A DNA stretch of 64,000 nucleotides from positions 32,001 to 96,000 of the IMG/VR virus record IMGVR_UViG_3300031853_000003. One strand, written 5' to 3'. Positions 1 through 64,000 of this stretch are shown in pieces. The notes under the pieces are model-generated. The model was not told the origin of the DNA and searched no databases. It saw only the letters and a program-made list of their open reading frames with translations. The stretch comes from a virus. Its lineage: Duplodnaviria; Caudoviricetes. Positions within the stretch are counted from its first letter, which is position 1; every line of letters begins with the position of its first letter. A program made the translations under genes and the position numbers.

Positions 1-177
1 GATATCTATGATAACCGATATTTTCATAGAGTGTCCTGTCAGAAACGAAATCTGAGGAAGTTATTTGATGACGACACAATAGATATAGACCACATGACGG
101 AACGTGAGATCATGGAATCTCGTGGATTTGTCAGGGTGTATGATTGTGGAGTAATCAGATGGGAGTACACAGTATGA
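1..177 (+). CDS. C-terminal fragment of a Hef-like homing-endonuclease-associated protein (partial)
   Basis: Frame 1 is open from the window edge: ...EREIMESRGFVRVYDCGVIRWEYTV*. The RVYDCG..W ending is typical of T4 Hef-like phage proteins. Confidence 0.5.
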   Translation, partial: DIYDNRYFHRVSCQKRNLRKLFDDDTIDIDHMTEREIMESRGFVRVYDCGVIRWEYTV

Positions 178-395
178 ATTATATGTCATGGATAGACGAC
201 GTAGAACAGGATATTCAGAGAGTGAATAGTATAATCACTAGGAAATCTCAGAAACTTCGTTCTGGTGGTGATATGACTGTTTCTAAGGTGCTATCTCTGC
301 GCACAGAGTTACAAGCATGGCGCGAAATACGGCGTGAGCTCTGGAACATGAAGCGTTCTCTTGAAAAGTTGGCGAAGGAGACGTCACATGCGTAA
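174..395 (+). CDS. hypothetical protein (coiled-coil)
   Basis: ATG overlaps the upstream stop; MNYMSWIDD... Confidence 0.6.
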   Translation: MNYMSWIDDVEQDIQRVNSIITRKSQKLRSGGDMTVSKVLSLRTELQAWREIRRELWNMKRSLEKLAKETSHA

Positions 396-606
396 GACAG
401 TAGAATTTCCTGCAGACAGAAACGGATATGATTGTGTCCATTGTTTCTGGGAGAACATCAACTGGGGCGACAATGGACACTGCAGACATTGTAGACGAGA
501 ATATGCGGAGAAACTCTTGCAAGGTACTCCGCCAGATACAGTTGTATGTATACGATATGACGGAACGGAGGTATGTTATGGACATAAAACTAAAGTGGCG
601 AGGTAG
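388..606 (+). CDS. hypothetical Cys-rich protein
   Basis: AAGGAG SD; CxxC x2. Confidence 0.6.
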   Translation: MRKTVEFPADRNGYDCVHCFWENINWGDNGHCRHCRREYAEKLLQGTPPDTVVCIRYDGTEVCYGHKTKVAR

Positions 607-895
607 CGACGGAACTAACATATTAGATACAGGAGGATTCTTGTTACCGCTTGACAAGAAAGATGGTATCCCACGCCTAACTGATATGGTCAGTATCCAA
701 TACACTATCGGTCAAACTAATAGCGGTGTTTCAATCCGGTTTGCAAACAGACTTACATCCTATCGACTTTCTGAAGATTTCCAAGGATCTCTTGAAGAAG
801 CACGGAATCTGTGCGAAGAGCATCTCCAGACCATCATGGAGGAACTCTGCTGGCAGATTAAACAAGCCCTACTCAACAGGAGGTCAGATGAATAA
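578..895 (+). CDS. hypothetical protein
   Basis: GGAGG SD before MDIKLKW. Confidence 0.6.
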   Translation: MDIKLKWRGSDGTNILDTGGFLLPLDKKDGIPRLTDMVSIQYTIGQTNSGVSIRFANRLTSYRLSEDFQGSLEEARNLCEEHLQTIMEELCWQIKQALLNRRSDE

Positions 896-1211
896 ACTAG
901 TATTTGAACCGACACACTTAGGGTCGACAGCAAAGGTGAAGGCACACCTGCCTGCATATGATATATCATATACACTCTACACATTTGAGATTGAACCACA
1001 TGGCTATGATATGACTACACATCTTCCTGCTAGTTATCAGGTTGTAGTATATCTAGGAGAGCCTTGGCAGCATAGCATCATCTTTCACAAGGATACATGT
1101 GACGATATCTACGAAGCTGAGAGATTCTGTCAAGGTCTGTACGAATTACTTCTGCAAGGTCTCTGTCATCTGTCTGATGAACCTTCTATACGTGTGAATA
1201 TAAATACATAG
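888..1211 (+). CDS. hypothetical protein
   Basis: AGGAGG SD before MNKLVF. Confidence 0.6.
   Translation: MNKLVFEPTHLGSTAKVKAHLPAYDISYTLYTFEIEPHGYDMTTHLPASYQVVVYLGEPWQHSIIFHKDTCDDIYEAERFCQGLYELLLQGLCHLSDEPSIRVNINT
1181..1190 (+). promoter_or_regulatory. putative late promoter motif ACCTTnnATA
   Basis: ACCTTCTATA 44 bp upstream of 1225; same motif recurs before structural genes. Confidence 0.6.
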
Positions 1212-1224
1212 GAGTGATACAACT

Positions 1225-1407
1225 ATGGTAGATCTAAATGCTATTCCAAAGCCTGGCGAATACCTTGTAACTTCAATCGCAGATCTTGCAAATATTCCTG
1301 CTGCTGCTCCGGTTGGTAGTCTTGCAATTATAGCTACTAGTGACAGCGTGACGGTAAGAGTAAAGCGGACAGAAGGCTCCGCTGCATCTAACTGGAAAGA
1401 ACTATAA
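1225..1407 (+). CDS. small putative virion protein
   Basis: AGGAG SD; follows the late-type motif. Confidence 0.55.
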   Translation: MVDLNAIPKPGEYLVTSIADLANIPAAAPVGSLAIIATSDSVTVRVKRTEGSAASNWKEL

Positions 1408-1420
1408 GAGGTGGTCGACT

Positions 1421-1894
1421 ATGTTATCTGCTAGAATGGCCATGATGGTTGCTATTTCAGTTGCAAAAAGCTACACAAACAAAGAATGCGACAGAGTTGA
1501 GCGTGCTGGATTCAAAGCTGTTGTTATGCAGGATAGATCCATACTCCAGTCCACAGGACAGTATAAGATCCTATACTTCCTGCCGAAGACAACATCTAAG
1601 CCGCAAGACGGATATGATGAATTCATATACACATCGGATAACCAGTGGGAAGAGGTCGGTCATACAGATATAGACCTCTCTGCGTATGCTACTATGGAGT
1701 GGGTCGTTGATCTGTTGATGACCGCACATATTGACGAGAATGGGCACCTGCTTTTCACGCTTCCTGATGGATCAGACTTTGATGTCGGAAATGTTGTAGG
1801 TCCCCAAGGTGAGTCATATGTTCTGACTGAGAACGACAAGAATGATATTGCACAGATAGTGTATGATATGATGCAGCCGGAGGAAGAACCATGA
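1421..1894 (+). CDS. putative virion/fibre-associated protein
   Basis: WEEVG..DIDLSAYAT and GNVVGPQG segments typical of phage fibre proteins. Confidence 0.5.
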   Translation: MLSARMAMMVAISVAKSYTNKECDRVERAGFKAVVMQDRSILQSTGQYKILYFLPKTTSKPQDGYDEFIYTSDNQWEEVGHTDIDLSAYATMEWVVDLLMTAHIDENGHLLFTLPDGSDFDVGNVVGPQGESYVLTENDKNDIAQIVYDMMQPEEEP

Positions 1895-2148
1895 AACGAG
1901 TAATTACAGCATCAGCTAAAAGACGTTCTGCTATATGCGGACTTGCTGATATCAGCCCTGAGTCCAAGCGTACTGCAGCAGGACTTGCTGTCGGAGATTG
2001 CGTTTACGATGAAGATCTGGATACACTCTTTGTTGTAAGCAACATCGAGAGCGGCAAAGATGGGACCGTAGTAGTGACAGACGAAGAAGGCGAAACTTAC
2101 TACTACGATCCAAATGATACTCTGTATTGGCAGGCCAACAATCGTTAA
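1891..2148 (+). CDS. acidic protein with basic MKRVITAS leader (putative internal head protein)
   Basis: Leader matches the shared [IV]xA[AS] motif. Confidence 0.5.
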   Translation: MKRVITASAKRRSAICGLADISPESKRTAAGLAVGDCVYDEDLDTLFVVSNIESGKDGTVVVTDEEGETYYYDPNDTLYWQANNR

Positions 2149-2180
2149 ATCACACATCAAATTCTAAAAGGTGTGATAAC

Positions 2181-2624
2181 ATGTCGAAAACACTGCCTGT
2201 CCCTCGCATATCTGATTTTGAATCAACAGAGTACGGTCCGCTAGAGGTACAGCTTGAGAGCTTGGTTACATACCGGGCTGTGTACAAAGCATCAAACATT
2301 GTCCAAGATCGAACTCCTCTAATGGACTGTATGGTAGTTTCTGCACGTCGATATTTCAATCGAGTCAGCCCAGACCTGGAGAAATACGTCGATGTGTTTA
2401 TTGCAGGATATTCAGGATTTCATGCCCAGATGTTATTCTGCATAAACAAGTTTGTTGATATAATCAACAATGGTACTACACAAGAGAAATTTGAAGAGTA
2501 CGACAAGGCTCTGCATAATCTCACCAAACAATTCAGATGTATAATTCAGGCAGTAGCGGCCTGGGACAGTTATATCAAAACTCAATCGGAGGAGGATGAC
2601 GATGAAGCTATCAAAGAAGGGTAA
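2181..2624 (+). CDS. hypothetical protein
   Basis: TCGTTA motif at 2142 and AAGGTG SD. Confidence 0.6.
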   Translation: MSKTLPVPRISDFESTEYGPLEVQLESLVTYRAVYKASNIVQDRTPLMDCMVVSARRYFNRVSPDLEKYVDVFIAGYSGFHAQMLFCINKFVDIINNGTTQEKFEEYDKALHNLTKQFRCIIQAVAAWDSYIKTQSEEDDDEAIKEG

Positions 2625-3081
2625 GGCACATGTTCGGAATATGCTCGACAAGCTGTCCGTGTCCCTTGTTACAGACCAACCGGTTGACAAGTCATTCGTA
2701 GAGGATATGTATACACTTCTGTGTGATCTATACAACAGCGGAAGCGACGAAACGGTGGAAATTCCGACATCTGTGTTCAAGCTGATTCCATACATCTTGG
2801 AAGAATCTACGCTTGACAACTCATCGATCGCTAATCTGATCAACTGTATGAATCTTCGAGCTGAAGAGCTGATGTCACGTGGGGATGTGATGTCTGACCT
2901 GACATTGAAGTCTGGTATCAAGGCGATCAAAGATCTCAAGAGCAGACTTGATGCAGTCCGCAGTCTTGCACAGACATGTGTTACAGAAGCTGATCTGTCA
3001 GATGACACAACGGAGTATATCTTCACCGGAATGATGTCAGATCTCAATGTAGCGAAGAAATTACAATCTAAACTCGGCTAA
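2602..3081 (+). CDS. hypothetical protein
   Basis: GGAGGA SD; helical ORF. Confidence 0.6.
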   Translation: MKLSKKGKAHVRNMLDKLSVSLVTDQPVDKSFVEDMYTLLCDLYNSGSDETVEIPTSVFKLIPYILEESTLDNSSIANLINCMNLRAEELMSRGDVMSDLTLKSGIKAIKDLKSRLDAVRSLAQTCVTEADLSDDTTEYIFTGMMSDLNVAKKLQSKLG

Positions 3082-3147
3082 ACATATGGCAGCTCTGGCG
3101 AGTCTGGAGCTGCTTCGTTATGTTTGTTACACGGAGGTAAATCATCC

Positions 3148-3822
3148 ATGATAACAGAAAAAGACGTTAGACAGTTTATATCACAAAGTTCTGACATGGT
3201 CATTGAATTCGTACATGGGCGCGAGTACGTCAAGATGTTCGATGAAACAGGACGCCCTGTTCGACTCACATTGCTGACCGATGTTGTGCAAGAACTGCGC
3301 AGAGAGATGCACTGCGACCTCTCATTAGTATATACAGATCCAGGTTCGCTTGATGTCATATACAAATGCAATGAGTGCGGAACAGTCATCTACACAAATG
3401 ATGAGTATTATGATCCAAATCTTGTATGCCCTGTATGCGATCCTCGCTACTCACATAAGGTCAAGTATGACAAGACCGGAACCCTTGATAAGGTCTACGA
3501 GAAATCCTATCGACATTACAAGTTCGAGGAAGAGCGCATCAAACGCAGAGGTAAATTCGATTGGGAACTATTCAAGCATGAATTCTACTGGTTCCACAAA
3601 CATATCAAATGGTCATTTATTGTAGACGATCTGTATGGTCAGCATTTTCCGTTGAGAGGCCTAAGATTTGTCATACAGAGCTACGACCCTGACAGCGATA
3701 CTTATAACTATCACCAGCTTCCGCTGTCGATTCACTTCATCAGGGAGTTGCGAACTGGACGACGCAAGAAACAAGAGAACTTAGATTCGCAGATAGACGA
3801 AGTTCTAAAATTATTTGAATAA
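3148..3822 (+). CDS. zinc-ribbon hypothetical protein
   Basis: CNECG...CPVC; GGAGG SD; TCGTTA at 3115. Confidence 0.6.
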   Translation: MITEKDVRQFISQSSDMVIEFVHGREYVKMFDETGRPVRLTLLTDVVQELRREMHCDLSLVYTDPGSLDVIYKCNECGTVIYTNDEYYDPNLVCPVCDPRYSHKVKYDKTGTLDKVYEKSYRHYKFEEERIKRRGKFDWELFKHEFYWFHKHIKWSFIVDDLYGQHFPLRGLRFVIQSYDPDSDTYNYHQLPLSIHFIRELRTGRRKKQENLDSQIDEVLKLFE

Positions 3823-3837
3823 ATTTTAGAAAATCGC

Positions 3838-3866
3838 TTGACTTTTCACACAAATCCGTCTATAAT
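3838..3866 (+). promoter_or_regulatory. host sigma-A/sigma-70-type early promoter
   Basis: TTGACT (3838-3843), 17-bp spacer, TATAAT (3861-3866), with AT-rich upstream sequence. Confidence 0.8.
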
Positions 3867-4044
3867 AATACTTGTAGGACATATCAAGACTACAAGACGT
3901 ATCAAGACGGGACAGTTGATAACAACTTTCATATAAATCCCGAAGGTGGCGTATATGTAGTCTTGCATATACGTCATTTTTCGTTATATACGATGTAACT
4001 ATCCAACATATCAAGACAGCAAGAGCTGAAAAGGAGTAGTAATC

Positions 4045-5283
4045 ATGAAAAGATACGAAATTTACGAAGGCAACTTTGAAAGACTTCAGAAGAAGCTTGC
4101 AAGGATAGAGAACAAATGCAAGACATACGGATGTAAGTTCTACTTCAAAGAGGTTGGCGAGACCTTCAAAGAGGTAGAAGATAGAGCTACCGGAGATAAG
4201 ATGACCCTTCGATTCATCATTGTAGAGGTTGAAGGAACTGCTCAGATCAATGGATGGAGATTTGTTGCTACTATCGACCATCTTGAGGCAGGCAACGTCA
4301 TTCGTCAGTTCGATGAGGCTGTCAATATTCCTGATAAGTATCGTCATACAGATCCGGTTTGCGAACACTGCCAGACATCGAGAAGGCGCAAGGATACCTT
4401 CCTCGTCTACAATGAGGAAACTCACGAATTCAAGCAGGTAGGTCGTTCTTGCCTGCTCGATTACACAGGTGGATGGTCTTCTGAGGACATCACAAGATAC
4501 ATCAGCTGGTTTGATAGCATCATCGGTGGATACGAGCTCGGCGGCGGATCTGGTTCTTACACTTATTACTATCCTGTAGACAGGATATTAGCTTGCGCAG
4601 CAGCTTGTGTTCAGAAGCTCGGTTATCATAATTCACAATCCGATGATTCTACACGTGATAGGGCAACATCCATCTACAAACTTGAGGAAGGTATTGCCAT
4701 TTATCCTCATCAGCATGAGGAGTACATGAGAGAGCTCAAGAACTCTAAGGGCATTGATGGTAGAGCAGACGATGTGGTAGCAGAAGCAAAAGCTGCTCGT
4801 GCTTGGATTCTCGCTGAAGAGGTCGACGAGTACAACAGCTACATGAACAACCTCAAGGTCATCTGCTCTTCTGAGTATTGCTCGTCCAGAAACCTCGGAT
4901 ACCTGGTGTCCCTTATCCCGACTTACTTCAAGCATCTCGAAACCGAGGCAGCTCGTGCAGAGCGTGAAGCGAAGAGAGCAAAGGCAGCATCTCAGAGCAA
5001 GCACGTAGGAAAGATCAAAGATCGTCTCACATTTGACGCAACTGCCTACTTTGTCACATCTTGTGACAGCTTCTACGGCTGGTCAGCTCTCTACAAATTC
5101 GTTACAGAAGACGGAGACGTGTTTACCTGGTGGACAAGTTCTAACGTAGACGTCGACCGTGACCGTCCTAGAAAGGTTCGTGTTACCGGTACCGTCAAGG
5201 ATCACGACGAGTACGCAGGTGTTAAGCAGACAGTGCTTACACGCTGCAAAATCGTCTATCTCGATGAAGAAGACGCAGCATAA
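4045..5283 (+). CDS. early protein with zinc ribbon and probable C-terminal OB-fold
   Basis: CEHC...R motif; C-terminal VTGTVKDHDEYAGVKQTVLTRCK; AAGGAG SD. Confidence 0.6.
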   Translation: MKRYEIYEGNFERLQKKLARIENKCKTYGCKFYFKEVGETFKEVEDRATGDKMTLRFIIVEVEGTAQINGWRFVATIDHLEAGNVIRQFDEAVNIPDKYRHTDPVCEHCQTSRRRKDTFLVYNEETHEFKQVGRSCLLDYTGGWSSEDITRYISWFDSIIGGYELGGGSGSYTYYYPVDRILACAAACVQKLGYHNSQSDDSTRDRATSIYKLEEGIAIYPHQHEEYMRELKNSKGIDGRADDVVAEAKAARAWILAEEVDEYNSYMNNLKVICSSEYCSSRNLGYLVSLIPTYFKHLETEAARAEREAKRAKAASQSKHVGKIKDRLTFDATAYFVTSCDSFYGWSALYKFVTEDGDVFTWWTSSNVDVDRDRPRKVRVTGTVKDHDEYAGVKQTVLTRCKIVYLDEEDAA

Positions 5284-5294
5284 GGAGGTCACAT

Positions 5295-5822
5295 ATGAAT
5301 CAGGCCAAAGCAGTGATGCTAAGCACACGGACACGTAATTTCGAAGATATGTTTGAGGACATGGGTCATAGCTGGATCCTACTCAAGCGTATCCCGAAGT
5401 TACAGCCTCCGTATATGGTCTATGTATACAATTCGCATCCAAGATCAGGCGACTGGAATAAGAGTTCTGGAGAGGTCATAGGTCATTTCATCTGCATAGA
5501 GGCGGTCAAACTGCTCAGAGAGGATGGTAAGATAGATTCCTCTATCGTCAGGCCAGACGATTTCCGTATGGTAAGTGATTACATGCGGAACAATCTGAAA
5601 CCCGGTCGTCCGCTGTATGGAATGCGTGTGACCAATCCTGTAAGATACGATGAACCTCTTCCTCTTACAGCTTTCGAGAGCTGGTGCGATGAGGACTGTT
5701 ACAAGTGCAAGTACTGGGAACTTCCTTCACTTGAAGAGCCCGGCTACTGCAAACGAGAAGATTTCACAATAACATCTCCGCCTAGTGATTGGAGATACGT
5801 CATGTATAAGGAGGTCATATAA
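5295..5822 (+). CDS. ASCH/PUA-like domain protein
   Basis: AVMLS...VYVY...GEVIGHFIC...YDEPLPL...PPSDWRYV pattern. Confidence 0.5.
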   Translation: MNQAKAVMLSTRTRNFEDMFEDMGHSWILLKRIPKLQPPYMVYVYNSHPRSGDWNKSSGEVIGHFICIEAVKLLREDGKIDSSIVRPDDFRMVSDYMRNNLKPGRPLYGMRVTNPVRYDEPLPLTAFESWCDEDCYKCKYWELPSLEEPGYCKREDFTITSPPSDWRYVMYKEVI

Positions 5823-6355
5823 TGCGATGCAAGACGATTTATAAATCTCCTGGAGTCTCTGAAAGCATTGTGCGATCATACGGTAGTATGACAGCTGCAC
5901 ATGTCGACGTGATCGACATGTTGACGTTTGTCATTCTTTCTAGTTATGTTGTTCAACATAAGCAAGTAGCAGACGAGATGTATCACACACTACAGGATCG
6001 ACTCATTGCACTGTTTAAACATGATGAAGATGCACCGATTCTACAGATTGCTGATCACCTTTATGCTAACTACAATGCCATCCCTTTCTCATATATGCTA
6101 TCGTTGTATCTTGAATCCACTATTGTCGAAGGCAGTTCCGGTAACTTGAGTCTTGCCGGCGGATTTGTCTTGCAAACATCTAGACGAAACTGTAAGTTTA
6201 TTGTACCAGATGTAGGTACATACAGCTTCAAGATTGTTGATGATCCGGGAGCTGATATTCGCAGTACACTGAAGGATCTTACAAGCCGGTACGGTTTCAG
6301 TAAGGTACAGAGCATACTTGACGAAATGGAGGGTCCTCACATTGAAACAGAGTGA
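5822..6355 (+). CDS. hypothetical protein
   Basis: AAGGAGG SD; coupled start. Confidence 0.6.
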   Translation: MRCKTIYKSPGVSESIVRSYGSMTAAHVDVIDMLTFVILSSYVVQHKQVADEMYHTLQDRLIALFKHDEDAPILQIADHLYANYNAIPFSYMLSLYLESTIVEGSSGNLSLAGGFVLQTSRRNCKFIVPDVGTYSFKIVDDPGADIRSTLKDLTSRYGFSKVQSILDEMEGPHIETE

Positions 6356-6635
6356 TACTCCTAAGGTCATCATAAGTGATCTATACAAACTGTTCGGACG
6401 AGAAGCAGTAGAAGCTGCTATTGTCGAAGCTCGTACAGATCTTGCATATGAGCAGATCAAAGAATATCAGGACAAACTTGATGAACCTCTGAGATGTAAG
6501 TGCAGATTGGTTGGCTGTGTATACGAACCTGCTTACATCAAGGAAAATTATCCTGATTGGTATGAGGAGCTCAGTTGTCCTACTATCTGCGAAGATTGTG
6601 AGGACGGAAGGCGGTATGACGATGAAGACAAATGA
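6318..6635 (+). CDS. hypothetical Cys-rich protein (start uncertain)
   Basis: ORF track; C-terminal CxC..C..CxxC. Confidence 0.5.
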   Translation: MTKWRVLTLKQSDTPKVIISDLYKLFGREAVEAAIVEARTDLAYEQIKEYQDKLDEPLRCKCRLVGCVYEPAYIKENYPDWYEELSCPTICEDCEDGRRYDDEDK

Positions 6636-6984
6636 TACACGTCCTATTGATAAGATAGTTGACTCATTGAATCAGCTTCTTGAACAGGAAATGGCCTTGA
6701 TAGAGGCCTCAAATGCACCTAAAACTCGACATATTGATGCTGCAGCTGCACTTATATATGTTGTAGATCTACTCGGCAATTCCGATAAACGTGCAAACCA
6801 GATTCGTCAGCTAGATGATTTTGGGCTCGGTGCATTTCTCGAGAATATTCGACTCGATGGAGAGAAGCGCGGGCTATCATACTTCAGTGTGGAACCTCGG
6901 AAGTATCTGTATCCTGACAACTCTATCGACGAGTGGGTCAGATGGTTGAAACAGCCTGGGTCACTTGTCGAAAGGGATGACTAA
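6622..6984 (+). CDS. hypothetical protein
   Basis: Overlapping start; ends in WLKQP as in common clostridial phage small proteins. Confidence 0.55.
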   Translation: MKTNDTRPIDKIVDSLNQLLEQEMALIEASNAPKTRHIDAAAALIYVVDLLGNSDKRANQIRQLDDFGLGAFLENIRLDGEKRGLSYFSVEPRKYLYPDNSIDEWVRWLKQPGSLVERDD

Positions 6985-7201
6985 CAGTATGCCAGAACAC
7001 AGATTCAATTCATTAAGAAGGTGTCCTGAGTGCGGACAGGTTCCGGACATAGGATACTTAAGTTGCAACTATATCATACAAGGCACACCTAGCTGTCCTG
7101 TATGTGGAAATTCATATACTGAAGGTCACTCAACAGAATATGATATGGTTGTAGGCTGGAATAAGCGAGTGGCCAGATTCTTAGGAGAGACAACTTCATG
7201 A
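6977..7201 (+). CDS. Lar-like (restriction alleviation) zinc-finger protein
   Basis: LRRCPECG...CPVCG...WNKR pattern. Confidence 0.5.
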   Translation: MTNSMPEHRFNSLRRCPECGQVPDIGYLSCNYIIQGTPSCPVCGNSYTEGHSTEYDMVVGWNKRVARFLGETTS

Positions 7202-7845
7202 AATTCATAAGGATAGCCCGCAATGGGTCAGGTTGGGGCGGAATCTATCGAAGATATGTATGCGTACCGCATGAGTCCAACGTCGTTGTGAGTGCTTTTG
7301 ATCTTCCACCTAGTATGGAGAACACAACAAAGACATTTGTCTTGAAGTACAACATATTTCTACGACGGCTCTTTGATGCGGTTCCTACTTGTATTTCTAG
7401 TTATACAGGACATGGTATAATGGATGCACAGGATGACAGAATATACCGTGTCAACGATGATAACTCAGAAGATCTGCTGTTTCACACAGATATGGCATTC
7501 TATCCAAATGATCCTGAGATCACAAAAATGTTCAATGCACTTATAGAGGTGCTAAGTCTATTAGATAACAACATACTTCGAGTTGACAGTAACAATGAAC
7601 TACATGTAGACAACAACGAGCCTGTTAACGACTACGTGTGGTACGACGCAAGGCGTGTAGTGCTTGCAAACTACTGTGATTCACCGTCATATGCACATGC
7701 AACAAGTGGTCCACACTGTGATAACTGCTTGCTACAAGGTATGTCGTCTTGTAGATTCTTAGATCACCCTAAGTGGAAGGGCCACATTGATGACGAAGTG
7801 ATAGATAGATGCTACGACAGACTGATGAGTTACACAGATCGTTAA
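7198..7845 (+). CDS. hypothetical protein
   Basis: AGGAG SD; 215 aa ORF. Confidence 0.6.
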   Translation: MKFIRIARNGSGWGGIYRRYVCVPHESNVVVSAFDLPPSMENTTKTFVLKYNIFLRRLFDAVPTCISSYTGHGIMDAQDDRIYRVNDDNSEDLLFHTDMAFYPNDPEITKMFNALIEVLSLLDNNILRVDSNNELHVDNNEPVNDYVWYDARRVVLANYCDSPSYAHATSGPHCDNCLLQGMSSCRFLDHPKWKGHIDDEVIDRCYDRLMSYTDR

Positions 7846-7877
7846 AGAAGTAACATCAATATACACAGGAGGCACAC

Positions 7878-8372
7878 ATGCGAAAAATGGTCAAGTTCAC
7901 AATCATCTTCGACATTGCGTTGCTGATTGCAGCCCTTGTCTTTCTTGCTGTCGGAGATACGCAGATCCAGGCATTTATCTTATTAGGTATCATGCTTGCA
8001 TCTGTGATTGCATACGGCATAGTATCAAAGTATCTTCAGGTCAAATACCGTGAGGTGACACACGTAGTTCGAGTAGAGTACGGAATCTCACAGCTTATGC
8101 TTGCGGAGCAGGATGGGCAGAGAGCACAAATTCTCTACAAGTTTGCTGAAGGAGACGATTTCTCTAAAGAAGCAACGCGTGCGTTGCTTGATTACTTTCC
8201 TACCTCTCCGTCAGATCCTATGGATAGAGCATATGTAGAGAGCATTGGTTATCTATACAACATGCAATCTGACCTTGATAGGATGTACGCATTACGAAGC
8301 TGTTCAGCGTTTGCTAAGATTCAGCAGTCACGCGAATCTATTGAGAAAGCGGAGGAGATTACTGATGAATAA
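7878..8372 (+). CDS. membrane protein (2 N-terminal TM helices)
   Basis: Hydrophobic N-terminus; TCGTTA at 7839; AGGAGG SD. Confidence 0.65.
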   Translation: MRKMVKFTIIFDIALLIAALVFLAVGDTQIQAFILLGIMLASVIAYGIVSKYLQVKYREVTHVVRVEYGISQLMLAEQDGQRAQILYKFAEGDDFSKEATRALLDYFPTSPSDPMDRAYVESIGYLYNMQSDLDRMYALRSCSAFAKIQQSRESIEKAEEITDE

Positions 8373-8494
8373 TCAAGTGTTCCATTCTCTGATAATTCTG
8401 CTTGACTGCTTCTTAGCAGTATATGCTATTGCACGTCTTGTCAATCGTCTCTTCGACGAAGATCTCAGATTGTTCGATTAAGGAGGTTCAATAC

Positions 8495-8842
8495 ATGTTA
8501 CCCAACGAAAAACTGTATCAGTACAGATACGACTTTGACGCCCAGAAGTTTGTATTCACCGGAAAGGTAGCCGAAAATGATTCCGATACGCTCAAAATTG
8601 AGGCGGAGCAAGATCCAAAAGAGTACTATCGGTGGTATCAGCTTGCTACAAACGGCGATGATGAGACCACTGCAAAGGAGTGGGAAGATAATATCGGTGG
8701 TATCACTAATCCATCTGAGTTCTATCGCTGCAGTGTATGCGGCAAGGTCTTCTGGATGGATACCGCATACACAGCTTGGTTGAAGGAACACGGTGAGCCT
8801 GTTCCAGATACTTGTTGTGTTGAGTGTTCCGTCAATAAGTAA
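8495..8842 (+). CDS. zinc-ribbon protein
   Basis: CSVCGK...CCVEC; AAGGAGG SD. Confidence 0.6.
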   Translation: MLPNEKLYQYRYDFDAQKFVFTGKVAENDSDTLKIEAEQDPKEYYRWYQLATNGDDETTAKEWEDNIGGITNPSEFYRCSVCGKVFWMDTAYTAWLKEHGEPVPDTCCVECSVNK

Positions 8843-8862
8843 ACTACACAAGGAGGTAAGGT

Positions 8863-9186
8863 ATGGCTGTATATATTCCTGGTCTTCACGTCCCTAAAAG
8901 CTGCATCTCATGTTGGTTCAATGTAGATGCTTGTTACTGCGCAAGGACTAAACAAGAGATTGACAGAGATACTTATCATCGTGAGCGTATGTCTAAGTGT
9001 CCTATGAAAGAAGTAGACGAACCGCATGGAGATCTGATTGAAAGAGATCCAATCATCAAATTCATACAAGACGGTATCAATAGGGAAGGTTCTGAATCTT
9101 TCGGCTATGACGGAGTAGAGATACTCACAGAGGTTCAGTTTGCACCGGCTGTAATACCTTCTACAAAAGAGAGCAGCGACACATAG
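8863..9186 (+). CDS. hypothetical phage protein
   Basis: PKSCISCWF..CP..HGDLI motif common in clostridial phages. Confidence 0.6.
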   Translation: MAVYIPGLHVPKSCISCWFNVDACYCARTKQEIDRDTYHRERMSKCPMKEVDEPHGDLIERDPIIKFIQDGINREGSESFGYDGVEILTEVQFAPAVIPSTKESSDT

Positions 9187-9235
9187 TCGCTGCTTCGTTA
9201 ATGTTTACATAGATAACCAATAGGAGGTATGCTAT

Positions 9236-9787
9236 ATGAAATCAACTGGTCTTGTTAGACGTATTGACGATCTTGGACGTGTCGTTATCCCGAAGGAGAT
9301 TCGTCGTCCGCTTCATATCCACGAAGGAGATCCATTTGAGATATACCTGGATGGTGACGGCGGAATCGTGTTCAAGAAGTATTCAGGTCTGACCTACATC
9401 GAGGATCTGATTCAGGCCTGTGCAGTATCATTGAGTCGGTCAAAGGGCTACGAGGTCCTCATCTGTGACACAGATCATATCAAAGCTGTGGAAGGCGTAA
9501 GCAAACGTCAGTTCCTAGGATGCAGAATTTCGTCGGATGTCGAAGTCGTCCTCCGTAGCTATAAGCCGTATGTAAGATGCTCGACGTCTCCTCTGGTTAA
9601 AGCTGTTGACGGAGAGCAGAGATCTGCTGATATTGTCCATCCTATCATTTCTAAGGGAGAGGTCATCGGCGCCATTATCATTCTCTGCAAAGACGAGCCT
9701 AGTAGCGAGAATAAGCCGTCTCCTGAGATGGTGAGTGACGTCCAGCTTGCAGCTTCTATGCTCGGTTACATGAACAGCATGGACTGA
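9236..9787 (+). CDS. spoVT: SpoVT-like transcription regulator (AbrB DNA-binding domain + GAF domain)
   Basis: MKSTGLVRRIDDLGRVVIPKEIRR..EGDPFEI, then ICDTDHI..V.G and PIISKGEVIGAII; 183 aa. Confidence 0.85.
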   Translation: MKSTGLVRRIDDLGRVVIPKEIRRPLHIHEGDPFEIYLDGDGGIVFKKYSGLTYIEDLIQACAVSLSRSKGYEVLICDTDHIKAVEGVSKRQFLGCRISSDVEVVLRSYKPYVRCSTSPLVKAVDGEQRSADIVHPIISKGEVIGAIIILCKDEPSSENKPSPEMVSDVQLAASMLGYMNSMD

Positions 9788-9803
9788 TCTTAGGAGGTGC
9801 ACA

Positions 9804-10205
9804 ATGAAACTCAAAGATAGGCTTGTAACTATGTTGGGTGGTCGCACTTCTGATGAATACACTGCCATAGAGAAGAAATACGATGATATTGCTACAGAGT
9901 ATGAGGCCATGAAGGCTTGGAATGTCAGAAGAGATGCCAAACTTCAAGAACTGATAGATCAGCTTTCACGCATGCATGTAACACCTATCCGTTCTGAGAT
10001 GCTTGTAGACGTGATGATGGTATCATCTGTAGAGGACAGTGTTCTTCAGAAGCGCGCTGAACAACATTTCTCCGAGGACATCGGCAACTATCTTGTAGAT
10101 AATGATCTGGTCAAAATCACACGTCATAGAAATGAACGTGGCGACCTGGTCTTCCAGGCAAACATCTCAATCATCGATGCGCGATATGTCGAGGAGGAGA
10201 AATGA
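9804..10205 (+). CDS. hypothetical protein
   Basis: AGGAGG SD. Confidence 0.6.
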   Translation: MKLKDRLVTMLGGRTSDEYTAIEKKYDDIATEYEAMKAWNVRRDAKLQELIDQLSRMHVTPIRSEMLVDVMMVSSVEDSVLQKRAEQHFSEDIGNYLVDNDLVKITRHRNERGDLVFQANISIIDARYVEEEK

Positions 10206-10693
10206 GGCGGTCACTGGAAGCAAAAGATGTGTACTACAGGGTCAAGTTACCTGGCCACAGTGAGTATACATATGGTTACTTGATACCTCTTGGATTTGAT
10301 GCATTTGCACTGTGCGAAGAGATGTTAGGAAACCAAGTATCTCTATCAGATCTGCAGTCCGGTAAAGTAACCGTCACCCTCAACAATATACATCTTGTAA
10401 GAGGAGTAGACGTCCAGAAACGATATACTCCTATCAATAGCGAGTCTTTTGCAGTATATCAAGGTGATGTATTGTTCCTGAGCGGAATACCTAATGTGAC
10501 GAAAGACCGATACTTCATAGTTGCGTATGATGGAGTTCATTGGGAAGCAGTAGAAGTGACGAAATCAGGTCGCACAACTGGATTTCGCGCAGACGTAGAT
10601 TCGTTACTGAGTAATGGTGCAATCGTAATATCCTCTGTAGACCAAACATTCAAGCCTACTAAGCAGGATTGGAAGGTGGTGAAGAAGAAATGA
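10202..10693 (+). CDS. hypothetical protein (YopX-like layout)
   Basis: YGYL...VYQGDVL pattern. Confidence 0.45.
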   Translation: MRRSLEAKDVYYRVKLPGHSEYTYGYLIPLGFDAFALCEEMLGNQVSLSDLQSGKVTVTLNNIHLVRGVDVQKRYTPINSESFAVYQGDVLFLSGIPNVTKDRYFIVAYDGVHWEAVEVTKSGRTTGFRADVDSLLSNGAIVISSVDQTFKPTKQDWKVVKKK

Positions 10694-11058
10694 TCCGACT
10701 TGATTTCAAGAAACAGAACGACAATGGATCAATCTTCTATCGGTATCAGTTAGACGATAAGATCGTCTTCTGGTTCTCACTTTATAATAGTCGTAACATA
10801 TACAGTATCCGCGCATCAGATAATGAGCTGCTTCCGACAAGCCGTCTGTTTCCGACAAGCCATATAGAGCTGTTCCTATATACCGATAACTATGAACCCT
10901 ACTACTTTGACAAAGTTGTCATTTCAGGTTCTTGCTTGCGGGGCACCGTCGAGGAAGTAGAGAAGTACATTGAAGAAGTTAAACTTGCACAATCCATTGC
11001 GCGTGAGATAGAGGACTTCTTCAGAAACAGATTTTTACAAGAGGAGGTAGATACATGA
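10690..11058 (+). CDS. hypothetical protein
   Basis: Coupled ATG. Confidence 0.55.
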   Translation: MIRLDFKKQNDNGSIFYRYQLDDKIVFWFSLYNSRNIYSIRASDNELLPTSRLFPTSHIELFLYTDNYEPYYFDKVVISGSCLRGTVEEVEKYIEEVKLAQSIAREIEDFFRNRFLQEEVDT

Positions 11059-11393
11059 TGTTAGCTGGACTGCTGTTTGTATCTGTAGCCTTCGGGATAC
11101 TGACTGGGCTTGGCTCATCACTGCTGTTCAACTACACGTTGATACGAAACAAACATCTCTCACCTGGAGATTACATCTACTATGTGCGAGGTGATGAAGT
11201 AATCACTTCAGTAGTAGACATAACTCTGCTGAAAGATGACGGAGTACAATATCATGTAACTGTACCCGATACAGATTTCGACATTGATGGATTTGTTGTA
11301 AACGACTACGAGTTCGGAGACGGAGCATTCACTGACATTGATGATGCAGTTCTTCGAGTGCTTGAACTCAGTGAGTCATCTGTACCTGCATAA
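11055..11393 (+). CDS. membrane-anchored hypothetical protein
   Basis: N-terminal TM; PGDYIYYV motif. Confidence 0.55.
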   Translation: MMLAGLLFVSVAFGILTGLGSSLLFNYTLIRNKHLSPGDYIYYVRGDEVITSVVDITLLKDDGVQYHVTVPDTDFDIDGFVVNDYEFGDGAFTDIDDAVLRVLELSESSVPA

Positions 11394-11401
11394 CCGTCAG
11401 A

Positions 11402-11411
11402 ACCTTTTATA
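11402..11411 (+). promoter_or_regulatory. putative late promoter motif
   Basis: ACCTTTTATA at the start of the tail module. Confidence 0.6.
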
Positions 11412-11469
11412 CATATTGACGTACCAACGTCTTATCTAATTCTAAAACTGTTAGGAGAGATACAATAGT

Positions 11470-12291
11470 ATGCCTGCACTTACTGAAAAGATCGAACTTC
11501 TTGGCAAAGGCCTGTATGAAAAGATTCCCGATGAACTGACCCTTCGAGGTATTCCTACAGTGTCAGAGCTTGAGTATGTAAGTAGCGAAGACTTTGACTC
11601 AACTATGCTCGACAAGATCCTGCCGGAAGCTATCGAAGAGAAGATCAACCCTCGAGACCTTCTCGAGATCGACTACAACTGGGTCTGCAGATGTCTGCGA
11701 TTCCTCAACTACGGTCCGTATTACACCACCAATGCAATCTGGTGTGGTCATTGCGGTAAAACACACTACGGCGAATACACAGTCGACCTGAGAAGCATCA
11801 ACACACTTCCTCTGCCGAAGGCCTTTGTCAACTCAATGACTATCAAGAGAGATGAGTTCCTCGACTTCAACGGAGATGTTACTTTCAAGCTGCCGACGAT
11901 TCAGCAGAAGCTCAACTGGGAGAAGGACAATGCATTCAAGCGTGCTGACGGATCCATCAACAGAGAGCTTGCAAGAATCTGCTATGTCATCAAGTCACTT
12001 GGCAGTTATACAAACATGACCCCGTTCGAGTACAAGGCTGTTATCGAGAAGGAGTTCTCTCCCGCGGACTACGTTGTCCTGAAGAATAAGGTCATCGAGA
12101 TGTCCAACTACGGCCTGAGAGCTGCGGGTACTGCACAGTGTCCGGTATGCGGTGAAAAAGATGCCAGCTTCCTCGCGCTAACCACGGAGAGATTTTTTCG
12201 TCCGACCCTGGGAGATCTCCACGCATGGAAACGAGATAGAAGTAAGAGGGCAAATGAAAACACTGCTGGAGATAAGACAGCAGCTGTATGA
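11470..12291 (+). CDS. tail/baseplate-hub assembly chaperone (T4 gp26-like)
   Basis: Upstream of the tape measure; CGHCG and CPVCG zinc motifs; FKLPT; near-terminal FF. Confidence 0.6.
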   Translation: MPALTEKIELLGKGLYEKIPDELTLRGIPTVSELEYVSSEDFDSTMLDKILPEAIEEKINPRDLLEIDYNWVCRCLRFLNYGPYYTTNAIWCGHCGKTHYGEYTVDLRSINTLPLPKAFVNSMTIKRDEFLDFNGDVTFKLPTIQQKLNWEKDNAFKRADGSINRELARICYVIKSLGSYTNMTPFEYKAVIEKEFSPADYVVLKNKVIEMSNYGLRAAGTAQCPVCGEKDASFLALTTERFFRPTLGDLHAWKRDRSKRANENTAGDKTAAV

Positions 12292-12454
12292 GAACATTGT
12301 TGACGAGACGTTATTCATATCGAGAGCATCTGAAGGCGCTGTATCAGCCGAATGGTTGATGGATCAGCCAATCTTCGTCCGAAAGAAATACGTCAAGTCA
12401 TTTACAGAAGAGCTCAAAGCTCGTGAGCAAGCTCTTAACAAGAAAAAGCACTAA
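12254..12454 (+). CDS. small tail assembly protein (gp51-like, or frameshift extension of the chaperone)
   Basis: Between chaperone and tape measure; S.EWLMDQPI..RKKY pattern. Confidence 0.55.
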   Translation: MKTLLEIRQQLYENIVDETLFISRASEGAVSAEWLMDQPIFVRKKYVKSFTEELKAREQALNKKKH

Positions 12455-12460
12455 TCATTC

Positions 12461-12490
12461 AGGGTGAATCATATCACGGTTCACCCTTTT
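12461..12490 (+). terminator. intrinsic terminator-like hairpin
   Basis: AGGGTGAA...TTCACCCT followed by TTT. Confidence 0.6.
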
Positions 12491-12515
12491 ATTATATTAG
12501 AAGGAGGCGGTAGTA

Positions 12516-15500
12516 ATGGCACTTGTAGATGATTTTCCAAGGGGACAATCAAGTAATGGCAATAACACCGCTAACCCTAATTCAAAAGAATTCTTAGATT
12601 ATCTAAAATCAATAGATGATTCTCTAAAGCAGATACTCAAAGACGGGCAGAATATATCAGCAGCTAACGCACGTAATGCGATGCCGCGTAGAGAAGATTT
12701 CAGAGGTCGCCGATCAACAAATGGTTGGGGGCCTAATAGCTATGATATGCGGAACGCTCCTGGAAGGCGTAGACGTAATGTTCGTTCTTCAGTAGACTCT
12801 GCCACTGACGAATTCTTAGATGGTCTGAAAGATTCATTGCTTGATTCTGTAGTAGGATCAGAATTCAAGCGTGAGATCCGAGGTATGGTCGGAGACTTCG
12901 CAGATATGCTAGGAGTATCTATTCAAGATATTCCAAAGAAGCTGGGACAGGAACTCGGTAAACATCTACTTGAGAAGTTCAAAGACACTAAGACAGGTTC
13001 GTCTGTATTCCAGAAAGTCGAAGACGCTAAGAAGAATTCAACTGAATGGATCCGGAATAAATTCAATGAAGGCGTTGACAGATACAACAGAGAGCACTCA
13101 AAGCAACCTGATATTCCTGGAATTGGTCAACGTCATAACAATATTCATCCTGATCCAGGTCAGTCAGTTGCTGAAGCAGTAAATAACGCAGCTGGTCAAG
13201 CAGCTTCCAATGTAGGCCAAGTATCGGATTTCAACCAAGAATTGTTCAGCCGGCTCTTAGAGCTGTCTGTAGAAACAATGAATGTACATGCAGATGTAGT
13301 CAATCTGTATGGAGCGAAGGAAAATCTCCGAGAAGAGCGCGAACAGGAAGAGCGTCAAGAGCGTAGAGAAGATCGCACAGAGGATGAACGTAGAAAGCTA
13401 CCTGAGAAATCTCAGACCTCTCAGCAAGATATTCCGGATCAGGTATCTGATTTAACTGATACCATCACAGATCTATCAAACTCTAGCGAAACAAGTTTTG
13501 GAGATGTCGCTCCTGATGTAGCAGAGAGTGCGCTTAGTGGCGGAGAGGGCAGCGCAATAGAAGCTGCAGCAGAATCCGGTATGGCTGAAACTGCTGCGGC
13601 TGAAGGTGCTGGTATGGCTGCTGAAACAGGTGCAATGGCTGGAGCCGCCGAAGGCGCTGGAGCTGCACTTGCTGGATTAGGTGAAGTAGCTGCTGCAGCC
13701 TGTCCTTACATATTGATAGCTGTAGCTGCAATCATTGTAGTAACTAAGCTCATAGAGGCGTGCGGACCTGCAATCGAAGGCACCAAGAAGATGCTGAACG
13801 AGATGCAGCGTGCTGGTAATCGCTACAACGAGAGTCGTAAGAAAGCAGTTGAAGAAGAGAAGAAGCGTCTAGAAGCTGATGTGAAGACGCTGATAGAGAC
13901 TCCGTTTGAAATACTTCGAAAAGCTGCTGAGGAGATGTATTCTGTATGGGATCAAAACCTCAGAAAGATAAATGCTACTCAGGGCTACGACAAAGCTGAG
14001 CTACAAGAGCTGATTGGTTCATACGCAGAAAGACTTCGTAATGAGGGTCTGAGTGATGTAGTAAGTTCTTCGGATATTGCTAGTGAACTTGCGTCTGTAC
14101 TTGACGCAGGACTCAGCGGTAAGGTGGCCGAGGAATTTGCATATCAGGCAACAAAGCTCAATGCAGAGATTCCGACAGAAGACTTCTTGCAGTATGCAAG
14201 TAGTTATGCAGCACTTGCAGCTAACCAAATACGATTAGGCAAATCGCAGGAAGATGCAATAGCGTATGCCAATGCCCAACTAGAAGCTTTCGCTAGTAAC
14301 GTACTCTATGCGAGCCGTCAAATCTCGGGTGGTTTTACATCCGGATTAAAGAATGCTCAATCGTTATTTGAACAATCAGTAGAGATAGCCCAAGCAAGCC
14401 GAATAGGAGATCCTTCACAGATTTCTGGTGTATTAACATCTGTTGCAGCAATCACCGGTGCAATTGCACCAGATCTTGCAACATCGATGACTGATGCAAT
14501 CTACAAGGCAGCTACGGGTGGTAACTCATCTGAAATTGTAGCACTTCGTTCTCTTGCAGGTATCAATGCATCAAATACAGAGTTCCTAAGAGTACTTGCG
14601 ACTAATCCTCAAAAGGTATTCGCAGCATTATTCACAAAGCTCGCTGAATATCAGAATATGTCACAAAGCAACTATATGGAAGTTGCAGAAGGGCTGTCAA
14701 GTATATTCGGCTTGTCGATGGATGCTTTTGCAAGAATAGATTTCAACTACCTTGCACAAGCTGTTGCATCAATGCGTGTATCAGATGACGCATTGAATGA
14801 GAACCTGGCGCAGTTATCATCTGGTCAGACTACACTCACTGCTGAGCAGCTAAAGACACGCGAAATCAACAAGTACATGATTGAAAATGGACTTTCATAT
14901 GTACTTGATAATGAAGCAGCTAGAGCGATACAGCAGCATATGTGGGACGAGCAGCTTGCATTGCAGATGCAGGAAGCAACATATGCAGTTGATCTACAAG
15001 GTGCAGCTCTTGACTTCCTGGAAGGTATAAGAGAAACCATCTACAACATAATGAAGATACTCAACCCGCTGATGTGGTTCTCCGAGCTCGCTGATTTGAT
15101 TGGTACAGCTCAAGAAGGCTATGCACAGCAGGCTGATATTGTAAAAGTCCTAGAGATGGGCAAGGTAGGAGAAGGAAACACAAAATCTCTCTATCAGCTT
15201 ACAACTCGTGGTCAGTTACTTGATGTAGTAGACGATCTAGTGACAATGATGGGCGGAGTATCCTCTTATGGTGCTGCTCGTACAGGACGAATCGCTGGCA
15301 GAGATATTACACGCCTATTTACAAGTCCGCTGTTCGGGAGTATGTCATTGCTCAGTGATGCTGTATCGCTTGTAACAAATGCTTCGTTGAATGCAGCGAG
15401 TCAACGCAGCTACTCCAACAGAGAATTTGATTCTAATTATGCTTGGGGAACAATTGGTAAGAGTGTTGCTGCACAGATTTCAGCTTCTATGCCTAAGTCA

Positions 15501-16346
15501 AATCTGATCAGTGCAGTTTCATCAAGCAATCTGTCTGAAACAAATGTGTCTCAGAATGTTGCATCTAATAAGCTGAATCAGATGCTCGAAGATTCTTACA
15601 TGGTTGATGAATTCATCAATAAGGGTAAGAGTTATGATTCTTGGAAGAAGTCCGCTGTAAACTTCGGCATAGCTGATTTTGATGCTGCACTAGAAGCTGC
15701 AGGTTACACCGAACAGCAGTTGAAGAATAGATTTGAATCAAAGCAGACTGAGGAAGGTGCAAAAGAAGTAGCTGCTAGAGACGCAGACGAACAGGACTTC
15801 AGAGATAAGGGTCGTCAGTTCTGGATTGATGAAAGAGAATTCACAAGACAGATCGTCGAAGAGCTATTCCCTGCTGCGAACAGCAAGTTAGATTCTATCA
15901 TAACATTGTTTGAGGATTGGCACACGAAGTGGGATGAATTCAGAGATTACTTCAACTGGCACAACTTCTATGATGATTGGAATTCTGTATACTTGAATGG
16001 TAACAAGGGTTGGCTTGAATTCTTCACTAAGTTCAAATCATATTTCATTGACCATGAAGCTTACAACAATTCTTACAGCATTCAAGCTGTTCAAGAAGTT
16101 CAGCGTAAGGAGAGGTCAGGAAAAGACGAAGCTGTTCAGAAGCTCGCAGAGACGCTGTCGAAGAATATCACAGACCTCAGTGATCCGACAATGCAGACGA
16201 ACGCATTGTTGTCGCAGATCCTTATTCAAGTACTTGCTATTGTTGAGCAGAATAACAAGACCGCAGGTACAATCACGTTTGCAGACGCTATGTCAGCATT
16301 ATCGTTGGGTGGTACTACAGCTGCTACAACTACTGAAACAACCTAA
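12516..16346 (+). CDS. tape measure protein
   Basis: 1276 aa, Ala/Gly-rich, helical, with a hydrophobic segment; follows the chaperone pair. Confidence 0.75.
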   Translation: MALVDDFPRGQSSNGNNTANPNSKEFLDYLKSIDDSLKQILKDGQNISAANARNAMPRREDFRGRRSTNGWGPNSYDMRNAPGRRRRNVRSSVDSATDEFLDGLKDSLLDSVVGSEFKREIRGMVGDFADMLGVSIQDIPKKLGQELGKHLLEKFKDTKTGSSVFQKVEDAKKNSTEWIRNKFNEGVDRYNREHSKQPDIPGIGQRHNNIHPDPGQSVAEAVNNAAGQAASNVGQVSDFNQELFSRLLELSVETMNVHADVVNLYGAKENLREEREQEERQERREDRTEDERRKLPEKSQTSQQDIPDQVSDLTDTITDLSNSSETSFGDVAPDVAESALSGGEGSAIEAAAESGMAETAAAEGAGMAAETGAMAGAAEGAGAALAGLGEVAAAACPYILIAVAAIIVVTKLIEACGPAIEGTKKMLNEMQRAGNRYNESRKKAVEEEKKRLEADVKTLIETPFEILRKAAEEMYSVWDQNLRKINATQGYDKAELQELIGSYAERLRNEGLSDVVSSSDIASELASVLDAGLSGKVAEEFAYQATKLNAEIPTEDFLQYASSYAALAANQIRLGKSQEDAIAYANAQLEAFASNVLYASRQISGGFTSGLKNAQSLFEQSVEIAQASRIGDPSQISGVLTSVAAITGAIAPDLATSMTDAIYKAATGGNSSEIVALRSLAGINASNTEFLRVLATNPQKVFAALFTKLAEYQNMSQSNYMEVAEGLSSIFGLSMDAFARIDFNYLAQAVASMRVSDDALNENLAQLSSGQTTLTAEQLKTREINKYMIENGLSYVLDNEAARAIQQHMWDEQLALQMQEATYAVDLQGAALDFLEGIRETIYNIMKILNPLMWFSELADLIGTAQEGYAQQADIVKVLEMGKVGEGNTKSLYQLTTRGQLLDVVDDLVTMMGGVSSYGAARTGRIAGRDITRLFTSPLFGSMSLLSDAVSLVTNASLNAASQRSYSNREFDSNYAWGTIGKSVAAQISASMPKSNLISAVSSSNLSETNVSQNVASNKLNQMLEDSYMVDEFINKGKSYDSWKKSAVNFGIADFDAALEAAGYTEQQLKNRFESKQTEEGAKEVAARDADEQDFRDKGRQFWIDEREFTRQIVEELFPAANSKLDSIITLFEDWHTKWDEFRDYFNWHNFYDDWNSVYLNGNKGWLEFFTKFKSYFIDHEAYNNSYSIQAVQEVQRKERSGKDEAVQKLAETLSKNITDLSDPTMQTNALLSQILIQVLAIVEQNNKTAGTITFADAMSALSLGGTTAATTTETT

Positions 16347-16394
16347 GACCACCTTATATATAGTATATAAGTGAATTCGGAGGGCTTCATACAT

Positions 16395-19300
16395 ATGAAC
16401 ATATCTAAATTCCCTGTAATGAGTACTAACCTGTTTCCAGCTACTAACAGTACTGCTGGTGGTCAGCTCATTACAGAATTCAACTTAAAATCACGAGAAA
16501 CGGTCGGCACGGATCCAACTGTCGAATACAAAGTAGGTCCTTCATATACACACGCAATGAAGGATTTCAAGATAGGTCCTCAGACAGATGAATTCGGCAA
16601 TGTTGTTGCAAGCTCAGTACTTCAGATTGATGCAGGTAGAGCACTGGTTGACGGTTACTTCTTAGAGAGCCTCGCTCCTATAGTAATTGACCTCAATGAG
16701 CTGAATACACAGATTCTTGAAGCTAATCCATCTGCACAGAAGCTCGAAGGCAAGTTAGCTGTAGGGCTTCGTGCAATGTATTCAACAGAGGCTGCAATGG
16801 TTGGTACCATCAAAGTTGAGAATGACTCAACTGCACTATATGATGGTATCCAAGTAGTTATTCTGCCTGAGAGTCAGATGAAGCTGCCTCAGGATGTTCC
16901 TGCAGAGGGTTCAGAGTCACAGGTTACTGCACATCTCAAGCTAGGCTCATTCAGATACAGCCAGCATAACATATATGATGTACAGCAGAATTCTGAGAAG
17001 GTTAAGATCTTCACTGCCGACAGAATAAAGGACATTGATCAGCTGCTGGATAGTAGCTATGTCACCAAGACTGGTGTAGATCCTGATAAGCTGTATGTGC
17101 TTTCAGGTCGTGCAAACGAAGAAAATGCTGGTACCCCTTGGTGTGCTGCTAGTGACTCACTGATGATATGGGATGCAGACCCGACAAAGTTTGGAGCAGA
17201 CCTCAGTAGGTTCCGAACAGTTGCTGCTAATCCTGCTAGAGGAGCAACAGGTTTCATCTCTGATCTCGACGGTGGTAAGATCAAGCTTCGTGTAAAGCAC
17301 AAACAGGTAGACGGATCATCTCCATCAGATCAGTATGCTCCTGTAATATTTGAATTACCTGTTGCTGATTACGATGAAGGCACGCCTGGTACAATCAGCA
17401 AAGCTTACACAGATAAGATCAAAGAGATTTCAAAATCGTTCAACAAGCTGTATCAGATTCCTAACGGAACATATCTTGGATACATCGAATCACTTGATTC
17501 TGTCGAAAGTTTGCCGAAGCCGAAGGACAATCCTAACTGGGAGATCGGCAACTACTTCATCGTAGGTCAGGATAATACAGTCGGATATTCTGAACCTCCT
17601 GTAACAATGTACTTGGTACAGGGCGGAACAGTTCAAAGTATCGAAGCTGTTGAAGATGCAAAAGATGCTATGCTACAAAATGAAATTGTTGTAGCTAAGA
17701 AAGCTATTGCTGATTCTAAGAAGACTATCGCTGATTCTGCAAAGGAAGCAGTTGTAGCAGCTGCGGAAGTTGTTCAGTCTTCACTTGCTTCTAGAGATAA
17801 GTTAAGAGTACTTAGCGATTACGCAAAAGAATCTCAGGACTACGAATACGTAGAGAAGCTTAAAACTCTGCTTACTGCTGCATACAACAAAGCTGTAGAG
17901 ACTCAGGGCTATCTTGAGAACGCTGTTAAGAAGCTAAGGTCATCAGGCTCTTCCGAAGACGTAGATGATTATCTGACAACAGCTCATTCAAAGCTGGATG
18001 CTCTTCAGAGCAACGACACAGTAGAAACTAAGCTGAAGGAAATAAATATATCCGGTTCCACTAAGGCATGGCAATACCTCACAGATGCTGATGAAGCAAT
18101 CCACGGATCATCTAAGGGTGCAAATAAGAGCCTAGATGCAGCGATGGAACTGCTCAGTAGCTCCGGCAGTGAAGATGTTGCTTCAGCTCTTGCAAATCTC
18201 ATTTCTCAGTTACAGAACGGCGGAGATATGGACAGTGTAATTGCTCTTATCCGCAGATACTTAGTTGACTGGGACGGAGAGATGACAACCGTCTACGATT
18301 CAGCTGTTGCAGCATATGAATCTGCACTCTCTGAGTATGAAGCAAAATACATCGACTATCGAATTGCATTGATGATCTACTACAATGCACTTGTTTCACT
18401 CAACGGAAAACTTGCATACTTGATCTTCTCTGATCCGCCAGAGGGCATTGAGCTTGGCAGAAAAGAAGTTACCACAGACCCGACTACAATGTCTATCGAA
18501 GAGGTAGAAGAGCAGTGGCAGATTGCACAAGAAGGTATTATCTGTCCGTATTCAGGTAACGTAGGAAAAGATTACTTCACTCTTGTCTATCACAACCCAA
18601 CAAGTGATGAAGATACGTGTTTCTACTATGTAGTAACACAGGCAGGTGTCAAGAAGCTGTCTGATCCTATCATACTAACAAAGCAGATCAATCTCGCTGA
18701 GCAGAATATGGTAGGCGGCTTCTACAATGTACCTGATACAGCAACTGACAACGGTTATGTATATCTTGATGACACCGGTCATCTTCGACTTGTAGATTAT
18801 GCACTACTCCGTTCTGGTGTAGCAGCATATCAGTTGGGACAAGACATCTCAATTGAAGCAGGTCTATCTACTGAAGAATTACAGATCCAGGTAGACGATT
18901 ACATCAACGAAAGAATCGCCTTCCCGAATGCTTATCAGACTCAGAACAGTAAGTCACCTACAGTCATTCACGTTACGCTGAGCTTGACGAAGGAAGATAC
19001 TCCTAAGACACTCAATCTGTATAACATAGACAGCAGATTTGACACTTGTGTATATCTGCACATCACCGGTACTGCTGACTCTAAGACAACTATCAACATA
19101 ACCAACTGCCAGAAATTGAGAATTGATAATGCTATCGGCGGTGACGCAGAGAACGACAGCTATCCTATCATCAATCTCTATAACTGCAACCTCTTCTATG
19201 ATGTATCTATCCTGAAGAAGTTGACATCATGGGTAACCACACTGGATGAACATAACAATCTGGTGTCCGTCAAGCCTACAGTTTCTGGATTGAAGTTATG

Positions 19301-19859
19301 GTATGAAAGATATGGACTCACTGAGCCGAATCTTGTTGTCGACAACATGACTGTTCTCGATTGCGACGCACCTAAGACAGTAGAGGAACTCGATGCTTGG
19401 TCAGAGTCTCACCCTAACGACATCCATTACTTCTATTCACTGCGTAGCATCACATTTGATGATAAAGCAAACATCATCGGCTGTCAGATGCTTATCCGTA
19501 ATGACTCCACTACGCATAGTTCGGAAGGTAAGGTCATCATATCATCTGATTTCCGACTTCCACAGGGAAGTGGTCTCGAGTATCCAAATACATGTTTGAC
19601 CAAACCTCTGAAGATTACAGGCTCATTCATCAGCATGTATGTATCCGGAAGCACAAAACATCTCACAACGAGTGATTTCACAGCTGTTAGCCAGTACTAC
19701 GACAGGAATCTAGATGATAGCCAGATGGTCGGATCCATCGCTATCTTAGCAGACACCTCCTGGATCACTTCTATTCCGAGTAACATAACAATCAATGAAG
19801 AGGTTCCAGGTTGGGATAACAATACCTTCCACATTTTCTCAGGAGGGATAGTCACTTGA
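16395..19859 (+). CDS. large virion structural protein (baseplate/tail-associated)
   Basis: ACCTTATATA at 16351; LQIDAGRALVDGY motif; located in the tail cluster. Confidence 0.55.
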   Translation: MNISKFPVMSTNLFPATNSTAGGQLITEFNLKSRETVGTDPTVEYKVGPSYTHAMKDFKIGPQTDEFGNVVASSVLQIDAGRALVDGYFLESLAPIVIDLNELNTQILEANPSAQKLEGKLAVGLRAMYSTEAAMVGTIKVENDSTALYDGIQVVILPESQMKLPQDVPAEGSESQVTAHLKLGSFRYSQHNIYDVQQNSEKVKIFTADRIKDIDQLLDSSYVTKTGVDPDKLYVLSGRANEENAGTPWCAASDSLMIWDADPTKFGADLSRFRTVAANPARGATGFISDLDGGKIKLRVKHKQVDGSSPSDQYAPVIFELPVADYDEGTPGTISKAYTDKIKEISKSFNKLYQIPNGTYLGYIESLDSVESLPKPKDNPNWEIGNYFIVGQDNTVGYSEPPVTMYLVQGGTVQSIEAVEDAKDAMLQNEIVVAKKAIADSKKTIADSAKEAVVAAAEVVQSSLASRDKLRVLSDYAKESQDYEYVEKLKTLLTAAYNKAVETQGYLENAVKKLRSSGSSEDVDDYLTTAHSKLDALQSNDTVETKLKEINISGSTKAWQYLTDADEAIHGSSKGANKSLDAAMELLSSSGSEDVASALANLISQLQNGGDMDSVIALIRRYLVDWDGEMTTVYDSAVAAYESALSEYEAKYIDYRIALMIYYNALVSLNGKLAYLIFSDPPEGIELGRKEVTTDPTTMSIEEVEEQWQIAQEGIICPYSGNVGKDYFTLVYHNPTSDEDTCFYYVVTQAGVKKLSDPIILTKQINLAEQNMVGGFYNVPDTATDNGYVYLDDTGHLRLVDYALLRSGVAAYQLGQDISIEAGLSTEELQIQVDDYINERIAFPNAYQTQNSKSPTVIHVTLSLTKEDTPKTLNLYNIDSRFDTCVYLHITGTADSKTTINITNCQKLRIDNAIGGDAENDSYPIINLYNCNLFYDVSILKKLTSWVTTLDEHNNLVSVKPTVSGLKLWYERYGLTEPNLVVDNMTVLDCDAPKTVEELDAWSESHPNDIHYFYSLRSITFDDKANIIGCQMLIRNDSTTHSSEGKVIISSDFRLPQGSGLEYPNTCLTKPLKITGSFISMYVSGSTKHLTTSDFTAVSQYYDRNLDDSQMVGSIAILADTSWITSIPSNITINEEVPGWDNNTFHIFSGGIVT

Positions 19860-20395
19860 GTTACATTATTCATGATGTCATCAAGATGAATTACATCAGG
19901 ATGGGCTACCTTCCTGATTACCCGTATCATCTTATCTCTGATAAAGAGATGTGCGATGCGTTTCTCAATGATGGTGATTTCAGCTACTTTGCAGATAACT
20001 ATCCTTGTGTAGATTCTTCCTTACAGGACGAGTATGATGAACTTGTCAATAATCTGAAATGGCATCTTGAGAAGCTCAAAGCATTTCAATCTAAGAGTGC
20101 AAGCACACGAGAGTATTACATACTTCCTGATTGGGTCTACTCTTACATGTTAGGCTCAACCCTCGGTGTCAATAGTGATAAACTAGAGATACATGATATG
20201 CTTGTACTCATGGATATGGATAATCTTGATGATGTATTCACTCGTCAAGTTGCTAGAAGATGCTATCACATAAGCAAGGATTGGCTCAAGAAGCTGCCCT
20301 CTGCTCAAAAGGAACACAGATCCCCTACAATGTTCGGAGAGCTTCACGTGTTGAAGTCTCTGAGATTAGAAGCTGTAAAATTCGATAAGATATAG
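19856..20395 (+). CDS. hypothetical protein (tail cluster)
   Basis: Coupled TTG start with AGGAGG SD. Confidence 0.55.
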   Translation: MSYIIHDVIKMNYIRMGYLPDYPYHLISDKEMCDAFLNDGDFSYFADNYPCVDSSLQDEYDELVNNLKWHLEKLKAFQSKSASTREYYILPDWVYSYMLGSTLGVNSDKLEIHDMLVLMDMDNLDDVFTRQVARRCYHISKDWLKKLPSAQKEHRSPTMFGELHVLKSLRLEAVKFDKI

Positions 20396-20406
20396 AGGTG
20401 AATTAG

Positions 20407-21474
20407 ATGCAATATCTTCCTATAACAGAAGATCTCACACTTTCTGAACTTACTGATATGGTTGGCGAAAGAAACGTGTCGAGTATCCTTGCAGCTAATC
20501 ACCTCAAACGCACTCCTAATATCGGAAAACAATTTCAACAACAGTGTGATGATGCTCTCGCTGCAGGAGCGTCTATTGATGTGATAGATCCACAATCTGG
20601 AGAGCTCATTACTGTAACTAGTGATGAAGTATCCTGGCAAAGAAAGTATACAATGCTCAATGCATTATCCGGAAGTGCTGATACGTTTGAGCACGCAGCA
20701 CTGATGGGAGAAGATGATTGGGTTGTATACAACAACTTGGGAACCTTCCCAGGTATGTTAGCGATTCCAGAAACTGTTTCTCTTCCTGATACAACGTCTA
20801 CAGGAGATCTGATGGGCTCTTATGTGCCGATAGCAAGAGAAATACATCGGGCAGCACTTGCTCAGCTTTCTACGGCTCCGCATATCATTGATCCGGAGAT
20901 ATTCAATGAATACAGCACCGCACAACCTACCAACATAGCTGATAGAGGCCTTTCAGTATCTGCCCCAATGGAGTGGTTCAACCTGCCTTGGGGAGAGATA
21001 ACACTTTATTCATCTATTTCAGATACTTCGATGGACTTCCCAGTTTACCCAGAAGAGTACGAAGATGGTCGTCAAGCAGCTTATGAGCAAATGCCTGATA
21101 TGATTTATCAGTATGAACCTTGGCAAGTCTACAAGAGTTCCGGACCTCGTACAAATAATTTCACATTTGATATGCACAGAGATATGTGGACAGGAGATCA
21201 CAGAGATGGTAAGTGTAATGAGCTTATCAGGTTCTGTGAAGCAAATTGCTATCCTGAATACAAAGGCTCAGCTGTCAATACAAGTATCGTAACATTATAT
21301 GTACACGGTAGTCCGCTCATTAGAGGAGTACTTACCGCTGTCAATGTCAAGTGGGATGGTCCTATTGGACTAGACGGTTGGTATCTCCATTGCGTAGTAG
21401 GCTTGACCATAGTAGAAGTGTCTGATTCTACACTGGATTACAATTCAATGATGAGTAAGCCGTTGATTGGATAA
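20407..21474 (+). CDS. tail tube initiator/baseplate protein (gp48/gp54-like)
   Basis: YEPWQVYKSSGPRT..FTF...CYPEY...GVLTAVNVKW tube-fold motif. Confidence 0.6.
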   Translation: MQYLPITEDLTLSELTDMVGERNVSSILAANHLKRTPNIGKQFQQQCDDALAAGASIDVIDPQSGELITVTSDEVSWQRKYTMLNALSGSADTFEHAALMGEDDWVVYNNLGTFPGMLAIPETVSLPDTTSTGDLMGSYVPIAREIHRAALAQLSTAPHIIDPEIFNEYSTAQPTNIADRGLSVSAPMEWFNLPWGEITLYSSISDTSMDFPVYPEEYEDGRQAAYEQMPDMIYQYEPWQVYKSSGPRTNNFTFDMHRDMWTGDHRDGKCNELIRFCEANCYPEYKGSAVNTSIVTLYVHGSPLIRGVLTAVNVKWDGPIGLDGWYLHCVVGLTIVEVSDSTLDYNSMMSKPLIG

Positions 21475-21486
21475 GGAGAAGTATCA

Positions 21487-21909
21487 ATGAAGTTCTACGA
21501 CACCTTAATTCCATATATAACAATAGAACACACAGGTATTCAGTATACAACGTGTAAGGACTTCAAGCACATAAGTAGGTATCAATGTCTAAGACAAGTT
21601 ATTCACAATCCGCATGAGACAGATAGATTCACTACGCTTGAAACTACTAATCCGTTCATAACAAACACTGAGGTTGAATACTATGATGTACCCGCTGTGG
21701 AAGAGAACAGGCTTGACATCATTGCAAGTAAGTTCTTAGGCTCAGCACAATATGGTTGGGTCATCGCTTACTTCAATCATATAGAAGACGGCTTCACAGT
21801 GAAAGAGGGGCAGCGTATAATCATACCTAAGAGCATTTCAGCTCTGTTTGCAAAGGGTGAGATACTTGCGTCTGTTTCGCCATATCAATTGAATCTGGGA
21901 GAGGAATAA
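21487..21909 (+). CDS. LysM-type baseplate wedge protein (gp53-like)
   Basis: ENRLDIIASKFLGSAQYGWVIAYFN...GQRIIIP. Confidence 0.75.
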   Translation: MKFYDTLIPYITIEHTGIQYTTCKDFKHISRYQCLRQVIHNPHETDRFTTLETTNPFITNTEVEYYDVPAVEENRLDIIASKFLGSAQYGWVIAYFNHIEDGFTVKEGQRIIIPKSISALFAKGEILASVSPYQLNLGEE

Positions 21910-22463
21910 TGAAAAGAGTGATCAACATGAACCCACGTCACAATGAGTACGATGCATATCTGGAACAGCATATTACAGGAGTGCAAAGAGCTTGGCACGA
22001 AATACTCGAGCCTGCACTTACTGATAACATAGATGTCATTGATATCACAGTAGAAGACTTTTCTACTATCGATGATCTTGTTAGACGTCATGATGAGTCT
22101 AAGTATCAGTCAGATGAATATGACGCTTATTGCAATTACTTCTATCCTTGTGAAGGATTTGAGAAAGATCAGGAAGCGTTTGATTTGGCCTGGCTTCATC
22201 ATAGCCACGTCAATCCTCATCATCACCAGTATTGGGTGCTTGTTCGTGAAGAAGGCGAGCTTGTTCCATTGGATATGCCGATACCATATATCTGCGAGAT
22301 GTTGTGCGACTGGCACTCCTTCACATTGAGAGATCCTGAATCAACTGCTTATAAGTGGTGGCAGGACAATCAACGCAAGATGACCTTATCTGATAACACA
22401 GTTGAGGTAATAGAAGCTATCATAGGCTTCATGAAAGAGCCATTATCTAAGCCCGAGGAGTGA
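21909..22463 (+). CDS. HD-like metal-dependent phosphohydrolase (DUF5662-like)
   Basis: H..V; HDESKY; AWLHH..VNPHH.QYW; EMLCDW. Confidence 0.7.
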   Translation: MKRVINMNPRHNEYDAYLEQHITGVQRAWHEILEPALTDNIDVIDITVEDFSTIDDLVRRHDESKYQSDEYDAYCNYFYPCEGFEKDQEAFDLAWLHHSHVNPHHHQYWVLVREEGELVPLDMPIPYICEMLCDWHSFTLRDPESTAYKWWQDNQRKMTLSDNTVEVIEAIIGFMKEPLSKPEE

Positions 22464-22469
22464 TGACTG

Positions 22470-23924
22470 ATGAAGAGACAGCCCTTCTGCAACTTCATGC
22501 TTGCTGGCACCGCGATATCGGAATTCGGGCTGAAGATACCATCTCCTTTCATTTCACTTGAACTAAGCAATTCTCAGATATCTAGTATGACCCAATGGAC
22601 ATTGAACTGTACGGTATCTGGTAGTGACAGAGATAAAATGAATATAGCAGCGTTTGAAGCACTTCTTTATAGCGCCGCACAGGATGCAAGTAGCTACGCT
22701 AATTCAAGTGGAATACCTGTATCCTTTTTATTTGGATGGTTGGACGAAGCTGGAAATGTTTCCGATTACATCTCCTATCAAGGCTTCACACTTCAATTCA
22801 CTGTATCGACTTCTGGATTGTATATGAAGTATTCTGTTAAGGGCTATGCTACGCTTGCATTACAAAGTAGTATGCCTGTACTTCGGATACCTGCAGTCAG
22901 TGGCATCGTACAACCGTCTGCTATTGTAGAAGCACTTGCTAAAGCTGTTAAAGCTGATACATACTATCAGCTTGATATAGATCATAATGACGCACCTACC
23001 CTTGTAGAGCATGGTGCGCTTACTACTAGTTTCAACAGATATGTACGTGGACAGTATTCTGGCAAAGATGATTATGACAACTTCCCAGGGCTCTTGACAT
23101 TGTCGAAATCATATAGTGCAACACGTGACGCAGCTGGACTAGATTCGCGGAAGGCGAGATCGCTGAGTCAGGTGATGAACAATGCAACTATAACTCCTGT
23201 AAGTGACTTCTTGAAGAAGAGCTTGACAGACAACACAATCCAGTGTACTTCATTCTCGTACTGGGTAGATGAACCTACAATGACTCAACCTGGTACAATT
23301 CACTACAAGAGTAACGCAGGACTTGCTACATCTCAGATGTCAGATGTACTTGAATTTGGAACAGCAAATTCAAACATATTGACACTACAAGGTTCATATA
23401 ATGGTGTTGCTTACAACATGACTGATATGAACTTCAAACAAGTAGGCTTCACTATAGACGGTAGTGGTAATACCATAACAGAAGATGAACAAGTTGTTAA
23501 TAGCTGGAGTAGTTCTCTTGCAGACACATTCCAATCTGCAAATATCATAAATGATCTCAATGCTCTTGCATCTCAATTCAGCGGTGACTTTACAATACAA
23601 ATACCTGGAAGTGTTACAGAGTATTCAATAGCACAGCCGATCTCATTGCTTGTGATGTCAGGTAACACAGTATCTCCAGTAACAGGAATATACAACATCA
23701 TATCTGTATCACATTCAGTATCAAATTCATTCATAACTACACTTAAGGTGCAGCGTCTTGTAATGAGCTCTGCATCATCAGTGGCAACAAGCCAAGGAAT
23801 ATATGTATCGGGAAGCAGCCAATACAAGAAGAATTCATATTCTACAACATCAAATATCAAGAGTCCATATCAAGTAGATTTTGGAACAGTTTATCCAACA
23901 TTCGAACATATGACAACTACATGA
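22470..23924 (+). CDS. baseplate hub protein (gp27/late-control-D-like)
   Basis: FGW motif; C-terminal TGIYNIISVSHSV..FITTLKV. Confidence 0.6.
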   Translation: MKRQPFCNFMLAGTAISEFGLKIPSPFISLELSNSQISSMTQWTLNCTVSGSDRDKMNIAAFEALLYSAAQDASSYANSSGIPVSFLFGWLDEAGNVSDYISYQGFTLQFTVSTSGLYMKYSVKGYATLALQSSMPVLRIPAVSGIVQPSAIVEALAKAVKADTYYQLDIDHNDAPTLVEHGALTTSFNRYVRGQYSGKDDYDNFPGLLTLSKSYSATRDAAGLDSRKARSLSQVMNNATITPVSDFLKKSLTDNTIQCTSFSYWVDEPTMTQPGTIHYKSNAGLATSQMSDVLEFGTANSNILTLQGSYNGVAYNMTDMNFKQVGFTIDGSGNTITEDEQVVNSWSSSLADTFQSANIINDLNALASQFSGDFTIQIPGSVTEYSIAQPISLLVMSGNTVSPVTGIYNIISVSHSVSNSFITTLKVQRLVMSSASSVATSQGIYVSGSSQYKKNSYSTTSNIKSPYQVDFGTVYPTFEHMTTT

Positions 23925-23932
23925 GGTAACAG

Positions 23933-24430
23933 ATGATAATTGAAAACTGCGAAATAACTAAATCAAATGCAGAGATACTAATTCCATATATTGGAAGCAC
24001 CAAAAGTGGAGATTACAAGAGATATAGGTTTCTTCATGATGGTATCACATTGAAAGCAACTAATGCGTATTCTCCTTGTTTCGGCACAGTTGTAAGTGTA
24101 GGGCAATCTGCTGATAATACATATACAATTAGTATACAGTACAATGCATTCTCGTTACTTCGCATCTGTAATCTATCGACATGTAATGTTAAAGCTGGTC
24201 AAGCTATATCTACTAATACACATATAGGTACAGCTAAGAGTAAGATAAAAGTTGAGTATGCTACTAACAGGAGTGAAGGATCTGCTTCGGTTGTTCGCGT
24301 GGATGGTAACACATATTATAAACATGATCCAAGTAGTATCTTGGCGAGTTTTAACAAGTTTGTTGCAGATAACATCATTCTGGCTGTACCAGATAGCGTA
24401 AAGTTGATGTTGAGTAATAATCGAGGTTAA
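23933..24430 (+). CDS. degenerate M23 peptidase-like protein
   Basis: HDGITL..AYSPCFGTVV...NL...VKAGQ.I...IG; the HxH zinc motif is absent. Confidence 0.5.
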   Translation: MIIENCEITKSNAEILIPYIGSTKSGDYKRYRFLHDGITLKATNAYSPCFGTVVSVGQSADNTYTISIQYNAFSLLRICNLSTCNVKAGQAISTNTHIGTAKSKIKVEYATNRSEGSASVVRVDGNTYYKHDPSSILASFNKFVADNIILAVPDSVKLMLSNNRG

Positions 24431-24433
24431 TAG

Positions 24434-25648
24434 ATGAGTAACAGCGCACTTGCTACAGTACGAATAATAAGTCCGAATAAGAATAGCCCCAGGAGCAAGA
24501 AGATAGACTGCATAGCTATACATTGTATGGCGGGTAATCTATCTGCTGAAAGCTGCGGACACTTGTTTGCTGCTTCGAGCACACAAGCATCCTCAAACTA
24601 CGGAATTGGGTCAGATGGTACGATAGGCATCTATGTAGATGAAGGAGATAGGAGCTGGTGCACATCTAATAGTATAGATGAGCAAGCTATTACCATCGAG
24701 GTTGCGAATACATCTGCCTCAGAACCATTTCCAGTTTCACAGAAAGCATACGCAGCATTGCTCAATCTGGTTACTGATATATGTCGTAGAAATGGCATAA
24801 AGAAACTCAAGTGGCTCAATAACAAGCAGTACGGGCTAGAACATCGGACAGATCTTCAAAACATGGTTGTCCATAGATGGTATGCTGCAAAGAGTTGTCC
24901 AGGAACTTATCTTTTCAACGTGATGGGTGATATAGCAAGCGAAGTGAATCGTCGACTTGAGAATAAGACGCCGATTGACACAATGCCTGCTGGTGGAGAG
25001 AATGGCACGCCTGAGAATTCAGATGGCACGAGTAGCGGAAGTGGGCTATCTTCTATACAAGTAAACTACGAAGATCTGAATCCGTACATTGTAACATTGA
25101 CTCGCACCACCCACATTGTAAAGGAATCTGAGTGGGACAAGTTGAAAGCTGCTCGTGTAAGTGGTGCACTTGTAGAAGCTGGCTATCTGTATGATGGATC
25201 ACACAGACAAGTTGATTTCAGAAACCCTCGATTGAAAGCACATGTAGAGTCATTAGAGAGGGCGAAACTTCCTTGGGGGCTGTATTCTGAGATGCGTGCA
25301 AAGAATACATCTGAAGCAGAACAAGAACTTGAAGAGATTCAACCGTGTGTGCGACTCTATCCTCCGGAATTAGGATTCTGGCTGCAATGTACTTTCACTA
25401 AGAGCGTTGCTGTCAACGACAGAATACTTCAAACATATTATACAGAATTTGAGAGACTTGGTCTCAAAAACAAGATAGGAATCATATGCACAAAGAAACA
25501 ACTTGATGATATATCATGGGAGAAGAAATGGTCAGATTATTACTGTCTATGGCTTGTTGAACACATAACAGATACTTCTGAATTGGAAACACTTCTTACT
25601 CCTACATTTTTCTTGAGTGGAAAGGGGGAGAACGCCAACCGTGGCTAA
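24434..25648 (+). CDS. N-acetylmuramoyl-L-alanine amidase + degenerate GH25-like domain
   Basis: IHCMAG, SSNYGI, TIEVAN, VHRW, KSCPG; C-terminal TIM-barrel-like region lacks the DxE motif. Confidence 0.75.
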   Translation: MSNSALATVRIISPNKNSPRSKKIDCIAIHCMAGNLSAESCGHLFAASSTQASSNYGIGSDGTIGIYVDEGDRSWCTSNSIDEQAITIEVANTSASEPFPVSQKAYAALLNLVTDICRRNGIKKLKWLNNKQYGLEHRTDLQNMVVHRWYAAKSCPGTYLFNVMGDIASEVNRRLENKTPIDTMPAGGENGTPENSDGTSSGSGLSSIQVNYEDLNPYIVTLTRTTHIVKESEWDKLKAARVSGALVEAGYLYDGSHRQVDFRNPRLKAHVESLERAKLPWGLYSEMRAKNTSEAEQELEEIQPCVRLYPPELGFWLQCTFTKSVAVNDRILQTYYTEFERLGLKNKIGIICTKKQLDDISWEKKWSDYYCLWLVEHITDTSELETLLTPTFFLSGKGENANRG

Positions 25649-27701
25649 CTTTACTCCTCGACTTACAGCTCCGTCTACTTCAAATTCATATTACTTTTCA
25701 AGAAATCCGTTTTATCCTACATATGGTATGCCTAACTGCACTTGTTATGCATTTGGCAGATTCTGGGAGATTTCTGGACAGTATCCTAGATTGTGTACTA
25801 TGGATGCACATAGCTGGTATGGTTATAATGATGGGTACGCTAGAGGCAAAACTCCTAGACTTGGTGCAATTGCATGTTACTATAATTACTATACGCCATA
25901 TGAAGGCGGACATGTATGTGTTGTTGAGCAGATAAAGAGCGATACGCACATTGTTGTTTCTAATAGCGGATGGGGCGGAGATTTTTTCTATCTAACTGAT
26001 GTATACAAAACGTCAACAGGTGCATGGCAGTATAATTCTGTAAGAATATTTCAAGGATTTATATATAATCCAGCAGTTGCGTCTGGTGCCGTTGCAAATG
26101 AAGCTGTTGCGTTTTCCAAATTTATATCTACTGCGTTAGGTCAAGTTGGGAAGACTAATACATGGGTCTGTTCTAAGGTTGGTATCGATAGATCACAACC
26201 TTGGTGTGGTGCCTTCATAGCTGCTTGCGCAAAAGAAGCTGGAATTGCTGGTAAGGTTATATCTACAGGGTGGACAACAACTGCGCAGATGTGCGGTGAC
26301 GGAGTAACTTGTAAGGGACAATTTTATAAGGGACCTTATCAGGGAGTAGTTACTAAACCGCAGGTAGGTGACATCTGCGGAACAATGAATGTAGGTGGCT
26401 ATGTTGTAGGAACATACGGATGCTCGCATGTAGGAATAGTTACAAAGGTCAATTCTGATTCGTTTGAATTCACGTCTGGTAACTCTACTTCAGGATCAAA
26501 TGAGTCTACGTTAGTAACAACTAGAACATATAAATTCAGCGATAAAGCAGTATTTGGTTACTACAGGCCTAAATGGTCTGAAGTAGGCGGGACTACTGAT
26601 GCTATAGCTAGTAACGGATATACAGCAATTGGTGGAGCTCCTCTCTACGAATTCGAGAATACAAAAGATGACGCAACAGTAAGAGAGGTCTGCTATATGA
26701 AGGACGCAGAACCTTCTATAAAATTATCAGATATGAAATTATCTGTAGTGAACTACACCAGGATAGTAGGTCCGCTTTCAGAAGTTCTAGGTGTATCCGG
26801 ATCTAGCTCAGATTATGGAGATGGATCTGTTGATTTCAGTGGTATCAGTAATGCTAACGCTAAAACAATTGGCGAGTATCTAGTAAGCAAAGGTCTAACT
26901 GCTGCGCAAGCTGTAGGGTTTCTTGCTAACATTGAACACGAAAGCGGGTACAGCCCATCGGCTGTTAATCCTGATAGCGGAGCTTCTGGAATATGTCAAT
27001 GGCTAGGCGGACGATATGCTGCTATGGTGAATAAATGCGGTGCTAACTGGAAAAGTAATCTATCAGGTCAGCTCGATTATCTTTGGTATGAACTTGAACA
27101 TTCTGAGAATGCTACCTTGAAGAAACTCCAATCGCAGATAACATCTAATTCTGAAGCAATGGCAATGGAAGCTGCACGAATTGTATGCAATAGTTTTGAA
27201 CGACCTGGTGATGGTTACGATTCAGCTAGAGCTGCAACTGCTAAGACTCTATGGAGCAAGATCAAGATAACGACAACAACTGTAACACTTACTGGTTCAG
27301 ATAATGAAACTAAGATATGGAATTTCTTGATTAGCAAAGGATATTCTAGAGCTGCAACTGCTGCTGTCGCAGGAAACATGTATTGGGAGAGCGGATTCAA
27401 TCCTAAATCTTATACAGCGAATGATAGTGGATATGGTCCAGGAGGCGGATTATGTGGATGGCTTGCCTGTTATTTTGGTAATATGTGGGAGAAGTCACTT
27501 GAAGAGCAATTGAACTTTGTTGTTAACACCTTCATACCGACTCAGAATAAACAATACGGATATTTGACTTTGCAACAATTCAAATCTGGGACAGATGCTT
27601 CTTTCTTAGCAGGATACTTTGATGATTACATTGAAAGATCATCTGGAGCATTTAGAAGTAAACGACAGGCTACAGCACTTGAAATACTCAAACGTCATTG
27701 A
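25641..27701 (+). CDS. virion-associated peptidoglycan hydrolase: 2 CHAP domains + 2 phage tail lysozyme domains
   Basis: NCTCY..GHVCVVE; PWCGAF..SHVGIV; ANIEHESG..GICQW..FERP; GNMYWESG..GLCGW. GTG start after AAAGGGGG. Confidence 0.8.
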   Translation: MANFTPRLTAPSTSNSYYFSRNPFYPTYGMPNCTCYAFGRFWEISGQYPRLCTMDAHSWYGYNDGYARGKTPRLGAIACYYNYYTPYEGGHVCVVEQIKSDTHIVVSNSGWGGDFFYLTDVYKTSTGAWQYNSVRIFQGFIYNPAVASGAVANEAVAFSKFISTALGQVGKTNTWVCSKVGIDRSQPWCGAFIAACAKEAGIAGKVISTGWTTTAQMCGDGVTCKGQFYKGPYQGVVTKPQVGDICGTMNVGGYVVGTYGCSHVGIVTKVNSDSFEFTSGNSTSGSNESTLVTTRTYKFSDKAVFGYYRPKWSEVGGTTDAIASNGYTAIGGAPLYEFENTKDDATVREVCYMKDAEPSIKLSDMKLSVVNYTRIVGPLSEVLGVSGSSSDYGDGSVDFSGISNANAKTIGEYLVSKGLTAAQAVGFLANIEHESGYSPSAVNPDSGASGICQWLGGRYAAMVNKCGANWKSNLSGQLDYLWYELEHSENATLKKLQSQITSNSEAMAMEAARIVCNSFERPGDGYDSARAATAKTLWSKIKITTTTVTLTGSDNETKIWNFLISKGYSRAATAAVAGNMYWESGFNPKSYTANDSGYGPGGGLCGWLACYFGNMWEKSLEEQLNFVVNTFIPTQNKQYGYLTLQQFKSGTDASFLAGYFDDYIERSSGAFRSKRQATALEILKRH

Positions 27702-27712
27702 GGTGAATCTAC

Positions 27713-28009
27713 TTGGTTACATACGGATATGTTAAGGACACTCGATATGAGAATGATGGCACACTCATGATAAAGGTACGCATACCTAATATACATGGTC
27801 CGAATTCTCAGAAAGAGTATAAGGGCAAGGTTGTACGAAATTACACATTTGATGCAGATCTACCGTTCTATCCAGCATTGCAGATGTCACCGTTACCTGT
27901 TACCGATGAAGTAGTTGCGTTATTATCTACAAATGATAGTAATAGTAATTTCTTAGTTATCGGCAGTACTGGCGGGCATTATATAACAAACATAGGCGGT
28001 CCAGGTTGA
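27713..28009 (+). CDS. baseplate spike OB-fold protein (gp5 N-terminal-like)
   Basis: IKVRIPNIHG...P..DEVV..L...FLVIG. Confidence 0.6.
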   Translation: MVTYGYVKDTRYENDGTLMIKVRIPNIHGPNSQKEYKGKVVRNYTFDADLPFYPALQMSPLPVTDEVVALLSTNDSNSNFLVIGSTGGHYITNIGGPG

Positions 28010-28023
28010 TATAGGAGGCACAT

Positions 28024-28431
28024 ATGGCAGCAAAAACAACATCACTTGCATTTCCGTCAATGTTTGATGTATCTAGAAACAGAGTGCAAGTACTGACTGA
28101 CAACGTATCAATCGTCAATCGGTCAAGACTGCTCATGTTAACTGAGCCTACTGAGCTCTACAATGAGCTTGAATTTGGAGTAGGTCTTCGAAGATACATC
28201 TGGCAATACAATACAGAGAATACAAAAGCAATCATCAAAGAGAGAATCGTCAAGCAGCTTGATAGGTTTGAACCCTGTGTTGAAGCTAGTAAGACCGCAT
28301 TTGCTGACGGACTTCTTTTCACTGGTGACAATGACCCAAATCTCAGCTCTGCACAAGAATTCAATCAGTTGAAGATGACGGTTGGATTGCGTACAAAATA
28401 CGGCGATACTGTTCAAGTAAAGGTGGACTAA
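28024..28431 (+). CDS. baseplate wedge/sheath initiator (gp25-like)
   Basis: LLMLTEPTELY..EFGVGL..YIW...LDRFEP. Confidence 0.75.
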   Translation: MAAKTTSLAFPSMFDVSRNRVQVLTDNVSIVNRSRLLMLTEPTELYNELEFGVGLRRYIWQYNTENTKAIIKERIVKQLDRFEPCVEASKTAFADGLLFTGDNDPNLSSAQEFNQLKMTVGLRTKYGDTVQVKVD

Positions 28432-28432
28432 C

Positions 28433-30367
28433 ATGGATAACAACAGAGGTATGATAAATTACACTGATCGAGATTACGAGAGCATCATGAAAGACTTCTG
28501 GGCTCTTGTACCTGCGTTGACAGAGCTCTGGAAGCCGGAGGCGGTTGAGCGTTTGGACAAGGAGGACGTTGACCTCTGGAAGCCAGAAGCTGATGCAGAT
28601 CCGGGTGTTGTTCTCGGCAAGTGGCTTGCAAGTGTAGCGAATATGCTCGGAGTCAATGTAGATTGGCTTGCCAATGAGATATTTGCTCCGTCAGTATCTC
28701 AGCGTAAGAATGCTGAGAAGATATTCGGACTCATCGGATATGAACTTGGGTGGTACACTGCCGCAAGGACAGAAGTAACATTCACAAATAGCTCGGATTC
28801 AGATATCTCATTCAACTTAGGATTCAACGGAGCAAACTTCGCAACGCTGAATGCTTACACTGACATAGCTGATAACTCTCGTGTTATTACATATAATATA
28901 TTGCCGTCTACAAACACATACGGAGCAACAGAAAGCCGCAGTCGAAGAACTGTTGCAACATCTAATCTTGATGTTTTCACTAACACCGACAAAGTATATC
29001 TGAAACCTGGTGAGAGTGTAACACGTGTTGCTATTGAAGGCGAATTGAGAAGCTATACACTTTCCGTGAAAGATATCATCGCTAACAATTACATCATTCG
29101 ACTTCCTTCTCAGCATATCGACACAACTGCCATATGGGTGAAAGCTAAAGCGTCAAGAGGTAGCACGCAGTTCCTCAAGACGCAATGGATCCAATGTAGC
29201 AGCGCAGCTGAATTCGTTCAACCCGAGCCGAGATTCGCTGTCACATATGATTCATACTCTAACGCACAGATTCAGATAAGCAACTACCTCAATCAGCTAG
29301 AAGATTACAGCGATAACTACTTGACAATCTTCTGGATTGATTGCTCAGGTATTATCGGCTGTGTTGGCCAGAATGTATTGCAGAACTTCTTACCAGCTAT
29401 TGGAGATGCTCCTGATGAAGAGTCTGGAATTCTCACAGTGTCCAATCTGTCAAACACAGTCGAGCTTCCGAACACCTATACAGTAACAGGTAGAAGTCCT
29501 GAGACTGCAAAGGAAGCGTATTACAACAGTCGTAACTACATCAACACATTTGACAGTTTAGTGACCCTGCCGGATTTCAACAGATTCTTGAATAGAGAAG
29601 CTGGTGTCGATTGCGGACTTGTTATCGACTGCCAGAAGGCGCTTGAGATCAACATGGCCATCTACAACGACAAGTCTCTCACAGATAGCCAGAAGTCAAA
29701 GATGTATATCACCAACTACGACTTCCCGGCAGGCGAGCCTATACATGATTGGAAATCCGTATTGAATCTAGGATTTGATCCAGAAGATCCAAACAACTTT
29801 GTGTTCGCAGCCAACTTCCATACATACACAGCGATGTGTTTCGCAATTCACAATGATTTCAAAAACAGCTCGTTCGGCAACGGTAGCATAGCTCATGCAC
29901 AAGTAGAAGATGGTGTGAAGTTCCAGAGATACAAACCTCCGGTACAATTCATTGAGAACGTGAAGAGAGATTATCGTCCTTTACAGGCGATGTCAGTCGA
30001 ACTCGAATTCGGCTATCTGAGAATCTTCCCTTGGTATGTAGTAGGTCAGATCTATCCGAAGAAACCTGTATCCTCTGACGTAGCTGCAAATCTTGTAGCG
30101 AAGGTCAAGGAAGCACTCGCAATGTATTTCGCTCCTGCAAACAGACGTATTGGGCAGAAGCCTACTGTGATGGAAGTCGTTGATGTTGTCAGAAAGTGCG
30201 ACAGCAACATAGATTACTTCGATGCAGGCAGCTTGAAAAACAATGTCATCACATGGAAGAATTGTGATCCAGAGTACTTCAATCCCATTTCATTCTGTAA
30301 GTATTCCGACCTAGGTTCAGACGCAAATAATATTCGTATTGCACCGGAATACATTATAGATAATTAA
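28433..30367 (+). CDS. baseplate wedge protein (gp6/J-like)
   Basis: YTDRDYESI, DPGVVL, LIGYEL..AART, G.SPET..E, LVTLPDF. Confidence 0.75.
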   Translation: MDNNRGMINYTDRDYESIMKDFWALVPALTELWKPEAVERLDKEDVDLWKPEADADPGVVLGKWLASVANMLGVNVDWLANEIFAPSVSQRKNAEKIFGLIGYELGWYTAARTEVTFTNSSDSDISFNLGFNGANFATLNAYTDIADNSRVITYNILPSTNTYGATESRSRRTVATSNLDVFTNTDKVYLKPGESVTRVAIEGELRSYTLSVKDIIANNYIIRLPSQHIDTTAIWVKAKASRGSTQFLKTQWIQCSSAAEFVQPEPRFAVTYDSYSNAQIQISNYLNQLEDYSDNYLTIFWIDCSGIIGCVGQNVLQNFLPAIGDAPDEESGILTVSNLSNTVELPNTYTVTGRSPETAKEAYYNSRNYINTFDSLVTLPDFNRFLNREAGVDCGLVIDCQKALEINMAIYNDKSLTDSQKSKMYITNYDFPAGEPIHDWKSVLNLGFDPEDPNNFVFAANFHTYTAMCFAIHNDFKNSSFGNGSIAHAQVEDGVKFQRYKPPVQFIENVKRDYRPLQAMSVELEFGYLRIFPWYVVGQIYPKKPVSSDVAANLVAKVKEALAMYFAPANRRIGQKPTVMEVVDVVRKCDSNIDYFDAGSLKNNVITWKNCDPEYFNPISFCKYSDLGSDANNIRIAPEYIIDN

Positions 30368-30390
30368 AATCCTGATTCGTTATATAGTAC

Positions 30391-30830
30391 ATAACACCGC
30401 CGCCGAAGAGACGCCGGCCATCATCCTCCGCTCGTTGCCATCGCGGAGGCCTTCTTTCAGCTGGCAGTAGGTCGCGGATAGTAACATACTGTCAAACAGT
30501 TCTTTGTATTCTTCGTAGCCTGAGAATATTGTGTTACACGCCGGGCGTGATCGTTGCCCCGCATCAAATTACCGCGAAGACGTTGCGGCGGTGTTATTAC
30601 GCAAATTAACTGCCAGCATTTGGCCAGATCAGGCCTCCTAGAGAGCTGGTGAATCTGCTAGAGAGATTTTGCAAGTGGAGACAAATGTCGTAGAAGCGGC
30701 TCAATGAACCTAGCGGACAGGCAGATTACATCGGTGCAGTTGCTGCCATACTTTAACAACTACCTCATTGGTTCTCTGAAAATAATAGGCGAACAGCGTC
30801 TGGGCAACTGCTCAGGCGCTGTTTGTTATA
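30391..30830 (+). ncRNA. candidate large structured non-coding RNA (family unidentified)
   Basis: ORF-free GC-rich spacer; TCGTTA motif just upstream; 13-bp perfect pairing 30391-30403/30585-30597; several more stems; terminal 14-bp hairpin. Confidence 0.6.
30792..30830 (+). terminator. hairpin closing the ncRNA candidate
   Basis: AACAGCGTCTGGGC-aact-GCTCAGGCGCTGTT (two G-U pairs) followed by TGTTAT. Confidence 0.6.
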
Positions 30831-30872
30831 GCACCTTTAATAACATTAAACACTATGTATGGAGGTAACTGA

Positions 30873-32135
30873 ATGAAGTTTTCTGATATTTCGGTTCCTG
30901 AGATATACAAGTCAAGCGCAGATTTCAGATTCTTCCTAAGGTGGTTCTCTGAATCTCTGCATCGAATAAAGTACGATACAGAGAATATGTTTGATTTGTA
31001 TGATCCGCTACGCTGTCCGTCTAAACTACTCTGGATGCTTGCAGATAGTATGGGCTTCAAGTATGATGACCGGTTGTCAACAGCCTTCAATCGACTTGTA
31101 CTTGTCTACTTCATGTCGATGATTCGCAACAAGGGTAGCAAGGACGGTGTGACGCTTGCAGCTGAGATCAATCTTGCACAGTTCAAACTACAGCAGCTTT
31201 CGTCTGAGTATTCCACTGACAGTGAGTTCGACAACGACAAAGAAGATTGGATGCAAGATAGCTATCATGACGATATCTTAGATGATCGTCTTGAGGATAC
31301 GTCTATCCCTGTAAATTCTGTATACGTCACCCCTCATACATCAAAAGGATACATCGAAGTAGTTTACTTCGCTGATAGAGTCCCTACAGACGCGTGTATA
31401 GAATACGTCAGACCGCTTGGAATGTATATGTTCCAGTACGCAGGTGTAAGATACGACTCCAGAACAAAGATATCTATCGATGCTCGACTGACAAATGAAA
31501 GAGATGTAGGCGTATCCATCGGACCTACTCATGTCGGACACTACAGACGTGACGATTATGCACGTATGCAGAGACTCAATGAAGGTACAGAGCCGAATAC
31601 ATTGAGAGCAAGAGCTGTAAACAGAAATGATGTGTACGATCCTACTAACTACAGAGGACACGTCAAGACTCCTAATGCGCCTTATGGTAAGACAGCATTG
31701 TCGAATGATCCACGTCATCCTGTGTATTATAGAAATTCTCAGATTGAGGGTCAGCCTAACGACTATGTCAATCCAGGATACCGAGCTCTCTATTCATTGC
31801 AGTTGTGTAACAACGAGCATATCATCAAATCACTCATTCCAAAGATATTCAGTATCGGCTATGGTCCGCAAGACGTTGAAGTCTCAACGTATTATCCTGA
31901 TAACTATCTCGATGTTCCTGACCAGCCGCCGTACAACTTAAGATACCATCGTGACGCAGAGATGTCAATCACACCGAACGAAACTGGTGTAGCTGATGCA
32001 GATCCTGATGTATACACCATTGAGGACGATCGTACTCGTGGAGTTACATCGCCCAGACCTGCTGTCAATCCGATTATGGGTACAATTGGTGACGCTATAT
32101 CTCTTGCAGAAGATGAATGGAAGCAGGGAAGCTAA
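30873..32135 (+). CDS. baseplate/tail protein (P2 gpI / gp7-like)
   Basis: DPLRCP..LLWMLADSMGF...RNKGSKDGV; ACCTTTAATA at 30833. Confidence 0.65.
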   Translation: MKFSDISVPEIYKSSADFRFFLRWFSESLHRIKYDTENMFDLYDPLRCPSKLLWMLADSMGFKYDDRLSTAFNRLVLVYFMSMIRNKGSKDGVTLAAEINLAQFKLQQLSSEYSTDSEFDNDKEDWMQDSYHDDILDDRLEDTSIPVNSVYVTPHTSKGYIEVVYFADRVPTDACIEYVRPLGMYMFQYAGVRYDSRTKISIDARLTNERDVGVSIGPTHVGHYRRDDYARMQRLNEGTEPNTLRARAVNRNDVYDPTNYRGHVKTPNAPYGKTALSNDPRHPVYYRNSQIEGQPNDYVNPGYRALYSLQLCNNEHIIKSLIPKIFSIGYGPQDVEVSTYYPDNYLDVPDQPPYNLRYHRDAEMSITPNETGVADADPDVYTIEDDRTRGVTSPRPAVNPIMGTIGDAISLAEDEWKQGS

Positions 32136-32794
32136 TGATACAAAGATACACAAAAGTAGATTTCAGTAGGAATCTCATCAATCTACTGAACGGCGTTTAC
32201 AATGTGTCAAATGACAACTATGAATATGAGCTTGTAATCAGCAACAATCATATACAGGTTCATGGATCTGTCAAAACTGTTGGCACATTCATATCACGAA
32301 TACCAGTTGCGGTACAGCCACCATTGTATAAGAATGTATGGTACACTTTCTCTGCTCAGAATATTGTATCTGAGGGAGAAAGTAGAGGACTTACTTCACT
32401 TTACTGTTCGCAGATGAGCGGTAGCAAGTATTGGGGCGGACGTCTTCCACTTATCGGTAGTGGTGTTACAGACGGAGTATCGGTCAAGTCCTCAATTGGT
32501 TTCTGCGATAGATATGTTGCGGACGGCGGAAGATATGTTCCAAATACTGCAACCGCCTGGTCTTTATATCTGTACATGGTAGGTAGTGGCACACAGGGGC
32601 TTGCTTTCAATCTATCATTTGACCTGATGTTAGATCTGGGACATACTGCTACAGAGTTCGAACCATACGACAAGACCAAATCTGTATACATCACACGAAC
32701 AATGCTGTTGTATCCTGCAACAGATCTATTCCCGTCTACAGAGCTGTTCCCAGTAGATCCAAAATATGGTCTTCAGATCAGAGAAGAACACTGA
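32135..32794 (+). CDS. putative tail fibre / receptor-binding accessory protein
   Basis: RNLIN..., ATEFEPY, LYPATDLFPSTELFP motifs seen in fibre proteins. Confidence 0.45.
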   Translation: MIQRYTKVDFSRNLINLLNGVYNVSNDNYEYELVISNNHIQVHGSVKTVGTFISRIPVAVQPPLYKNVWYTFSAQNIVSEGESRGLTSLYCSQMSGSKYWGGRLPLIGSGVTDGVSVKSSIGFCDRYVADGGRYVPNTATAWSLYLYMVGSGTQGLAFNLSFDLMLDLGHTATEFEPYDKTKSVYITRTMLLYPATDLFPSTELFPVDPKYGLQIREEH

Positions 32795-32832
32795 TTACTA
32801 CCTTTTATACTCATGTATACATGAAGTAAGGA

Positions 32833-33108
32833 GTGATTGTGATGCCTGCAAATCGTCCATTGGTAGGTCAAGGTAAAGCTGTGATCGCAGATGAATATGA
32901 ACTTGAAAAAGACGCAGCAGGATTTACACATCCTAATCTGCACAGACGAATAGTAGACGATCCACTCCTGGAACCTGATGGTGTTGTTAGCAAGTCATAT
33001 GAATTAGAAATTCAAGGACTTGATTCATATAGAGCTGTTCATACAGCATATCACAATGAAGAAGAAACAAATGCTGATGGATCGCCTAACGAAGATGAAA
33101 CCCCGTAG
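32833..33108 (+). CDS. hypothetical late protein
   Basis: ACCTTTTATA at 32800; AAGGAG SD. Confidence 0.55.
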   Translation: MIVMPANRPLVGQGKAVIADEYELEKDAAGFTHPNLHRRIVDDPLLEPDGVVSKSYELEIQGLDSYRAVHTAYHNEEETNADGSPNEDETP

Positions 33109-33119
33109 GAGGTAAAATA

Positions 33120-34067
33120 ATGAAAGTTCTAAGACGCAGCATTACAGCTGCAGAAGATGATTACATAAGAATTGGTAACAGACTCTATCCGAAGAACGCG
33201 ATGGACTATCCTGAGGGCATGACTGCTGATCAGATTTCTCGAGAAGCTACCAGACGTCGTAACGCAGAGATTGAGCAAGAGAAAGCTGATGCCCGTTCTG
33301 CTGAACTTGCTGCAAAAGCTGAACCGCTTAAACAGGCCATTGCAGATAGAATCGACAACGGAGAAGATCCGCTTGAAGCATATTTCGCCGAACTTGTACC
33401 AGATCGTGGAATTGCTGATACCGTAGCCGGTGAAATCACAAGAGCTGCTATGAGAATACTTTACCGTGATTACAATGACGGTGACAGATTCTTTTCTGGA
33501 TACGGTCTTGAAACTTGCGGAAGTTCTGCTGAGTATCTCATCAATCAGATTGGTGATGAGATGTACGATGTGATGGAGGATATTGCATGTAGAGATCTAG
33601 ACGGAAACGAATATACACGTGCAATTAACTCTATGGCATCAGATGTAGTAAACTATCTTGATACACACCCAGAATTACTTGCAACTGAGAACACAGAGGA
33701 CTCTCGAGAAGGTAGTTGCCCTACTATCAAAGAGTGGGAACCTAAATATGACGAAAGCTGGTTGATTCCTGACAGCATCCAGGAACATATCAATAGAGGG
33801 GACATCGATGATACAGAATTCCAGTGGGAAGTAGAAAGCTGGCTGAACAATCAAGATGACGCTCGTGTTGATATCTACGGAGATACAATTGAATTAAGCG
33901 AGATGAATGAGGATACATACTCCGATCTTGTTACCTACGGTGGATTCTCACGTGAACTCGAGTCCTACGCAGAATCACTGGATGAAGAGTACGGCGATCC
34001 TTGGGGAGACGAGGACGAACTCGATGAAGAATACGATGAGGTAGAAGAGTCTACATCGATTAGATGA
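33120..34067 (+). CDS. acidic putative internal head protein
   Basis: MKVLRRSITAAEDD leader; very acidic. Confidence 0.55.
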   Translation: MKVLRRSITAAEDDYIRIGNRLYPKNAMDYPEGMTADQISREATRRRNAEIEQEKADARSAELAAKAEPLKQAIADRIDNGEDPLEAYFAELVPDRGIADTVAGEITRAAMRILYRDYNDGDRFFSGYGLETCGSSAEYLINQIGDEMYDVMEDIACRDLDGNEYTRAINSMASDVVNYLDTHPELLATENTEDSREGSCPTIKEWEPKYDESWLIPDSIQEHINRGDIDDTEFQWEVESWLNNQDDARVDIYGDTIELSEMNEDTYSDLVTYGGFSRELESYAESLDEEYGDPWGDEDELDEEYDEVEESTSIR

Positions 34068-34075
34068 GGTGTTGA

Positions 34076-35041
34076 TTGATGAACAAACTAACAGCTAAAC
34101 GAAACTTAGGTCTTGTTCACAACGTAACTATCAACGTCATTGATGAAGCCACTCAGAAAATAGTATTCTCTCATTCAGGTCATAACAACGCCACCAACGG
34201 TATGCTAACTGGAATAGGATATTATCTTACAGGACAAGGTGTGCTGAATCAAGGCAGCGCACTTTTGTCGCAATTTGTGCCTAAGTACATATCGCTCGGT
34301 ACAATGGGCTTGAAGTCGCAGACACCTATCAACTTCAACGGGTACAAAGCACCGCATATCGGTGTAATGGATCATTCTACCCAGACATACGCTCAGCTCT
34401 CTGCTGAAGATCTTGCATATCTTGGAGTATCTAGCAGCTCATCCAGAATCACAGTACAACATCAGCAGATGCTTGATTACAGAGATTACATGAAGCAAGT
34501 TCCTGGATTTGGTGCTGACGGATATGACGTAAACAGCAACAACGGTAGGGCATATATGGGTATCGGCAGACGTTATCCTGACAGACCTTCTAGCGACGCA
34601 GTCAATTGTGAGCTGATTGCTGATACATTTCCTAGGGCAACTATTTCATTCCGGGATGTAGTTCCTGAAATTGAAGCAGAGTTTGCAGAGACAATTGACG
34701 TTGTATTCAGTGCAATGATATCAACAGGTGCGCTTGCAAAATTTCGAGGCGATAACGACTGTATATACATAACAGAAGCCGGTCTTTGGTCAATGCCTAA
34801 TTGGTTGACTGATGAAACTGGTGCATATGATTATACAGGATACAACGGACTACTCGCAGGATACAGAATAGTTCCATCAGATTATAAGAAATGGGACATG
34901 AGCAAAGCTGAAAATCGTGATGCTCTTAATCGCAGTATTCTACGAGTAGGCAAGAACCAGGTTGTACAAGTTGTTTGGAAGATCCAGATCGGCAGCATTC
35001 GACAGCTGACTGGTCGTGAAGAAATAAGTGAGTTACAGTAG
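34076..35041 (+). CDS. baseplate/tail structural protein
   Basis: HNNATNG..., YISLG, ITEAGLW..., VVW.IQ pattern of fibre-attachment proteins. Confidence 0.5.
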   Translation: MMNKLTAKRNLGLVHNVTINVIDEATQKIVFSHSGHNNATNGMLTGIGYYLTGQGVLNQGSALLSQFVPKYISLGTMGLKSQTPINFNGYKAPHIGVMDHSTQTYAQLSAEDLAYLGVSSSSSRITVQHQQMLDYRDYMKQVPGFGADGYDVNSNNGRAYMGIGRRYPDRPSSDAVNCELIADTFPRATISFRDVVPEIEAEFAETIDVVFSAMISTGALAKFRGDNDCIYITEAGLWSMPNWLTDETGAYDYTGYNGLLAGYRIVPSDYKKWDMSKAENRDALNRSILRVGKNQVVQVVWKIQIGSIRQLTGREEISELQ

Positions 35042-35055
35042 TGAGGTGACATTAG

Positions 35056-35427
35056 ATGGCAAGAGAAGAAATAGTATTCACTTCAGGAGCATTGCTTGAT
35101 TTGCTTTCTCAGATAGATGAGTTAGCTGATAAATCTATTGCCCTCGGTACAGCTGATGGCGAAGTTCCTGAACTATATATAGATAACACGACATACCGGT
35201 TGAGCAACGCTGGTATTGAGGATGTACAAGTTGATTCATCTGCAGTCAGAGATGTTGCTTCACTAAGTCGTGAAGTTCTTGATGAGGTTGACAGTCGCCA
35301 GGAACCTTTAGTGGAAGACGGAGATGCTGAAAATCTCGAACCTGTTGAATCAGGAATAATCAAACAAGCTGTTAAGACGTTACTCATAGGCGGACTTGTC
35401 CGACTTACAAGTAAACTTCTTAAATAG
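35056..35427 (+). CDS. hypothetical head-associated protein
   Basis: Immediately upstream of the protease; acidic. Confidence 0.5.
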   Translation: MAREEIVFTSGALLDLLSQIDELADKSIALGTADGEVPELYIDNTTYRLSNAGIEDVQVDSSAVRDVASLSREVLDEVDSRQEPLVEDGDAENLEPVESGIIKQAVKTLLIGGLVRLTSKLLK

Positions 35428-35438
35428 GAGGTACGCAG

Positions 35439-36830
35439 ATGAATAGGAAAAAAGTAACTGCTGCAGCAGCCACAAGTTCTATCTTAGGAACATATGAAGG
35501 CGAATGCGCAGATGCTAATATCACCAACCTGAACGGTCTAGATATAACCAGACCTGTTTGGGAAGCAGTATTCGACTCAGACGAATACAAGCGTGCTATC
35601 GAGATGGGCTGGTACATAGGATTCTTAGGTCACCCAGAGGATCCGAATTGTATGGACTTCGAACACGCCTGTATAGTTATGACGGATGGATACATCGACG
35701 ATGACGGAAAGGTCTACGGTAAGTTCAATCTCATTGATACTCCAGTAGGCCGTGTCGTCAAAGCATTTCAGGACGCAGGTGTAACCTTCGGCATATCAGT
35801 AAGAGGTGCAGGAGATATCATCGACAACTCAGTTGACCCCGAAACATTTGTATTCAGAGGATTTGACCTAGTGTCGTTCCCTGCCTTCCCTGAATCAATT
35901 CCGACATTCACTCAGGTAGCTGCTTCTACTGATGCATTGCAGAGAAAGAAGTATCAAAAGGTATGTGCTGCAGTTAGTGCGGAACTTCCGAAGATAACAA
36001 TGGGGGAGACCCTCGACATTCTTCAATCTCAGTTTGCAAAGCAGTCTGATGAATACAGTGCTATTGAAGCACATAAACACGAAGTATGTCCCGACTGTGA
36101 CGAATGCAGCGATGAAGAGTGTGCAGACGGTATCACAGATCTCGCAGATCAAAAGATAAACGCAATGACTACTCTTTACATTGAGGCCATTGAAGCTAAC
36201 AAGAAGATTTCAAGGAGCGTAGAATCATTACGTCGTCAGCTGGCCACTACTCAATCAAGTTGTAAGCGAAAAGTTGCAAGCATTGAAAGAATTGTATCAG
36301 CACAAGAGTCTGATATGCGTTCTGAGATGTCGAAAAAAGACGAAGTAATCGCTTCGTTGAGGTCCTCTAACAAGCGATTAGTAACGTCGAATTCACAACT
36401 TCGAGAATACAACCTTAAATATAAACAGAATATCGCCGCAAGCGAATCTAGAATCCGTTCCCAGAAAGATACTATTTCCCAGCTTAATTCTAAGCTCAGC
36501 GAAACTGTCACTGCTGCAAAGAATATGAAGACGGGAACATCTAACTTGGATGCAGAGAATAGACAGCTCAGGAAGAGGATTGAAGCCTGCGAGAAAATCA
36601 TCGAAGGCTATCAAGATTCGCACGCACGCATCTTTGCACATGCGATAGGCGCCGATATTGATCACCTAGATGTAACTGCTGAAACAACAGTCGAGCAACT
36701 CGAAAAGATGATTTCAAGTAGCACATCTACTGCCAACATGTCTGCTGCTTTCACAGAGCCTACTCCGCTAGAACTTGCGGATGATGAAGACGAGTACGAA
36801 AGCTACATACATGATATCGTTTCAACCTAA
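35439..36830 (+). CDS. prohead maturation protease (T4 gp21-like) fused to a coiled-coil scaffold-like region
   Basis: N.NG..., GFLGHP (His), DTPVG, GISVRGAG (Ser), FDLVSFPA; long C-terminal coiled coil. Confidence 0.85.
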   Translation: MNRKKVTAAAATSSILGTYEGECADANITNLNGLDITRPVWEAVFDSDEYKRAIEMGWYIGFLGHPEDPNCMDFEHACIVMTDGYIDDDGKVYGKFNLIDTPVGRVVKAFQDAGVTFGISVRGAGDIIDNSVDPETFVFRGFDLVSFPAFPESIPTFTQVAASTDALQRKKYQKVCAAVSAELPKITMGETLDILQSQFAKQSDEYSAIEAHKHEVCPDCDECSDEECADGITDLADQKINAMTTLYIEAIEANKKISRSVESLRRQLATTQSSCKRKVASIERIVSAQESDMRSEMSKKDEVIASLRSSNKRLVTSNSQLREYNLKYKQNIAASESRIRSQKDTISQLNSKLSETVTAAKNMKTGTSNLDAENRQLRKRIEACEKIIEGYQDSHARIFAHAIGADIDHLDVTAETTVEQLEKMISSSTSTANMSAAFTEPTPLELADDEDEYESYIHDIVST

Positions 36831-36876
36831 GTTTATCTTACACACAATTAAATATCAAATAGGAGCGTGTAACATT

Positions 36877-38355
36877 ATGATTACTAAGACCTCAAAGACA
36901 CGTAGAGTGTCCATCGGTAATAGAGGTACCGCAAGTAGATCCGTAATGGCCAACCAGTCTATCACTTCTGGTGTCCGCAATCGTTCAGGTCAGAAGGCTA
37001 ACCCTGCCTCCGAGAGATCGCAGGCTATCCTGGCCAGCCTTACTCCTGAGAAGAGACGTTTTGCTAAGACTCTGCAGAACACTCATCGCCAGATTGCTAA
37101 GTCCATCACCGCTGCTACCAACACCTCTAACATCATGGCAAGACCTGATTTCGTCGAACTCCTGCCTCTGTTCGTTCAGAAGCTCCTGGTTCTCGATGCA
37201 TATGGTTCTGTCGCAATGAAGAGCAGATCCCAGGTTATCCCCTACTTCAAGTTCGTCGCTGAGAACACCAAGGGCGAGACTGCTGCTGGCACTGTTCTTT
37301 CTTCTCCGTTCGTCAATCGTCAGGGCGTTGACCCGAACTTCACCGGCCGCGTTATCAAGGGCGAAGGCATCGCAATTGGCGATACTTCCTACATGGGCGT
37401 TGCTTACACTCCTGTACTTCCTGGTACGGTCACCGTCCAGACCATCATCGGCGGTGTAACCACTCCTTATACCGACAACGGTATGGGCGAGCTGGTCAGT
37501 GCTGCTAACGCAGTAGTCGGTACTATCAACTACTCCGACGGTACTGTTGTTCTCGATTCTACTGCCCTCTCCGGCTTCGGTGCAAACGACATGGTTAAGG
37601 CCACTTACCAGTACGACAACGAGACTGTCGGTCCCGACGCTGCTGGTAACTACGGTGCAAAGATGGGCAAGGGCTACCTTGATCTCGACGAGTTCACCCT
37701 CAAGGCTGAAGCTCATGAAATTGCTTGCTACTGGTCGATCTTCTCCGCGTTCGCTGCTCAGCAGGAATACGGCGCTAACATCGGCGAGCTTGCTAAGGAA
37801 GCTGCTTTCGGCGAGCTGACCGCTGAGATGAATACCCTCGCATTTGCGAAGCTCCGTCAGGCTGCTGCTAAGAATCCTGTTTTCAACTGGGATGCAAGCG
37901 CAATCCTGTCCGGCTCCGTTGTTCCGAAGGATTACCTCAACATGTTCAAGCTGAAGCTGAACCAGGCTGCTGATAATATCTATCAGAGAACCCGTCTTGC
38001 TCGTGGTAACACAATCGTTGCTGGTACCAACGCAGGCGGCTACTTCAGAATGCTCGAAGGCTTCAACGGCGAGAGCGTTGCTGACGCAGTCGGTCCTTAC
38101 AAGCTCGGTACGCTTGATGGCGACTTCAACATCTTCGTTGATCCCAACTACAATCCCGATACTTGGGTACTCAGCTGCAAGTCCGACGACATCCGTCGTA
38201 ACTCCGCGCTCTTCGGCGAGTATATGCCGTTCGCTGACACCCAGGCTCTCGGTCTTGCGAATGCTTCCGTACAGCAGGGTTACGCTAACATGTACGCCAT
38301 GGAAGTTGTCAATCCTGACACTGTCGTCAGCGGCAAGATCATCGGCTTGTTCTAA
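36877..38355 (+). CDS. major capsid protein (T4 gp23-like)
   Basis: Follows the protease; LKAEAHEIACYWS..AQQEYG..ELTAEMN; RGNTIV; G.L.G..IFVDP; strong codon bias; AGGAG SD. Confidence 0.85.
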   Translation: MITKTSKTRRVSIGNRGTASRSVMANQSITSGVRNRSGQKANPASERSQAILASLTPEKRRFAKTLQNTHRQIAKSITAATNTSNIMARPDFVELLPLFVQKLLVLDAYGSVAMKSRSQVIPYFKFVAENTKGETAAGTVLSSPFVNRQGVDPNFTGRVIKGEGIAIGDTSYMGVAYTPVLPGTVTVQTIIGGVTTPYTDNGMGELVSAANAVVGTINYSDGTVVLDSTALSGFGANDMVKATYQYDNETVGPDAAGNYGAKMGKGYLDLDEFTLKAEAHEIACYWSIFSAFAAQQEYGANIGELAKEAAFGELTAEMNTLAFAKLRQAAAKNPVFNWDASAILSGSVVPKDYLNMFKLKLNQAADNIYQRTRLARGNTIVAGTNAGGYFRMLEGFNGESVADAVGPYKLGTLDGDFNIFVDPNYNPDTWVLSCKSDDIRRNSALFGEYMPFADTQALGLANASVQQGYANMYAMEVVNPDTVVSGKIIGLF

Positions 38356-38372
38356 TAGCTGTATCGTCATCT

Positions 38373-38408
38373 CACCCTTGTCGATCATGATCTTATCGGC
38401 AAGGGTGG
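38373..38408 (+). terminator. stem-loop after the major capsid gene (terminator or mRNA stabiliser)
   Basis: CACCCTTGTCGAT...ATCGGCAAGGGTG. Confidence 0.55.
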
Positions 38409-38452
38409 GACTTAACAGTTCAACAAATAAATAATATTCGGAGGAATTTAAC

Positions 38453-38989
38453 ATGGCTAGTAAGACAGTTACTATCAAGTTTGTCGGCGTTCCTGCTGAT
38501 ATCGTGAGATCAGGCCTTGACATCTTCAATTCCTGGACTCCTTCCGGCGGTTATGCTGACTCTGATCCATATGCAAATGGCCAGTACACTCTGCTCACCG
38601 CAGCTCCTGCTGACTGGGCCACCAATTACAAGAACTATTTCACAAAGTCCAACGGCGCATATGTTCCCGTAACCGGCGACTCTGCTCCCACTTTCGGCAA
38701 TGGCACCTACTATGCCGCGACTGGCAAGTCCGTATATGCTACTCACGTCGGCAAGTTCGGCGAGATCGACTCCGCTGACTTCCTTAAGGGTCTTCTGCCC
38801 ATGGCGACCAGCCCGCAGCTTATCGCCCAGTTCGAGCGTGCTATCATCTCTGCTAAGAACGCAGCTGATGCAGGCACTACTGATCAGGGCATTTCGTTCA
38901 GCATCGGCGAGGATTACAAGGAAGAGCTCTACTGGTCTCAGATCAGCAACGGCGTAAAGGCTCAGGGCTTTACCGTAACCATCGCGTAA
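38453..38989 (+). CDS. putative capsid decoration/structural protein
   Basis: Directly after the capsid gene with the same biased codon usage; APADWATNYKNYF motif. Confidence 0.5.
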   Translation: MASKTVTIKFVGVPADIVRSGLDIFNSWTPSGGYADSDPYANGQYTLLTAAPADWATNYKNYFTKSNGAYVPVTGDSAPTFGNGTYYAATGKSVYATHVGKFGEIDSADFLKGLLPMATSPQLIAQFERAIISAKNAADAGTTDQGISFSIGEDYKEELYWSQISNGVKAQGFTVTIA

Positions 38990-39026
38990 GTAATTTTTAC
39001 AGTCTAGATAGGGGGTCTAGTAGACA

Positions 39027-39737
39027 ATGAATATGTCCGAGATAGTTGATCAAGTCAGCTTTATGCTAGGCCTCCCGTCTAACAGCAATGTCGAAAATCT
39101 CGACATCAAGAGAGCTGTACTGATTGCTTTTCGTGAATTGAAACGGTACATGAAAACTCCTGTAGATAAAACAGTACCGTTTGCAACACGAATAGACCTT
39201 AAGAAGCTAGGTATCAAGCCTGTGAAGATTCTTTACGTTTATGCTTCGACACCTAGAATAGGTCTAACAATGAATTCTATTGACAGCGGCAATGTTTTCC
39301 AGGTTGCCGCATCTGTCAACACCTACAGTGCAATTGGTCAGACAAGTGCAATAAATATCGACCCTATTGTAACTGAAATGGGCATGGCTCAAGTCCGTAA
39401 TACACTATCTACTGATTTCCAGTGGAAACATGATCCGGATAACGAGGTGTTATATGTTACGCACAGAGATCCGCGCCCAACACAAGTTACAATTCGATAT
39501 GTACCTGACTACCAAGATGTTTCTGAAATCAAGAGTCCTACATGGATTGATTATCTTATTCGCCTGAGTGAGGCAAACATGAAGAAGGCTCTTGGTCGTT
39601 CTCGTTCCAAGTACACAATAGAGGGTTCTAACGTGTCACTTGACGGTGATGTACTTCTGCAGGAAGCTAATTCAGAGTTAGAAACAATACGTGCTGAACT
39701 GGAAGCTAAGAAGAGTAAATTAGTTGTCCTGAACTAA
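39027..39737 (+). CDS. neck/head-tail adaptor protein (gp13-like)
   Basis: WIDYL...K.ALGRSRSKY..G.NVSLDGD.LLQEA..E. Confidence 0.7.
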   Translation: MNMSEIVDQVSFMLGLPSNSNVENLDIKRAVLIAFRELKRYMKTPVDKTVPFATRIDLKKLGIKPVKILYVYASTPRIGLTMNSIDSGNVFQVAASVNTYSAIGQTSAINIDPIVTEMGMAQVRNTLSTDFQWKHDPDNEVLYVTHRDPRPTQVTIRYVPDYQDVSEIKSPTWIDYLIRLSEANMKKALGRSRSKYTIEGSNVSLDGDVLLQEANSELETIRAELEAKKSKLVVLN

Positions 39738-39787
39738 TTTAATATAAATCGATTTACATTAAATAACACGTAAAGGAGAATTGACAC

Positions 39788-40156
39788 ATGTTCATTCAGA
39801 GAAAGAGAATCGTAGCTGACGAAGAGCTTGATACTACTCCCGTTGCTACTGCTGATGTTGATCCTGAGGCTACTGACCTGCTGTTCGAGGCAGAGGACGT
39901 TGCCGAGCTCGTTGCCGAAGTTACCGGCGAGCCTGTTGAAGTTACCGTAGAAGACGATTCCGTCAAGTTCGCTGTCGGCGACGACGAGTTCCTGGTTGAG
40001 CCGGAAGGCGACGAGGAGATCCTCGAGGCTGTGAGACTGCCCCGCAAGAAGAAGGCTGTTGCCGCTTCTACTCGTAGACCTGCAAGACGCCCCGCTCCCG
40101 CGAAGAAGCCTGTGAAGAGCTCACGCACCATCCGCAAGGCTCCCGCGAGCAAGTAA
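39788..40156 (+). CDS. acidic/basic putative internal head protein
   Basis: MFIQRKRIVADEE leader, acidic core, basic tail. Confidence 0.55.
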   Translation: MFIQRKRIVADEELDTTPVATADVDPEATDLLFEAEDVAELVAEVTGEPVEVTVEDDSVKFAVGDDEFLVEPEGDEEILEAVRLPRKKKAVAASTRRPARRPAPAKKPVKSSRTIRKAPASK

Positions 40157-40179
40157 TTACCTTGTATATCAATACAGTG

Positions 40180-40214
40180 AAGCCCTTAGCTGATGCTGAG
40201 GGCTTCTAATTTTA
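40180..40214 (+). terminator. terminator-like hairpin
   Basis: AAGCCCTTAGC-tgat-GCTGAGGGCTT followed by an AT/T-rich tract. Confidence 0.5.
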
Positions 40215-40228
40215 TCAGGAGGTAGCCG

Positions 40229-41296
40229 ATGAAGATACAATCTAGTGTGATCTCTGATCTCACAAAACTGCTTAAAACTGTAGCTGATTTCATATTCAAG
40301 GGAGTCGATATGCTCACTACAATGGGATATGAAACCATAGACGCGAAAGAACACAAGGACGGTTCCTATGAAATCAAGCACAAGTCCGAGGATGGGACAA
40401 TCGTCATTGAAAAGGGCAAGCCTATTAAGTGGGACGACAATGGTAAAGCAACTGTATACAACATCGTGCTTATCAATAAATCAAACAATAAATCAGCAAA
40501 GCTGAACAACATCTCTCAAGATGTCTTCAAGGACAAAGCTAAGTTCGAGAAGATGTTCGGTAATGCGCTGAATGAGATAGGAGCTGGACAATTCATCATG
40601 AATTCAAAGAAACTGCAAGTTACACTGAAGAAGGTAACATCTGGTACTGAAGCAACCATTGAGCTTACAGCTATCAATGCAAACTATGCGCCAGATGCTG
40701 CGTTAAGTGATCTTGACGCTATACTCTCTGACGACGAGTTCGCTGCTCAAATCACTGAGGAACCGGTGTCGTATGAGATTACAGACGAAGGTGAGTCTTT
40801 TGACATTGAGTCCATTGCATCTGTAGACACTGCATCGGCAGCGATCTCTGTATACAAGACTGCATTTGCTTTAGAGCAGAATCTTCGTTATGTCTATTTC
40901 GTATGTTCGGGTTCAGAGGTGGAGAATGTCCGTCACAGCATTGATCGAGTTCGCTGGATGGTTTCATCTATGGTAGATACTACTGCAGGATGGATCATCG
41001 AGAAAGACGGTACTATTCCGTATCCGCTGGAGTGTATGCAAGAAGGTGGCAGCGTAATCGACTGCTCACTCCCGAATGATGCACAAGCTATCCTGCGTCA
41101 GATTCAATCGGCTGTGTGGAATATGATTGCAATTCTCGATCTCAATCTTGTCAACTTCGACACCGACATGCAGGGCATGATCAACTGCTGGCTGAGAGAC
41201 TGCAAAGACCTTGCAGACCATGTTATCAAGCAGTATCTTGACGGCGGTACTCTTCCGAAAGATGAGATTGTAGCCGTTCCTACACTTATGCCCTAA
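40229..41296 (+). CDS. hypothetical protein with C-terminal degenerate Dps/ferritin-like domain
   Basis: NLRYVYFVCSG..V...H..ID......VD..A.WI.EKDG spacing resembles Dps HWNVxG...D.IAER. Confidence 0.45.
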   Translation: MKIQSSVISDLTKLLKTVADFIFKGVDMLTTMGYETIDAKEHKDGSYEIKHKSEDGTIVIEKGKPIKWDDNGKATVYNIVLINKSNNKSAKLNNISQDVFKDKAKFEKMFGNALNEIGAGQFIMNSKKLQVTLKKVTSGTEATIELTAINANYAPDAALSDLDAILSDDEFAAQITEEPVSYEITDEGESFDIESIASVDTASAAISVYKTAFALEQNLRYVYFVCSGSEVENVRHSIDRVRWMVSSMVDTTAGWIIEKDGTIPYPLECMQEGGSVIDCSLPNDAQAILRQIQSAVWNMIAILDLNLVNFDTDMQGMINCWLRDCKDLADHVIKQYLDGGTLPKDEIVAVPTLMP

Positions 41297-41350
41297 TCAA
41301 ATCGTTAAAGTACACATAATCGACAATACTGCGCACGGAGGCAATAGATT

Positions 41351-41803
41351 ATGTGTACATTACACCATGAAAATTCTGCAGAGCTCAAAGGTTCACAGAG
41401 AATCCGAGAATACATTCTAGGTGGCAACGGAATTGTAACTCTTTTATCACCTAGTCATAAGTGGAGAACATATAGGTTCGAGCTTCCTAGGGTGAAGGGT
41501 AAATTTCCGAACGGTACACTCTTTGTATATGTGAAGATGAAACATGATCGCTGGGCATATGTTGGTATGTTAAGTGATAGTCGTCAATCTTTTCGCAGTA
41601 CTAGAGGTTCAAGATTCTCTTGGACATCTCCGGAGTACAAAGGTGCGCTGTACCTCACTCATATGATGTACAAGGATTTTGAAACTCCTATGAAGGTGTT
41701 CCATGAAGGCGTATGCGGAGTTTGCGGTAGACCGCTTACTCGTCCTAAGTCCATAGAATCAGGTATCGGTCCTATCTGCAGAAAGAAGTTACTTAGCGTA
41801 TAA
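41351..41803 (+). CDS. DUF6011-type zinc-finger protein
   Basis: CGVCGRPLTRPKSIESGIGPIC; TCGTTA at 41302. Confidence 0.7.
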   Translation: MCTLHHENSAELKGSQRIREYILGGNGIVTLLSPSHKWRTYRFELPRVKGKFPNGTLFVYVKMKHDRWAYVGMLSDSRQSFRSTRGSRFSWTSPEYKGALYLTHMMYKDFETPMKVFHEGVCGVCGRPLTRPKSIESGIGPICRKKLLSV

Positions 41804-42192
41804 TGTCATTACACATCAAAGAATTCCAACATATTGCTAAATCATTTGACTCTATTTACGGTGCTACAATGTATGTAGCAAAGACCGCTAGACGATATGC
41901 AGAGAAAACAAATAATCGAGTTCTACATTCCGAAGCAATTGATTGGGTACTGACTGGAGAAACTCCTGAGATACTTAACCAATCTCACAGACGTGCAATA
42001 TCATACATCGATGATCTTCTTTCAGAAGTATCTGATAGTTTGGTATGCAGGTCTGTGAGATGCTCTGTGTACGAAAGTATACAAACCAAGCACCTTATAT
42101 ATAGATACATTGATGTAGATGATGAACCACGGCGTGCCCGTGTTCGTGTACTGACCAATATGATATGGTACAGAGCATCAAATGATTTCTAA
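41803..42192 (+). CDS. RNA polymerase omega-subunit-like protein
   Basis: DSIYGATMYVAKTARRY...SEAIDWVLTG resembles RpoZ S.Y.LV..AKRARQ...AL.EI..G. Confidence 0.45.
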   Translation: MSLHIKEFQHIAKSFDSIYGATMYVAKTARRYAEKTNNRVLHSEAIDWVLTGETPEILNQSHRRAISYIDDLLSEVSDSLVCRSVRCSVYESIQTKHLIYRYIDVDDEPRRARVRVLTNMIWYRASNDF

Positions 42193-42212
42193 CAGTAAGG
42201 AGAGATGATACC

Positions 42213-42743
42213 ATGGCTACTGAAAAGAAAACAGAAGAAATGGTTGATATTGAAACTGCTGATCTTGATACGGTCGCAGAAGAAGTGACAACTACTGATA
42301 CAATCGAAGAGCCTGAAACCAATGTTGTAGAGGATACTGCTGAAGAGCCTGCTGAGGAGACTACCGAAGAGTCAGTTGAAGCACCTGCAGAGGAAACAGC
42401 CGACAAGCCTGCGGAGAAGACCGAGGAAGAGCCTGTTGCAGAGACCGCTGAAACCGCTGAGGGAGAGCCCGCTGCGGAGACTGCTGAAGAGGTTCCTGAA
42501 GCAGAACCAGTTGTAGACGAATTTACTACTGTACCGCCTACAAACGTAGATGTACCGGATATGGTGCAGCGTAACAACGTGCCTGTATACCAGACACCTG
42601 CATCCGCTGCTCCGTTTACATATGTATCGGGTACATTCAAGGTACTGGGACCTGTTATCAACGGTCGTGTTCGAGTAGCATTCAACATTGGCGGAATTGG
42701 TCGCACTAATGGTTTCGCTGAGACAAAGTACTTCAATTTCTAA
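42213..42743 (+). CDS. acidic E/T/A/P-repeat protein with small C-terminal (SH3-like) domain
   Basis: EEPAEET repeats; ACCTTATATA at 42092. Confidence 0.55.
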   Translation: MATEKKTEEMVDIETADLDTVAEEVTTTDTIEEPETNVVEDTAEEPAEETTEESVEAPAEETADKPAEKTEEEPVAETAETAEGEPAAETAEEVPEAEPVVDEFTTVPPTNVDVPDMVQRNNVPVYQTPASAAPFTYVSGTFKVLGPVINGRVRVAFNIGGIGRTNGFAETKYFNF

Positions 42744-42782
42744 TACAGCTGCTCAGTAGAGGAACCAAGGAGTGTTGGGCAA

Positions 42783-43082
42783 ATGGTTGAGAATATATTA
42801 CTAGTTGGTTCAATCTGTACCGCCGTCTTAGCATTTATAGGTGTGGTCGCTAAGCTCATTCATATGATCATCAAGCTAACGAAGATGGTCAAAGATGTTC
42901 TAGAAAAGACAGATAAGAACTATATGAACAATCTGAAACTTGTTATAATGTCTGATGAAATGCCTATTGAAGAAAGATTACGTGCCGGTGAGGAATATGT
43001 TTCACATGACGGCAATGGGCAAGTCAAGGCATACTATCACAAGTTGAAGTTGGAATATGAGAAAAATGTGAAGATTTCGTAA
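42783..43082 (+). CDS. holin-associated membrane protein
   Basis: N-terminal TM; Y...GNG.V motif; adjacent to the lysis genes. Confidence 0.55.
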   Translation: MVENILLVGSICTAVLAFIGVVAKLIHMIIKLTKMVKDVLEKTDKNYMNNLKLVIMSDEMPIEERLRAGEEYVSHDGNGQVKAYYHKLKLEYEKNVKIS

Positions 43083-43182
43083 GTTAGCGTTGTTGTTGTA
43101 AAAAGTTCACTTATTACCTTATATATGGGTGATAGGTGATCTTTTTATTTATGTGGAAGATCGCCAAATATTATAATATGAG

Positions 43183-43389
43183 GTGAATAATATGAAGGAA
43201 TGGATCAAGGCTGCTGGTATTCGTGCACTCAAGACTGTTGCACAGACTGCTATCGCTACTATCGGCACTACTGCTCTCATCACTGAAGTCAACTGGGGCG
43301 TTGTCGCTGCCGCTGCTGCTCTTGCAGGTGTACTCAGTTTGCTCACCAGTCTCGCAGGTCTGCCGGAGTTGGAAGATAAGAAGAAGTAA
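43183..43389 (+). CDS. holin (phage r1t family)
   Basis: WIKAAGIRALKTVAQTAIA...VNW...SLLTSLAGLPE. Confidence 0.85.
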   Translation: MNNMKEWIKAAGIRALKTVAQTAIATIGTTALITEVNWGVVAAAAALAGVLSLLTSLAGLPELEDKKK

Positions 43390-43431
43390 TCTAACTTCCT
43401 AATCTTCTAATAACAGCGGAGGTGTTATATC

Positions 43432-45192
43432 ATGAGTCTAGCAAACAAGAAGGGCGTTGACATCTCGTATGCAAACGGCAACATAGATCTTGCAAAGGTC
43501 AAAGCTGCTGGATATGAATTCGTCATGATACGTTGTGGCTACGGTGACAACTTAGCGTATCAGGATGACGACTACTTCGAGACCAACGTCGCAAAGGCTG
43601 AGAATCTCGGTATTCCGTGGGGTACATATCTGTTCTCGTATGCTTGTTCATCTGATCAAGCAAGGAACGAAGTTGCTCACGTGAAGAGACTTCTTGAAAC
43701 TGTAGCTAAGAAAGGCTACAAACCAACTATGCCAGTTGCATTAGACATTGAACCTACTTCATATGTCAAGAACAACGGCGGTTGGAACGCCTCAAACATC
43801 AACAATGTAACCACCATCTGGTTGGAGGAAATCGCTAAACTCGGTTACTACCCGATGATCTACACAGGTTATTCCGAGTTAGACAATTTCATGTCCAAGC
43901 ACGTCAGAGAAGATTTTGACTGCTGGTTTGCACAGTGGCACACTTCACCTGCTGATTACAAGTATAACAGACTTGGAATTTGGCAGTACGGCGGAGAGTA
44001 TAACGTCATCGACGGAAACTCTATCGCAGGTGTAGGTGTCATCGACAAGAATAAGTCCTATAAGGATTATCCGACGATCATAAAGAACGGCGGTTACAAC
44101 GGCTGGAAGAAATCTACTCCGACACCTACTCCGACACCTACACCTTCGTCAGGCATCACAGAAGCTCAACTTCGTCAGAAGGTCGCAAATGTTATGCTTG
44201 AATGGAAGAAGCTCAGTGACGCTGAGAAGACATCTACTGCACATGCAGAGATCATTAAGATCTACAATGCTCAGAAGCCACTACCTGTCGATTATGCGAT
44301 GAAGGATTCTGACGCATGGTGTGCTGCTACTGTATCAGCTGCCTGGCTGAAAGTCGGTATCGCTGAATATATCACAACCGAGTGCGGATGTGGTCGTTTC
44401 AGAGATAACGCCAAGAAGCTTGGTATCTGGATAGAGAATGATGCTTACAAGCCGAAGGTCGGCGACGCTATCATTTACTACTGGGGAGACGACGGTGTAG
44501 GTGACTGCGACTACGGTGCAGACCACATAGGTATCGTCACTGCTGTAAATGGTAACACGTTCACCGTTACAGAAGGTAACATGGGCAACGGCATTGTCGG
44601 CAACCGTTCAGTTCAAGTCAATGGACGTTTCATCAGAGGCTTCATTGCTCCTGACTACGCAGCAATTGCGAAGAAAGTCAACGGAAAGGTTACTCCTGAT
44701 CCTACTCCGTCTCCGACACCAACACCTTCCGTCGCTAAGCCTTCTATCACTATCCGAGGTGTTGCAAGCGGAAAATGGCTAGGCTACATCACAGATGGTG
44801 AAGACTATTCTGGTATCCTTGGAAACATGCTTGTTGCACTTGCAGCGAAAGTTACTAAGGGTAGCATCGAATATAGTGTCCACATCAGAGGCGGAAGTTG
44901 GCTTGGTAAGGTCACAGGCTTCGACGCAAATGACTATTACAACGGATATGCCGGTAACGGTAATCCGGCTACCAAGGGCAGCGCAATCGACTGCATCAAG
45001 ATGTACTACGATACACCTTCTGATGTTGTCAGTGCGTATGGTTACTACAAGGTAGCATATCAGGTACACGTACTTGGAGGCGGCTGGCTTGATTGGCAGT
45101 ACGATACCGAGACGACCGGCGGTCAGGACGGATACGCAGGATACTACGGTTGCATTATCGATGGTGTTCGTGCGAAGCTTGTCAAGGCCTAA
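43432..45192 (+). CDS. endolysin: GH25 muramidase + CHAP + ChW-like cell-wall-binding repeats
   Basis: GVDISY, LDIE, WQY; PT linkers; AWCAATVS..DHIGIV..EGN; Y.VH..GG.WL..GYAG x2. Confidence 0.85.
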   Translation: MSLANKKGVDISYANGNIDLAKVKAAGYEFVMIRCGYGDNLAYQDDDYFETNVAKAENLGIPWGTYLFSYACSSDQARNEVAHVKRLLETVAKKGYKPTMPVALDIEPTSYVKNNGGWNASNINNVTTIWLEEIAKLGYYPMIYTGYSELDNFMSKHVREDFDCWFAQWHTSPADYKYNRLGIWQYGGEYNVIDGNSIAGVGVIDKNKSYKDYPTIIKNGGYNGWKKSTPTPTPTPTPSSGITEAQLRQKVANVMLEWKKLSDAEKTSTAHAEIIKIYNAQKPLPVDYAMKDSDAWCAATVSAAWLKVGIAEYITTECGCGRFRDNAKKLGIWIENDAYKPKVGDAIIYYWGDDGVGDCDYGADHIGIVTAVNGNTFTVTEGNMGNGIVGNRSVQVNGRFIRGFIAPDYAAIAKKVNGKVTPDPTPSPTPTPSVAKPSITIRGVASGKWLGYITDGEDYSGILGNMLVALAAKVTKGSIEYSVHIRGGSWLGKVTGFDANDYYNGYAGNGNPATKGSAIDCIKMYYDTPSDVVSAYGYYKVAYQVHVLGGGWLDWQYDTETTGGQDGYAGYYGCIIDGVRAKLVKA

Positions 45193-45234
45193 TTCAATAC
45201 CTGTAACAGGTTCTTAGAATCTGCTGCATATAGG

Positions 45235-45265
45235 AGCGCTGTTCCAATAGGGGCAGCGCTTTATT
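45235..45265 (+). terminator. intrinsic terminator after the lysis genes
   Basis: AGCGCTGTTCC-aata-GGGGCAGCGCT followed by TTTATT. Confidence 0.65.
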
Positions 45266-45309
45266 ATGTAAAATCGTTAAATACTACATAATAAACTATC
45301 ACTAAGGAG

Positions 45310-45753
45310 TTGTATTTTATTATGTTGTATGAAGTAATCAATCAAGATGGTAAGGTCATGGCAGGTACTACATATAAATCCTGTATCTATCCAATGGATC
45401 TGATGATACGTATGAACGACAATGGATGGAGATTCCGCATAGACGGCAAGCTTGTTCCTAAAACCAATTTCAAATCTTCTATGGAGCAGGCCATTGCTAA
45501 TGCTGTATGCGAACATGGTACAGAGTACAATCCTGATGGAGATGAGCCTTCCGAGAAGAAGTCTACTCCTGCTGTTCATCCTGTGCAGCGTACAAGACGC
45601 GGAGGAAAGGTTCGTTGCCTCGACAACGGCAAGATCTACAATTCACAATCTGAAGCTGCAAAAGCTCTCAAGATTGACCCTGCACAGGTCAGCGATAGCA
45701 TCAAGACCGGCAGACCTCGTAGCGGATATACATTCGAGAGGGTGGAAGAATGA
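45310..45753 (+). CDS. NUMOD1-type HTH DNA-binding protein
   Basis: VRCLDNGKIYNSQSEAAKALKI...GYTFE. Confidence 0.65.
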   Translation: MYFIMLYEVINQDGKVMAGTTYKSCIYPMDLMIRMNDNGWRFRIDGKLVPKTNFKSSMEQAIANAVCEHGTEYNPDGDEPSEKKSTPAVHPVQRTRRGGKVRCLDNGKIYNSQSEAAKALKIDPAQVSDSIKTGRPRSGYTFERVEE

Positions 45754-45950
45754 GAAAGAGGTGGAAGATCAAGGGTGAAGTATTCTGCCCGTACTACATC
45801 GACATCTGGTACACCAATACTGTAGTTATCTACATCAGAGCGTTTACACAGTCTGGTGCAGAACGTAAAGGTCTTAGAAAGCTTCGTCGTAGATATAAGA
45901 CCGATGAGGTGAAAGTCATTCGAGTACGCCAAATGAAATCAGAACGGTGA
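45750..45950 (+). CDS. small basic hypothetical protein
   Basis: Coupled start. Confidence 0.5.
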   Translation: MRKRWKIKGEVFCPYYIDIWYTNTVVIYIRAFTQSGAERKGLRKLRRRYKTDEVKVIRVRQMKSER

Positions 45951-45954
45951 TTAT

Positions 45955-47784
45955 ATGATAACAATTCGACAAAACAAGGATATGGACGTCTACGAGATCA
46001 TATTCAAGTATGATCCACTAGCGATTTCACTTGTTAAAAATGTACCAGGTAGACGTTGGGACAACCAGCATAAATTCTGGACAGTCCCTACAAACATGTT
46101 AGGCTGGTTGATAGGCGAACTCAAAAACAGTCCATACTCTAATCAATACTACATTCAATCTGAAGAAGACATCAATGTGAATTCAACAGTAGATGATACT
46201 ACAGTTATCCCTAACGTAGACCTCACAGGTATCCCTTACTATGTAAAGAAAGGCGAGAAGCCGTTTGCACATCAGCTTGACTTCATGAGGTTCGCTATTG
46301 ATAGAGATAGACGAGGTCTGCACAGTGGATTCATTGTAGGAGACGATCAAGGTCTTGCCAAAACCAATGAGTCTATGAACTGGGCCATCTATCAAAGACG
46401 CACTAAGGGCTACAAACATTGTCTTGTTATCTGCTGTATAAACAATTCAAAATATAACTGGGTCAAGGACATCCAAGAACACACAGATGGCAAAGAAGTA
46501 CCATACATCCTCGGTAGCCGACTGAAACGTGATAAGGTAACTGTTGTTTGTAGAAACAGCGCAGAGAAATTTGAGGACTTGACCTGCGGTAAGATGTATG
46601 GCAAAAAAGGTGATACTGATTTACCTTACTTTCTTGTATTGAATATCGAGGCGCTGCGGGCGAAAACTGGCAAGAGGTATTACATTACCGATGAGTTGAT
46701 AAAATGGGTCAATGACGGCGAGATCGGCATGATCATTATAGATGAGGTACATAAGAATGTATCACCATCGTCGTCACAAGGAAAGCAGCTCATTCGGCTC
46801 AAAACAGCTACAGGTAAAGCGTGTGAATGGTTACCGATGTCAGGTACGCCCATCACTAAAAGGCCTACAGATGTATATCTTCCACTCAAACTTGTCGACG
46901 GTCACAATTTCAATAGTTTCTACATGTGGCAACAGCAGTTCTGTCTGTTTGGCGGATTTGGAGATCACGATGTTGTAGGATACAAAAACATCCCGAGATT
47001 GAAGTCTATGCTGCAAGGCAACATGATTCGTCGACTAAAATCTAAAGTACTGGATCTACCTCCTAAGATAAGATATACTCGTTATGTAGATAACACCAAC
47101 TATCAGAATAGACTCTATGCAAAAGTTGTTGCAAATATGCGTGCAAACAAAGAATCAATCCTTGCTAAGTCCAATCCCTTGGTAGAGTTTCTCCAGTTAC
47201 GACAAGTAAATGGCTCACCTGAACTCATTGATGACACACTTGCAGTGGATAAGAATTATCTCAAGTACAACGCTAAACTGCAGGAGTTACTTCTCATATT
47301 AGAAGAAGTACATGAACGTAGAGAAAAAATTGTGGTGCTCTCTAACTGGGTTGAGCCGTTGAGAACCTTATATAAATTCGTATCTCAGAAATACAAAACA
47401 TGTTGTTTCACAGGTACTATGAAGGAAGAAGTGAGGCAGAAGCATAAAGAAGTGTTTCTCACCAATCCCGAATACACAGTGCTGTTAGGTACTACTCCTG
47501 CGCTAGGTACAACACATACGTTGACCAGCGCGGTTAACTTATGTTTCTACGACGAACCCTGGAACCCGAATGATAAGGAACAGGGCGAAGATAGAATATA
47601 CAGAATTGGTACAAAGCAATCTGTAAACATATATACTATACTGTCACGAAACACAGTTGATGATAAGGTACATGATATCCTCTATACCAAAGACCTTATT
47701 GCAAAGTACATTGTGGACAACAAACTTGATATTCGGAAGAACCCGGAGGTATTCGATATGCTTCTAGGTGATACACTATTATAG
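45955..47784 (+). CDS. SNF2-family helicase/ATPase with N-terminal HARP-like domain
   Basis: GDDQGLAKT, DEVH, SGTP, PWNP..EQGEDRIYRIG; N-terminal FKYDP..VKNVPGRRWD. Confidence 0.85.
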   Translation: MITIRQNKDMDVYEIIFKYDPLAISLVKNVPGRRWDNQHKFWTVPTNMLGWLIGELKNSPYSNQYYIQSEEDINVNSTVDDTTVIPNVDLTGIPYYVKKGEKPFAHQLDFMRFAIDRDRRGLHSGFIVGDDQGLAKTNESMNWAIYQRRTKGYKHCLVICCINNSKYNWVKDIQEHTDGKEVPYILGSRLKRDKVTVVCRNSAEKFEDLTCGKMYGKKGDTDLPYFLVLNIEALRAKTGKRYYITDELIKWVNDGEIGMIIIDEVHKNVSPSSSQGKQLIRLKTATGKACEWLPMSGTPITKRPTDVYLPLKLVDGHNFNSFYMWQQQFCLFGGFGDHDVVGYKNIPRLKSMLQGNMIRRLKSKVLDLPPKIRYTRYVDNTNYQNRLYAKVVANMRANKESILAKSNPLVEFLQLRQVNGSPELIDDTLAVDKNYLKYNAKLQELLLILEEVHERREKIVVLSNWVEPLRTLYKFVSQKYKTCCFTGTMKEEVRQKHKEVFLTNPEYTVLLGTTPALGTTHTLTSAVNLCFYDEPWNPNDKEQGEDRIYRIGTKQSVNIYTILSRNTVDDKVHDILYTKDLIAKYIVDNKLDIRKNPEVFDMLLGDTLL

Positions 47785-47791
47785 GAGGAAT

Positions 47792-48031
47792 ATGATGAAG
47801 CGTGTACGCACATATGTTAGATCTGCTGCTGATGACAGTGGTAAGACCAAACTTGATATCCTCATGGATTCACTCAAAGATGATTTCGACTATGTGATGT
47901 CGGGTCTTGATAAGCTTGCAAGAGACGGCGGTGAGTCCGAGAATTCTGGTACTACTATTGCTCAGGATCTTTCCGATACACTTCAAGGCGTTATTCAGAG
48001 AATCGCCGGAATCCAAGGAGGTAACCAGTAA
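47792..48031 (+). CDS. small protein with basic leader (putative internal head protein)
   Basis: MMKRVRTYVRSAADD; AGGAGG SD. Confidence 0.55.
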   Translation: MMKRVRTYVRSAADDSGKTKLDILMDSLKDDFDYVMSGLDKLARDGGESENSGTTIAQDLSDTLQGVIQRIAGIQGGNQ

Positions 48032-48837
48032 TGAGAATCACATCTGCCTCTAAACGTCCTATTCAGGACATTCGTGACGATATCGCTCGTCGCAAGAGAG
48101 AATACAACGAAGCAAGAGACCGCGTGCAAAAGGCTGATGAAGAGTCCAGCAGGGCTTTCCGCAGAGCTACACAGGAAGTCATTCAGCCTGTTATCGACGA
48201 GTTGAACGCAGCTTTTGAACAGTGGGAGACCATTCATCCTGAGATCACTGCCGATATCGGCTGGGGTGATGGATATGAGATCAGTATCCGTTGCGACCGT
48301 GGAAAGAATGCAAACAATGCTCTCCAGTGGACATATGACGTCAAGCTCAACGACGACGGTTCTGTTCGTGCAAAGACTTCATCTTGGTCAGGTCTTGACG
48401 GTACTACTGAGGCGCAGCTTCATTCTCTAGAGCAAGTTATCGCAGCTCTCAGATATCTCAATTCTCTTGATTGGGCAACTCTTCTTAACAAGCAAGTTCC
48501 TGATTACAATGATTTCCGTCACAACCTCACCAAACCTCCATTCGAGGACTTTGACCAAGAGCTAGCAGACGCAGAGCTTGCCGACTGCATCGGTGAAAAC
48601 AAACTCATTCGCGTCAAGCCTTGGGGAGAAACTTGTCCATATAGAAATGAGCTGTATATCCGCATCATCCGAGAAACTCCTTCACAGTATGTCATCAATA
48701 TCGTACCGACATATGCAGCACTCAGCAATAACAGGTCTGATATCGACAAGTATCTCGGAGACGATAAATACGACACATACAGGGTAAGAAAGACTTCTAT
48801 CAAGCCTGTGTTCCCTGTAGACACTATTGACCTATAA
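48031..48837 (+). CDS. hypothetical protein with MRITSAS leader
   Basis: Leader motif; coupled start. Confidence 0.55.
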   Translation: MRITSASKRPIQDIRDDIARRKREYNEARDRVQKADEESSRAFRRATQEVIQPVIDELNAAFEQWETIHPEITADIGWGDGYEISIRCDRGKNANNALQWTYDVKLNDDGSVRAKTSSWSGLDGTTEAQLHSLEQVIAALRYLNSLDWATLLNKQVPDYNDFRHNLTKPPFEDFDQELADAELADCIGENKLIRVKPWGETCPYRNELYIRIIRETPSQYVINIVPTYAALSNNRSDIDKYLGDDKYDTYRVRKTSIKPVFPVDTIDL

Positions 48838-48850
48838 AAGGTGATACATA

Positions 48851-49570
48851 ATGAGAGTTCGTAAGAATATGAAGAAAGGCTCGCCAGAGGAGTTCATGCA
48901 AGCTGTTAACAACAAGATTCAAGATCTCGGCGGATCCGCTGGCTCAGTTGAGTCTGCTACTGCTGTAACCGCAGGTGTTTCGCTTTCGAGAGGCCTGCAA
49001 GCCGTATGGGATAAGATCAACAGAGGTGTTGGCAGCAGAGCCGGTGCTCAGCTTGCTATCATTGTAAATGCTGGTGACGGTTCTACAATGGCTGTTATCT
49101 CAGAAGATGAGAACAACGGCGAAGAATTCTACATCAACTACTGCCCAGCACAAGCTGACAGCGTTGTTGAAACTGAAGACGACGCTGCTAACGAGATCAT
49201 TTCACTCTGGGCAGACGACGTAGAATCCAGCGATAACATAGAAGAATGCGATGACACATTTGAGCCGATTGAGGCTGCGGACGAGCCCGAAATCACAGAT
49301 GAGATCGTCAACTACGCAACCGATGTAGGCCAACGTGTTGTAGAGATGCTCAAAGACGCTGGTATGAATGCTGATGTCACAGTCGTAGATAACTCATATC
49401 TTCAGATCACAATCGAGGATGAGCCCGGCTTAGGTGACGCCAACAGCTATGAACACATCTTAGACCTTGATGCGTTCGTTCCCGAAGAAGATCCTGAAGA
49501 CGATGCTGAGACGGTCTATGACAACATCTTATCTGAGATTCATGAGATGATTGAGGGTGACAGCGAATGA
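48851..49570 (+). CDS. acidic putative internal head protein
   Basis: Basic N-terminus; internal VESA/VTAG/VESS/IEAA motifs. Confidence 0.55.
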   Translation: MRVRKNMKKGSPEEFMQAVNNKIQDLGGSAGSVESATAVTAGVSLSRGLQAVWDKINRGVGSRAGAQLAIIVNAGDGSTMAVISEDENNGEEFYINYCPAQADSVVETEDDAANEIISLWADDVESSDNIEECDDTFEPIEAADEPEITDEIVNYATDVGQRVVEMLKDAGMNADVTVVDNSYLQITIEDEPGLGDANSYEHILDLDAFVPEEDPEDDAETVYDNILSEIHEMIEGDSE

Positions 49571-50391
49571 GAGACTGGTACTTCGGTAAAGACGAGGCAG
49601 AGAGATTCGGGGATCTGATCTGTGAGAAGCTTGCAGGCAAGACTGTATCTAAACGCAAAGACCTCGCAGAAGAGCCCGGCGGCCTGATCTACGAAGCAAA
49701 CAGACTCGGTATTGAAGATTTCTTCGACCTCCTCAAAGCCCTTGAAGGTCTGTGCTATCAGGGCAAGGCTGCCGAGATCGATGACTCTACTTACAAAGTA
49801 TATGGATGTGACAGCGTAACGTCTGCTGAAGAACCTACTATTCAGGATTACACAGTGGATGATAAGCTTCAACGCTATATCCATTCGCTTATAGGTCAGA
49901 TTGAGATACTCGCTGACGATTACGGTGTAACTATTCTGAAAGCAGACATCGAAGGAGATCAGTTCGTTGTTGTAGTTGACGGACATTCTGAAGTAGATGT
50001 TCCGCTTGAGTGTATTGTACCAGACTTCAAGTCGCTCGACAACGATGCGGAAGGTATCCTCCAGGTTGCACTAGGTATGGCGACGTTTGAAGACATATCT
50101 AGCTGCGATGATGTAATGTCCTCAGATGAAATTGTTGTTGATGACACATGGACTTGGATAGATTCTAAGACAGTATCTGACGGAGACGGCTTCCTCACAG
50201 AGTACACCTTATATCATAATGAGGCAACTGGTATGTATGTTTGCATCTTCGGAGATTCTGATCTGTATGGTCCTGAAGATACTGAGCCAGATTTCGAGAC
50301 GGACTCTGAGGAAGAGGCGTACGAGTGGTTCAATTCATACACCGGACTTGATGATGACGATGACTGGTCATTGTATGACGAGGAGATTTGA
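49567..50391 (+). CDS. acidic multi-segment protein
   Basis: Segments separated by VTSA, ISSC, VMSS. Confidence 0.55.
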   Translation: MRDWYFGKDEAERFGDLICEKLAGKTVSKRKDLAEEPGGLIYEANRLGIEDFFDLLKALEGLCYQGKAAEIDDSTYKVYGCDSVTSAEEPTIQDYTVDDKLQRYIHSLIGQIEILADDYGVTILKADIEGDQFVVVVDGHSEVDVPLECIVPDFKSLDNDAEGILQVALGMATFEDISSCDDVMSSDEIVVDDTWTWIDSKTVSDGDGFLTEYTLYHNEATGMYVCIFGDSDLYGPEDTEPDFETDSEEEAYEWFNSYTGLDDDDDWSLYDEEI

Positions 50392-50873
50392 TGGCAGGAT
50401 CTGAAATCGGCAAGAAAGCCGAAGATAAAATCAAACAATGGTTAGATAGACCTGACGAAGGTTACTCCTTTGACAGAATCTATGACCAGATGACTGGATT
50501 CTACGGAAGCAAAAACATCGCTGATTTCACCTGTTTCAAATCACCTAATGAATACTACATCGAAAGCAAAGCAACCTGGGAAGATAGATTTGACTTCAAC
50601 ATGATAACAGATACACAGCGAGAAGGACTTCTGCAAAAGTCAAAGATCGAAAACGTGTATGGTTGGGTTGTTGTCCTATTTGCTTCTCACAAGCGAGCTT
50701 TCGTACTTGATATTCGAGACATTGAGAGATGTCGTACGGAGCTAGGTCAGAAATCTCTCAATATAAGAAAGATAATGAAATGGCCAATTCCGTACAAAGA
50801 GATTCGAACTGTTCCTAACAATCGAAAGCAACTGCTTGATTATACGGGAGAGATCGAAGAATATATTCGCTAA
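50391..50873 (+). CDS. recU: Holliday junction resolvase, RecU-like (PD-(D/E)XK)
   Basis: GKKAE, RIYD, ADF, IESK, I.DTQ..GL. Confidence 0.7.
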   Translation: MAGSEIGKKAEDKIKQWLDRPDEGYSFDRIYDQMTGFYGSKNIADFTCFKSPNEYYIESKATWEDRFDFNMITDTQREGLLQKSKIENVYGWVVVLFASHKRAFVLDIRDIERCRTELGQKSLNIRKIMKWPIPYKEIRTVPNNRKQLLDYTGEIEEYIR

Positions 50874-50931
50874 CTTCTTGACCATTTGCCGGATGGTCTT
50901 TGTTTAGGCATAAAATACCTCCTTTCAAAAG

Positions 50932-50973
50932 AACAGATGCTCGTCACGGGTCAGGTGGCGAGCATTTGTTTTA
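50932..50973. terminator. terminator hairpin
   Basis: AACAGATGCTCGTCAC...GTGGCGAGCATTTGTT followed by T. Confidence 0.6.
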
Positions 50974-51003
50974 TCATCAAATTTCGTTAAATGTAGTAGA
51001 GAG

Positions 51004-51423
51004 GTGATATGTATGTGTAAATTGTGTGATACATACGATTTCAATCAGGTTCAGATATTGGATCAGCTTGGAGAAACTACTATTGCACTTAGAAGTGGAT
51101 CAGCGCCCTTCCCTATGTCAGAGCACTTTCAACACTGCCCGCTGTGTGGCAGACACATTTTCTATGATGAATTCAGTAAGGGTTCCGAACACATCTTCGT
51201 TGTGAAACATGATGAAGACTTTGAAGATGTATACTACGGCAGGATCATCAGTGTATTCGGCAATGATGTAACCTTCATAACTATGCTAACAGATCAGCCT
51301 GTTAGCTTCACTGTCAAGAAGGTAGATGTATTCAGCCTCTCTGAGTATCTGCATTACAAGTATATCGCATACAATGCGAACCGTACAGAGCATTTCAAGA
51401 TTGACGTGAAACTAGGCGTATAG
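51004..51423 (+). CDS. zinc-finger hypothetical protein
   Basis: CKLC...HCPLCGR; TCGTTA at 50984. Confidence 0.55.
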   Translation: MICMCKLCDTYDFNQVQILDQLGETTIALRSGSAPFPMSEHFQHCPLCGRHIFYDEFSKGSEHIFVVKHDEDFEDVYYGRIISVFGNDVTFITMLTDQPVSFTVKKVDVFSLSEYLHYKYIAYNANRTEHFKIDVKLGV

Positions 51424-51461
51424 CCTTTCATATACATATCATTCCAAAGGAGGAACACATA

Positions 51462-51917
51462 TTGTTTAACAAACGAAAGATGAGGAAGCGAGCCTACAAA
51501 GATATGTCTGAAATGTCATTGAAGCGATTCAAGGATATGCTGATGAAGCTCGGCGGACACTGTCCGGAAGCTGCTTCTGCCATCGCACGAGAGATGCTCA
51601 GCAAGGGTGTGATCTATCCACCTGTGATGCCTAAGGATACAGTTTGGTGGGTTACACCTGTTTGTGCTGATCTCATTTTCAACAAGAGATTGCACAAGGC
51701 AAAAGTATTTTCTGTCATGTATAAAGAAGAAGGCTGTATCATTCGTCTCAAACTTAATGGAAGAAACGAAAGGGGTCGCTTCGATTCTGCGTATGTAGAC
51801 GTACCAATAACAGATCTCGGCATGGCGCTATTTTACAGGAAGGAATATGCAAGAGCAACTTGCGCAACACTTGAAAGGGACATCAAAGATGAATGTGAAA
51901 ACACTAAACGGAGCTAA
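51462..51917 (+). CDS. hypothetical protein
   Basis: AAGGAGG SD; PKDTVWWV motif. Confidence 0.55.
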   Translation: MFNKRKMRKRAYKDMSEMSLKRFKDMLMKLGGHCPEAASAIAREMLSKGVIYPPVMPKDTVWWVTPVCADLIFNKRLHKAKVFSVMYKEEGCIIRLKLNGRNERGRFDSAYVDVPITDLGMALFYRKEYARATCATLERDIKDECENTKRS

Positions 51918-52182
51918 TCTTCTGCTTCCTGCCAAACCTGGTGATCATGTTTGGCTTATTGTAGGTCTTGGATTCTATGAGGTACGTGAATGTATCATTT
52001 CTCAATGGATCTACAACGAAAACGGAATCTTCTGCAAGTTGAAGTATTTGGATAAGGATACAAAGGAGCCAATTGTCGAGCTTCGTACAGACTATCCAAT
52101 TGACGACTTCTCAAAATATATCTTTTTAGCAGAATCTGATGCAAAGATGTTTTGTGATAAGTACAATGGACTAGATATGTAG
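51889..52182 (+). CDS. hypothetical protein (paralogue of the preceding gene)
   Basis: LPAKPGDHVW...IFL.E..A. Confidence 0.55.
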   Translation: MNVKTLNGANLLLPAKPGDHVWLIVGLGFYEVRECIISQWIYNENGIFCKLKYLDKDTKEPIVELRTDYPIDDFSKYIFLAESDAKMFCDKYNGLDM

Positions 52183-52192
52183 GAGGTATGGC

Positions 52193-52588
52193 ATGATAGA
52201 CTCAACAGAACAGACGATGTTAGGAACAATTGTAAATATAGTCAATTCTTCTAGATACTCTTCAAATCTTTCAGAGAAGATACTAGACGCTGTAAAGCAG
52301 TCACTCCCGAAATTGGTTGACCTCAATAGCTGTACTCTGAGAGATATTCGTGATACACTGGTTTCACACAACGAACTTGTTGGCATTTATGTTACAGATG
52401 ATAAATGTGAGGAAAATACTTCTCGAAGACTTGTTCGTTGCGAATTCTGGGGAGTTCCCGAAGAATTTCTTGATTGTACCGTTCGGCGAATATACGGTGC
52501 AGTAGCCGAAACTATCTATGAAAGTGATACAGTCTACATAGAGGTGTATCCAAAGGAGGGTGTAACAGATGGCGAAGTATTTTCCTAA
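52193..52588 (+). CDS. hypothetical protein
   Basis: AGGAGG SD. Confidence 0.55.
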   Translation: MIDSTEQTMLGTIVNIVNSSRYSSNLSEKILDAVKQSLPKLVDLNSCTLRDIRDTLVSHNELVGIYVTDDKCEENTSRRLVRCEFWGVPEEFLDCTVRRIYGAVAETIYESDTVYIEVYPKEGVTDGEVFS

Positions 52589-52979
52589 GGACTGCCCAGC
52601 AAACTGTCCACATTACAGTATTGAATCTGTGCTTGGTGACAGCTGTGAAGAAATGTGTGATATCATCCAGTCACGCGAAGCAGATATTCCATCTAATACC
52701 CCTATCGTATGTCCGCTAGACGATGAATTTGAAGATGCTTCTTCTGCACGCAAGGTATCATTCACTATTCACTGCGAGATGTCTGAGAGATGGGTTGATA
52801 CATTCTGCAGTATGCTGAAACGCATGGAGTACAACGGAAGTATCGGACACAGCGAAGAAGTTACGCTATACTCAGACGGTGACGGAGATTTTCGACCGAA
52901 GTTTGAGATCTTGCAGGACTACGAAGAAGTAGAACCTACTCGCAGCACACAGTGGTCGAAGAAGTACGACGCTGGCTGA
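52569..52979 (+). CDS. hypothetical protein
   Basis: AAGGAGG SD; GSIGHS..YSDGDGDFRPKF phage motif. Confidence 0.6.
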   Translation: MAKYFPKDCPANCPHYSIESVLGDSCEEMCDIIQSREADIPSNTPIVCPLDDEFEDASSARKVSFTIHCEMSERWVDTFCSMLKRMEYNGSIGHSEEVTLYSDGDGDFRPKFEILQDYEEVEPTRSTQWSKKYDAG

Positions 52980-53018
52980 TTCGTTATACATATCACCACA
53001 ATACATAGGAGGAACACA

Positions 53019-53504
53019 ATGCCTAACAGAAAAAGGATCACAGGTACAGACTCATTTGGAGATCTGTGCTTCTTGATCAATGACACACCAATCCACTCTT
53101 CAGAAGATATGCATGGTAGCGCATTTGACATCATTCTTCACAGACTGTTTGAGTACGAACAGGCTGAGGAACACGGAGAGATCATTCGCACATCCGGCGA
53201 CATCGACGTATCCGGTACAGTAAGCTACACAGGCAAGGCCATCAGAGAGTGGGCAGAGAATGAGTGTAAGCGAGGAGAGGATCCGTACATCCAGAAGTTC
53301 TACGACAGGTACTTCGGCAAGGATGCTGAACGCATTCCAAACGATCGTGTATACTACTTCGTCAACTTCACCGGAATGTGGCGCAGCCTCGATCTCCACG
53401 GAACCGTCACCGCTTACACCGGCTACTCCATCCGCAGAGACACTGAAAAGTCCCCGAGATCGGCTCAGCCGAATGCTGATGCTCCTAAGAAATGGAGGAA
53501 GTAA
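53019..53504 (+). CDS. hypothetical protein
   Basis: TCGTTA at 52981; AGGAGG SD. Confidence 0.6.
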   Translation: MPNRKRITGTDSFGDLCFLINDTPIHSSEDMHGSAFDIILHRLFEYEQAEEHGEIIRTSGDIDVSGTVSYTGKAIREWAENECKRGEDPYIQKFYDRYFGKDAERIPNDRVYYFVNFTGMWRSLDLHGTVTAYTGYSIRRDTEKSPRSAQPNADAPKKWRK

Positions 53505-53505
53505 G

Positions 53506-54393
53506 ATGATCGACATCTATGAAAACAACATCAAACCTTTCCGCGAATTCCAACTGTGGTTCGCTCCGCGGTATCCCGATTGCACTGTATTCGACATCTA
53601 CAAAATCAATGAAGACGGTACGCTTGAAACAGAGCCCATCGGCGACATCTCAGTAGGCAGTATGGATTGTCGTAACACTCCTACTGACATCCTTGATCTC
53701 GTCTACACAGAGTGGAACAATTTCAAGACCCGTCCGGAGTTTTTCGTCTATGAGCTTCGTCATATGAATCCGGAAGACTTCGACAAGCTGAACAAGCAGG
53801 TCTTCTTCGACACACTCCTCATCGGTATTGCGCTGATTCGAGTTTTCAGATCGTCTCGTTCTGATCCCGATGTAGCGCTCCCCATGATCAAGAAATGCAC
53901 TGACTGGCTGCATACAACAGATTTCTACAGAGCTCCGGCATCGTCAGTCTATCATGAATGCTATGCAGGCGGGCTTGTAGATCATACCCTTACAGTTGCG
54001 ATGAATATCGCCGAACTGCGCCACGCTCCGAATTTCAAGGATGTGCGTATCGAAGATGCTGTCCTTGTTGCACTTGTCCATGACTGGTGTAAGATCGGCT
54101 ACTATGAGCCCTATCAGAAAAACGTCAAGAACGAGCAGACCGGTCAGTGGGAGAAGGTCGACGCCTTCAGACGCTCAGATGCACTGGTTCCGCTCGGCCA
54201 TGGAGTTGCTTCCATGTTTCTCGCACGTTGCTATTTCAGACTGTCCGTAGAGGAGAGCCTTGCTATCAGATGGCACATGGGTGAATACAATGTCGCTCCG
54301 AACGAGATGAACGAGCTTCACCAGGCCAACGAGAAATACCCTCTGGTACAGTTGATTCAGTTTGCTGACCGACTTTCTGTTGCAGCATACTAA
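53506..54393 (+). CDS. HD-domain phosphohydrolase (YhaM/Cbf-like HD domain)
   Basis: APAS..YH..GGLVDH, LVHDWCKIG, GHG, AIRWHMG, FAD. Confidence 0.8.
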   Translation: MIDIYENNIKPFREFQLWFAPRYPDCTVFDIYKINEDGTLETEPIGDISVGSMDCRNTPTDILDLVYTEWNNFKTRPEFFVYELRHMNPEDFDKLNKQVFFDTLLIGIALIRVFRSSRSDPDVALPMIKKCTDWLHTTDFYRAPASSVYHECYAGGLVDHTLTVAMNIAELRHAPNFKDVRIEDAVLVALVHDWCKIGYYEPYQKNVKNEQTGQWEKVDAFRRSDALVPLGHGVASMFLARCYFRLSVEESLAIRWHMGEYNVAPNEMNELHQANEKYPLVQLIQFADRLSVAAY

Positions 54394-54424
54394 TCTTATA
54401 TAACAATGAAGGAGTTGATCTACA

Positions 54425-54652
54425 ATGTATAACACATTCAAAGACATCGCAGAAAAGGCAATTGCAGAAGGCAAAAACTATCCGCTCGCCGCGAAAGGTC
54501 CCGACGGCGATGACGTAATCATCGAGTCTCTCATCACTCAGGAAAAAGACGGCCGTCATTTCTTCCGTGTTGCTACTATGCAGACTGACGGAACAACTCG
54601 CATCAATCGCTACTACGAGGACGGCGAGGTCCGCGAGACCTTCGAGAAGTAA
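54425..54652 (+). CDS. hypothetical protein
   Basis: AAGGAG SD. Confidence 0.6.
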   Translation: MYNTFKDIAEKAIAEGKNYPLAAKGPDGDDVIIESLITQEKDGRHFFRVATMQTDGTTRINRYYEDGEVRETFEK

Positions 54653-54664
54653 GGAGCGATACAC

Positions 54665-55363
54665 TTGACCAAGCTGACAGGTTCATACCTGATCAGCCAG
54701 AGTGGGAATATCATGAAAGTCGATATACATGTCCCGTCTACAACCTATATGGGTCGAGGCATATATCGACTTTCTCCTACTGATATGGAGTTCTTACTCA
54801 ACGAGGGGCTGATCACACTAGACGAAGCATATTCAATGCTTCTTCAAGATTATCTCATCTTCATAAATAACAACGGTTTCTCTCTGCTAACACCTTCGCA
54901 GTATCGAAAGTTCGCAGATTTGAAATACGCACCCAAGATGGACGAATTCATATTCAATGTATCTGCTAAGTGTAAGAGCAAAGAAGATATTGAAGAGCTG
55001 TTGAATTCCTATAAGCGTGTTCCATATGAAGAGAAACGCAGATGGTATCAATATCTGTGCGACGAGTACTGCAAACTATACATCTATAAGGATGTAGTTG
55101 AGTTCCGGATATGCGGATCATCTGGATTTGACTGGAATGAAGTCATCATAGACGATGTATTGCTGAATGATGAATATGATTTCCAAGCTAACATGAATTA
55201 CCGATTCACTATAATGCACGAAGACTCAAGTAGATACAAACCGTACTTTGTATCAGCGACACTTACTCAGATACTTGAGAATGACACAACTGTTATGTCA
55301 AGTGAGGACGTGTTTTACCGTGAACGGACAGTTACTGACGACGGAGAACTCGTTTACACATAA
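54665..55363 (+). CDS. hypothetical protein
   Basis: AAGGAG SD; TTG start. Confidence 0.55.
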   Translation: MTKLTGSYLISQSGNIMKVDIHVPSTTYMGRGIYRLSPTDMEFLLNEGLITLDEAYSMLLQDYLIFINNNGFSLLTPSQYRKFADLKYAPKMDEFIFNVSAKCKSKEDIEELLNSYKRVPYEEKRRWYQYLCDEYCKLYIYKDVVEFRICGSSGFDWNEVIIDDVLLNDEYDFQANMNYRFTIMHEDSSRYKPYFVSATLTQILENDTTVMSSEDVFYRERTVTDDGELVYT

Positions 55364-55374
55364 GAGGTAACTCT

Positions 55375-55617
55375 ATGCTGACTTTTGAATTTGATCATGT
55401 AGTTATCCGAGATCTTTCAGCTACTGGTGTTGCAATCTTCTTCGACGATAAGAACGGTAACATCATAAAAGCTAATTACTACTATAACACATTCAGAGAT
55501 AGAGCAGCTCTCAAAGAGGCTGTTCCGGCTGAGGCTTATCAGAGAATTCTCGACGTCTGGAGCAACTATCCTGTACTCAAAGATGATTGGATGACACATA
55601 GACCTACATGCAAATGA
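55375..55617 (+). CDS. hypothetical protein
   Basis: GAGG SD. Confidence 0.55.
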   Translation: MLTFEFDHVVIRDLSATGVAIFFDDKNGNIIKANYYYNTFRDRAALKEAVPAEAYQRILDVWSNYPVLKDDWMTHRPTCK

Positions 55618-55621
55618 TATC

Positions 55622-55654
55622 ATAAGGCGAGACGGCTGAATCTCGCCTTATTTC
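55622..55654 (+). terminator. terminator hairpin
   Basis: ATAAGGCGAGA...TCTCGCCTTAT followed by TT. Confidence 0.65.
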
Positions 55655-55704
55655 ATTGGTTGAACCTTAAATAGTATTACAACTAAGATTGGAGGACAAC
55701 CTTT

Positions 55705-56076
55705 ATGAACATAAAGAGATCACAACGAATCGTGGCTGCTGAAGGCGATGAGTTTGATGCAGATGACCTGATGTACGATGAAGACGAGAGCCTAAGCGAC
55801 ACTCTCGATGACGTTGCAGATACTGTCGAAGATATGCAGGACTCAATGGACGACATCCGAGAGGACGACGTCGATATTGAGGTTGACAACAACATCGCTG
55901 GTCACTACATCGCTGAGTGCGATAACTGCCACGGAGTATTCATATCAGCCGTTATAGAATCTGACCAGCATATTGATCATGTATCTGGCATATGCCCTCT
56001 GTGTGAAAAAGAATCAGATCAGTATCTGAAGTGGGTCATTTCAGCTGTCGAGGATAGAGATTCTGACGCAATGTAA
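55705..56076 (+). CDS. acidic zinc-ribbon protein with basic leader
   Basis: MNIKRSQRIVAAEG; CDNC...CPLC; ACCTTAAATA at 55664. Confidence 0.6.
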   Translation: MNIKRSQRIVAAEGDEFDADDLMYDEDESLSDTLDDVADTVEDMQDSMDDIREDDVDIEVDNNIAGHYIAECDNCHGVFISAVIESDQHIDHVSGICPLCEKESDQYLKWVISAVEDRDSDAM

Positions 56077-56088
56077 GGATGATTATAA

Positions 56089-56298
56089 TTGGACGCACCA
56101 TTCCATTTCACACCTTGCTGCATCTGCGGTAAGGACTTCATAAAGAGGCCAGGCCATATCTACAAAGTGCAGTTTGCAGGTAGGGTCGAATACTGCTGTT
56201 CATATACTTGCCACAACAAAGCAATGAAAGCAAAAGAAAACTCTAACAGCAGTATGTATACTCGCATACGAAAGGAAATGAATTCATCACATGAATAA
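56089..56298 (+). CDS. small zinc-finger (TRASH-like) protein
   Basis: CCICGK...YCCSYTC. Confidence 0.55.
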   Translation: MDAPFHFTPCCICGKDFIKRPGHIYKVQFAGRVEYCCSYTCHNKAMKAKENSNSSMYTRIRKEMNSSHE

Positions 56299-57376
56299 GG
56301 TAATAAGAGCAAACACGGAGAATGAACAACCAGTTACAACTCCTGAGATCGACAACTGGGAAGATTCGGAGCAAGAATTTTCATCTGAGAAGACATCTAT
56401 CAACAGCAACAAGCTGCCTGCGATATTCCGTCTGATCAAGAACTGGGCGTCAGGTACGCTGAATCTCGACTATGACGGCGGTAAGTTCGACAACGCATCA
56501 GAGTACCTTGCGGAGCTAGGTGTAACTAATCTCATCTATGATAAGTATAACAGATCCAGCGAGCATAACAACAGTGTAATTACACAGGTTCGACAGAACG
56601 GCGGAGCTGATACTTCTACGCTTTCAAATGTGCTCAACGTAATCAAAGAGAAGTCAGCAAGAATTGCTTGTCTGAAGAATATCCGTAATCTGCTGAAGCC
56701 TTCAGGCGTATTGTATGTCACAGTGTATGAGGGTTCCGGTACCGGAGAAGGGAAACCTACGTCGTCAGGCTATCAACGCAATCTCAAGACAGCGGGCTAC
56801 CTCGAAGAGATCCAAGAGATATTCCCGTCAGCATATCGCAAAGGTAAACTCATCATCTGCCCCATGCAGGAGTCTGCTAACAGCTCCAAGAAGATTGAAG
56901 CCGGTTGGGGAGTGTATGATTATCCCGAACCTCCTGATCCTAAAGAGTATCTGGAGAAGGATGATGTCGAGGACATAATCGACTTTGAAGTTGATGACAT
57001 CATCAACGTTGATGAGGACGGCGAGTGGGATTTTGAAACAGACGAGTTCCCTTGGCTCGAGCCTGAATACAATGACGGAACTTGGAGTTGCAGTGAGTAC
57101 CCAGGTATCGAGCTAGATGATGAAACCGGCGTCATTGAGAAGACATATGAATTGCTTGAGCCGTTCATTCCTGGATCCAAAGGTCGCTACAGAATCCGAG
57201 CTACTGTCACTCTCAGCTACACTGTTTCAGGTGTTGAGTACGAAATCACAGATCGTTGGACCGACGAGCGTCACGGAGACGACTGGGACGAAGAGGTCTA
57301 TACAGACAATGCCGAAGTTGAATACAACGAGAAGCTGTCAACTGTAGAAAATTTCCGATTCAGCGACGAGACGTAA
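56291..57376 (+). CDS. class I SAM-dependent methyltransferase-like domain + acidic domain
   Basis: LDYDGGKFD (motif I), IYDKY, SNVLNVI, LKPSG.LYVTVYEG, YQ. Confidence 0.65.
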   Translation: MNKVIRANTENEQPVTTPEIDNWEDSEQEFSSEKTSINSNKLPAIFRLIKNWASGTLNLDYDGGKFDNASEYLAELGVTNLIYDKYNRSSEHNNSVITQVRQNGGADTSTLSNVLNVIKEKSARIACLKNIRNLLKPSGVLYVTVYEGSGTGEGKPTSSGYQRNLKTAGYLEEIQEIFPSAYRKGKLIICPMQESANSSKKIEAGWGVYDYPEPPDPKEYLEKDDVEDIIDFEVDDIINVDEDGEWDFETDEFPWLEPEYNDGTWSCSEYPGIELDDETGVIEKTYELLEPFIPGSKGRYRIRATVTLSYTVSGVEYEITDRWTDERHGDDWDEEVYTDNAEVEYNEKLSTVENFRFSDET

Positions 57377-57469
57377 TCGATACAAAATCATAATTTCGTT
57401 AAAGTACTTGTAATCAATCATAGAGATTGGTCGCAAGTACTTTTCTTTATGTAATAAGGGGATAATATC

Positions 57470-57736
57470 ATGAAAAGAGTATTCAGAGTATTTGAAGTCA
57501 TCAACGCTATCTTAGCAGGAGGCGGATTCTTCTGCTTATGCAACATCAACGACAACGCAGAGAACTTAGTTGGTACAGCTGTTCTTCTGCTTGTTGTATC
57601 CATTGTATGCGGGCTGCTTACTGCACTGTTTGAGTATCTCCAAAGAGTAGAGATTAAACTCTCTGACAGCGCCTGCATCGTTCTTTATATCATTCAGATG
57701 CCATTTACTCACATGACCAAAAGAAGGAGTAGATAA
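57470..57736 (+). CDS. small membrane protein
   Basis: Hydrophobic; TCGTTA at 57396. Confidence 0.55.
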   Translation: MKRVFRVFEVINAILAGGGFFCLCNINDNAENLVGTAVLLLVVSIVCGLLTALFEYLQRVEIKLSDSACIVLYIIQMPFTHMTKRRSR

Positions 57737-57741
57737 TCGAC

Positions 57742-60228
57742 ATGTCGTTGAATAAACAGCAACAGGAAGCTGTAAACTCGAACTCAAAGCGACTTCTCTG
57801 CCTAGCTGGTGCAGGCACTGGCAAGACGCATTGTATGTTATCGAGAATATCTAGGCTGGTAAACGATGGCGCAGATCCGTTGTCCATTCTTGCACTTACA
57901 TTCACTAATGCTGCTGCGTTTGAGATGAAGCAGAGGTATACTGCGAGCAATCCGGGGCAGAGAATACCTGAGTTCAGAACCTTTCACAGCTTCTGCTACA
58001 GTATACTGTTAAAGAATCAAAATGTCAGAAAGGCCTTAGGATATGCTTCTATCCCAAAAGTATGTACTGCAGAAGATGTGAAGCGTATCACTGCACAAGC
58101 TATTCAGTCAATGTCAATCACATTGAGTAAAGCTAAGCTCACAGGTAAGGGGACACTAACTCCTCAAGAAGAAGCACAATACAAGCTCTACAAGAAGCAG
58201 TTCAAGCGTCTGCTTCGAAAAGAGAATCTCATCACCTTCGGTATTATGTGTTATGACATCTGCCGTCTGTTTGTGCAAGATCAGCCGTATCTTGCAGAAT
58301 ACAAGAACAGATTCAAATACATATTTGTAGATGAGTTCCAAGATACTGATACAGAGCAGTTCGACTTCGTTCAGTGTTTTCCTGATTCGTATGTTACATG
58401 CGTTGGAGATGCACTTCAATGCCAACCTGCTGGAACGCTTGTTACTATGTCTGATATGACTGTAAAACGCATAGAAGATCTAAACATCGGAGATTACTTG
58501 TTGACCTATGTTCCACGAGAAGGTAGATACGTCAGAAATCTGAGACGCAAATCAGGTAATCTCAATCGATACACAAAACGAGTTGTAGGCATATCTACCC
58601 ACTATGCAACAAATATTGTAAGATTAAGCACTGAGCATTTTTCTAGCTGTTATACAAAAGACCACATAACATATGCTAAGATACATCATGAAGGTAATGA
58701 AAAAGCGCATGTTACATATTTGATGAGTAACGACCGGGGATGGTATCGAGTAGGTAGTACGAAGCTGTTTTTGTCTTCGCAAGGATCAGCATTTGGCCCA
58801 CGGCTTAGATTGCAGAGCGAAAAAGGTGATAGGGTCTGGATACTTGGAGTATATCAGTCTGCTCAAGAAGCTTGGTTGAACGAACAGCTTGTAGCATACA
58901 AATTTGGGATACCTCAAGTAACATGGGATCATACCAACCTAAAGTTTGGCATCAACGAACTGGAGCAACTCTATGAAAATCTAGGAGATCTGTCAGAGAA
59001 AGCAATTACATGTTTATCTGCATACGGTCGTGATATGAAGTATCCGCTCTTCACAAAAGATGATCTATTCCTACACTTCTCAAAATTGCATATGTTTGAA
59101 TGTCGTGTAGGTAATCTGATACCAGGAATATTTGATCTTGTATATGTAGATCAACGATATACTAGAAGCATGGGAAACACACTTTTCAACAATTATGAAG
59201 TATTACAGTCGGTCGAACCTGTAGAAAATCAAATAGTTTATGGACTAGAGGTGGAAGGTAACCACAATTACGTAGGAGATGGGTTGCTTACGCATAATTG
59301 CATCTATTCCTTCCGTGGCGCTGACAGCTCAATCATAATGGACTGTGCAGAGAACGGTCAATGGGATGTTGTAAAGCTGTATGAAAATTATCGTTCAAAC
59401 TCAACCATCTGCAAGTTCGCAAATGAAAACAGCACCTATGCGAAAGACTCATACCGCATAGCCATTCACGGACAACGAGAAGGCGACCCTGACAGCGTAC
59501 AGGTGTTCCGAGTAGACAAGGTAGGATACGGAAAAGAGCTTTCATCTGACACAATTGAGCTCCTAAACTCATTTCCTTGGGATACCGTCAAAGGTACACT
59601 TGCTATCCTTGCGAGGAGCAACTCAGAGGTTGATGCACTCCAGGCCTATCTTACAGATCTAGGTGTACCCTTTGTGTCTGGTAGGAAGAAGTTGGACAAT
59701 GTATACATATTGAGATCGGTCATTGATTCCGAATTCATGGTAGACTGGTTGACTACTTATCTCAATGCAGATGATTATTCTAACTACATCCGATACCTCG
59801 CTATTGAAGCTGACGAAAATCCGATAAATGTGCTCCTGAATCATTTCGGTCGTCATCCTAAAATTTCGTTCTTCTTAAGGAAGATAAGTACCATTCGCAA
59901 GATATTCCAGACAGATCTGCCTAGGATGACAAAGCTCTGCAATATCCTAGAGGTTTTAGATGTCAAAGACGTGATGATTGAAGAAGAGCCTGAGAACGCA
60001 AGAGATGCTATTGATTATCTTATTCGGCTCATTGACGGTGATCCGGAATCAAACATCTATGTAGGCACAATCCACTCGTCAAAGGGCTTAGAGTACGATA
60101 CTGTTATACTCGTTGGAGTTGACAGTTACCACTTTCCGTTAAACACAGAAGAAAACAAGAACCTATACTACGTAGGTATAACAAGAGCAAAGGAGAAGCT
60201 ATATGTCTTCAAACAGCGTTACAGATAA
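57742..60228 (+). CDS. UvrD/PcrA-family SF1 helicase interrupted by an intein
   Basis: AGAGTGKT, TFTNAAA, TFHSF, DEFQD, GD..Q|CIYSFRGA, NYRS, TIHSSKGLE, YVGITRA. Confidence 0.9.
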   Translation: MSLNKQQQEAVNSNSKRLLCLAGAGTGKTHCMLSRISRLVNDGADPLSILALTFTNAAAFEMKQRYTASNPGQRIPEFRTFHSFCYSILLKNQNVRKALGYASIPKVCTAEDVKRITAQAIQSMSITLSKAKLTGKGTLTPQEEAQYKLYKKQFKRLLRKENLITFGIMCYDICRLFVQDQPYLAEYKNRFKYIFVDEFQDTDTEQFDFVQCFPDSYVTCVGDALQCQPAGTLVTMSDMTVKRIEDLNIGDYLLTYVPREGRYVRNLRRKSGNLNRYTKRVVGISTHYATNIVRLSTEHFSSCYTKDHITYAKIHHEGNEKAHVTYLMSNDRGWYRVGSTKLFLSSQGSAFGPRLRLQSEKGDRVWILGVYQSAQEAWLNEQLVAYKFGIPQVTWDHTNLKFGINELEQLYENLGDLSEKAITCLSAYGRDMKYPLFTKDDLFLHFSKLHMFECRVGNLIPGIFDLVYVDQRYTRSMGNTLFNNYEVLQSVEPVENQIVYGLEVEGNHNYVGDGLLTHNCIYSFRGADSSIIMDCAENGQWDVVKLYENYRSNSTICKFANENSTYAKDSYRIAIHGQREGDPDSVQVFRVDKVGYGKELSSDTIELLNSFPWDTVKGTLAILARSNSEVDALQAYLTDLGVPFVSGRKKLDNVYILRSVIDSEFMVDWLTTYLNADDYSNYIRYLAIEADENPINVLLNHFGRHPKISFFLRKISTIRKIFQTDLPRMTKLCNILEVLDVKDVMIEEEPENARDAIDYLIRLIDGDPESNIYVGTIHSSKGLEYDTVILVGVDSYHFPLNTEENKNLYYVGITRAKEKLYVFKQRYR
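58420..59298 (+). mobile_element. intein (293 aa) in helicase motif III
   Basis: Starts CQPAGTLV, ends VYGLEVEGNHNYVGDGLLTHN, +1 residue Cys; removal restores GDALQCIYSFRGA. Confidence 0.9.
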
Positions 60229-60412
60229 GGCAGACTACTGCGTGTACTCTGATGATCTTGAAAAGGTCATCCGTTGCAAGGGTTGCGACAAGGAGCTGAC
60301 ATACGGTCAGTCTTACACATCAAAGAATCATCTCACATCTGCAGGTTTCGGCTACTGCATATGTGAAGAGTGTATGGAGAAGGAGTGGAAAGAAAGACAT
60401 GCGAGGAAATAA
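60203..60412 (+). CDS. small zinc-finger protein
   Basis: CKGC...CEEC; AAGGAG SD. Confidence 0.55.
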   Translation: MSSNSVTDKADYCVYSDDLEKVIRCKGCDKELTYGQSYTSKNHLTSAGFGYCICEECMEKEWKERHARK

Positions 60413-60794
60413 CTTAACCGAAGATCTGCTTCTTACTATATCAGATCATCTTTCCGGCAGAAAGGATTGCGTAGGTGTCGAGTATGTTGTCCGTATTGGC
60501 AAGACCGTATCTGACAAGCTGACAGATGAGGACAAGCACCATCTTGTACCATATCAAGACTATCCGGCAGAATCTATCTGTATGTATCCTTCCGTGAAAG
60601 TGTTCCCTGACATTCATCATAGGCACATTGACGACAAAGAACCGATATTGCAACACGTCATCAATCGACACTTTCCGGACCTTTCAACTAACGCAGTAAC
60701 ATATACCGGTGTTGATATCACAAAGCTGATTCCGGGTACATACAAATATGTAATGAATCCTGGAGTTAAACGTCGCCAGTGGAAGCTGCTGTGA
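60399..60794 (+). CDS. hypothetical protein
   Basis: Overlapping start. Confidence 0.5.
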   Translation: MRGNNLTEDLLLTISDHLSGRKDCVGVEYVVRIGKTVSDKLTDEDKHHLVPYQDYPAESICMYPSVKVFPDIHHRHIDDKEPILQHVINRHFPDLSTNAVTYTGVDITKLIPGTYKYVMNPGVKRRQWKLL

Positions 60795-60831
60795 TTCGTT
60801 AAATTTTCTAACAAAGGAGGAATTCACACAT

Positions 60832-62661
60832 ATGAAAATTCAATCTATCTACATGAAGAATCTTCATCGCGTTGATGAAGCGGCCTACACATTTGATGGT
60901 CAGACATATCTCTACGGCCCGAACGGAGCTGGTAAGTCTACCATCCTCAATGCTATTCAGCTTGCCCTTCTCGGGTACATTCCGGGCACAAGTAAGAAGG
61001 TCGCTGATATCTTCAAGCACGCCAAGCGAAGCCCTATGATCGTTGAGATACGACTCGTCGGCGAGAACGGTCCGGTAACTATTCGCAGACGCTGGTCCGG
61101 TAAGAGTACAATCTCGACATCTGTCGAAGTATCACCCGAAGAGTACGACATCAAGTCAGTTATTAAGGATCTGGAACTTCCGGTCTTCAATTTCGGAGAA
61201 TTCGCAGGTATGACAGCCAACCAGCTGAAATCCTGGTTCATTCAGTTTCTGCCGGATGTTGATTCCGAAATCGACTGGAAGAGCATTCTCACATATGAGG
61301 ATGAAATCCGAGATAAGGATCTTATCCCTCAGATCCTTGCGGAGGTTGAAGCGTGCGGAAAGCATGGTGTAGACCTTGTTAAGCACATCAACACCTTCCT
61401 CAAAAACAAGCTCACATTCGTGCAGTCAGAACTCACAAGACAGTCCGCTACGGTACAGTCACTGGTCTTCTATGATGAAGAGGATCTTGGTGCAGAGGAT
61501 CCGTCCAACATCCGAGAGCAGATCAAATCTCTGACAGCTACGCGAAACAACATTGCGTCTCAGAGTAGACTTGTTGCTCAGAAGCAGTCAGTGCTGAAGC
61601 AGATCGCTGATCTCGAAGCTTCTCAGGGACTTGTTGAATCCCGGGATGCAGATGACCGTATCAAAGAGATAGATGCGAATCAGCCCAAGTTCGTCAAGAT
61701 CATCGAGCAGAACGATGCTAAGATCGAAGAGCTCAACGCAGCTATGTCTGACCTGGATCAGACAATCCACGATATGCAATCAGTAATCAACGGAAGTGGA
61801 GTATGCCCGTTCACCTCGAGCGTATGTCCGTCTATCCAGACTATGATCCAGGAGTACACTGGAAAGCTTCCGGAAATCACTAAGCAAAGAGATGAGATGC
61901 TCGCTCAGCGTAATGCACTTCGCAGAGAAAGAGATGACGCATCTACTAAGATGCACACCGACATCCAGACGAAACTCGTACTGTCAAGTGCGTACGGACA
62001 GAGAAATGGCCTCAAGGACACGCTGGCCACTATGTCAGACGTTCCGGATACCGTTCAGACAACTGAGGAAATCGACAAGCAAATTGACCATCTCCAGGAC
62101 ACACTCGTCAAACTCGAAGCGAATGAGAGGTACAATCAGCTCATTGACACCCTCACAGCATCTAAGTATATGCTCGAGCAAGATATCATCATTCTCAAAT
62201 CCTGGATCAAGGCAACTGATGCAAATGGTCTCCAGTCTCGAATGATGTCTGAGCCTTTCAAAGAGCTTGCCGACGATCTTGACAACTACATCCTCGAGAT
62301 GATGCCCGATAACGTATCCAAGGTCAACTTCAACGTATCCGAGAAAGCTAACAGCTTCAGCTTCGGCTTGACCCGCAAGTACGGCGACCAGGAAGTATAC
62401 ATCCCGTATGACATCTTATCAAGCGGAGAGAAGTGTATGTACACAATCGGATTGATGATGTATATCATTGATCACACCAATTCTCCTCTTAAGGTCATTC
62501 TCATCGACGACCTTCTCGACCATGTTGATACAAATCAGCTCAGTAAGTTATGGGATTGGTTGTCTACAACCGACATCCAGATGATCTTCGCAGGTGTTCG
62601 TCAGTGCGACGCTATCGGTGAAGACAGTCCCTGGAACATCGTCAATGTCGAAAGGAAGTAA
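60832..62661 (+). CDS. SMC/Rad50/SbcC-like ATPase (recombination nuclease subunit)
   Basis: GPNGAGKST, coiled coil with central CPF..VC hook, LSSGEK, IDD. Confidence 0.85.
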   Translation: MKIQSIYMKNLHRVDEAAYTFDGQTYLYGPNGAGKSTILNAIQLALLGYIPGTSKKVADIFKHAKRSPMIVEIRLVGENGPVTIRRRWSGKSTISTSVEVSPEEYDIKSVIKDLELPVFNFGEFAGMTANQLKSWFIQFLPDVDSEIDWKSILTYEDEIRDKDLIPQILAEVEACGKHGVDLVKHINTFLKNKLTFVQSELTRQSATVQSLVFYDEEDLGAEDPSNIREQIKSLTATRNNIASQSRLVAQKQSVLKQIADLEASQGLVESRDADDRIKEIDANQPKFVKIIEQNDAKIEELNAAMSDLDQTIHDMQSVINGSGVCPFTSSVCPSIQTMIQEYTGKLPEITKQRDEMLAQRNALRRERDDASTKMHTDIQTKLVLSSAYGQRNGLKDTLATMSDVPDTVQTTEEIDKQIDHLQDTLVKLEANERYNQLIDTLTASKYMLEQDIIILKSWIKATDANGLQSRMMSEPFKELADDLDNYILEMMPDNVSKVNFNVSEKANSFSFGLTRKYGDQEVYIPYDILSSGEKCMYTIGLMMYIIDHTNSPLKVILIDDLLDHVDTNQLSKLWDWLSTTDIQMIFAGVRQCDAIGEDSPWNIVNVERK

Positions 62662-62662
62662 T

Positions 62663-62818
62663 ATGTCACCTCAGGATATCTTGAATTCTGTGAAAGAAGC
62701 GATGCCGGGCCTTGATGGTCCGGCAAAGTACGCTGAATATGAAAGAGCAAAGCAACAATTGTTGTCACAAGGCTACTATGGATATGAGAAGGAGCTTGCA
62801 GACATACTCAACATCTAA
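62663..62818 (+). CDS. small hypothetical protein
   Basis: AAGGAAG SD. Confidence 0.45.
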   Translation: MSPQDILNSVKEAMPGLDGPAKYAEYERAKQQLLSQGYYGYEKELADILNI

Positions 62819-62864
62819 CCTTCCATATGAGTACAATATTGTTATATGGAGGAATACTATACAC

Positions 62865-63350
62865 ATGTTAGAGCTAACAATTGGTGAGAAGCACCGAGTG
62901 AAGGTGGTCAAGTATCTGTCTAAGGGCATACTTGTCAAAGTTGAGGGAGACAACAGTGATAACACAATGTTTATTCATCTGTCGAAGATATCCCCTAAAT
63001 TTGTCACAGACGTATCCGATTTCGTGACGATGGGAGAAGTCTACGAAGCAGAAGTCGTACCTAGTCCTATTCCCGACAAACCATTTGAGTTGTCGCTGCT
63101 TGCGCTGAATCTTCATTCCAAAGCACCTTACACACCTCGTGCTACTTATTCAGATGGTTCGTTAAATAAATCACAGCAATCACATAGAACCCAACCTCCT
63201 AGAGGACATTCTGATCACAAGCCAAAGTATAACAAACAGCGTTCCGAAAGGTCACTTGATGACATGATCAAAGACGTTGAAGCGTCGTACAATGATAAGT
63301 TTCGTGGTAAGGGAGAACCTAGGGGAAGACGACGCAGAAGTCGTAGATAA
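62865..63350 (+). CDS. S1-domain RNA-binding protein (YabR/YugI-like)
   Basis: VKV..GILV...FIHLSKIS..FV.DV..G, ELSL; tail SLDDMIK; ACCTTCCATA at 62818. Confidence 0.7.
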   Translation: MLELTIGEKHRVKVVKYLSKGILVKVEGDNSDNTMFIHLSKISPKFVTDVSDFVTMGEVYEAEVVPSPIPDKPFELSLLALNLHSKAPYTPRATYSDGSLNKSQQSHRTQPPRGHSDHKPKYNKQRSERSLDDMIKDVEASYNDKFRGKGEPRGRRRRSRR

Positions 63351-63361
63351 GGAGAATCAAT

Positions 63362-63754
63362 ATGTCCCCATACAGAGTATTGGCACGATCCAAAGATGGT
63401 AAGCATCTAGTCCTTGCCGCCATGTTGTCAGTAGACAAGAAGTCCCAAGAACGACGAATATTTATCGTTGAAAAGGTGGTTCCAATTTGGGGACAGGAGC
63501 CTAAGAAAGAACGAGTTGAAGAGCTCGCTGATATCGCACATGCGATGGTGACCCGAAAGAATTCATCTATTCTCGCTCAATACAAGATCATAAAGACAGA
63601 GCAGATGACCAAACCGTATAAGGTTTCACGTGTCACATTCAGTAAGACTCTTTACATACTTTCCGGTATGCAGTATCTCCAGTCAGGTTGCTTAGTTGCA
63701 GCTATGGAAGACTTCTGCATCCGAGCAGGTTTTGACATTCTCTATCAATTTTAA
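63362..63754 (+). CDS. hypothetical protein
   Basis: AAGGAG SD. Confidence 0.55.
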   Translation: MSPYRVLARSKDGKHLVLAAMLSVDKKSQERRIFIVEKVVPIWGQEPKKERVEELADIAHAMVTRKNSSILAQYKIIKTEQMTKPYKVSRVTFSKTLYILSGMQYLQSGCLVAAMEDFCIRAGFDILYQF

Positions 63755-63760
63755 GGACTG

Positions 63761-64000
63761 ATGACAATAGCTAGTTCCACACCTAACAACATCGAGTTTG
63801 ATCTGGATCAGATGACTCTGTTTATCGACACTGTACGTAATCAGAAGATTGCAGAGATCGATCAACTGGTATCTGAATTCGATGAATTACGGAAAGAATA
63901 TATGTCTGAGATAGACAAATTGAGGTCTTTCTACGGGCCTCAATTTGTTGCAATCTTAGCACAGATACAATCTAACAACAGGTTCATAGGCGAGGTATCA
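63761..64000 (+). CDS. hypothetical protein (partial, runs off the window)
   Basis: Open frame MTIASSTPNNIEF... to the window end. Confidence 0.5.
   Translation, partial: MTIASSTPNNIEFDLDQMTLFIDTVRNQKIAEIDQLVSEFDELRKEYMSEIDKLRSFYGPQFVAILAQIQSNNRFIGEVS

Follow-up and report, generated by a model that had tools for sequence, protein, structure and literature searches.

A single short motif is common to the capsid protein, the scaffold and about 20 unrelated late proteins of an uncultured phage with a 155-kb genome. Most probably, the phage's T4-type head protease cuts at this motif, cleaving after Ala or Ser in the manner of herpesvirus proteases instead of after Glu. In its full form, [I/V/L]-x-[A/S/G] with a small or acidic residue after it would be the recognition and cleavage signal of the phage's own prohead protease, and the leaders ending in it would be propeptides of prohead-internal proteins, a reading that we consider probable. 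Coordinates refer to the window, a 64,000-nucleotide stretch of this genome; features given with start and end lie on its plus strand, and a slash marks each predicted scissile bond.

N-terminal enrichment of the motif

The original prediction held that unrelated genes share a leader code, and comparison with shuffled N-termini, a check that it proposed, upholds this. Across the whole genome, [IV].[AS][AS] occurs within the first 15 residues of 23–24 of the 198 proteins scored, versus 8.7 predicted from interior windows, and shuffled N-termini give 8.0 ± 2.6 versus 23 observed. The looser [IV]-x-[AS]-small is found in 24–27 proteins versus 7–9 expected, and a form with an upstream K/R in 26–27 versus about 7 (p = 6e-9); in the window alone, 10–12 of 86 carry an N-terminal motif versus 3–4 expected. 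Real genes have the motif in 12–14% of cases, spurious minus-strand ORFs in 3–4%. A blind scan, in which 341 reduced-alphabet patterns had enough matches for scoring, returned IV-x-AS-AS as the best K/R-free pattern (p = 8e-6), and the enrichment is replicated in eight related loci (23/151 versus 7 expected) and in two complete relatives (53/285, p = 7e-26; 15/175, p = 9e-4). The leader proteins are not paralogous to each other by BLAST, and leader codons differ between genes (GCN and TCN at the A/S positions, varying among genes); conservation lies at the protein level and not at the DNA level. Conservation in homologues, likewise proposed as a check, is seen in 8/8 leader-gene groups with orthologues in relatives, all of which keep a motif-ended leader of varying length and sequence. 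With so few residues and a genome-wide frequency of 0.73 per 100 aa, the motif does not allow single sites, above all internal ones, to be assigned confidently; the internal 'linker' sites claimed for acidic proteins 48851, 49567 and 56291 are present, but lack enrichment and are not supported as part of the code.

The late-promoter-like motif ACCTTNNATA occurs 15 times in the window versus 1.8 expected. Thirteen of these copies are on the plus strand, at 32800..32809 and with starts at 1181, 11402, 16351, 26711, 30833, 36412, 40159, 42092, 43116, 47365, 55664 and 62818; genome-wide, 26 are on the plus strand versus 4 on the minus strand. Most precede structural or leader genes by 30–85 nt, and motifs of this type also stand 5′ of sheath, tube, baseplate and head genes. 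Nearly all tagged genes had been claimed to lie downstream of it, and leader genes are in fact over-represented there (odds ratio 3–4, p ~1e-3); gene 55705, for instance, starts 41 nt downstream of ACCTTAAATA.

Tagged proteins

Some 18–22 otherwise unrelated late proteins, ten of them in the window, have a basic leader of 5–16 residues ending in the motif, with P1 peaks at residues 5 and 7. The leaders are of the types MKRV-I-x-A, MKR-x-FTK-x-P-V-T-A and M-[KR]-I-x-[AS], and no function could be recognised for most of the tagged proteins. The examples originally put forward at 1891, 33120, 35439, 39788, 47792, 48031, 55705 and 56291 all read as motif-ended leaders. Gene 1891..2148 encodes an 85-aa acidic protein without a Pfam or PHROG family (leader MKRVITA/S, nt 1891-1911). 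The product of 33120..34067 (315 aa, very acidic, pI 4.1; MKVLRRSITA/AEDD, nt 33120-33149) is an accessory insertion in the head module, missing from that position in other loci; its orthologue in a 200-kb relative starts MKRKYIQS/AESD and continues with the same conserved body. The 122-aa acidic protein of 39788..40156 (MFIQRKRIVA/DEE, nt 39788-39817) has orthologues reading RIMA/DEE, RVMA/DTD and RVMA/ETE, with three tandem sites in the 200-kb relative. Two adjoining genes, 47792..48031 (79 aa; MMKRVRTYVRS/AADD, nt 47792-47824) and 48031..48837 (268 aa; the 5-residue leader MRITS/AS, nt 48031-48045), have orthologues beginning, respectively, MYRYIKA/AEE, ...GIKA/SEKE or MKIISKIIA/TSE, and MKIYS/S or MKKFIRA/A. 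The 123-aa very acidic protein of 55705..56076 (30% D+E; MNIKRSQRIVA/AEGDE, nt 55705-55737) is matched by MNLKHTKIMA/ADD and MRINKKSKKIFA/ADE. With moderate confidence, a candidate longer leader ending AVIA/DE (nt 32842-32889) is assigned to the 88-aa protein of 32842..33108, for which 3/5 orthologues match [IV]-x-A at the aligned place (AVLA/T, AVIA/T, YIA/T) and 2/5 read PA.

A variable cluster of eight tagged genes without orthologues lies directly upstream of the window, and the 200-kb relative has 41 tagged families, including BspA-type LRR proteins. Two of the original examples drop out. Gene 40229..41296 (MKIQSS) is doubtful as a tagged protein, its orthologues having different starts and no leader, and its VIS/ILS segment aligning inside the conserved body; 21909 (MKRVINMN) has no A/S, and its orthologue has no leader.

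The protease–scaffold gene

Immediately upstream of the gp23-type capsid gene, 35439..36830 encodes a 463-aa prohead protease (gp21-type domain, residues ~1–160) fused to a scaffold tail that resembles coiled-coil proteins. Its Pfam match to Peptidase_S77 (1.4e-5) is below the cut-off; the best Foldseek match of its AF2 model is T4 gp21 (5JBL, E 5e-5, TM 0.55–0.62), and hhalign pairs His65 (nt 35631-35633) and Ser120 (nt 35796-35798) with T4 H85 and S140, the catalytic residues named for gp21 (PMC12991175). The leader MNRKKVTA/A (35439..35462) is kept in some orthologues and absent from others; by analogy, it corresponds to the nine residues that T4 gp21 cleaves off its own N-terminus (PMC9958956).

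The motif copies claimed for the protease tail are present and conserved. A self-cleavage site, V160-A-A162/S163 (35916..35924), is predicted between protease domain and scaffold tail; the model places it in a linker of low confidence (residues 148–164), and 80/80 clade representatives have [IVL]-x-A/[SA] here. Six further tail positions (35961..36719) are each kept in at least 6/8 orthologues: VCA 175–177 (nt 35961-35969), a position near residue 186 at which 35439 itself reads ITM and does not match, IAA 332–334 (nt 36432-36440), VTA 357–359 (nt 36507-36515), VTA 412–414 (nt 36672-36680) and ISS 425–427 (nt 36711-36719). In all, [IV].[AS] is conserved at 7 aligned tail positions, versus at most 3 for any of the other residue-class pairs (121 tried), and 35439 has the genome's largest motif excess (11 versus 3.9 expected, z 3.8).

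Capsid protein and propeptide

The major capsid protein (36877..38355, 492 aa) belongs to the gp23 family (Pfam Gp23, 6.7e-16) and has at least 854 homologues at E ≤ 1e-20. As originally claimed, the tetrapeptides in its propeptide are present and conserved: the basic residues 1–79 (36877..37113) contain four copies, VMA 23–25, ITS 29–31, ILA 51–53 and ITA 77–79, and the mature protein is predicted to begin at Ala80 (ATNTSNI...). Capsid conservation begins exactly after the last copy, at a junction [IV]-[TM]-[AG] in 110 distinct homologues, among which −4 is I/V in 100%, −2 is A/G, and −1 A and the following TNT are invariant. The propeptides of these homologues, ~70 aa and diverged, carry a mean of 4.5 motif copies, a multi-site pattern known from phiKZ and SPN3US (PMC5694885).

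Joint change of enzyme and substrates

Comparison of clades establishes that enzyme and substrates changed together. At the domain boundary, P1 is A in 80/80 representatives of the phage's clade and E in 52/54 of the sister clade, large counts that are non-independent observations because the switch is essentially one evolutionary event. The same column reads [ILVM]-x-E/S in the sister clade and I-T-E/S in T4, and P1 is also E in Bacillus phage HSE3. Protease tails of 79 clade representatives hold 2.59 [IV].[AS] versus 0.61 [ILV].E sites per 100 aa, whereas those of 54 next-nearest representatives hold 0.49 versus 2.33; these Glu-type proteases begin with MSK.LL.E leaders. At His+4, the phage's clade has P, V or some other small residue, and the sister clade, T4 and HSE3 have R; Pro69 (nt 35643-35645) occupies this column in 35439, and the residue at His+4 may contribute to binding the P1 side chain.

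A tagged protein follows the same change. Gene 56291..57376 encodes a 361-aa protein with the leader MNKVIRA/N (nt 56291-56311), a class I SAM methyltransferase-like domain and an acidic C-terminal part; the majority of its homologues have precomputed PF13489, ESM Atlas clusters are Methyltransf_23 at 0.94, and an [IVL].[AS] leader is found in 60/120 homologues. In a Glu-type 147-kb phage, the family starts MRFKLIE/S, neighbouring genes also have L-x-E leaders, and the protease has Arg at His+4 and M-V-E/S at the domain boundary. Tag and protease type switch together in this family.

The prediction of a gp21-type protease with altered small-residue specificity and the motif as its cleavage code is strongly supported, on comparative grounds, by fold, capsid junction, P1 column and methyltransferase tag, and also by the finding that positions homologous to motif sites of this clade read [ILV]-x-E in the sister clade and T4. 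That P1 shifted in this clade from Glu to a small residue, giving a rule equal to the (V/L/I)-x-A/S of herpesvirus assemblins, is well supported by these alignments.

Relation to known maturation systems

The closest comparison is the T4 system of capsid-targeting sequence (CTS) and gp21, which processes IPI–III, Alt, gp22, gp23 and gp24. Here too, unrelated proteins have a short N-terminal peptide ending in a protease motif (T4 IPII and IPIII start MKTYQEFIAE/ in NC_000866), protease family and catalytic His/Ser are identical, the capsid protein loses a propeptide and the protease shortens itself at its ends (cleavages predicted in this phage), and cargo loci, namely the internal-protein loci of T4, are variable (PMC9026906). 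The phage differs in its P1 (Ala/Ser/Gly versus Glu), in leaders of down to 5–7 residues, in a protease–scaffold fusion instead of separate gp21 and gp22, in a basic, multi-site capsid propeptide and in a larger tagged set, covering ~10% of genes, or as many as 18% in a relative. phiKZ gp175 and SPN3US gp245, gp21 relatives of giant phages with the motif S/A/G-x-E or A-x-E, process many head and ejection proteins with multi-site propeptides and cut their own C-terminus (PMC5694885, PMC10052503). They share with the system of this phage the gp21 relationship and the multi-site propeptides; however, T4, phiKZ, 201phi2-1 and SPN3US all cleave C-terminal to Glu (PMC5694885), whereas the conserved sites of this phage lack Glu.

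Herpesvirus assemblin–scaffold precursors (pUL26 type) share the site rule, hydrophobic-x-Ala/Ser or Thr, as in the pseudorabies virus sites YLQA/T and VQA/S (PMC4498786). They also share the layout of N-terminal protease domain, end-of-domain 'release' site, scaffold and a 'maturation' site ~40–50 residues before the C-terminus, a position like that of VTA 412–414, 49 residues before the end of 35439. The fold is distantly shared (weak Foldseek matches), but sequence and fold of 35439 are much nearer T4 gp21 than any herpesvirus protease, no nested in-frame scaffold gene was found in this phage, and N-terminal tags on many cargo proteins are not a known feature of herpesviruses.

Alternative explanations

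A functionless by-product of start-region composition (A-rich codons yielding Lys, Arg and Ile) or of chance seems highly improbable. K/R enrichment after Met is indeed common in bacteria and phages and leads the blind pattern scan, but shuffles that retain N-terminal composition fall short of the observed count (8.0 ± 2.6 versus 23), the A/S codons are GCN and TCN and vary between genes, orthologues keep the motif at varying distances from the start, and the signal recurs in other genomes and is poor in spurious ORFs (3–4% versus 12–14%). Hardly more credible is a reading of the tags by another machine, such as a ClpX-like unfoldase or host N-terminal recognition, with the likeness to capsid and scaffold sites a coincidence. 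Met-basic-hydrophobic-hydrophobic N-termini, as found here, do resemble one class of ClpX recognition signals; yet the tag ends in exactly the motif of the capsid junction and protease boundary, and in other phages its last residue goes from A/S to E with protease type, which an unrelated reader would not predict.

It is unlikely, though less so, that the motif is the protease site while the tagged proteins are assembly parts only (core, scaffold, vertex or decoration), degraded or trimmed in maturation, with no delivered cargo and no addressing role. The T4 protease also processes the non-injected gp22, gp67, gp68 and gp24 (PMC9958956), the head module contains several tagged proteins of small size and high acidity (33120, 39788, 55705), and P1 is most often residue 5 or 7, which makes for very short leaders. 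Against this, a conserved methyltransferase is among the tagged families, as are BspA-type LRR proteins in the 200-kb relative, and many proteins are tagged in a set that varies (41 families in that relative; the orthologue-free 8-gene cluster), a variability closer to T4 internal-protein loci than to a fixed assembly kit.

Proposed maturation and fate of tagged proteins

Under the preferred reading, in which the tags are sites of the phage's own protease, the enzyme would cut off its own 8-residue N-terminal peptide inside the prohead, release itself from the scaffold at V-A-A/S and make several cuts at conserved sites along the scaffold tail. It would also chop the basic capsid propeptide of 79 residues into short pieces, exposing Ala80 of the mature capsid protein, and the leaders, by analogy with the T4 CTS, would be trimmed there as propeptides of prohead-internal proteins. 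It is plausible on the same analogy that the leader marks head-internal or packaged proteins, and the claim of packaging is reasonable on that basis; some tagged proteins are probably core or scaffold parts and not injected cargo. Leaders of 5–7 residues may be too short for targeting information and could be trimmed without directing anything. Cargo had been predicted to include enzymes, for which the window offers one candidate, the 56291 methyltransferase; together with the variable 8-gene cluster upstream, it is probably retained in the head, and such cargo may enter the host together with the DNA. As the motif is most likely the protease cutting site, head-internal proteins would, if this is so, be predictable from sequence.

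The N-terminal leader and its statistics

The leader, or tag, is a short basic N-terminal peptide that ends in [IV]-x-[AS]-small and is predicted to be cleaved by the phage's own prohead protease. Motif discovery finds [IV].[AS][AS] 23–24 times in the first 15 residues of 198 N-termini, to be compared with 8.0 ± 2.6 in shuffled controls and with 8.7 predicted from interior windows of the same proteins. With an upstream Lys or Arg, the figures become 26–27 versus about 7 expected (p 6e-9; same proteins and residues), and the window alone contributes 10–12 of 86 proteins, with 3–4 expected. The top entries of a blind scan of reduced-alphabet patterns are all pieces of the leader, IV-x-AS-AS being the best pattern without K/R. 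In a control set of spurious minus-strand ORFs, the pattern occurs in 3–4%. BLAST gives no mutual hits among the tagged proteins, and codons vary between leader genes, which rules out a DNA-level signal; the signal is therefore at the protein level and does not reflect paralogy. As an observation, the shared leader code is confirmed.

At the starts listed in the original prediction, 8 of 10 leaders read as described; the exceptions are the genes starting at window 40229 (MKIQSS) and 21909 (MKRVINMN, DUF5662), for which orthologues give no support as tagged proteins. The internal linker sites proposed in the products of genes 48851, 49567 and 56291 are present but not enriched over shuffles. 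Tagged genes also occur beyond the window, chiefly in a nine-gene cluster at genome (whole-contig) positions 21.7–28.4 kb that includes a GTG-started gene at 27525.

Leaders in related phages

The enrichment recurs in relatives, with 23 of 151 proteins in eight non-redundant related loci (7 expected), 15 of 175 in a complete 144-kb relative (p 9e-4) and 53 of 285 in a 200-kb relative (p 7e-26), where 41 leader-protein families are left once one 16-member paralogue family is collapsed. This family, the largest tagged one (L028–L037; example positions 114336–116594 and 137594–140040), consists of proteins of ~110 aa that all start with MKIYA[ST] and have a block of the G-K-D-L-W-V-K-V type in common. 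Over three genomes, the preferred places for the Ala/Ser of the motif are residue 5, in leaders of the MKIYA type, and residue 7, in those of the MKRVIxA and MK-x-YI-x-A types.

All eight leader-gene groups with orthologues keep a motif-ended leader, of varying length and sequence. One orthologue pair thus reads MKVLRRSITA|AEDDY and MKRKYIQS|AESDY, and RIVA|DEE of gene 39788 corresponds to RIMA|DEE, RVMA|DTD and RVMA|ETE in its orthologues. A tagged-gene locus of variable content has no orthologues in relatives, and the cluster protein g22826 has no homologue among five related genomes, which is in keeping with a variable cargo locus but offers no test of conservation. The Ala-type code is absent from the cultured distant relatives Bacillus phage HSE3 and Listeria phage LIS04, both of which look Glu-type.

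The protease

The protease is encoded in the head module (window 35439–36830, 463 aa), directly upstream of a gp23-family capsid gene (36877–38355). Its N-terminal 180 residues are predicted to fold like T4 gp21: the AF2 model of residues 1–180 (pLDDT 69.6) has 5JBL (T4 gp21) as its top Foldseek hit (E 5e-5, probability 1.0, TM 0.55–0.62). In hhalign, H65 and S120 pair with H85 and S140, the catalytic residues of T4 gp21 (PMC12991175); neither varies among 8 orthologues, and both are nearly invariant in 133 representatives. Searches of PDB sequences with the protease sequence and two profiles returned coiled-coil proteins or nothing, so that the relation to T4 gp21 was established by fold search and by hhalign. 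The Pfam family PF03420 (Peptidase_S77) stayed below its gathering threshold (25.2 bits for a cut-off of 27, E 1.4e-5), and tblastn retrieved gp21 of KVP40-like and XacN1 phages. Herpesvirus proteases appear in Foldseek as weak hits (E 0.06–0.6), far behind T4 gp21, and are thus not the closest relatives. The C-terminal 300 residues are coiled-coil-like, which makes the gene a protease-scaffold fusion.

Predicted capsid and scaffold substrates

The original prediction had placed copies of the motif in the capsid propeptide and in the protease tail, and both hold. In the capsid protein, conservation across aligned homologues starts exactly after the last copy. At this junction, 110 distinct sequences have I or V without exception at −4, mostly T or M at −3, A or G at −2 and an invariant A at −1, followed by TNT-[ST]-NI. 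The propeptide (~70 residues, basic and diverged) holds a mean of 4.5 motif copies, some at aligned positions; in giant-phage head proteins, several sites within propeptides were found by mass spectrometry (PMC5694885). The local hhalign match of the capsid profile to T4 gp23 (E 0.13) is too weak to show where the T4 cleavage site would fall with respect to the one described here. In the protease tail, [IV].[AS] is conserved at seven positions in at least 6 of 8 orthologues, and of the 121 residue-class pair patterns compared, no other is conserved at more than three. Compared with shuffles, the protease (z 3.8) and the capsid protein (z 2.9) are among the genome's proteins with the largest excess of the motif.

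A late-promoter-like motif, ACCTTAAATA, lies within the protease-scaffold gene at window 36412–36421, and the capsid gene follows 465 nt downstream. The motif could yield extra capsid transcripts and is reminiscent of the nested scaffold expression of herpesviruses; no obvious in-frame start was seen after it.

A probable switch from Glu to Ala

When 1.84 billion representative proteins were searched with a profile, 79 full-length cluster representatives fell into the clade to which this phage belongs and 54 into a clearly separated next-nearest (sister) group. The column at the domain boundary reads [IVL]-x-A|[SA] in all 80 sequences of the clade (the 79 representatives and this protein), whereas the other group, T4 and HSE3 have hydrophobic-x-E, in the other group mostly followed by S. 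In hhalign, V160-A-A162-S163, at the end of the protease domain, stands opposite I-T-E-S of T4 gp21; the segment is of low model confidence, as expected for a linker. Tails of this clade contain 2.59 Ala/Ser-type versus 0.61 Glu-type sites per 100 residues, and those of the other group 0.49 versus 2.33. The protease N-termini of the other group carry leaders of the type MSK-x-LL-x-E.

On the side of the enzyme, the sister clade (98%), T4 (Arg88), HSE3 and LIS04 have an Arg four residues downstream of the catalytic His (His+4), where this clade has Pro or another small residue that is not basic; no other conserved residue separates this clade from all Glu-type proteases examined. Loss of this Arg may be the cause of the P1 switch, and its disappearance alongside a negatively charged P1 is the pattern that would be expected of a specificity pocket. 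In the T4 gp21 structure 5JBL, the active site is filled by the N-terminal L-I-E peptide of gp21 itself. The switch is one evolutionary event, not 134 independent ones.

In T4 the P1 residue is Glu, which corresponds in the alignment to the third residue of the motif. Cleavage is therefore likely at [IVL]-x-[A/S/G] | x, by which the capsid protein would mature to Ala80. Glu is found at none of the conserved capsid and scaffold sites, and the protease probably does not follow the T4 rule of cleaving after Glu in (I/L)-x-E. The A-x-E rule of phiKZ and SPN3US was also considered, because AAE and ADE come after some leaders; it is rejected since the conserved capsid, boundary and tail sites are without Glu and the orthologues of 39788 keep [IV]-x-A and not A-x-E. 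Glu precedes the cut in every gp21-type protease characterised so far (PMC5694885), and a literature search for an Ala-cutting member found no description of one. For the gp21-type protease with altered small-residue specificity that had been proposed, several comparative lines agree, all tracing to one switch, and the reading of the motif as a protease code is, at the level of sequence comparison, well supported.

A tagged methyltransferase tracks protease type

Gene 56291 encodes a protein with a class I SAM methyltransferase-like domain; PF13489 is found on most homologues, and ESM Atlas clusters concur. Half of its 120 closest homologues have an [IVL]-x-[AS] leader, and several others start with MRFKLIE|S or MNLFE|N. 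One MRFKLIE|S copy is found in a 147-kb phage (L044) whose protease carries Arg at His+4 and reads M-V-E|S at the boundary, with ten Glu-type sites to one Ala-type site; the genes adjoining this methyltransferase also have hydrophobic-x-E leaders. The last residue of the tag therefore tracks the type of the protease, which points to the protease, rather than another reader, as the partner of the tags. Next to the portal gene of the same phage (L044:7352–10705), a run of small genes starting with MKFRLVE, MRFKLFE and MRFKLIE forms a T4-like, Glu-type set, in contrast to the window described here.

Possible cargo and expression context

The T4 protein IPIII begins with a ten-residue peptide (MKTYQEFIAE in the T4 record) that combines prohead-core targeting and a cleavage site, and the variable internal proteins of T4-related phages have such tags in common (PMC9026906). 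The tags of this phage fit the T4 capsid-targeting model by analogy, being short, basic and hydrophobic and ending in a predicted protease site; as for capsid-targeting sequences, the short N-terminal peptide ending in the protease motif is found on otherwise unrelated proteins. The tagged proteins are mostly acidic, and Pfam and PHROGs mostly gave no matches for them. In the 200-kb relative, they include BspA-type LRR proteins and one protein with a weak phosphoribosyltransferase match. It is plausible that the tags direct packaging. By analogy with T4, some tagged proteins are probably core parts that get degraded; injection of any of them would be a further step of inference. The proposal that the cargo includes enzymes has, within the window, the methyltransferase 56291 as its one supporting case.

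The association of tagged genes with an upstream late-type motif, ACCTTNNATA, is positive (OR 3–4, p about 1e-3), its role as a late promoter being putative; the motif also precedes sheath, tube, baseplate and head genes.

Comparison with herpesvirus assemblin

The predicted site rule of this phage's protease, (V/L/I)-x-A|S/T, would be that of the herpesvirus assemblin-scaffold precursor; sites in pseudorabies virus are YLQA|T and VQA|S (PMC4498786). The layout appears alike too, with candidate sites at the end of the protease domain (V-A-A|S, 160–163) and near the C-terminus (V-T-A, 412–414, 49 residues from the hydrophobic C-terminus), both conserved.

Genome setting and neighbouring genes

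The window covers bases 32001–96000 of one contig of 155,391 bases. The contig ends overlap by 127 bases (genome 155265–155391 is identical to 1–127), which implies either a circular genome of 155,264 bp or a linear, permuted one. The junction, outside the window, is crossed by a 501-codon portal ORF, for which TTG at 154617 is a candidate start and which has a V-V-S-G motif near residue 27. Nearly every gene is on the + strand and has a strong AGGAGG ribosome-binding site. A megablast of the head module against public phage records found no match and no close relative. Metagenomes contain at least 854 homologues of the capsid protein, mostly of 60–65% identity and on contigs up to ~210 kb, one of them from a Clostridium MAG. 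Near-identical contigs are present in the source samples.

Two large ORFs (1276 aa, window 12516–16346; 1154 aa, 16395–19859), without PHROG match, are candidates for a fibre or an internal giant protein; the 1154-aa ORF is preceded by the motif ACCTTATATA, and its N-terminus, MNISKFPVMS|T, is a weak leader match. Two HNH/homing-endonuclease-like paralogues with Cys-rich N-termini (669 and 551 aa, 39% identical; genome 6079–8088 and 30522–32177, the latter ending at window 177) are inserted within the structural gene region, and relatives have copies of such genes immediately after the capsid gene. Downstream of the capsid gene, a 178-aa protein (window 38453–38989) has a ~50-residue segment in common with a 1266-aa protein (genome 109676–113476) and a sheath-like protein (genome 3914–5989), probably an Ig-like or decoration module. 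Cell-wall hydrolase domains occur in three genes (window 24434–25648, 25641–27701 and 43432–45192), two endolysin-like and the third within a tail or tape-measure-like protein of the baseplate region.

Implications

Taken jointly, the data suggest a reading to which we give an even chance. In a large uncultured clade of 120–210-kb, probably Clostridia-infecting myophages (at least 854 capsid homologues), a gp21-family protease would have moved from Glu to Ala/Ser/Gly at P1, perhaps via loss of the His+4 Arg, reproducing the site rule and the protease-scaffold layout of herpesvirus assemblin, and a tag of 5–16 residues would load 10–20% of the proteins, including a conserved methyltransferase, into the capsid. 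The system would be one of propeptide and capsid-targeting processing of the T4 type, its specificity changed to a herpesvirus-like one. A natural gp21-type lineage cutting after small residues, with a candidate determinant in the alignment, would give a handle on substrate choice and bear on the relationship between the maturation proteases of phages and herpesviruses. Some CBASS systems sense T4 gp21 via I/L-x-E loops (PMC12991175); speculatively, a changed specificity could help the phage evade host sensors of Glu-specific head proteases. The orthogonal pair of tag and protease is a possible tool for packaging proteins in capsids. By means of the tag, head-internal proteins may become predictable in hundreds of uncultured gut-type phages without virion proteomics and, if the reading is true, the proteins that are encapsidated, and possibly injected, throughout the clade would be readable from sequence.

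Follow-up and report, generated by a model that had tools for sequence, protein, structure and literature searches.

The window analysed here, a stretch of 64,000 nucleotides, belongs to a virus record of 155,391 bp that has direct terminal repeats. All substantial open reading frames (ORFs) are located on the + strand. The element of interest sits between a 644-aa gene (28433-30367), which gives a weak match to a baseplate-wedge family, and a 420-aa gene (30873-32135), whose relatives carry a P2 gpI-type baseplate domain. A preliminary description, made from the DNA letters, had singled out this gap as the largest intergenic one and as GC-rich, and both observations were confirmed. Positions 30368-30872 form the longest + strand stretch without an ORF in the 64-kb window, even at a threshold of 50 aa. 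The GC content of the element amounts to 52-53% (0.53 for 30388-30640), compared to 43.7% for the window. The element is present as a single copy, and no paralogue was found when it was compared to the whole genome by blastn-short. A relative of the baseplate gene occurs in the chromosome of Ruminococcus callidus ATCC 27760 and in several Clostridia bins, which indicates a Clostridia-type host. Integrase or resolvase families are not present in the phage genome, and expression of the element from a prophage with silent late genes is therefore unsupported.

The junction between the two baseplate genes was compared in 69 related loci from viral contigs, supplemented with more from assemblies (about 70 relatives). 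In most of these relatives the flanking genes are only 8-18 bp apart. In about 20 of them, inserts of 129-2713 bp are found at the same junction, three of which (129-149 bp) are devoid of an ORF. Most of the inserts contain diverse + strand ORFs; among those scanned, SSB-domain proteins, an amidase and a DUF7487 protein were identified, along with unknowns. None of the relatives' inserts shows likeness to the element, neither at the DNA level nor when translated (tblastx). By this comparison, the junction is an insertion hotspot that related phages fill with unrelated cargo.

The closest relative beyond the species (L004, 64% identity in the downstream protein) is particularly informative about what was inserted. 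It lacks the insert, and its 129-bp gap contains only a hairpin with a T-run, equivalent to the one described below, and a late motif. In the window, the corresponding region consists of a long hairpin followed by UUUGUUAU (30789-30826, + strand), which resembles a terminator and would mark the end of the unit, and a late-class promoter-like motif, CCTTTAATAA (30834-30843, + strand). The latter would serve the downstream baseplate gene and lies outside the RNA; its assignment follows from the motif class. Since hairpin, T-run and late motif are all found in the gap of the nearest relative outside the species, 30789-30872 is the ancestral terminator-promoter-RBS module. The roughly 420 nt in front of it (30377-30788) are the insertion, which separates the wedge-gene stop codon from the terminator of the operon.

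Directly 3' of the wedge-gene stop codon, the insert starts with a promoter-like motif of a non-late class, TCGTTATATA (30377-30386, + strand). Across the genome, TCGTTA occurs 57 times on the + strand and 17 times on the - strand. It is typically positioned 25-40 nt 5' of an RBS, and is also seen about 10 nt before the tRNA-Pro. The 10-mer TCGTTATATA, with at most one mismatch, has 10 occurrences against 4.7 expected, and it is kept in every natural haplotype of the insert (see below) that reaches that far. The late class, CCTTWWATA, is found 20 times on the + strand and once on the - strand, before structural genes; the motif at 30834 belongs to this class, as does that of L004. The preliminary description had placed a middle-type motif at the start of the element and a hairpin before a late motif at its end, and two strand-biased motif classes were indeed found. 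As far as sequence motifs go, the locus can reasonably be read as a structured body with a hairpin at its end, preceded by a non-late promoter and followed by a late one.

To date, 11 distinct natural haplotypes of the insert have been obtained from Logan and ENA assemblies. They belong to the same phage species, and the proteins flanking the insert differ by 0-8 residues among them. The insertions and deletions that distinguish the haplotypes measure +1, +2, +3, +5, -29, -35 and about -37 nt. The element contains no ORF of at least 60 aa with a start codon, and the ATG of its sole 54-aa ORF is lost in 10 of the 11 haplotypes. For the longest open frame on the + strand, the one frame searched, no protein homologue was found, in a comparison that was also intended to pick up spurious ORFs annotated on related DNA. 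A protein-coding gene or pseudogene could thus be excluded, given the indels that do not come in threes, the lack of such an ORF and the lack of a homologue. Tandem Repeats Finder reported no array of tandem direct repeats in 30300-30900, such as would be expected of a type III toxin-antitoxin RNA or a CRISPR-like array.

Among the 11 haplotypes, 74 of 404 positions vary. The mean pairwise divergence of the RNA is 5.2%, whereas the adjacent gene diverges by 10.6% at third codon positions and by 1.0% at the first two. The longest run without any variation, in 11/11 haplotypes, is a block of 45 nt (30639-30683, + strand), in which CUAGAGAG occurs twice, 20 nt apart. The only two copies of CTAGAGAG in the 155-kb genome are both located within this block, and CTAG is under-represented in the genome as a whole (282 against 580 expected). 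When the invariant block was scanned for antisense pairing to the whole + strand, the best score was -42.5 kcal/mol, obtained with heavily bulged alignments, compared to minima of -33.5 to -38.6 in only 10 shuffles, a difference that was regarded as uninformative. The pattern of variation among the haplotypes is that of a non-coding element under purifying selection.

Folding of the + strand was better than that of shuffled sequences (z = -3.78, with 0 of 100 shuffles as good), while the - strand reached a z of -1.68 (10 of 100 as good). The wobble states that occur naturally among the haplotypes (G30416-U30462, U30415-G30463, U30624-G30633 and G30576-U30584) form pairs in the + strand RNA only. 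Together with the promoter motif, these wobble states favor the + strand, in agreement with the preliminary description, which had drawn the same conclusion from G-U pairs.

The natural variants are accommodated by a chain of local helices. In the 5' domain (30411-30468), a helix 30411-19/30459-68 surrounds the hairpin 30425-31/30443-49 (CCTCCGC/GCGGAGG). The variants of this helix comprise A-U to U.G (changed on both sides), C-G to U.G, G.U to G-C and C.A to U-A. The closing pair of the inner hairpin changes from C-G to U-A in two haplotypes. The next hairpin (30481-30537) has a base of 6 bp (30481-86/30532-37) that is constant in 11/11 haplotypes and a dispensable tip. Four lengths of the tip are found: the full one (45 nt between the arms), one that is 29 nt shorter and two that are about 35-37 nt shorter.

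It is followed by two hairpins that carry GAUC in the loop. In the first (30540-47/30555-62, GAUC at 30549-52), the stem is constant save for one G-C to G.U change, and the flanks of the loop vary around a constant GAUC. The second (30622-25/30632-35) has a hypervariable loop centered on GAUC (30627-30), and its third pair is C-G in six haplotypes, U.G in two and U-A in three. The two loops may form a kissing contact. One haplotype has GGUU at 30627-30, which still wobble-pairs with the GAUC of the other loop. In the genome, GATC is more common than expected (762 against 580); as it is not avoided, its presence in the two loops has no meaning in terms of restriction avoidance.

For the 3' domain (30652-30727), either the stem 30652-58/30721-27 (AATCTGC/GCAGATT) or the alternative 30654-61/30710-17 is predicted; the former is invariant among the haplotypes and hence escapes a covariation check. 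Two small helices, 30698-702/30706-10 and 30714-16/30731-33, display C-G to U-A changes with intermediates, and were picked after the variation had been seen. Finally, a small terminal hairpin (GCAG-UUG-CUGC, 30736-30746) is invariant and coincides with the 3' edge of the RNA contigs discussed below.

When this helix model was applied to the 11 haplotypes (alignment A5), 98.1% of the positions concerned were paired and five pairs were changed on both sides, with several of the one-sided changes being transitions that are compatible with pairing by default. None of 500 shuffles reached the support of the model, and slid controls gave none. The divergent haplotype L076 alone contributes three double changes that keep the pair. 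The covariation rests on few events, because all 11 haplotypes come from one species and share about 95% identity. Within these bounds, the compensatory changes support five local helices. The element thus folds into a series of units, which are, from 5' to 3', a stem-hairpin domain, the hairpin whose tip is dispensable, the two hairpins with GAUC in the loop and the 3' domain.

The preliminary description had gone further and proposed a pseudoknot or two-state switch, based on two stems that cross a long-range stem of 13 bp. All stems that it listed were found at the coordinates it gave, including the 13-bp repeat, the pairs GCTGGCAGT/ACTGCCAGC and GGAGGCCT/AGGCCTCC and the terminal hairpin at 30789-30826. 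However, natural variation contradicts both crossing stems. The stem 30460-68/30609-17 shows disruptions only (U-A to C.A in 9 of the 11 haplotypes, in addition to another C.A and a G.A), and in the stem 30445-52/30631-38 four of the eight pairs are broken, in five haplotype cells in all. In the stem set as it had been described, tested without 30425-31/30443-49, which overlaps the 30445-52 stem, no pair is changed on both sides among the 11 haplotypes. The very substitutions that break the crossing stems (30462 U>C, and 30468 U>G in combination with 30411 A>U) also fit the local helix 30411-19/30459-68, and the proposed pseudoknot or switch is therefore unsupported. A bulged version of the 30460-68/30609-17 stem is preferred by RNAalifold for the trimmed RNA. 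Three substitutions contradict its body, and the three changes that support it are transitions in G.U pairs, compatible by default, so that it was not adopted.

The 13-bp stem itself is formed by a perfect inverted repeat with a 5' arm at 30391-30403 and a 3' arm at 30585-30597 (both + strand). By our own arithmetic, about 0.002 such repeats are expected by chance within 500 nt. The stem is invariant in 10 of the 11 haplotypes and has two uncompensated mismatches in the remaining one (L074). It is lengthened by 30584 T>G in three haplotypes, and 30582 G>T (L088 and L089) adds wobble pairs. In short, it is conserved without covariation. The 3' arm overlaps a local hairpin (30572-77/30583-88, spanning 30572-30588) that is flagged as terminator-like by a terminator scan. 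The change 30576 G>A, present in six haplotypes, converts a G.U into an A-U pair and makes this hairpin perfect, while 30584 U>G disrupts it (G.G) in three others; its loop (30578-82) is variable. It is possible that the 13-bp stem, in combination with TCGCGG/CCGCGA, competes with this hairpin.

Such competition features in a different explanation, in which the element acts in cis as part of the baseplate-operon mRNA. As a long structured 3' UTR of the wedge gene or leader of the next gene, it would then tune read-through into, or translation of, the baseplate genes downstream by means of alternative folds. The hairpin at 30572-88 with its U-rich run scores as terminator-like, and the changes 30576 G>A and 30584 T>G, which shift the balance of the folds in opposite directions, never co-occur. 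In addition, the element is located upstream of a shared terminator hairpin and late promoter motif, and 30737-51 is 80% complementary to 30857-71, including the GGAGG of gene 30873 (RBS at 30861-65). Both arms of this anti-RBS pairing are invariant, however, so it comes without covariation. A leader is not needed either, since most relatives express the same two genes with a spacing of only 8-18 bp. Moreover, past the terminator hairpin there is a late-class promoter motif for the downstream gene itself, and the insert has one of another class. On balance, we consider a cis-acting role unlikely.

The 13-bp repeat can also be looked at from the perspective of mobile DNA. The element might be a functionless remnant of mobile or foreign DNA, for instance an accessory gene in decay or a miniature inverted-repeat element with the 13-bp repeats at its borders, and its occurrence in RNA libraries would then be fortuitous. 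The location in an insertion hotspot, a GC content above that of the phage and the occurrence in a single phage species all fit this idea. The same holds for the repeat, which resembles a pair of terminal inverted repeats around 181 nt, with a TAC flanking it on either side. GTAC is palindromic, though, and the 'TAC' duplication can equally be an extension of the stem. A miniature inverted-repeat transposable element was rejected, as the element is single-copy in the genome and the exact inverted-repeat pattern gave 0 matches in 2.9 million viral contigs, and the same findings count against a remnant in general. A remnant is likewise disfavored by the lack of protein similarity (in the one + strand frame) and of any tblastx match to the inserts of the relatives. 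Nor would a remnant be expected to diverge at half the neighboring third-codon rate, to keep a 45-nt block invariant, or to show compensatory changes. This explanation is hence regarded as quite improbable.

Is the element transcribed? The element or a part of it was detected in 20 of the 24 listed runs (17 studies), all 20 of which originate from the bovine gut or rumen; six are RNA libraries. In 16 listed runs at least half of the sampled words were present, one of these runs possibly being the source sample. Contigs of one DNA run and of three RNA runs, the latter each from a different study, were mapped on 28400-32200. In all three RNA runs the element appears as a stand-alone metatranscriptome contig, and the minimal RNA was set at 30406-30747 (+ strand). 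The contig of X13 covers 30406-30747 and is identical to the window, that of X16 covers 30408-30736 and then runs into an Illumina adapter, and that of X17 covers 30412-30746 with nine substitutions that correspond to a known haplotype. None of them continues into unlike sequence. The contig of the DNA run (X2), on the other hand, crosses the region from 29764 to 31055. In X13 and X16 no contig covers the flanking genes, an observation that was not counted as evidence. The same applies to the shares of sampled words in runs X3-X12, X14, X15 and X18-X20.

As evidence for a discrete RNA, the contigs of about 30406-30747 amount to a weak hint, and they show neither its strand nor its true ends or level. 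RNA libraries can contain DNA, so presence in them indicates transcription and is not proof of it. The contig ends are located beside polymorphic sites (30404/5, 30411 and 30749-52); assembly breaks could therefore mimic discrete ends, and clipping could hide about 30 nt at either end. The 5' arm of the 13-bp stem falls just outside the RNA-library contigs, and it is possible that the RNA starts directly 3' of the promoter motif and includes this arm. For the cis-acting explanation, the library fragment would have to be a nuclease-resistant decay product of the operon mRNA, which is again deemed unlikely; that the contigs cover the insert alone is a weak hint against it. The preliminary description had called the RNA independently transcribed. 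Its own promoter-like motif and the contigs of about 340 nt in the RNA libraries of three studies speak for this claim, of which transcription is indicated only.

The Rfam comparison that had been suggested as a check yielded no known family. With cmscan at gathering thresholds, none of 4227 models, riboswitches among them, matched anywhere in the window, and when 30200-31000 was searched at E-values up to 10, only Sr006 appeared, at chance level (E = 4.8). ARAGORN detected no tRNA or tmRNA gene in the 64-kb window. Both results agree with the earlier statement that the element cannot be matched to tRNA, tmRNA, RNase P or a group I/II intron.

Homologues were likewise not encountered outside the species. 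Nothing was found in 50,697 phage records, either with a 'distant' blastn search of the gap or with tblastn of the wedge protein. In viral contigs, JGI metagenome contigs and GTDB genomes, no match was obtained for a 20-mer of the invariant block, which lies outside the segment bounded by the 13-bp repeat. When covariance models were built for the 5' domain (R1) and for the 3' domain (R2), they revealed no homologue in four complete related phages, and R2 revealed none in five genomes that hold related phages and 151 genomes of the Ruminococcus callidus family, although models built from such near-identical sequences could miss distant relatives. The sole match of R1 or R2 in the related phages (E = 0.16) lies inside an ORF on the opposite strand and was discarded. 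Since phage records, viral and metagenome contigs, GTDB genomes, the four phages and the 156 bacterial genomes contain no homologue, the element is, as far as these searches show, restricted to one widespread rumen phage species. Of the evolutionary support that the preliminary description had hoped for, covariation is thus found among haplotypes, in the local helices, and homologues beyond the species are not.

Several known RNAs invite comparison. ROOL, the rumen-originating, ornate, large RNA, was first seen in rumen metagenomes and has a length of roughly 580 nt. The candidate is similar to ROOL in that it belongs to a rumen phage, measures several hundred nt and combines multiple helices with two loops that could kiss. 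In contrast to ROOL, it is shorter (about 340-440 nt), sits between baseplate genes in a window without tRNA, is found in one phage species and gives no covariance-model match even at E-values up to 10. ROOL and GOLLD are both large structured RNAs that phages and prophages encode and whose function is unknown; both assemble by kissing loops, which in ROOL account for part of the higher-order structure; ROOL is often located near tRNA islands, while GOLLD often exceeds 800 nt, is found near tRNA genes and rises in expression during phage lysis (PMC12286853). The candidate shares with GOLLD that it is a large structured phage RNA, but it does not match the GOLLD covariance model. In view of the negative covariance-model test, membership of ROOL and GOLLD is excluded. 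A different kind of comparison is offered by 6S RNA, since the preliminary description had suggested a 6S-like decoy, next to an ornate-RNA-like RNA or a sponge, as possible functions. 6S is a stable and abundant regulatory RNA that binds RNA polymerase; it measures about 180-200 nt and is shaped as one rod interrupted by a central bubble. The consensus folds of the candidate are branched and longer than 340 nt, and there is no Rfam match to 6S.

Retron ncRNAs form another point of comparison; the phage encodes a reverse transcriptase (RT). This protein of 435 aa (RVT_1, E = 5.7e-16) fits no curated RT subfamily. It is the only RT in the phage genome (genome positions 18810-20117), 42 kb from the RNA element. 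The element could in principle be the RNA partner of this unclassified RT, either as template or as scaffold, with the 13-bp repeat as a retron-like a1/a2 stem. The perfect repeat, which closes 181 nt, is the feature expected of a1/a2 and resembles the size plan of a retron ncRNA (~180 nt), and the four complete related phages lack the RT as well as the RNA. The co-absence in these four relatives nevertheless represents a single evolutionary observation. Retrons, DRT systems and diversity-generating retroelements encode their RNA beside the RT; here the neighbors are baseplate genes, and the RT has an ORF-free stretch of its own, 210 nt long, directly upstream. No sequence repeat links the two loci and no retron family is among the Rfam matches. 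Another difference is that the RNA contigs leave out the 5' repeat and extend 150 nt beyond the 3' one. A partnership with the RT is accordingly the explanation with the least to recommend it, and is thought very improbable.

Overall, the element is probably a genuine, new and species-restricted phage ncRNA. The explanation that we favor, and believe to be reasonably likely, is that of an accessory ('moron') gene for a stable and structured ncRNA, which has its own non-late promoter and acts in trans. In this scenario, the + strand would be transcribed from the non-late TCGTTATATA promoter, with a start near 30388-30392. The RNA would persist as a species that covers at least 30406-30747, corresponding to about 340-440 nt. 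During infection it would act in trans, presumably as a protein-binding RNA or as a decoy or scaffold. The 45-nt invariant block with its twin CUAGAGAG would then be the likely recognition surface, and exposed loops may also be involved.

A more elaborate version of this accessory-gene hypothesis can be imagined, in which the RNA is a phage effector of a hitherto unknown class, made before the late phase. Through the GAUC loops it would form dimers or larger particles of RNA only, like the ornate RNAs of phages, and the twin-CUAGAGAG block would capture a host factor or else serve the orphan RT. As a proposal it is speculative and has a low probability. The captured host factor could be, for example, a defence protein, a nuclease or a component of transcription or translation. 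In both variants of this improbable proposal, the element would be a stand-alone RNA weapon in a hotspot among structural genes.

Large structured phage RNAs such as ROOL and GOLLD are among the least understood microbial gene products, and each new class provides another handle on them. The present candidate has the advantages of being compact and of being found in independent rumen RNA data sets. The natural haplotypes, moreover, already tell the dispensable parts, such as the tip of the hairpin and the flanks of the loops, from the untouchable 45-nt block. Since the relatives carry protein genes at the same junction, RNA and protein accessory genes become directly comparable at one hotspot locus. 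Should the RNA turn out to be a mere stable by-product, it would still flag an insertion hotspot, together with a new class of promoter, in a widespread group of rumen and gut myoviruses. If, on the other hand, it counters host defence or reprograms a Clostridia-type host, an RNA-based mechanism would be added to the biology of rumen phages and their hosts.

The RNA region lies where the baseplate-wedge gene meets the gpI-like baseplate gene (window 30367/30873), a site that is a hotspot for accessory genes in some 70 related phages from gut and rumen. In most of these relatives (loci L002-L073) the two genes are separated by only 8-18 bp. About 20 of them carry an insert of 129-2713 bp at the junction, and the encoded products comprise SSB-domain proteins, an amidase, a DUF7487 protein and unknowns. 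In one haplotype of the same phage species (L084:1-729), gene calling splits the wedge gene into a 536-aa product and, after it, a distinct 81-aa ORF, in place of a single 644-aa gene. This split call may reflect a frameshift or an assembly error.

Within the RNA region, the invariant block (30639-30683) contains a twin motif. The sequence CTAGAGAG is found at 30638-30645 and again at 30658-30665, both within the block at a spacing of 20 nt, and these are the sole two copies in the 155-kb genome. Three copies of CTAG also lie inside 75 nt at this locus, despite the scarcity of this tetramer genome-wide (282 observed, 580 expected). At the 3′ edge, window 30737-30751 displays 80% complementarity across 15 nt to 30857-30871, the ribosome-binding region of the downstream baseplate gene (GGAGG at 30861-65). 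Both arms of this potential pairing are invariant, so it shows no covariation.

Two promoter-like motif classes, both strand-biased, occur genome-wide. TCGTTA(W)(W)(W)A (e.g. window 3981, 30377, 45274 and 52981; hexamer 57:17, +:-) is positioned ahead of many non-structural genes and one tRNA, while CCTTWWATA (e.g. 11403, 16352, 30834 and 32801; 20:1, +:-) precedes structural genes. The two resemble phage promoter classes that act at different times.

Outside the window, the genome also carries a gene for a 435-aa reverse transcriptase (genome positions 18810-20117, L095:1096-2403; RVT_1, E = 5.7e-16), with an ORF-free stretch of about 210 nt immediately upstream. The enzyme belongs to none of the curated subfamilies: the models for group II, retron, DRT and Cas-associated enzymes all score far under cut-off. 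Four complete related phages contain no counterpart of it.

No match to integrase or resolvase families was obtained in this rumen phage genome. A relative of the baseplate gene (51% identity) is located in the complete chromosome of Ruminococcus callidus ATCC 27760 (L098, 1,485,035-1,492,183), which suggests a prophage relative. From this chromosomal homology, Ruminococcus or Clostridia are suggested as the host range of the phage group.
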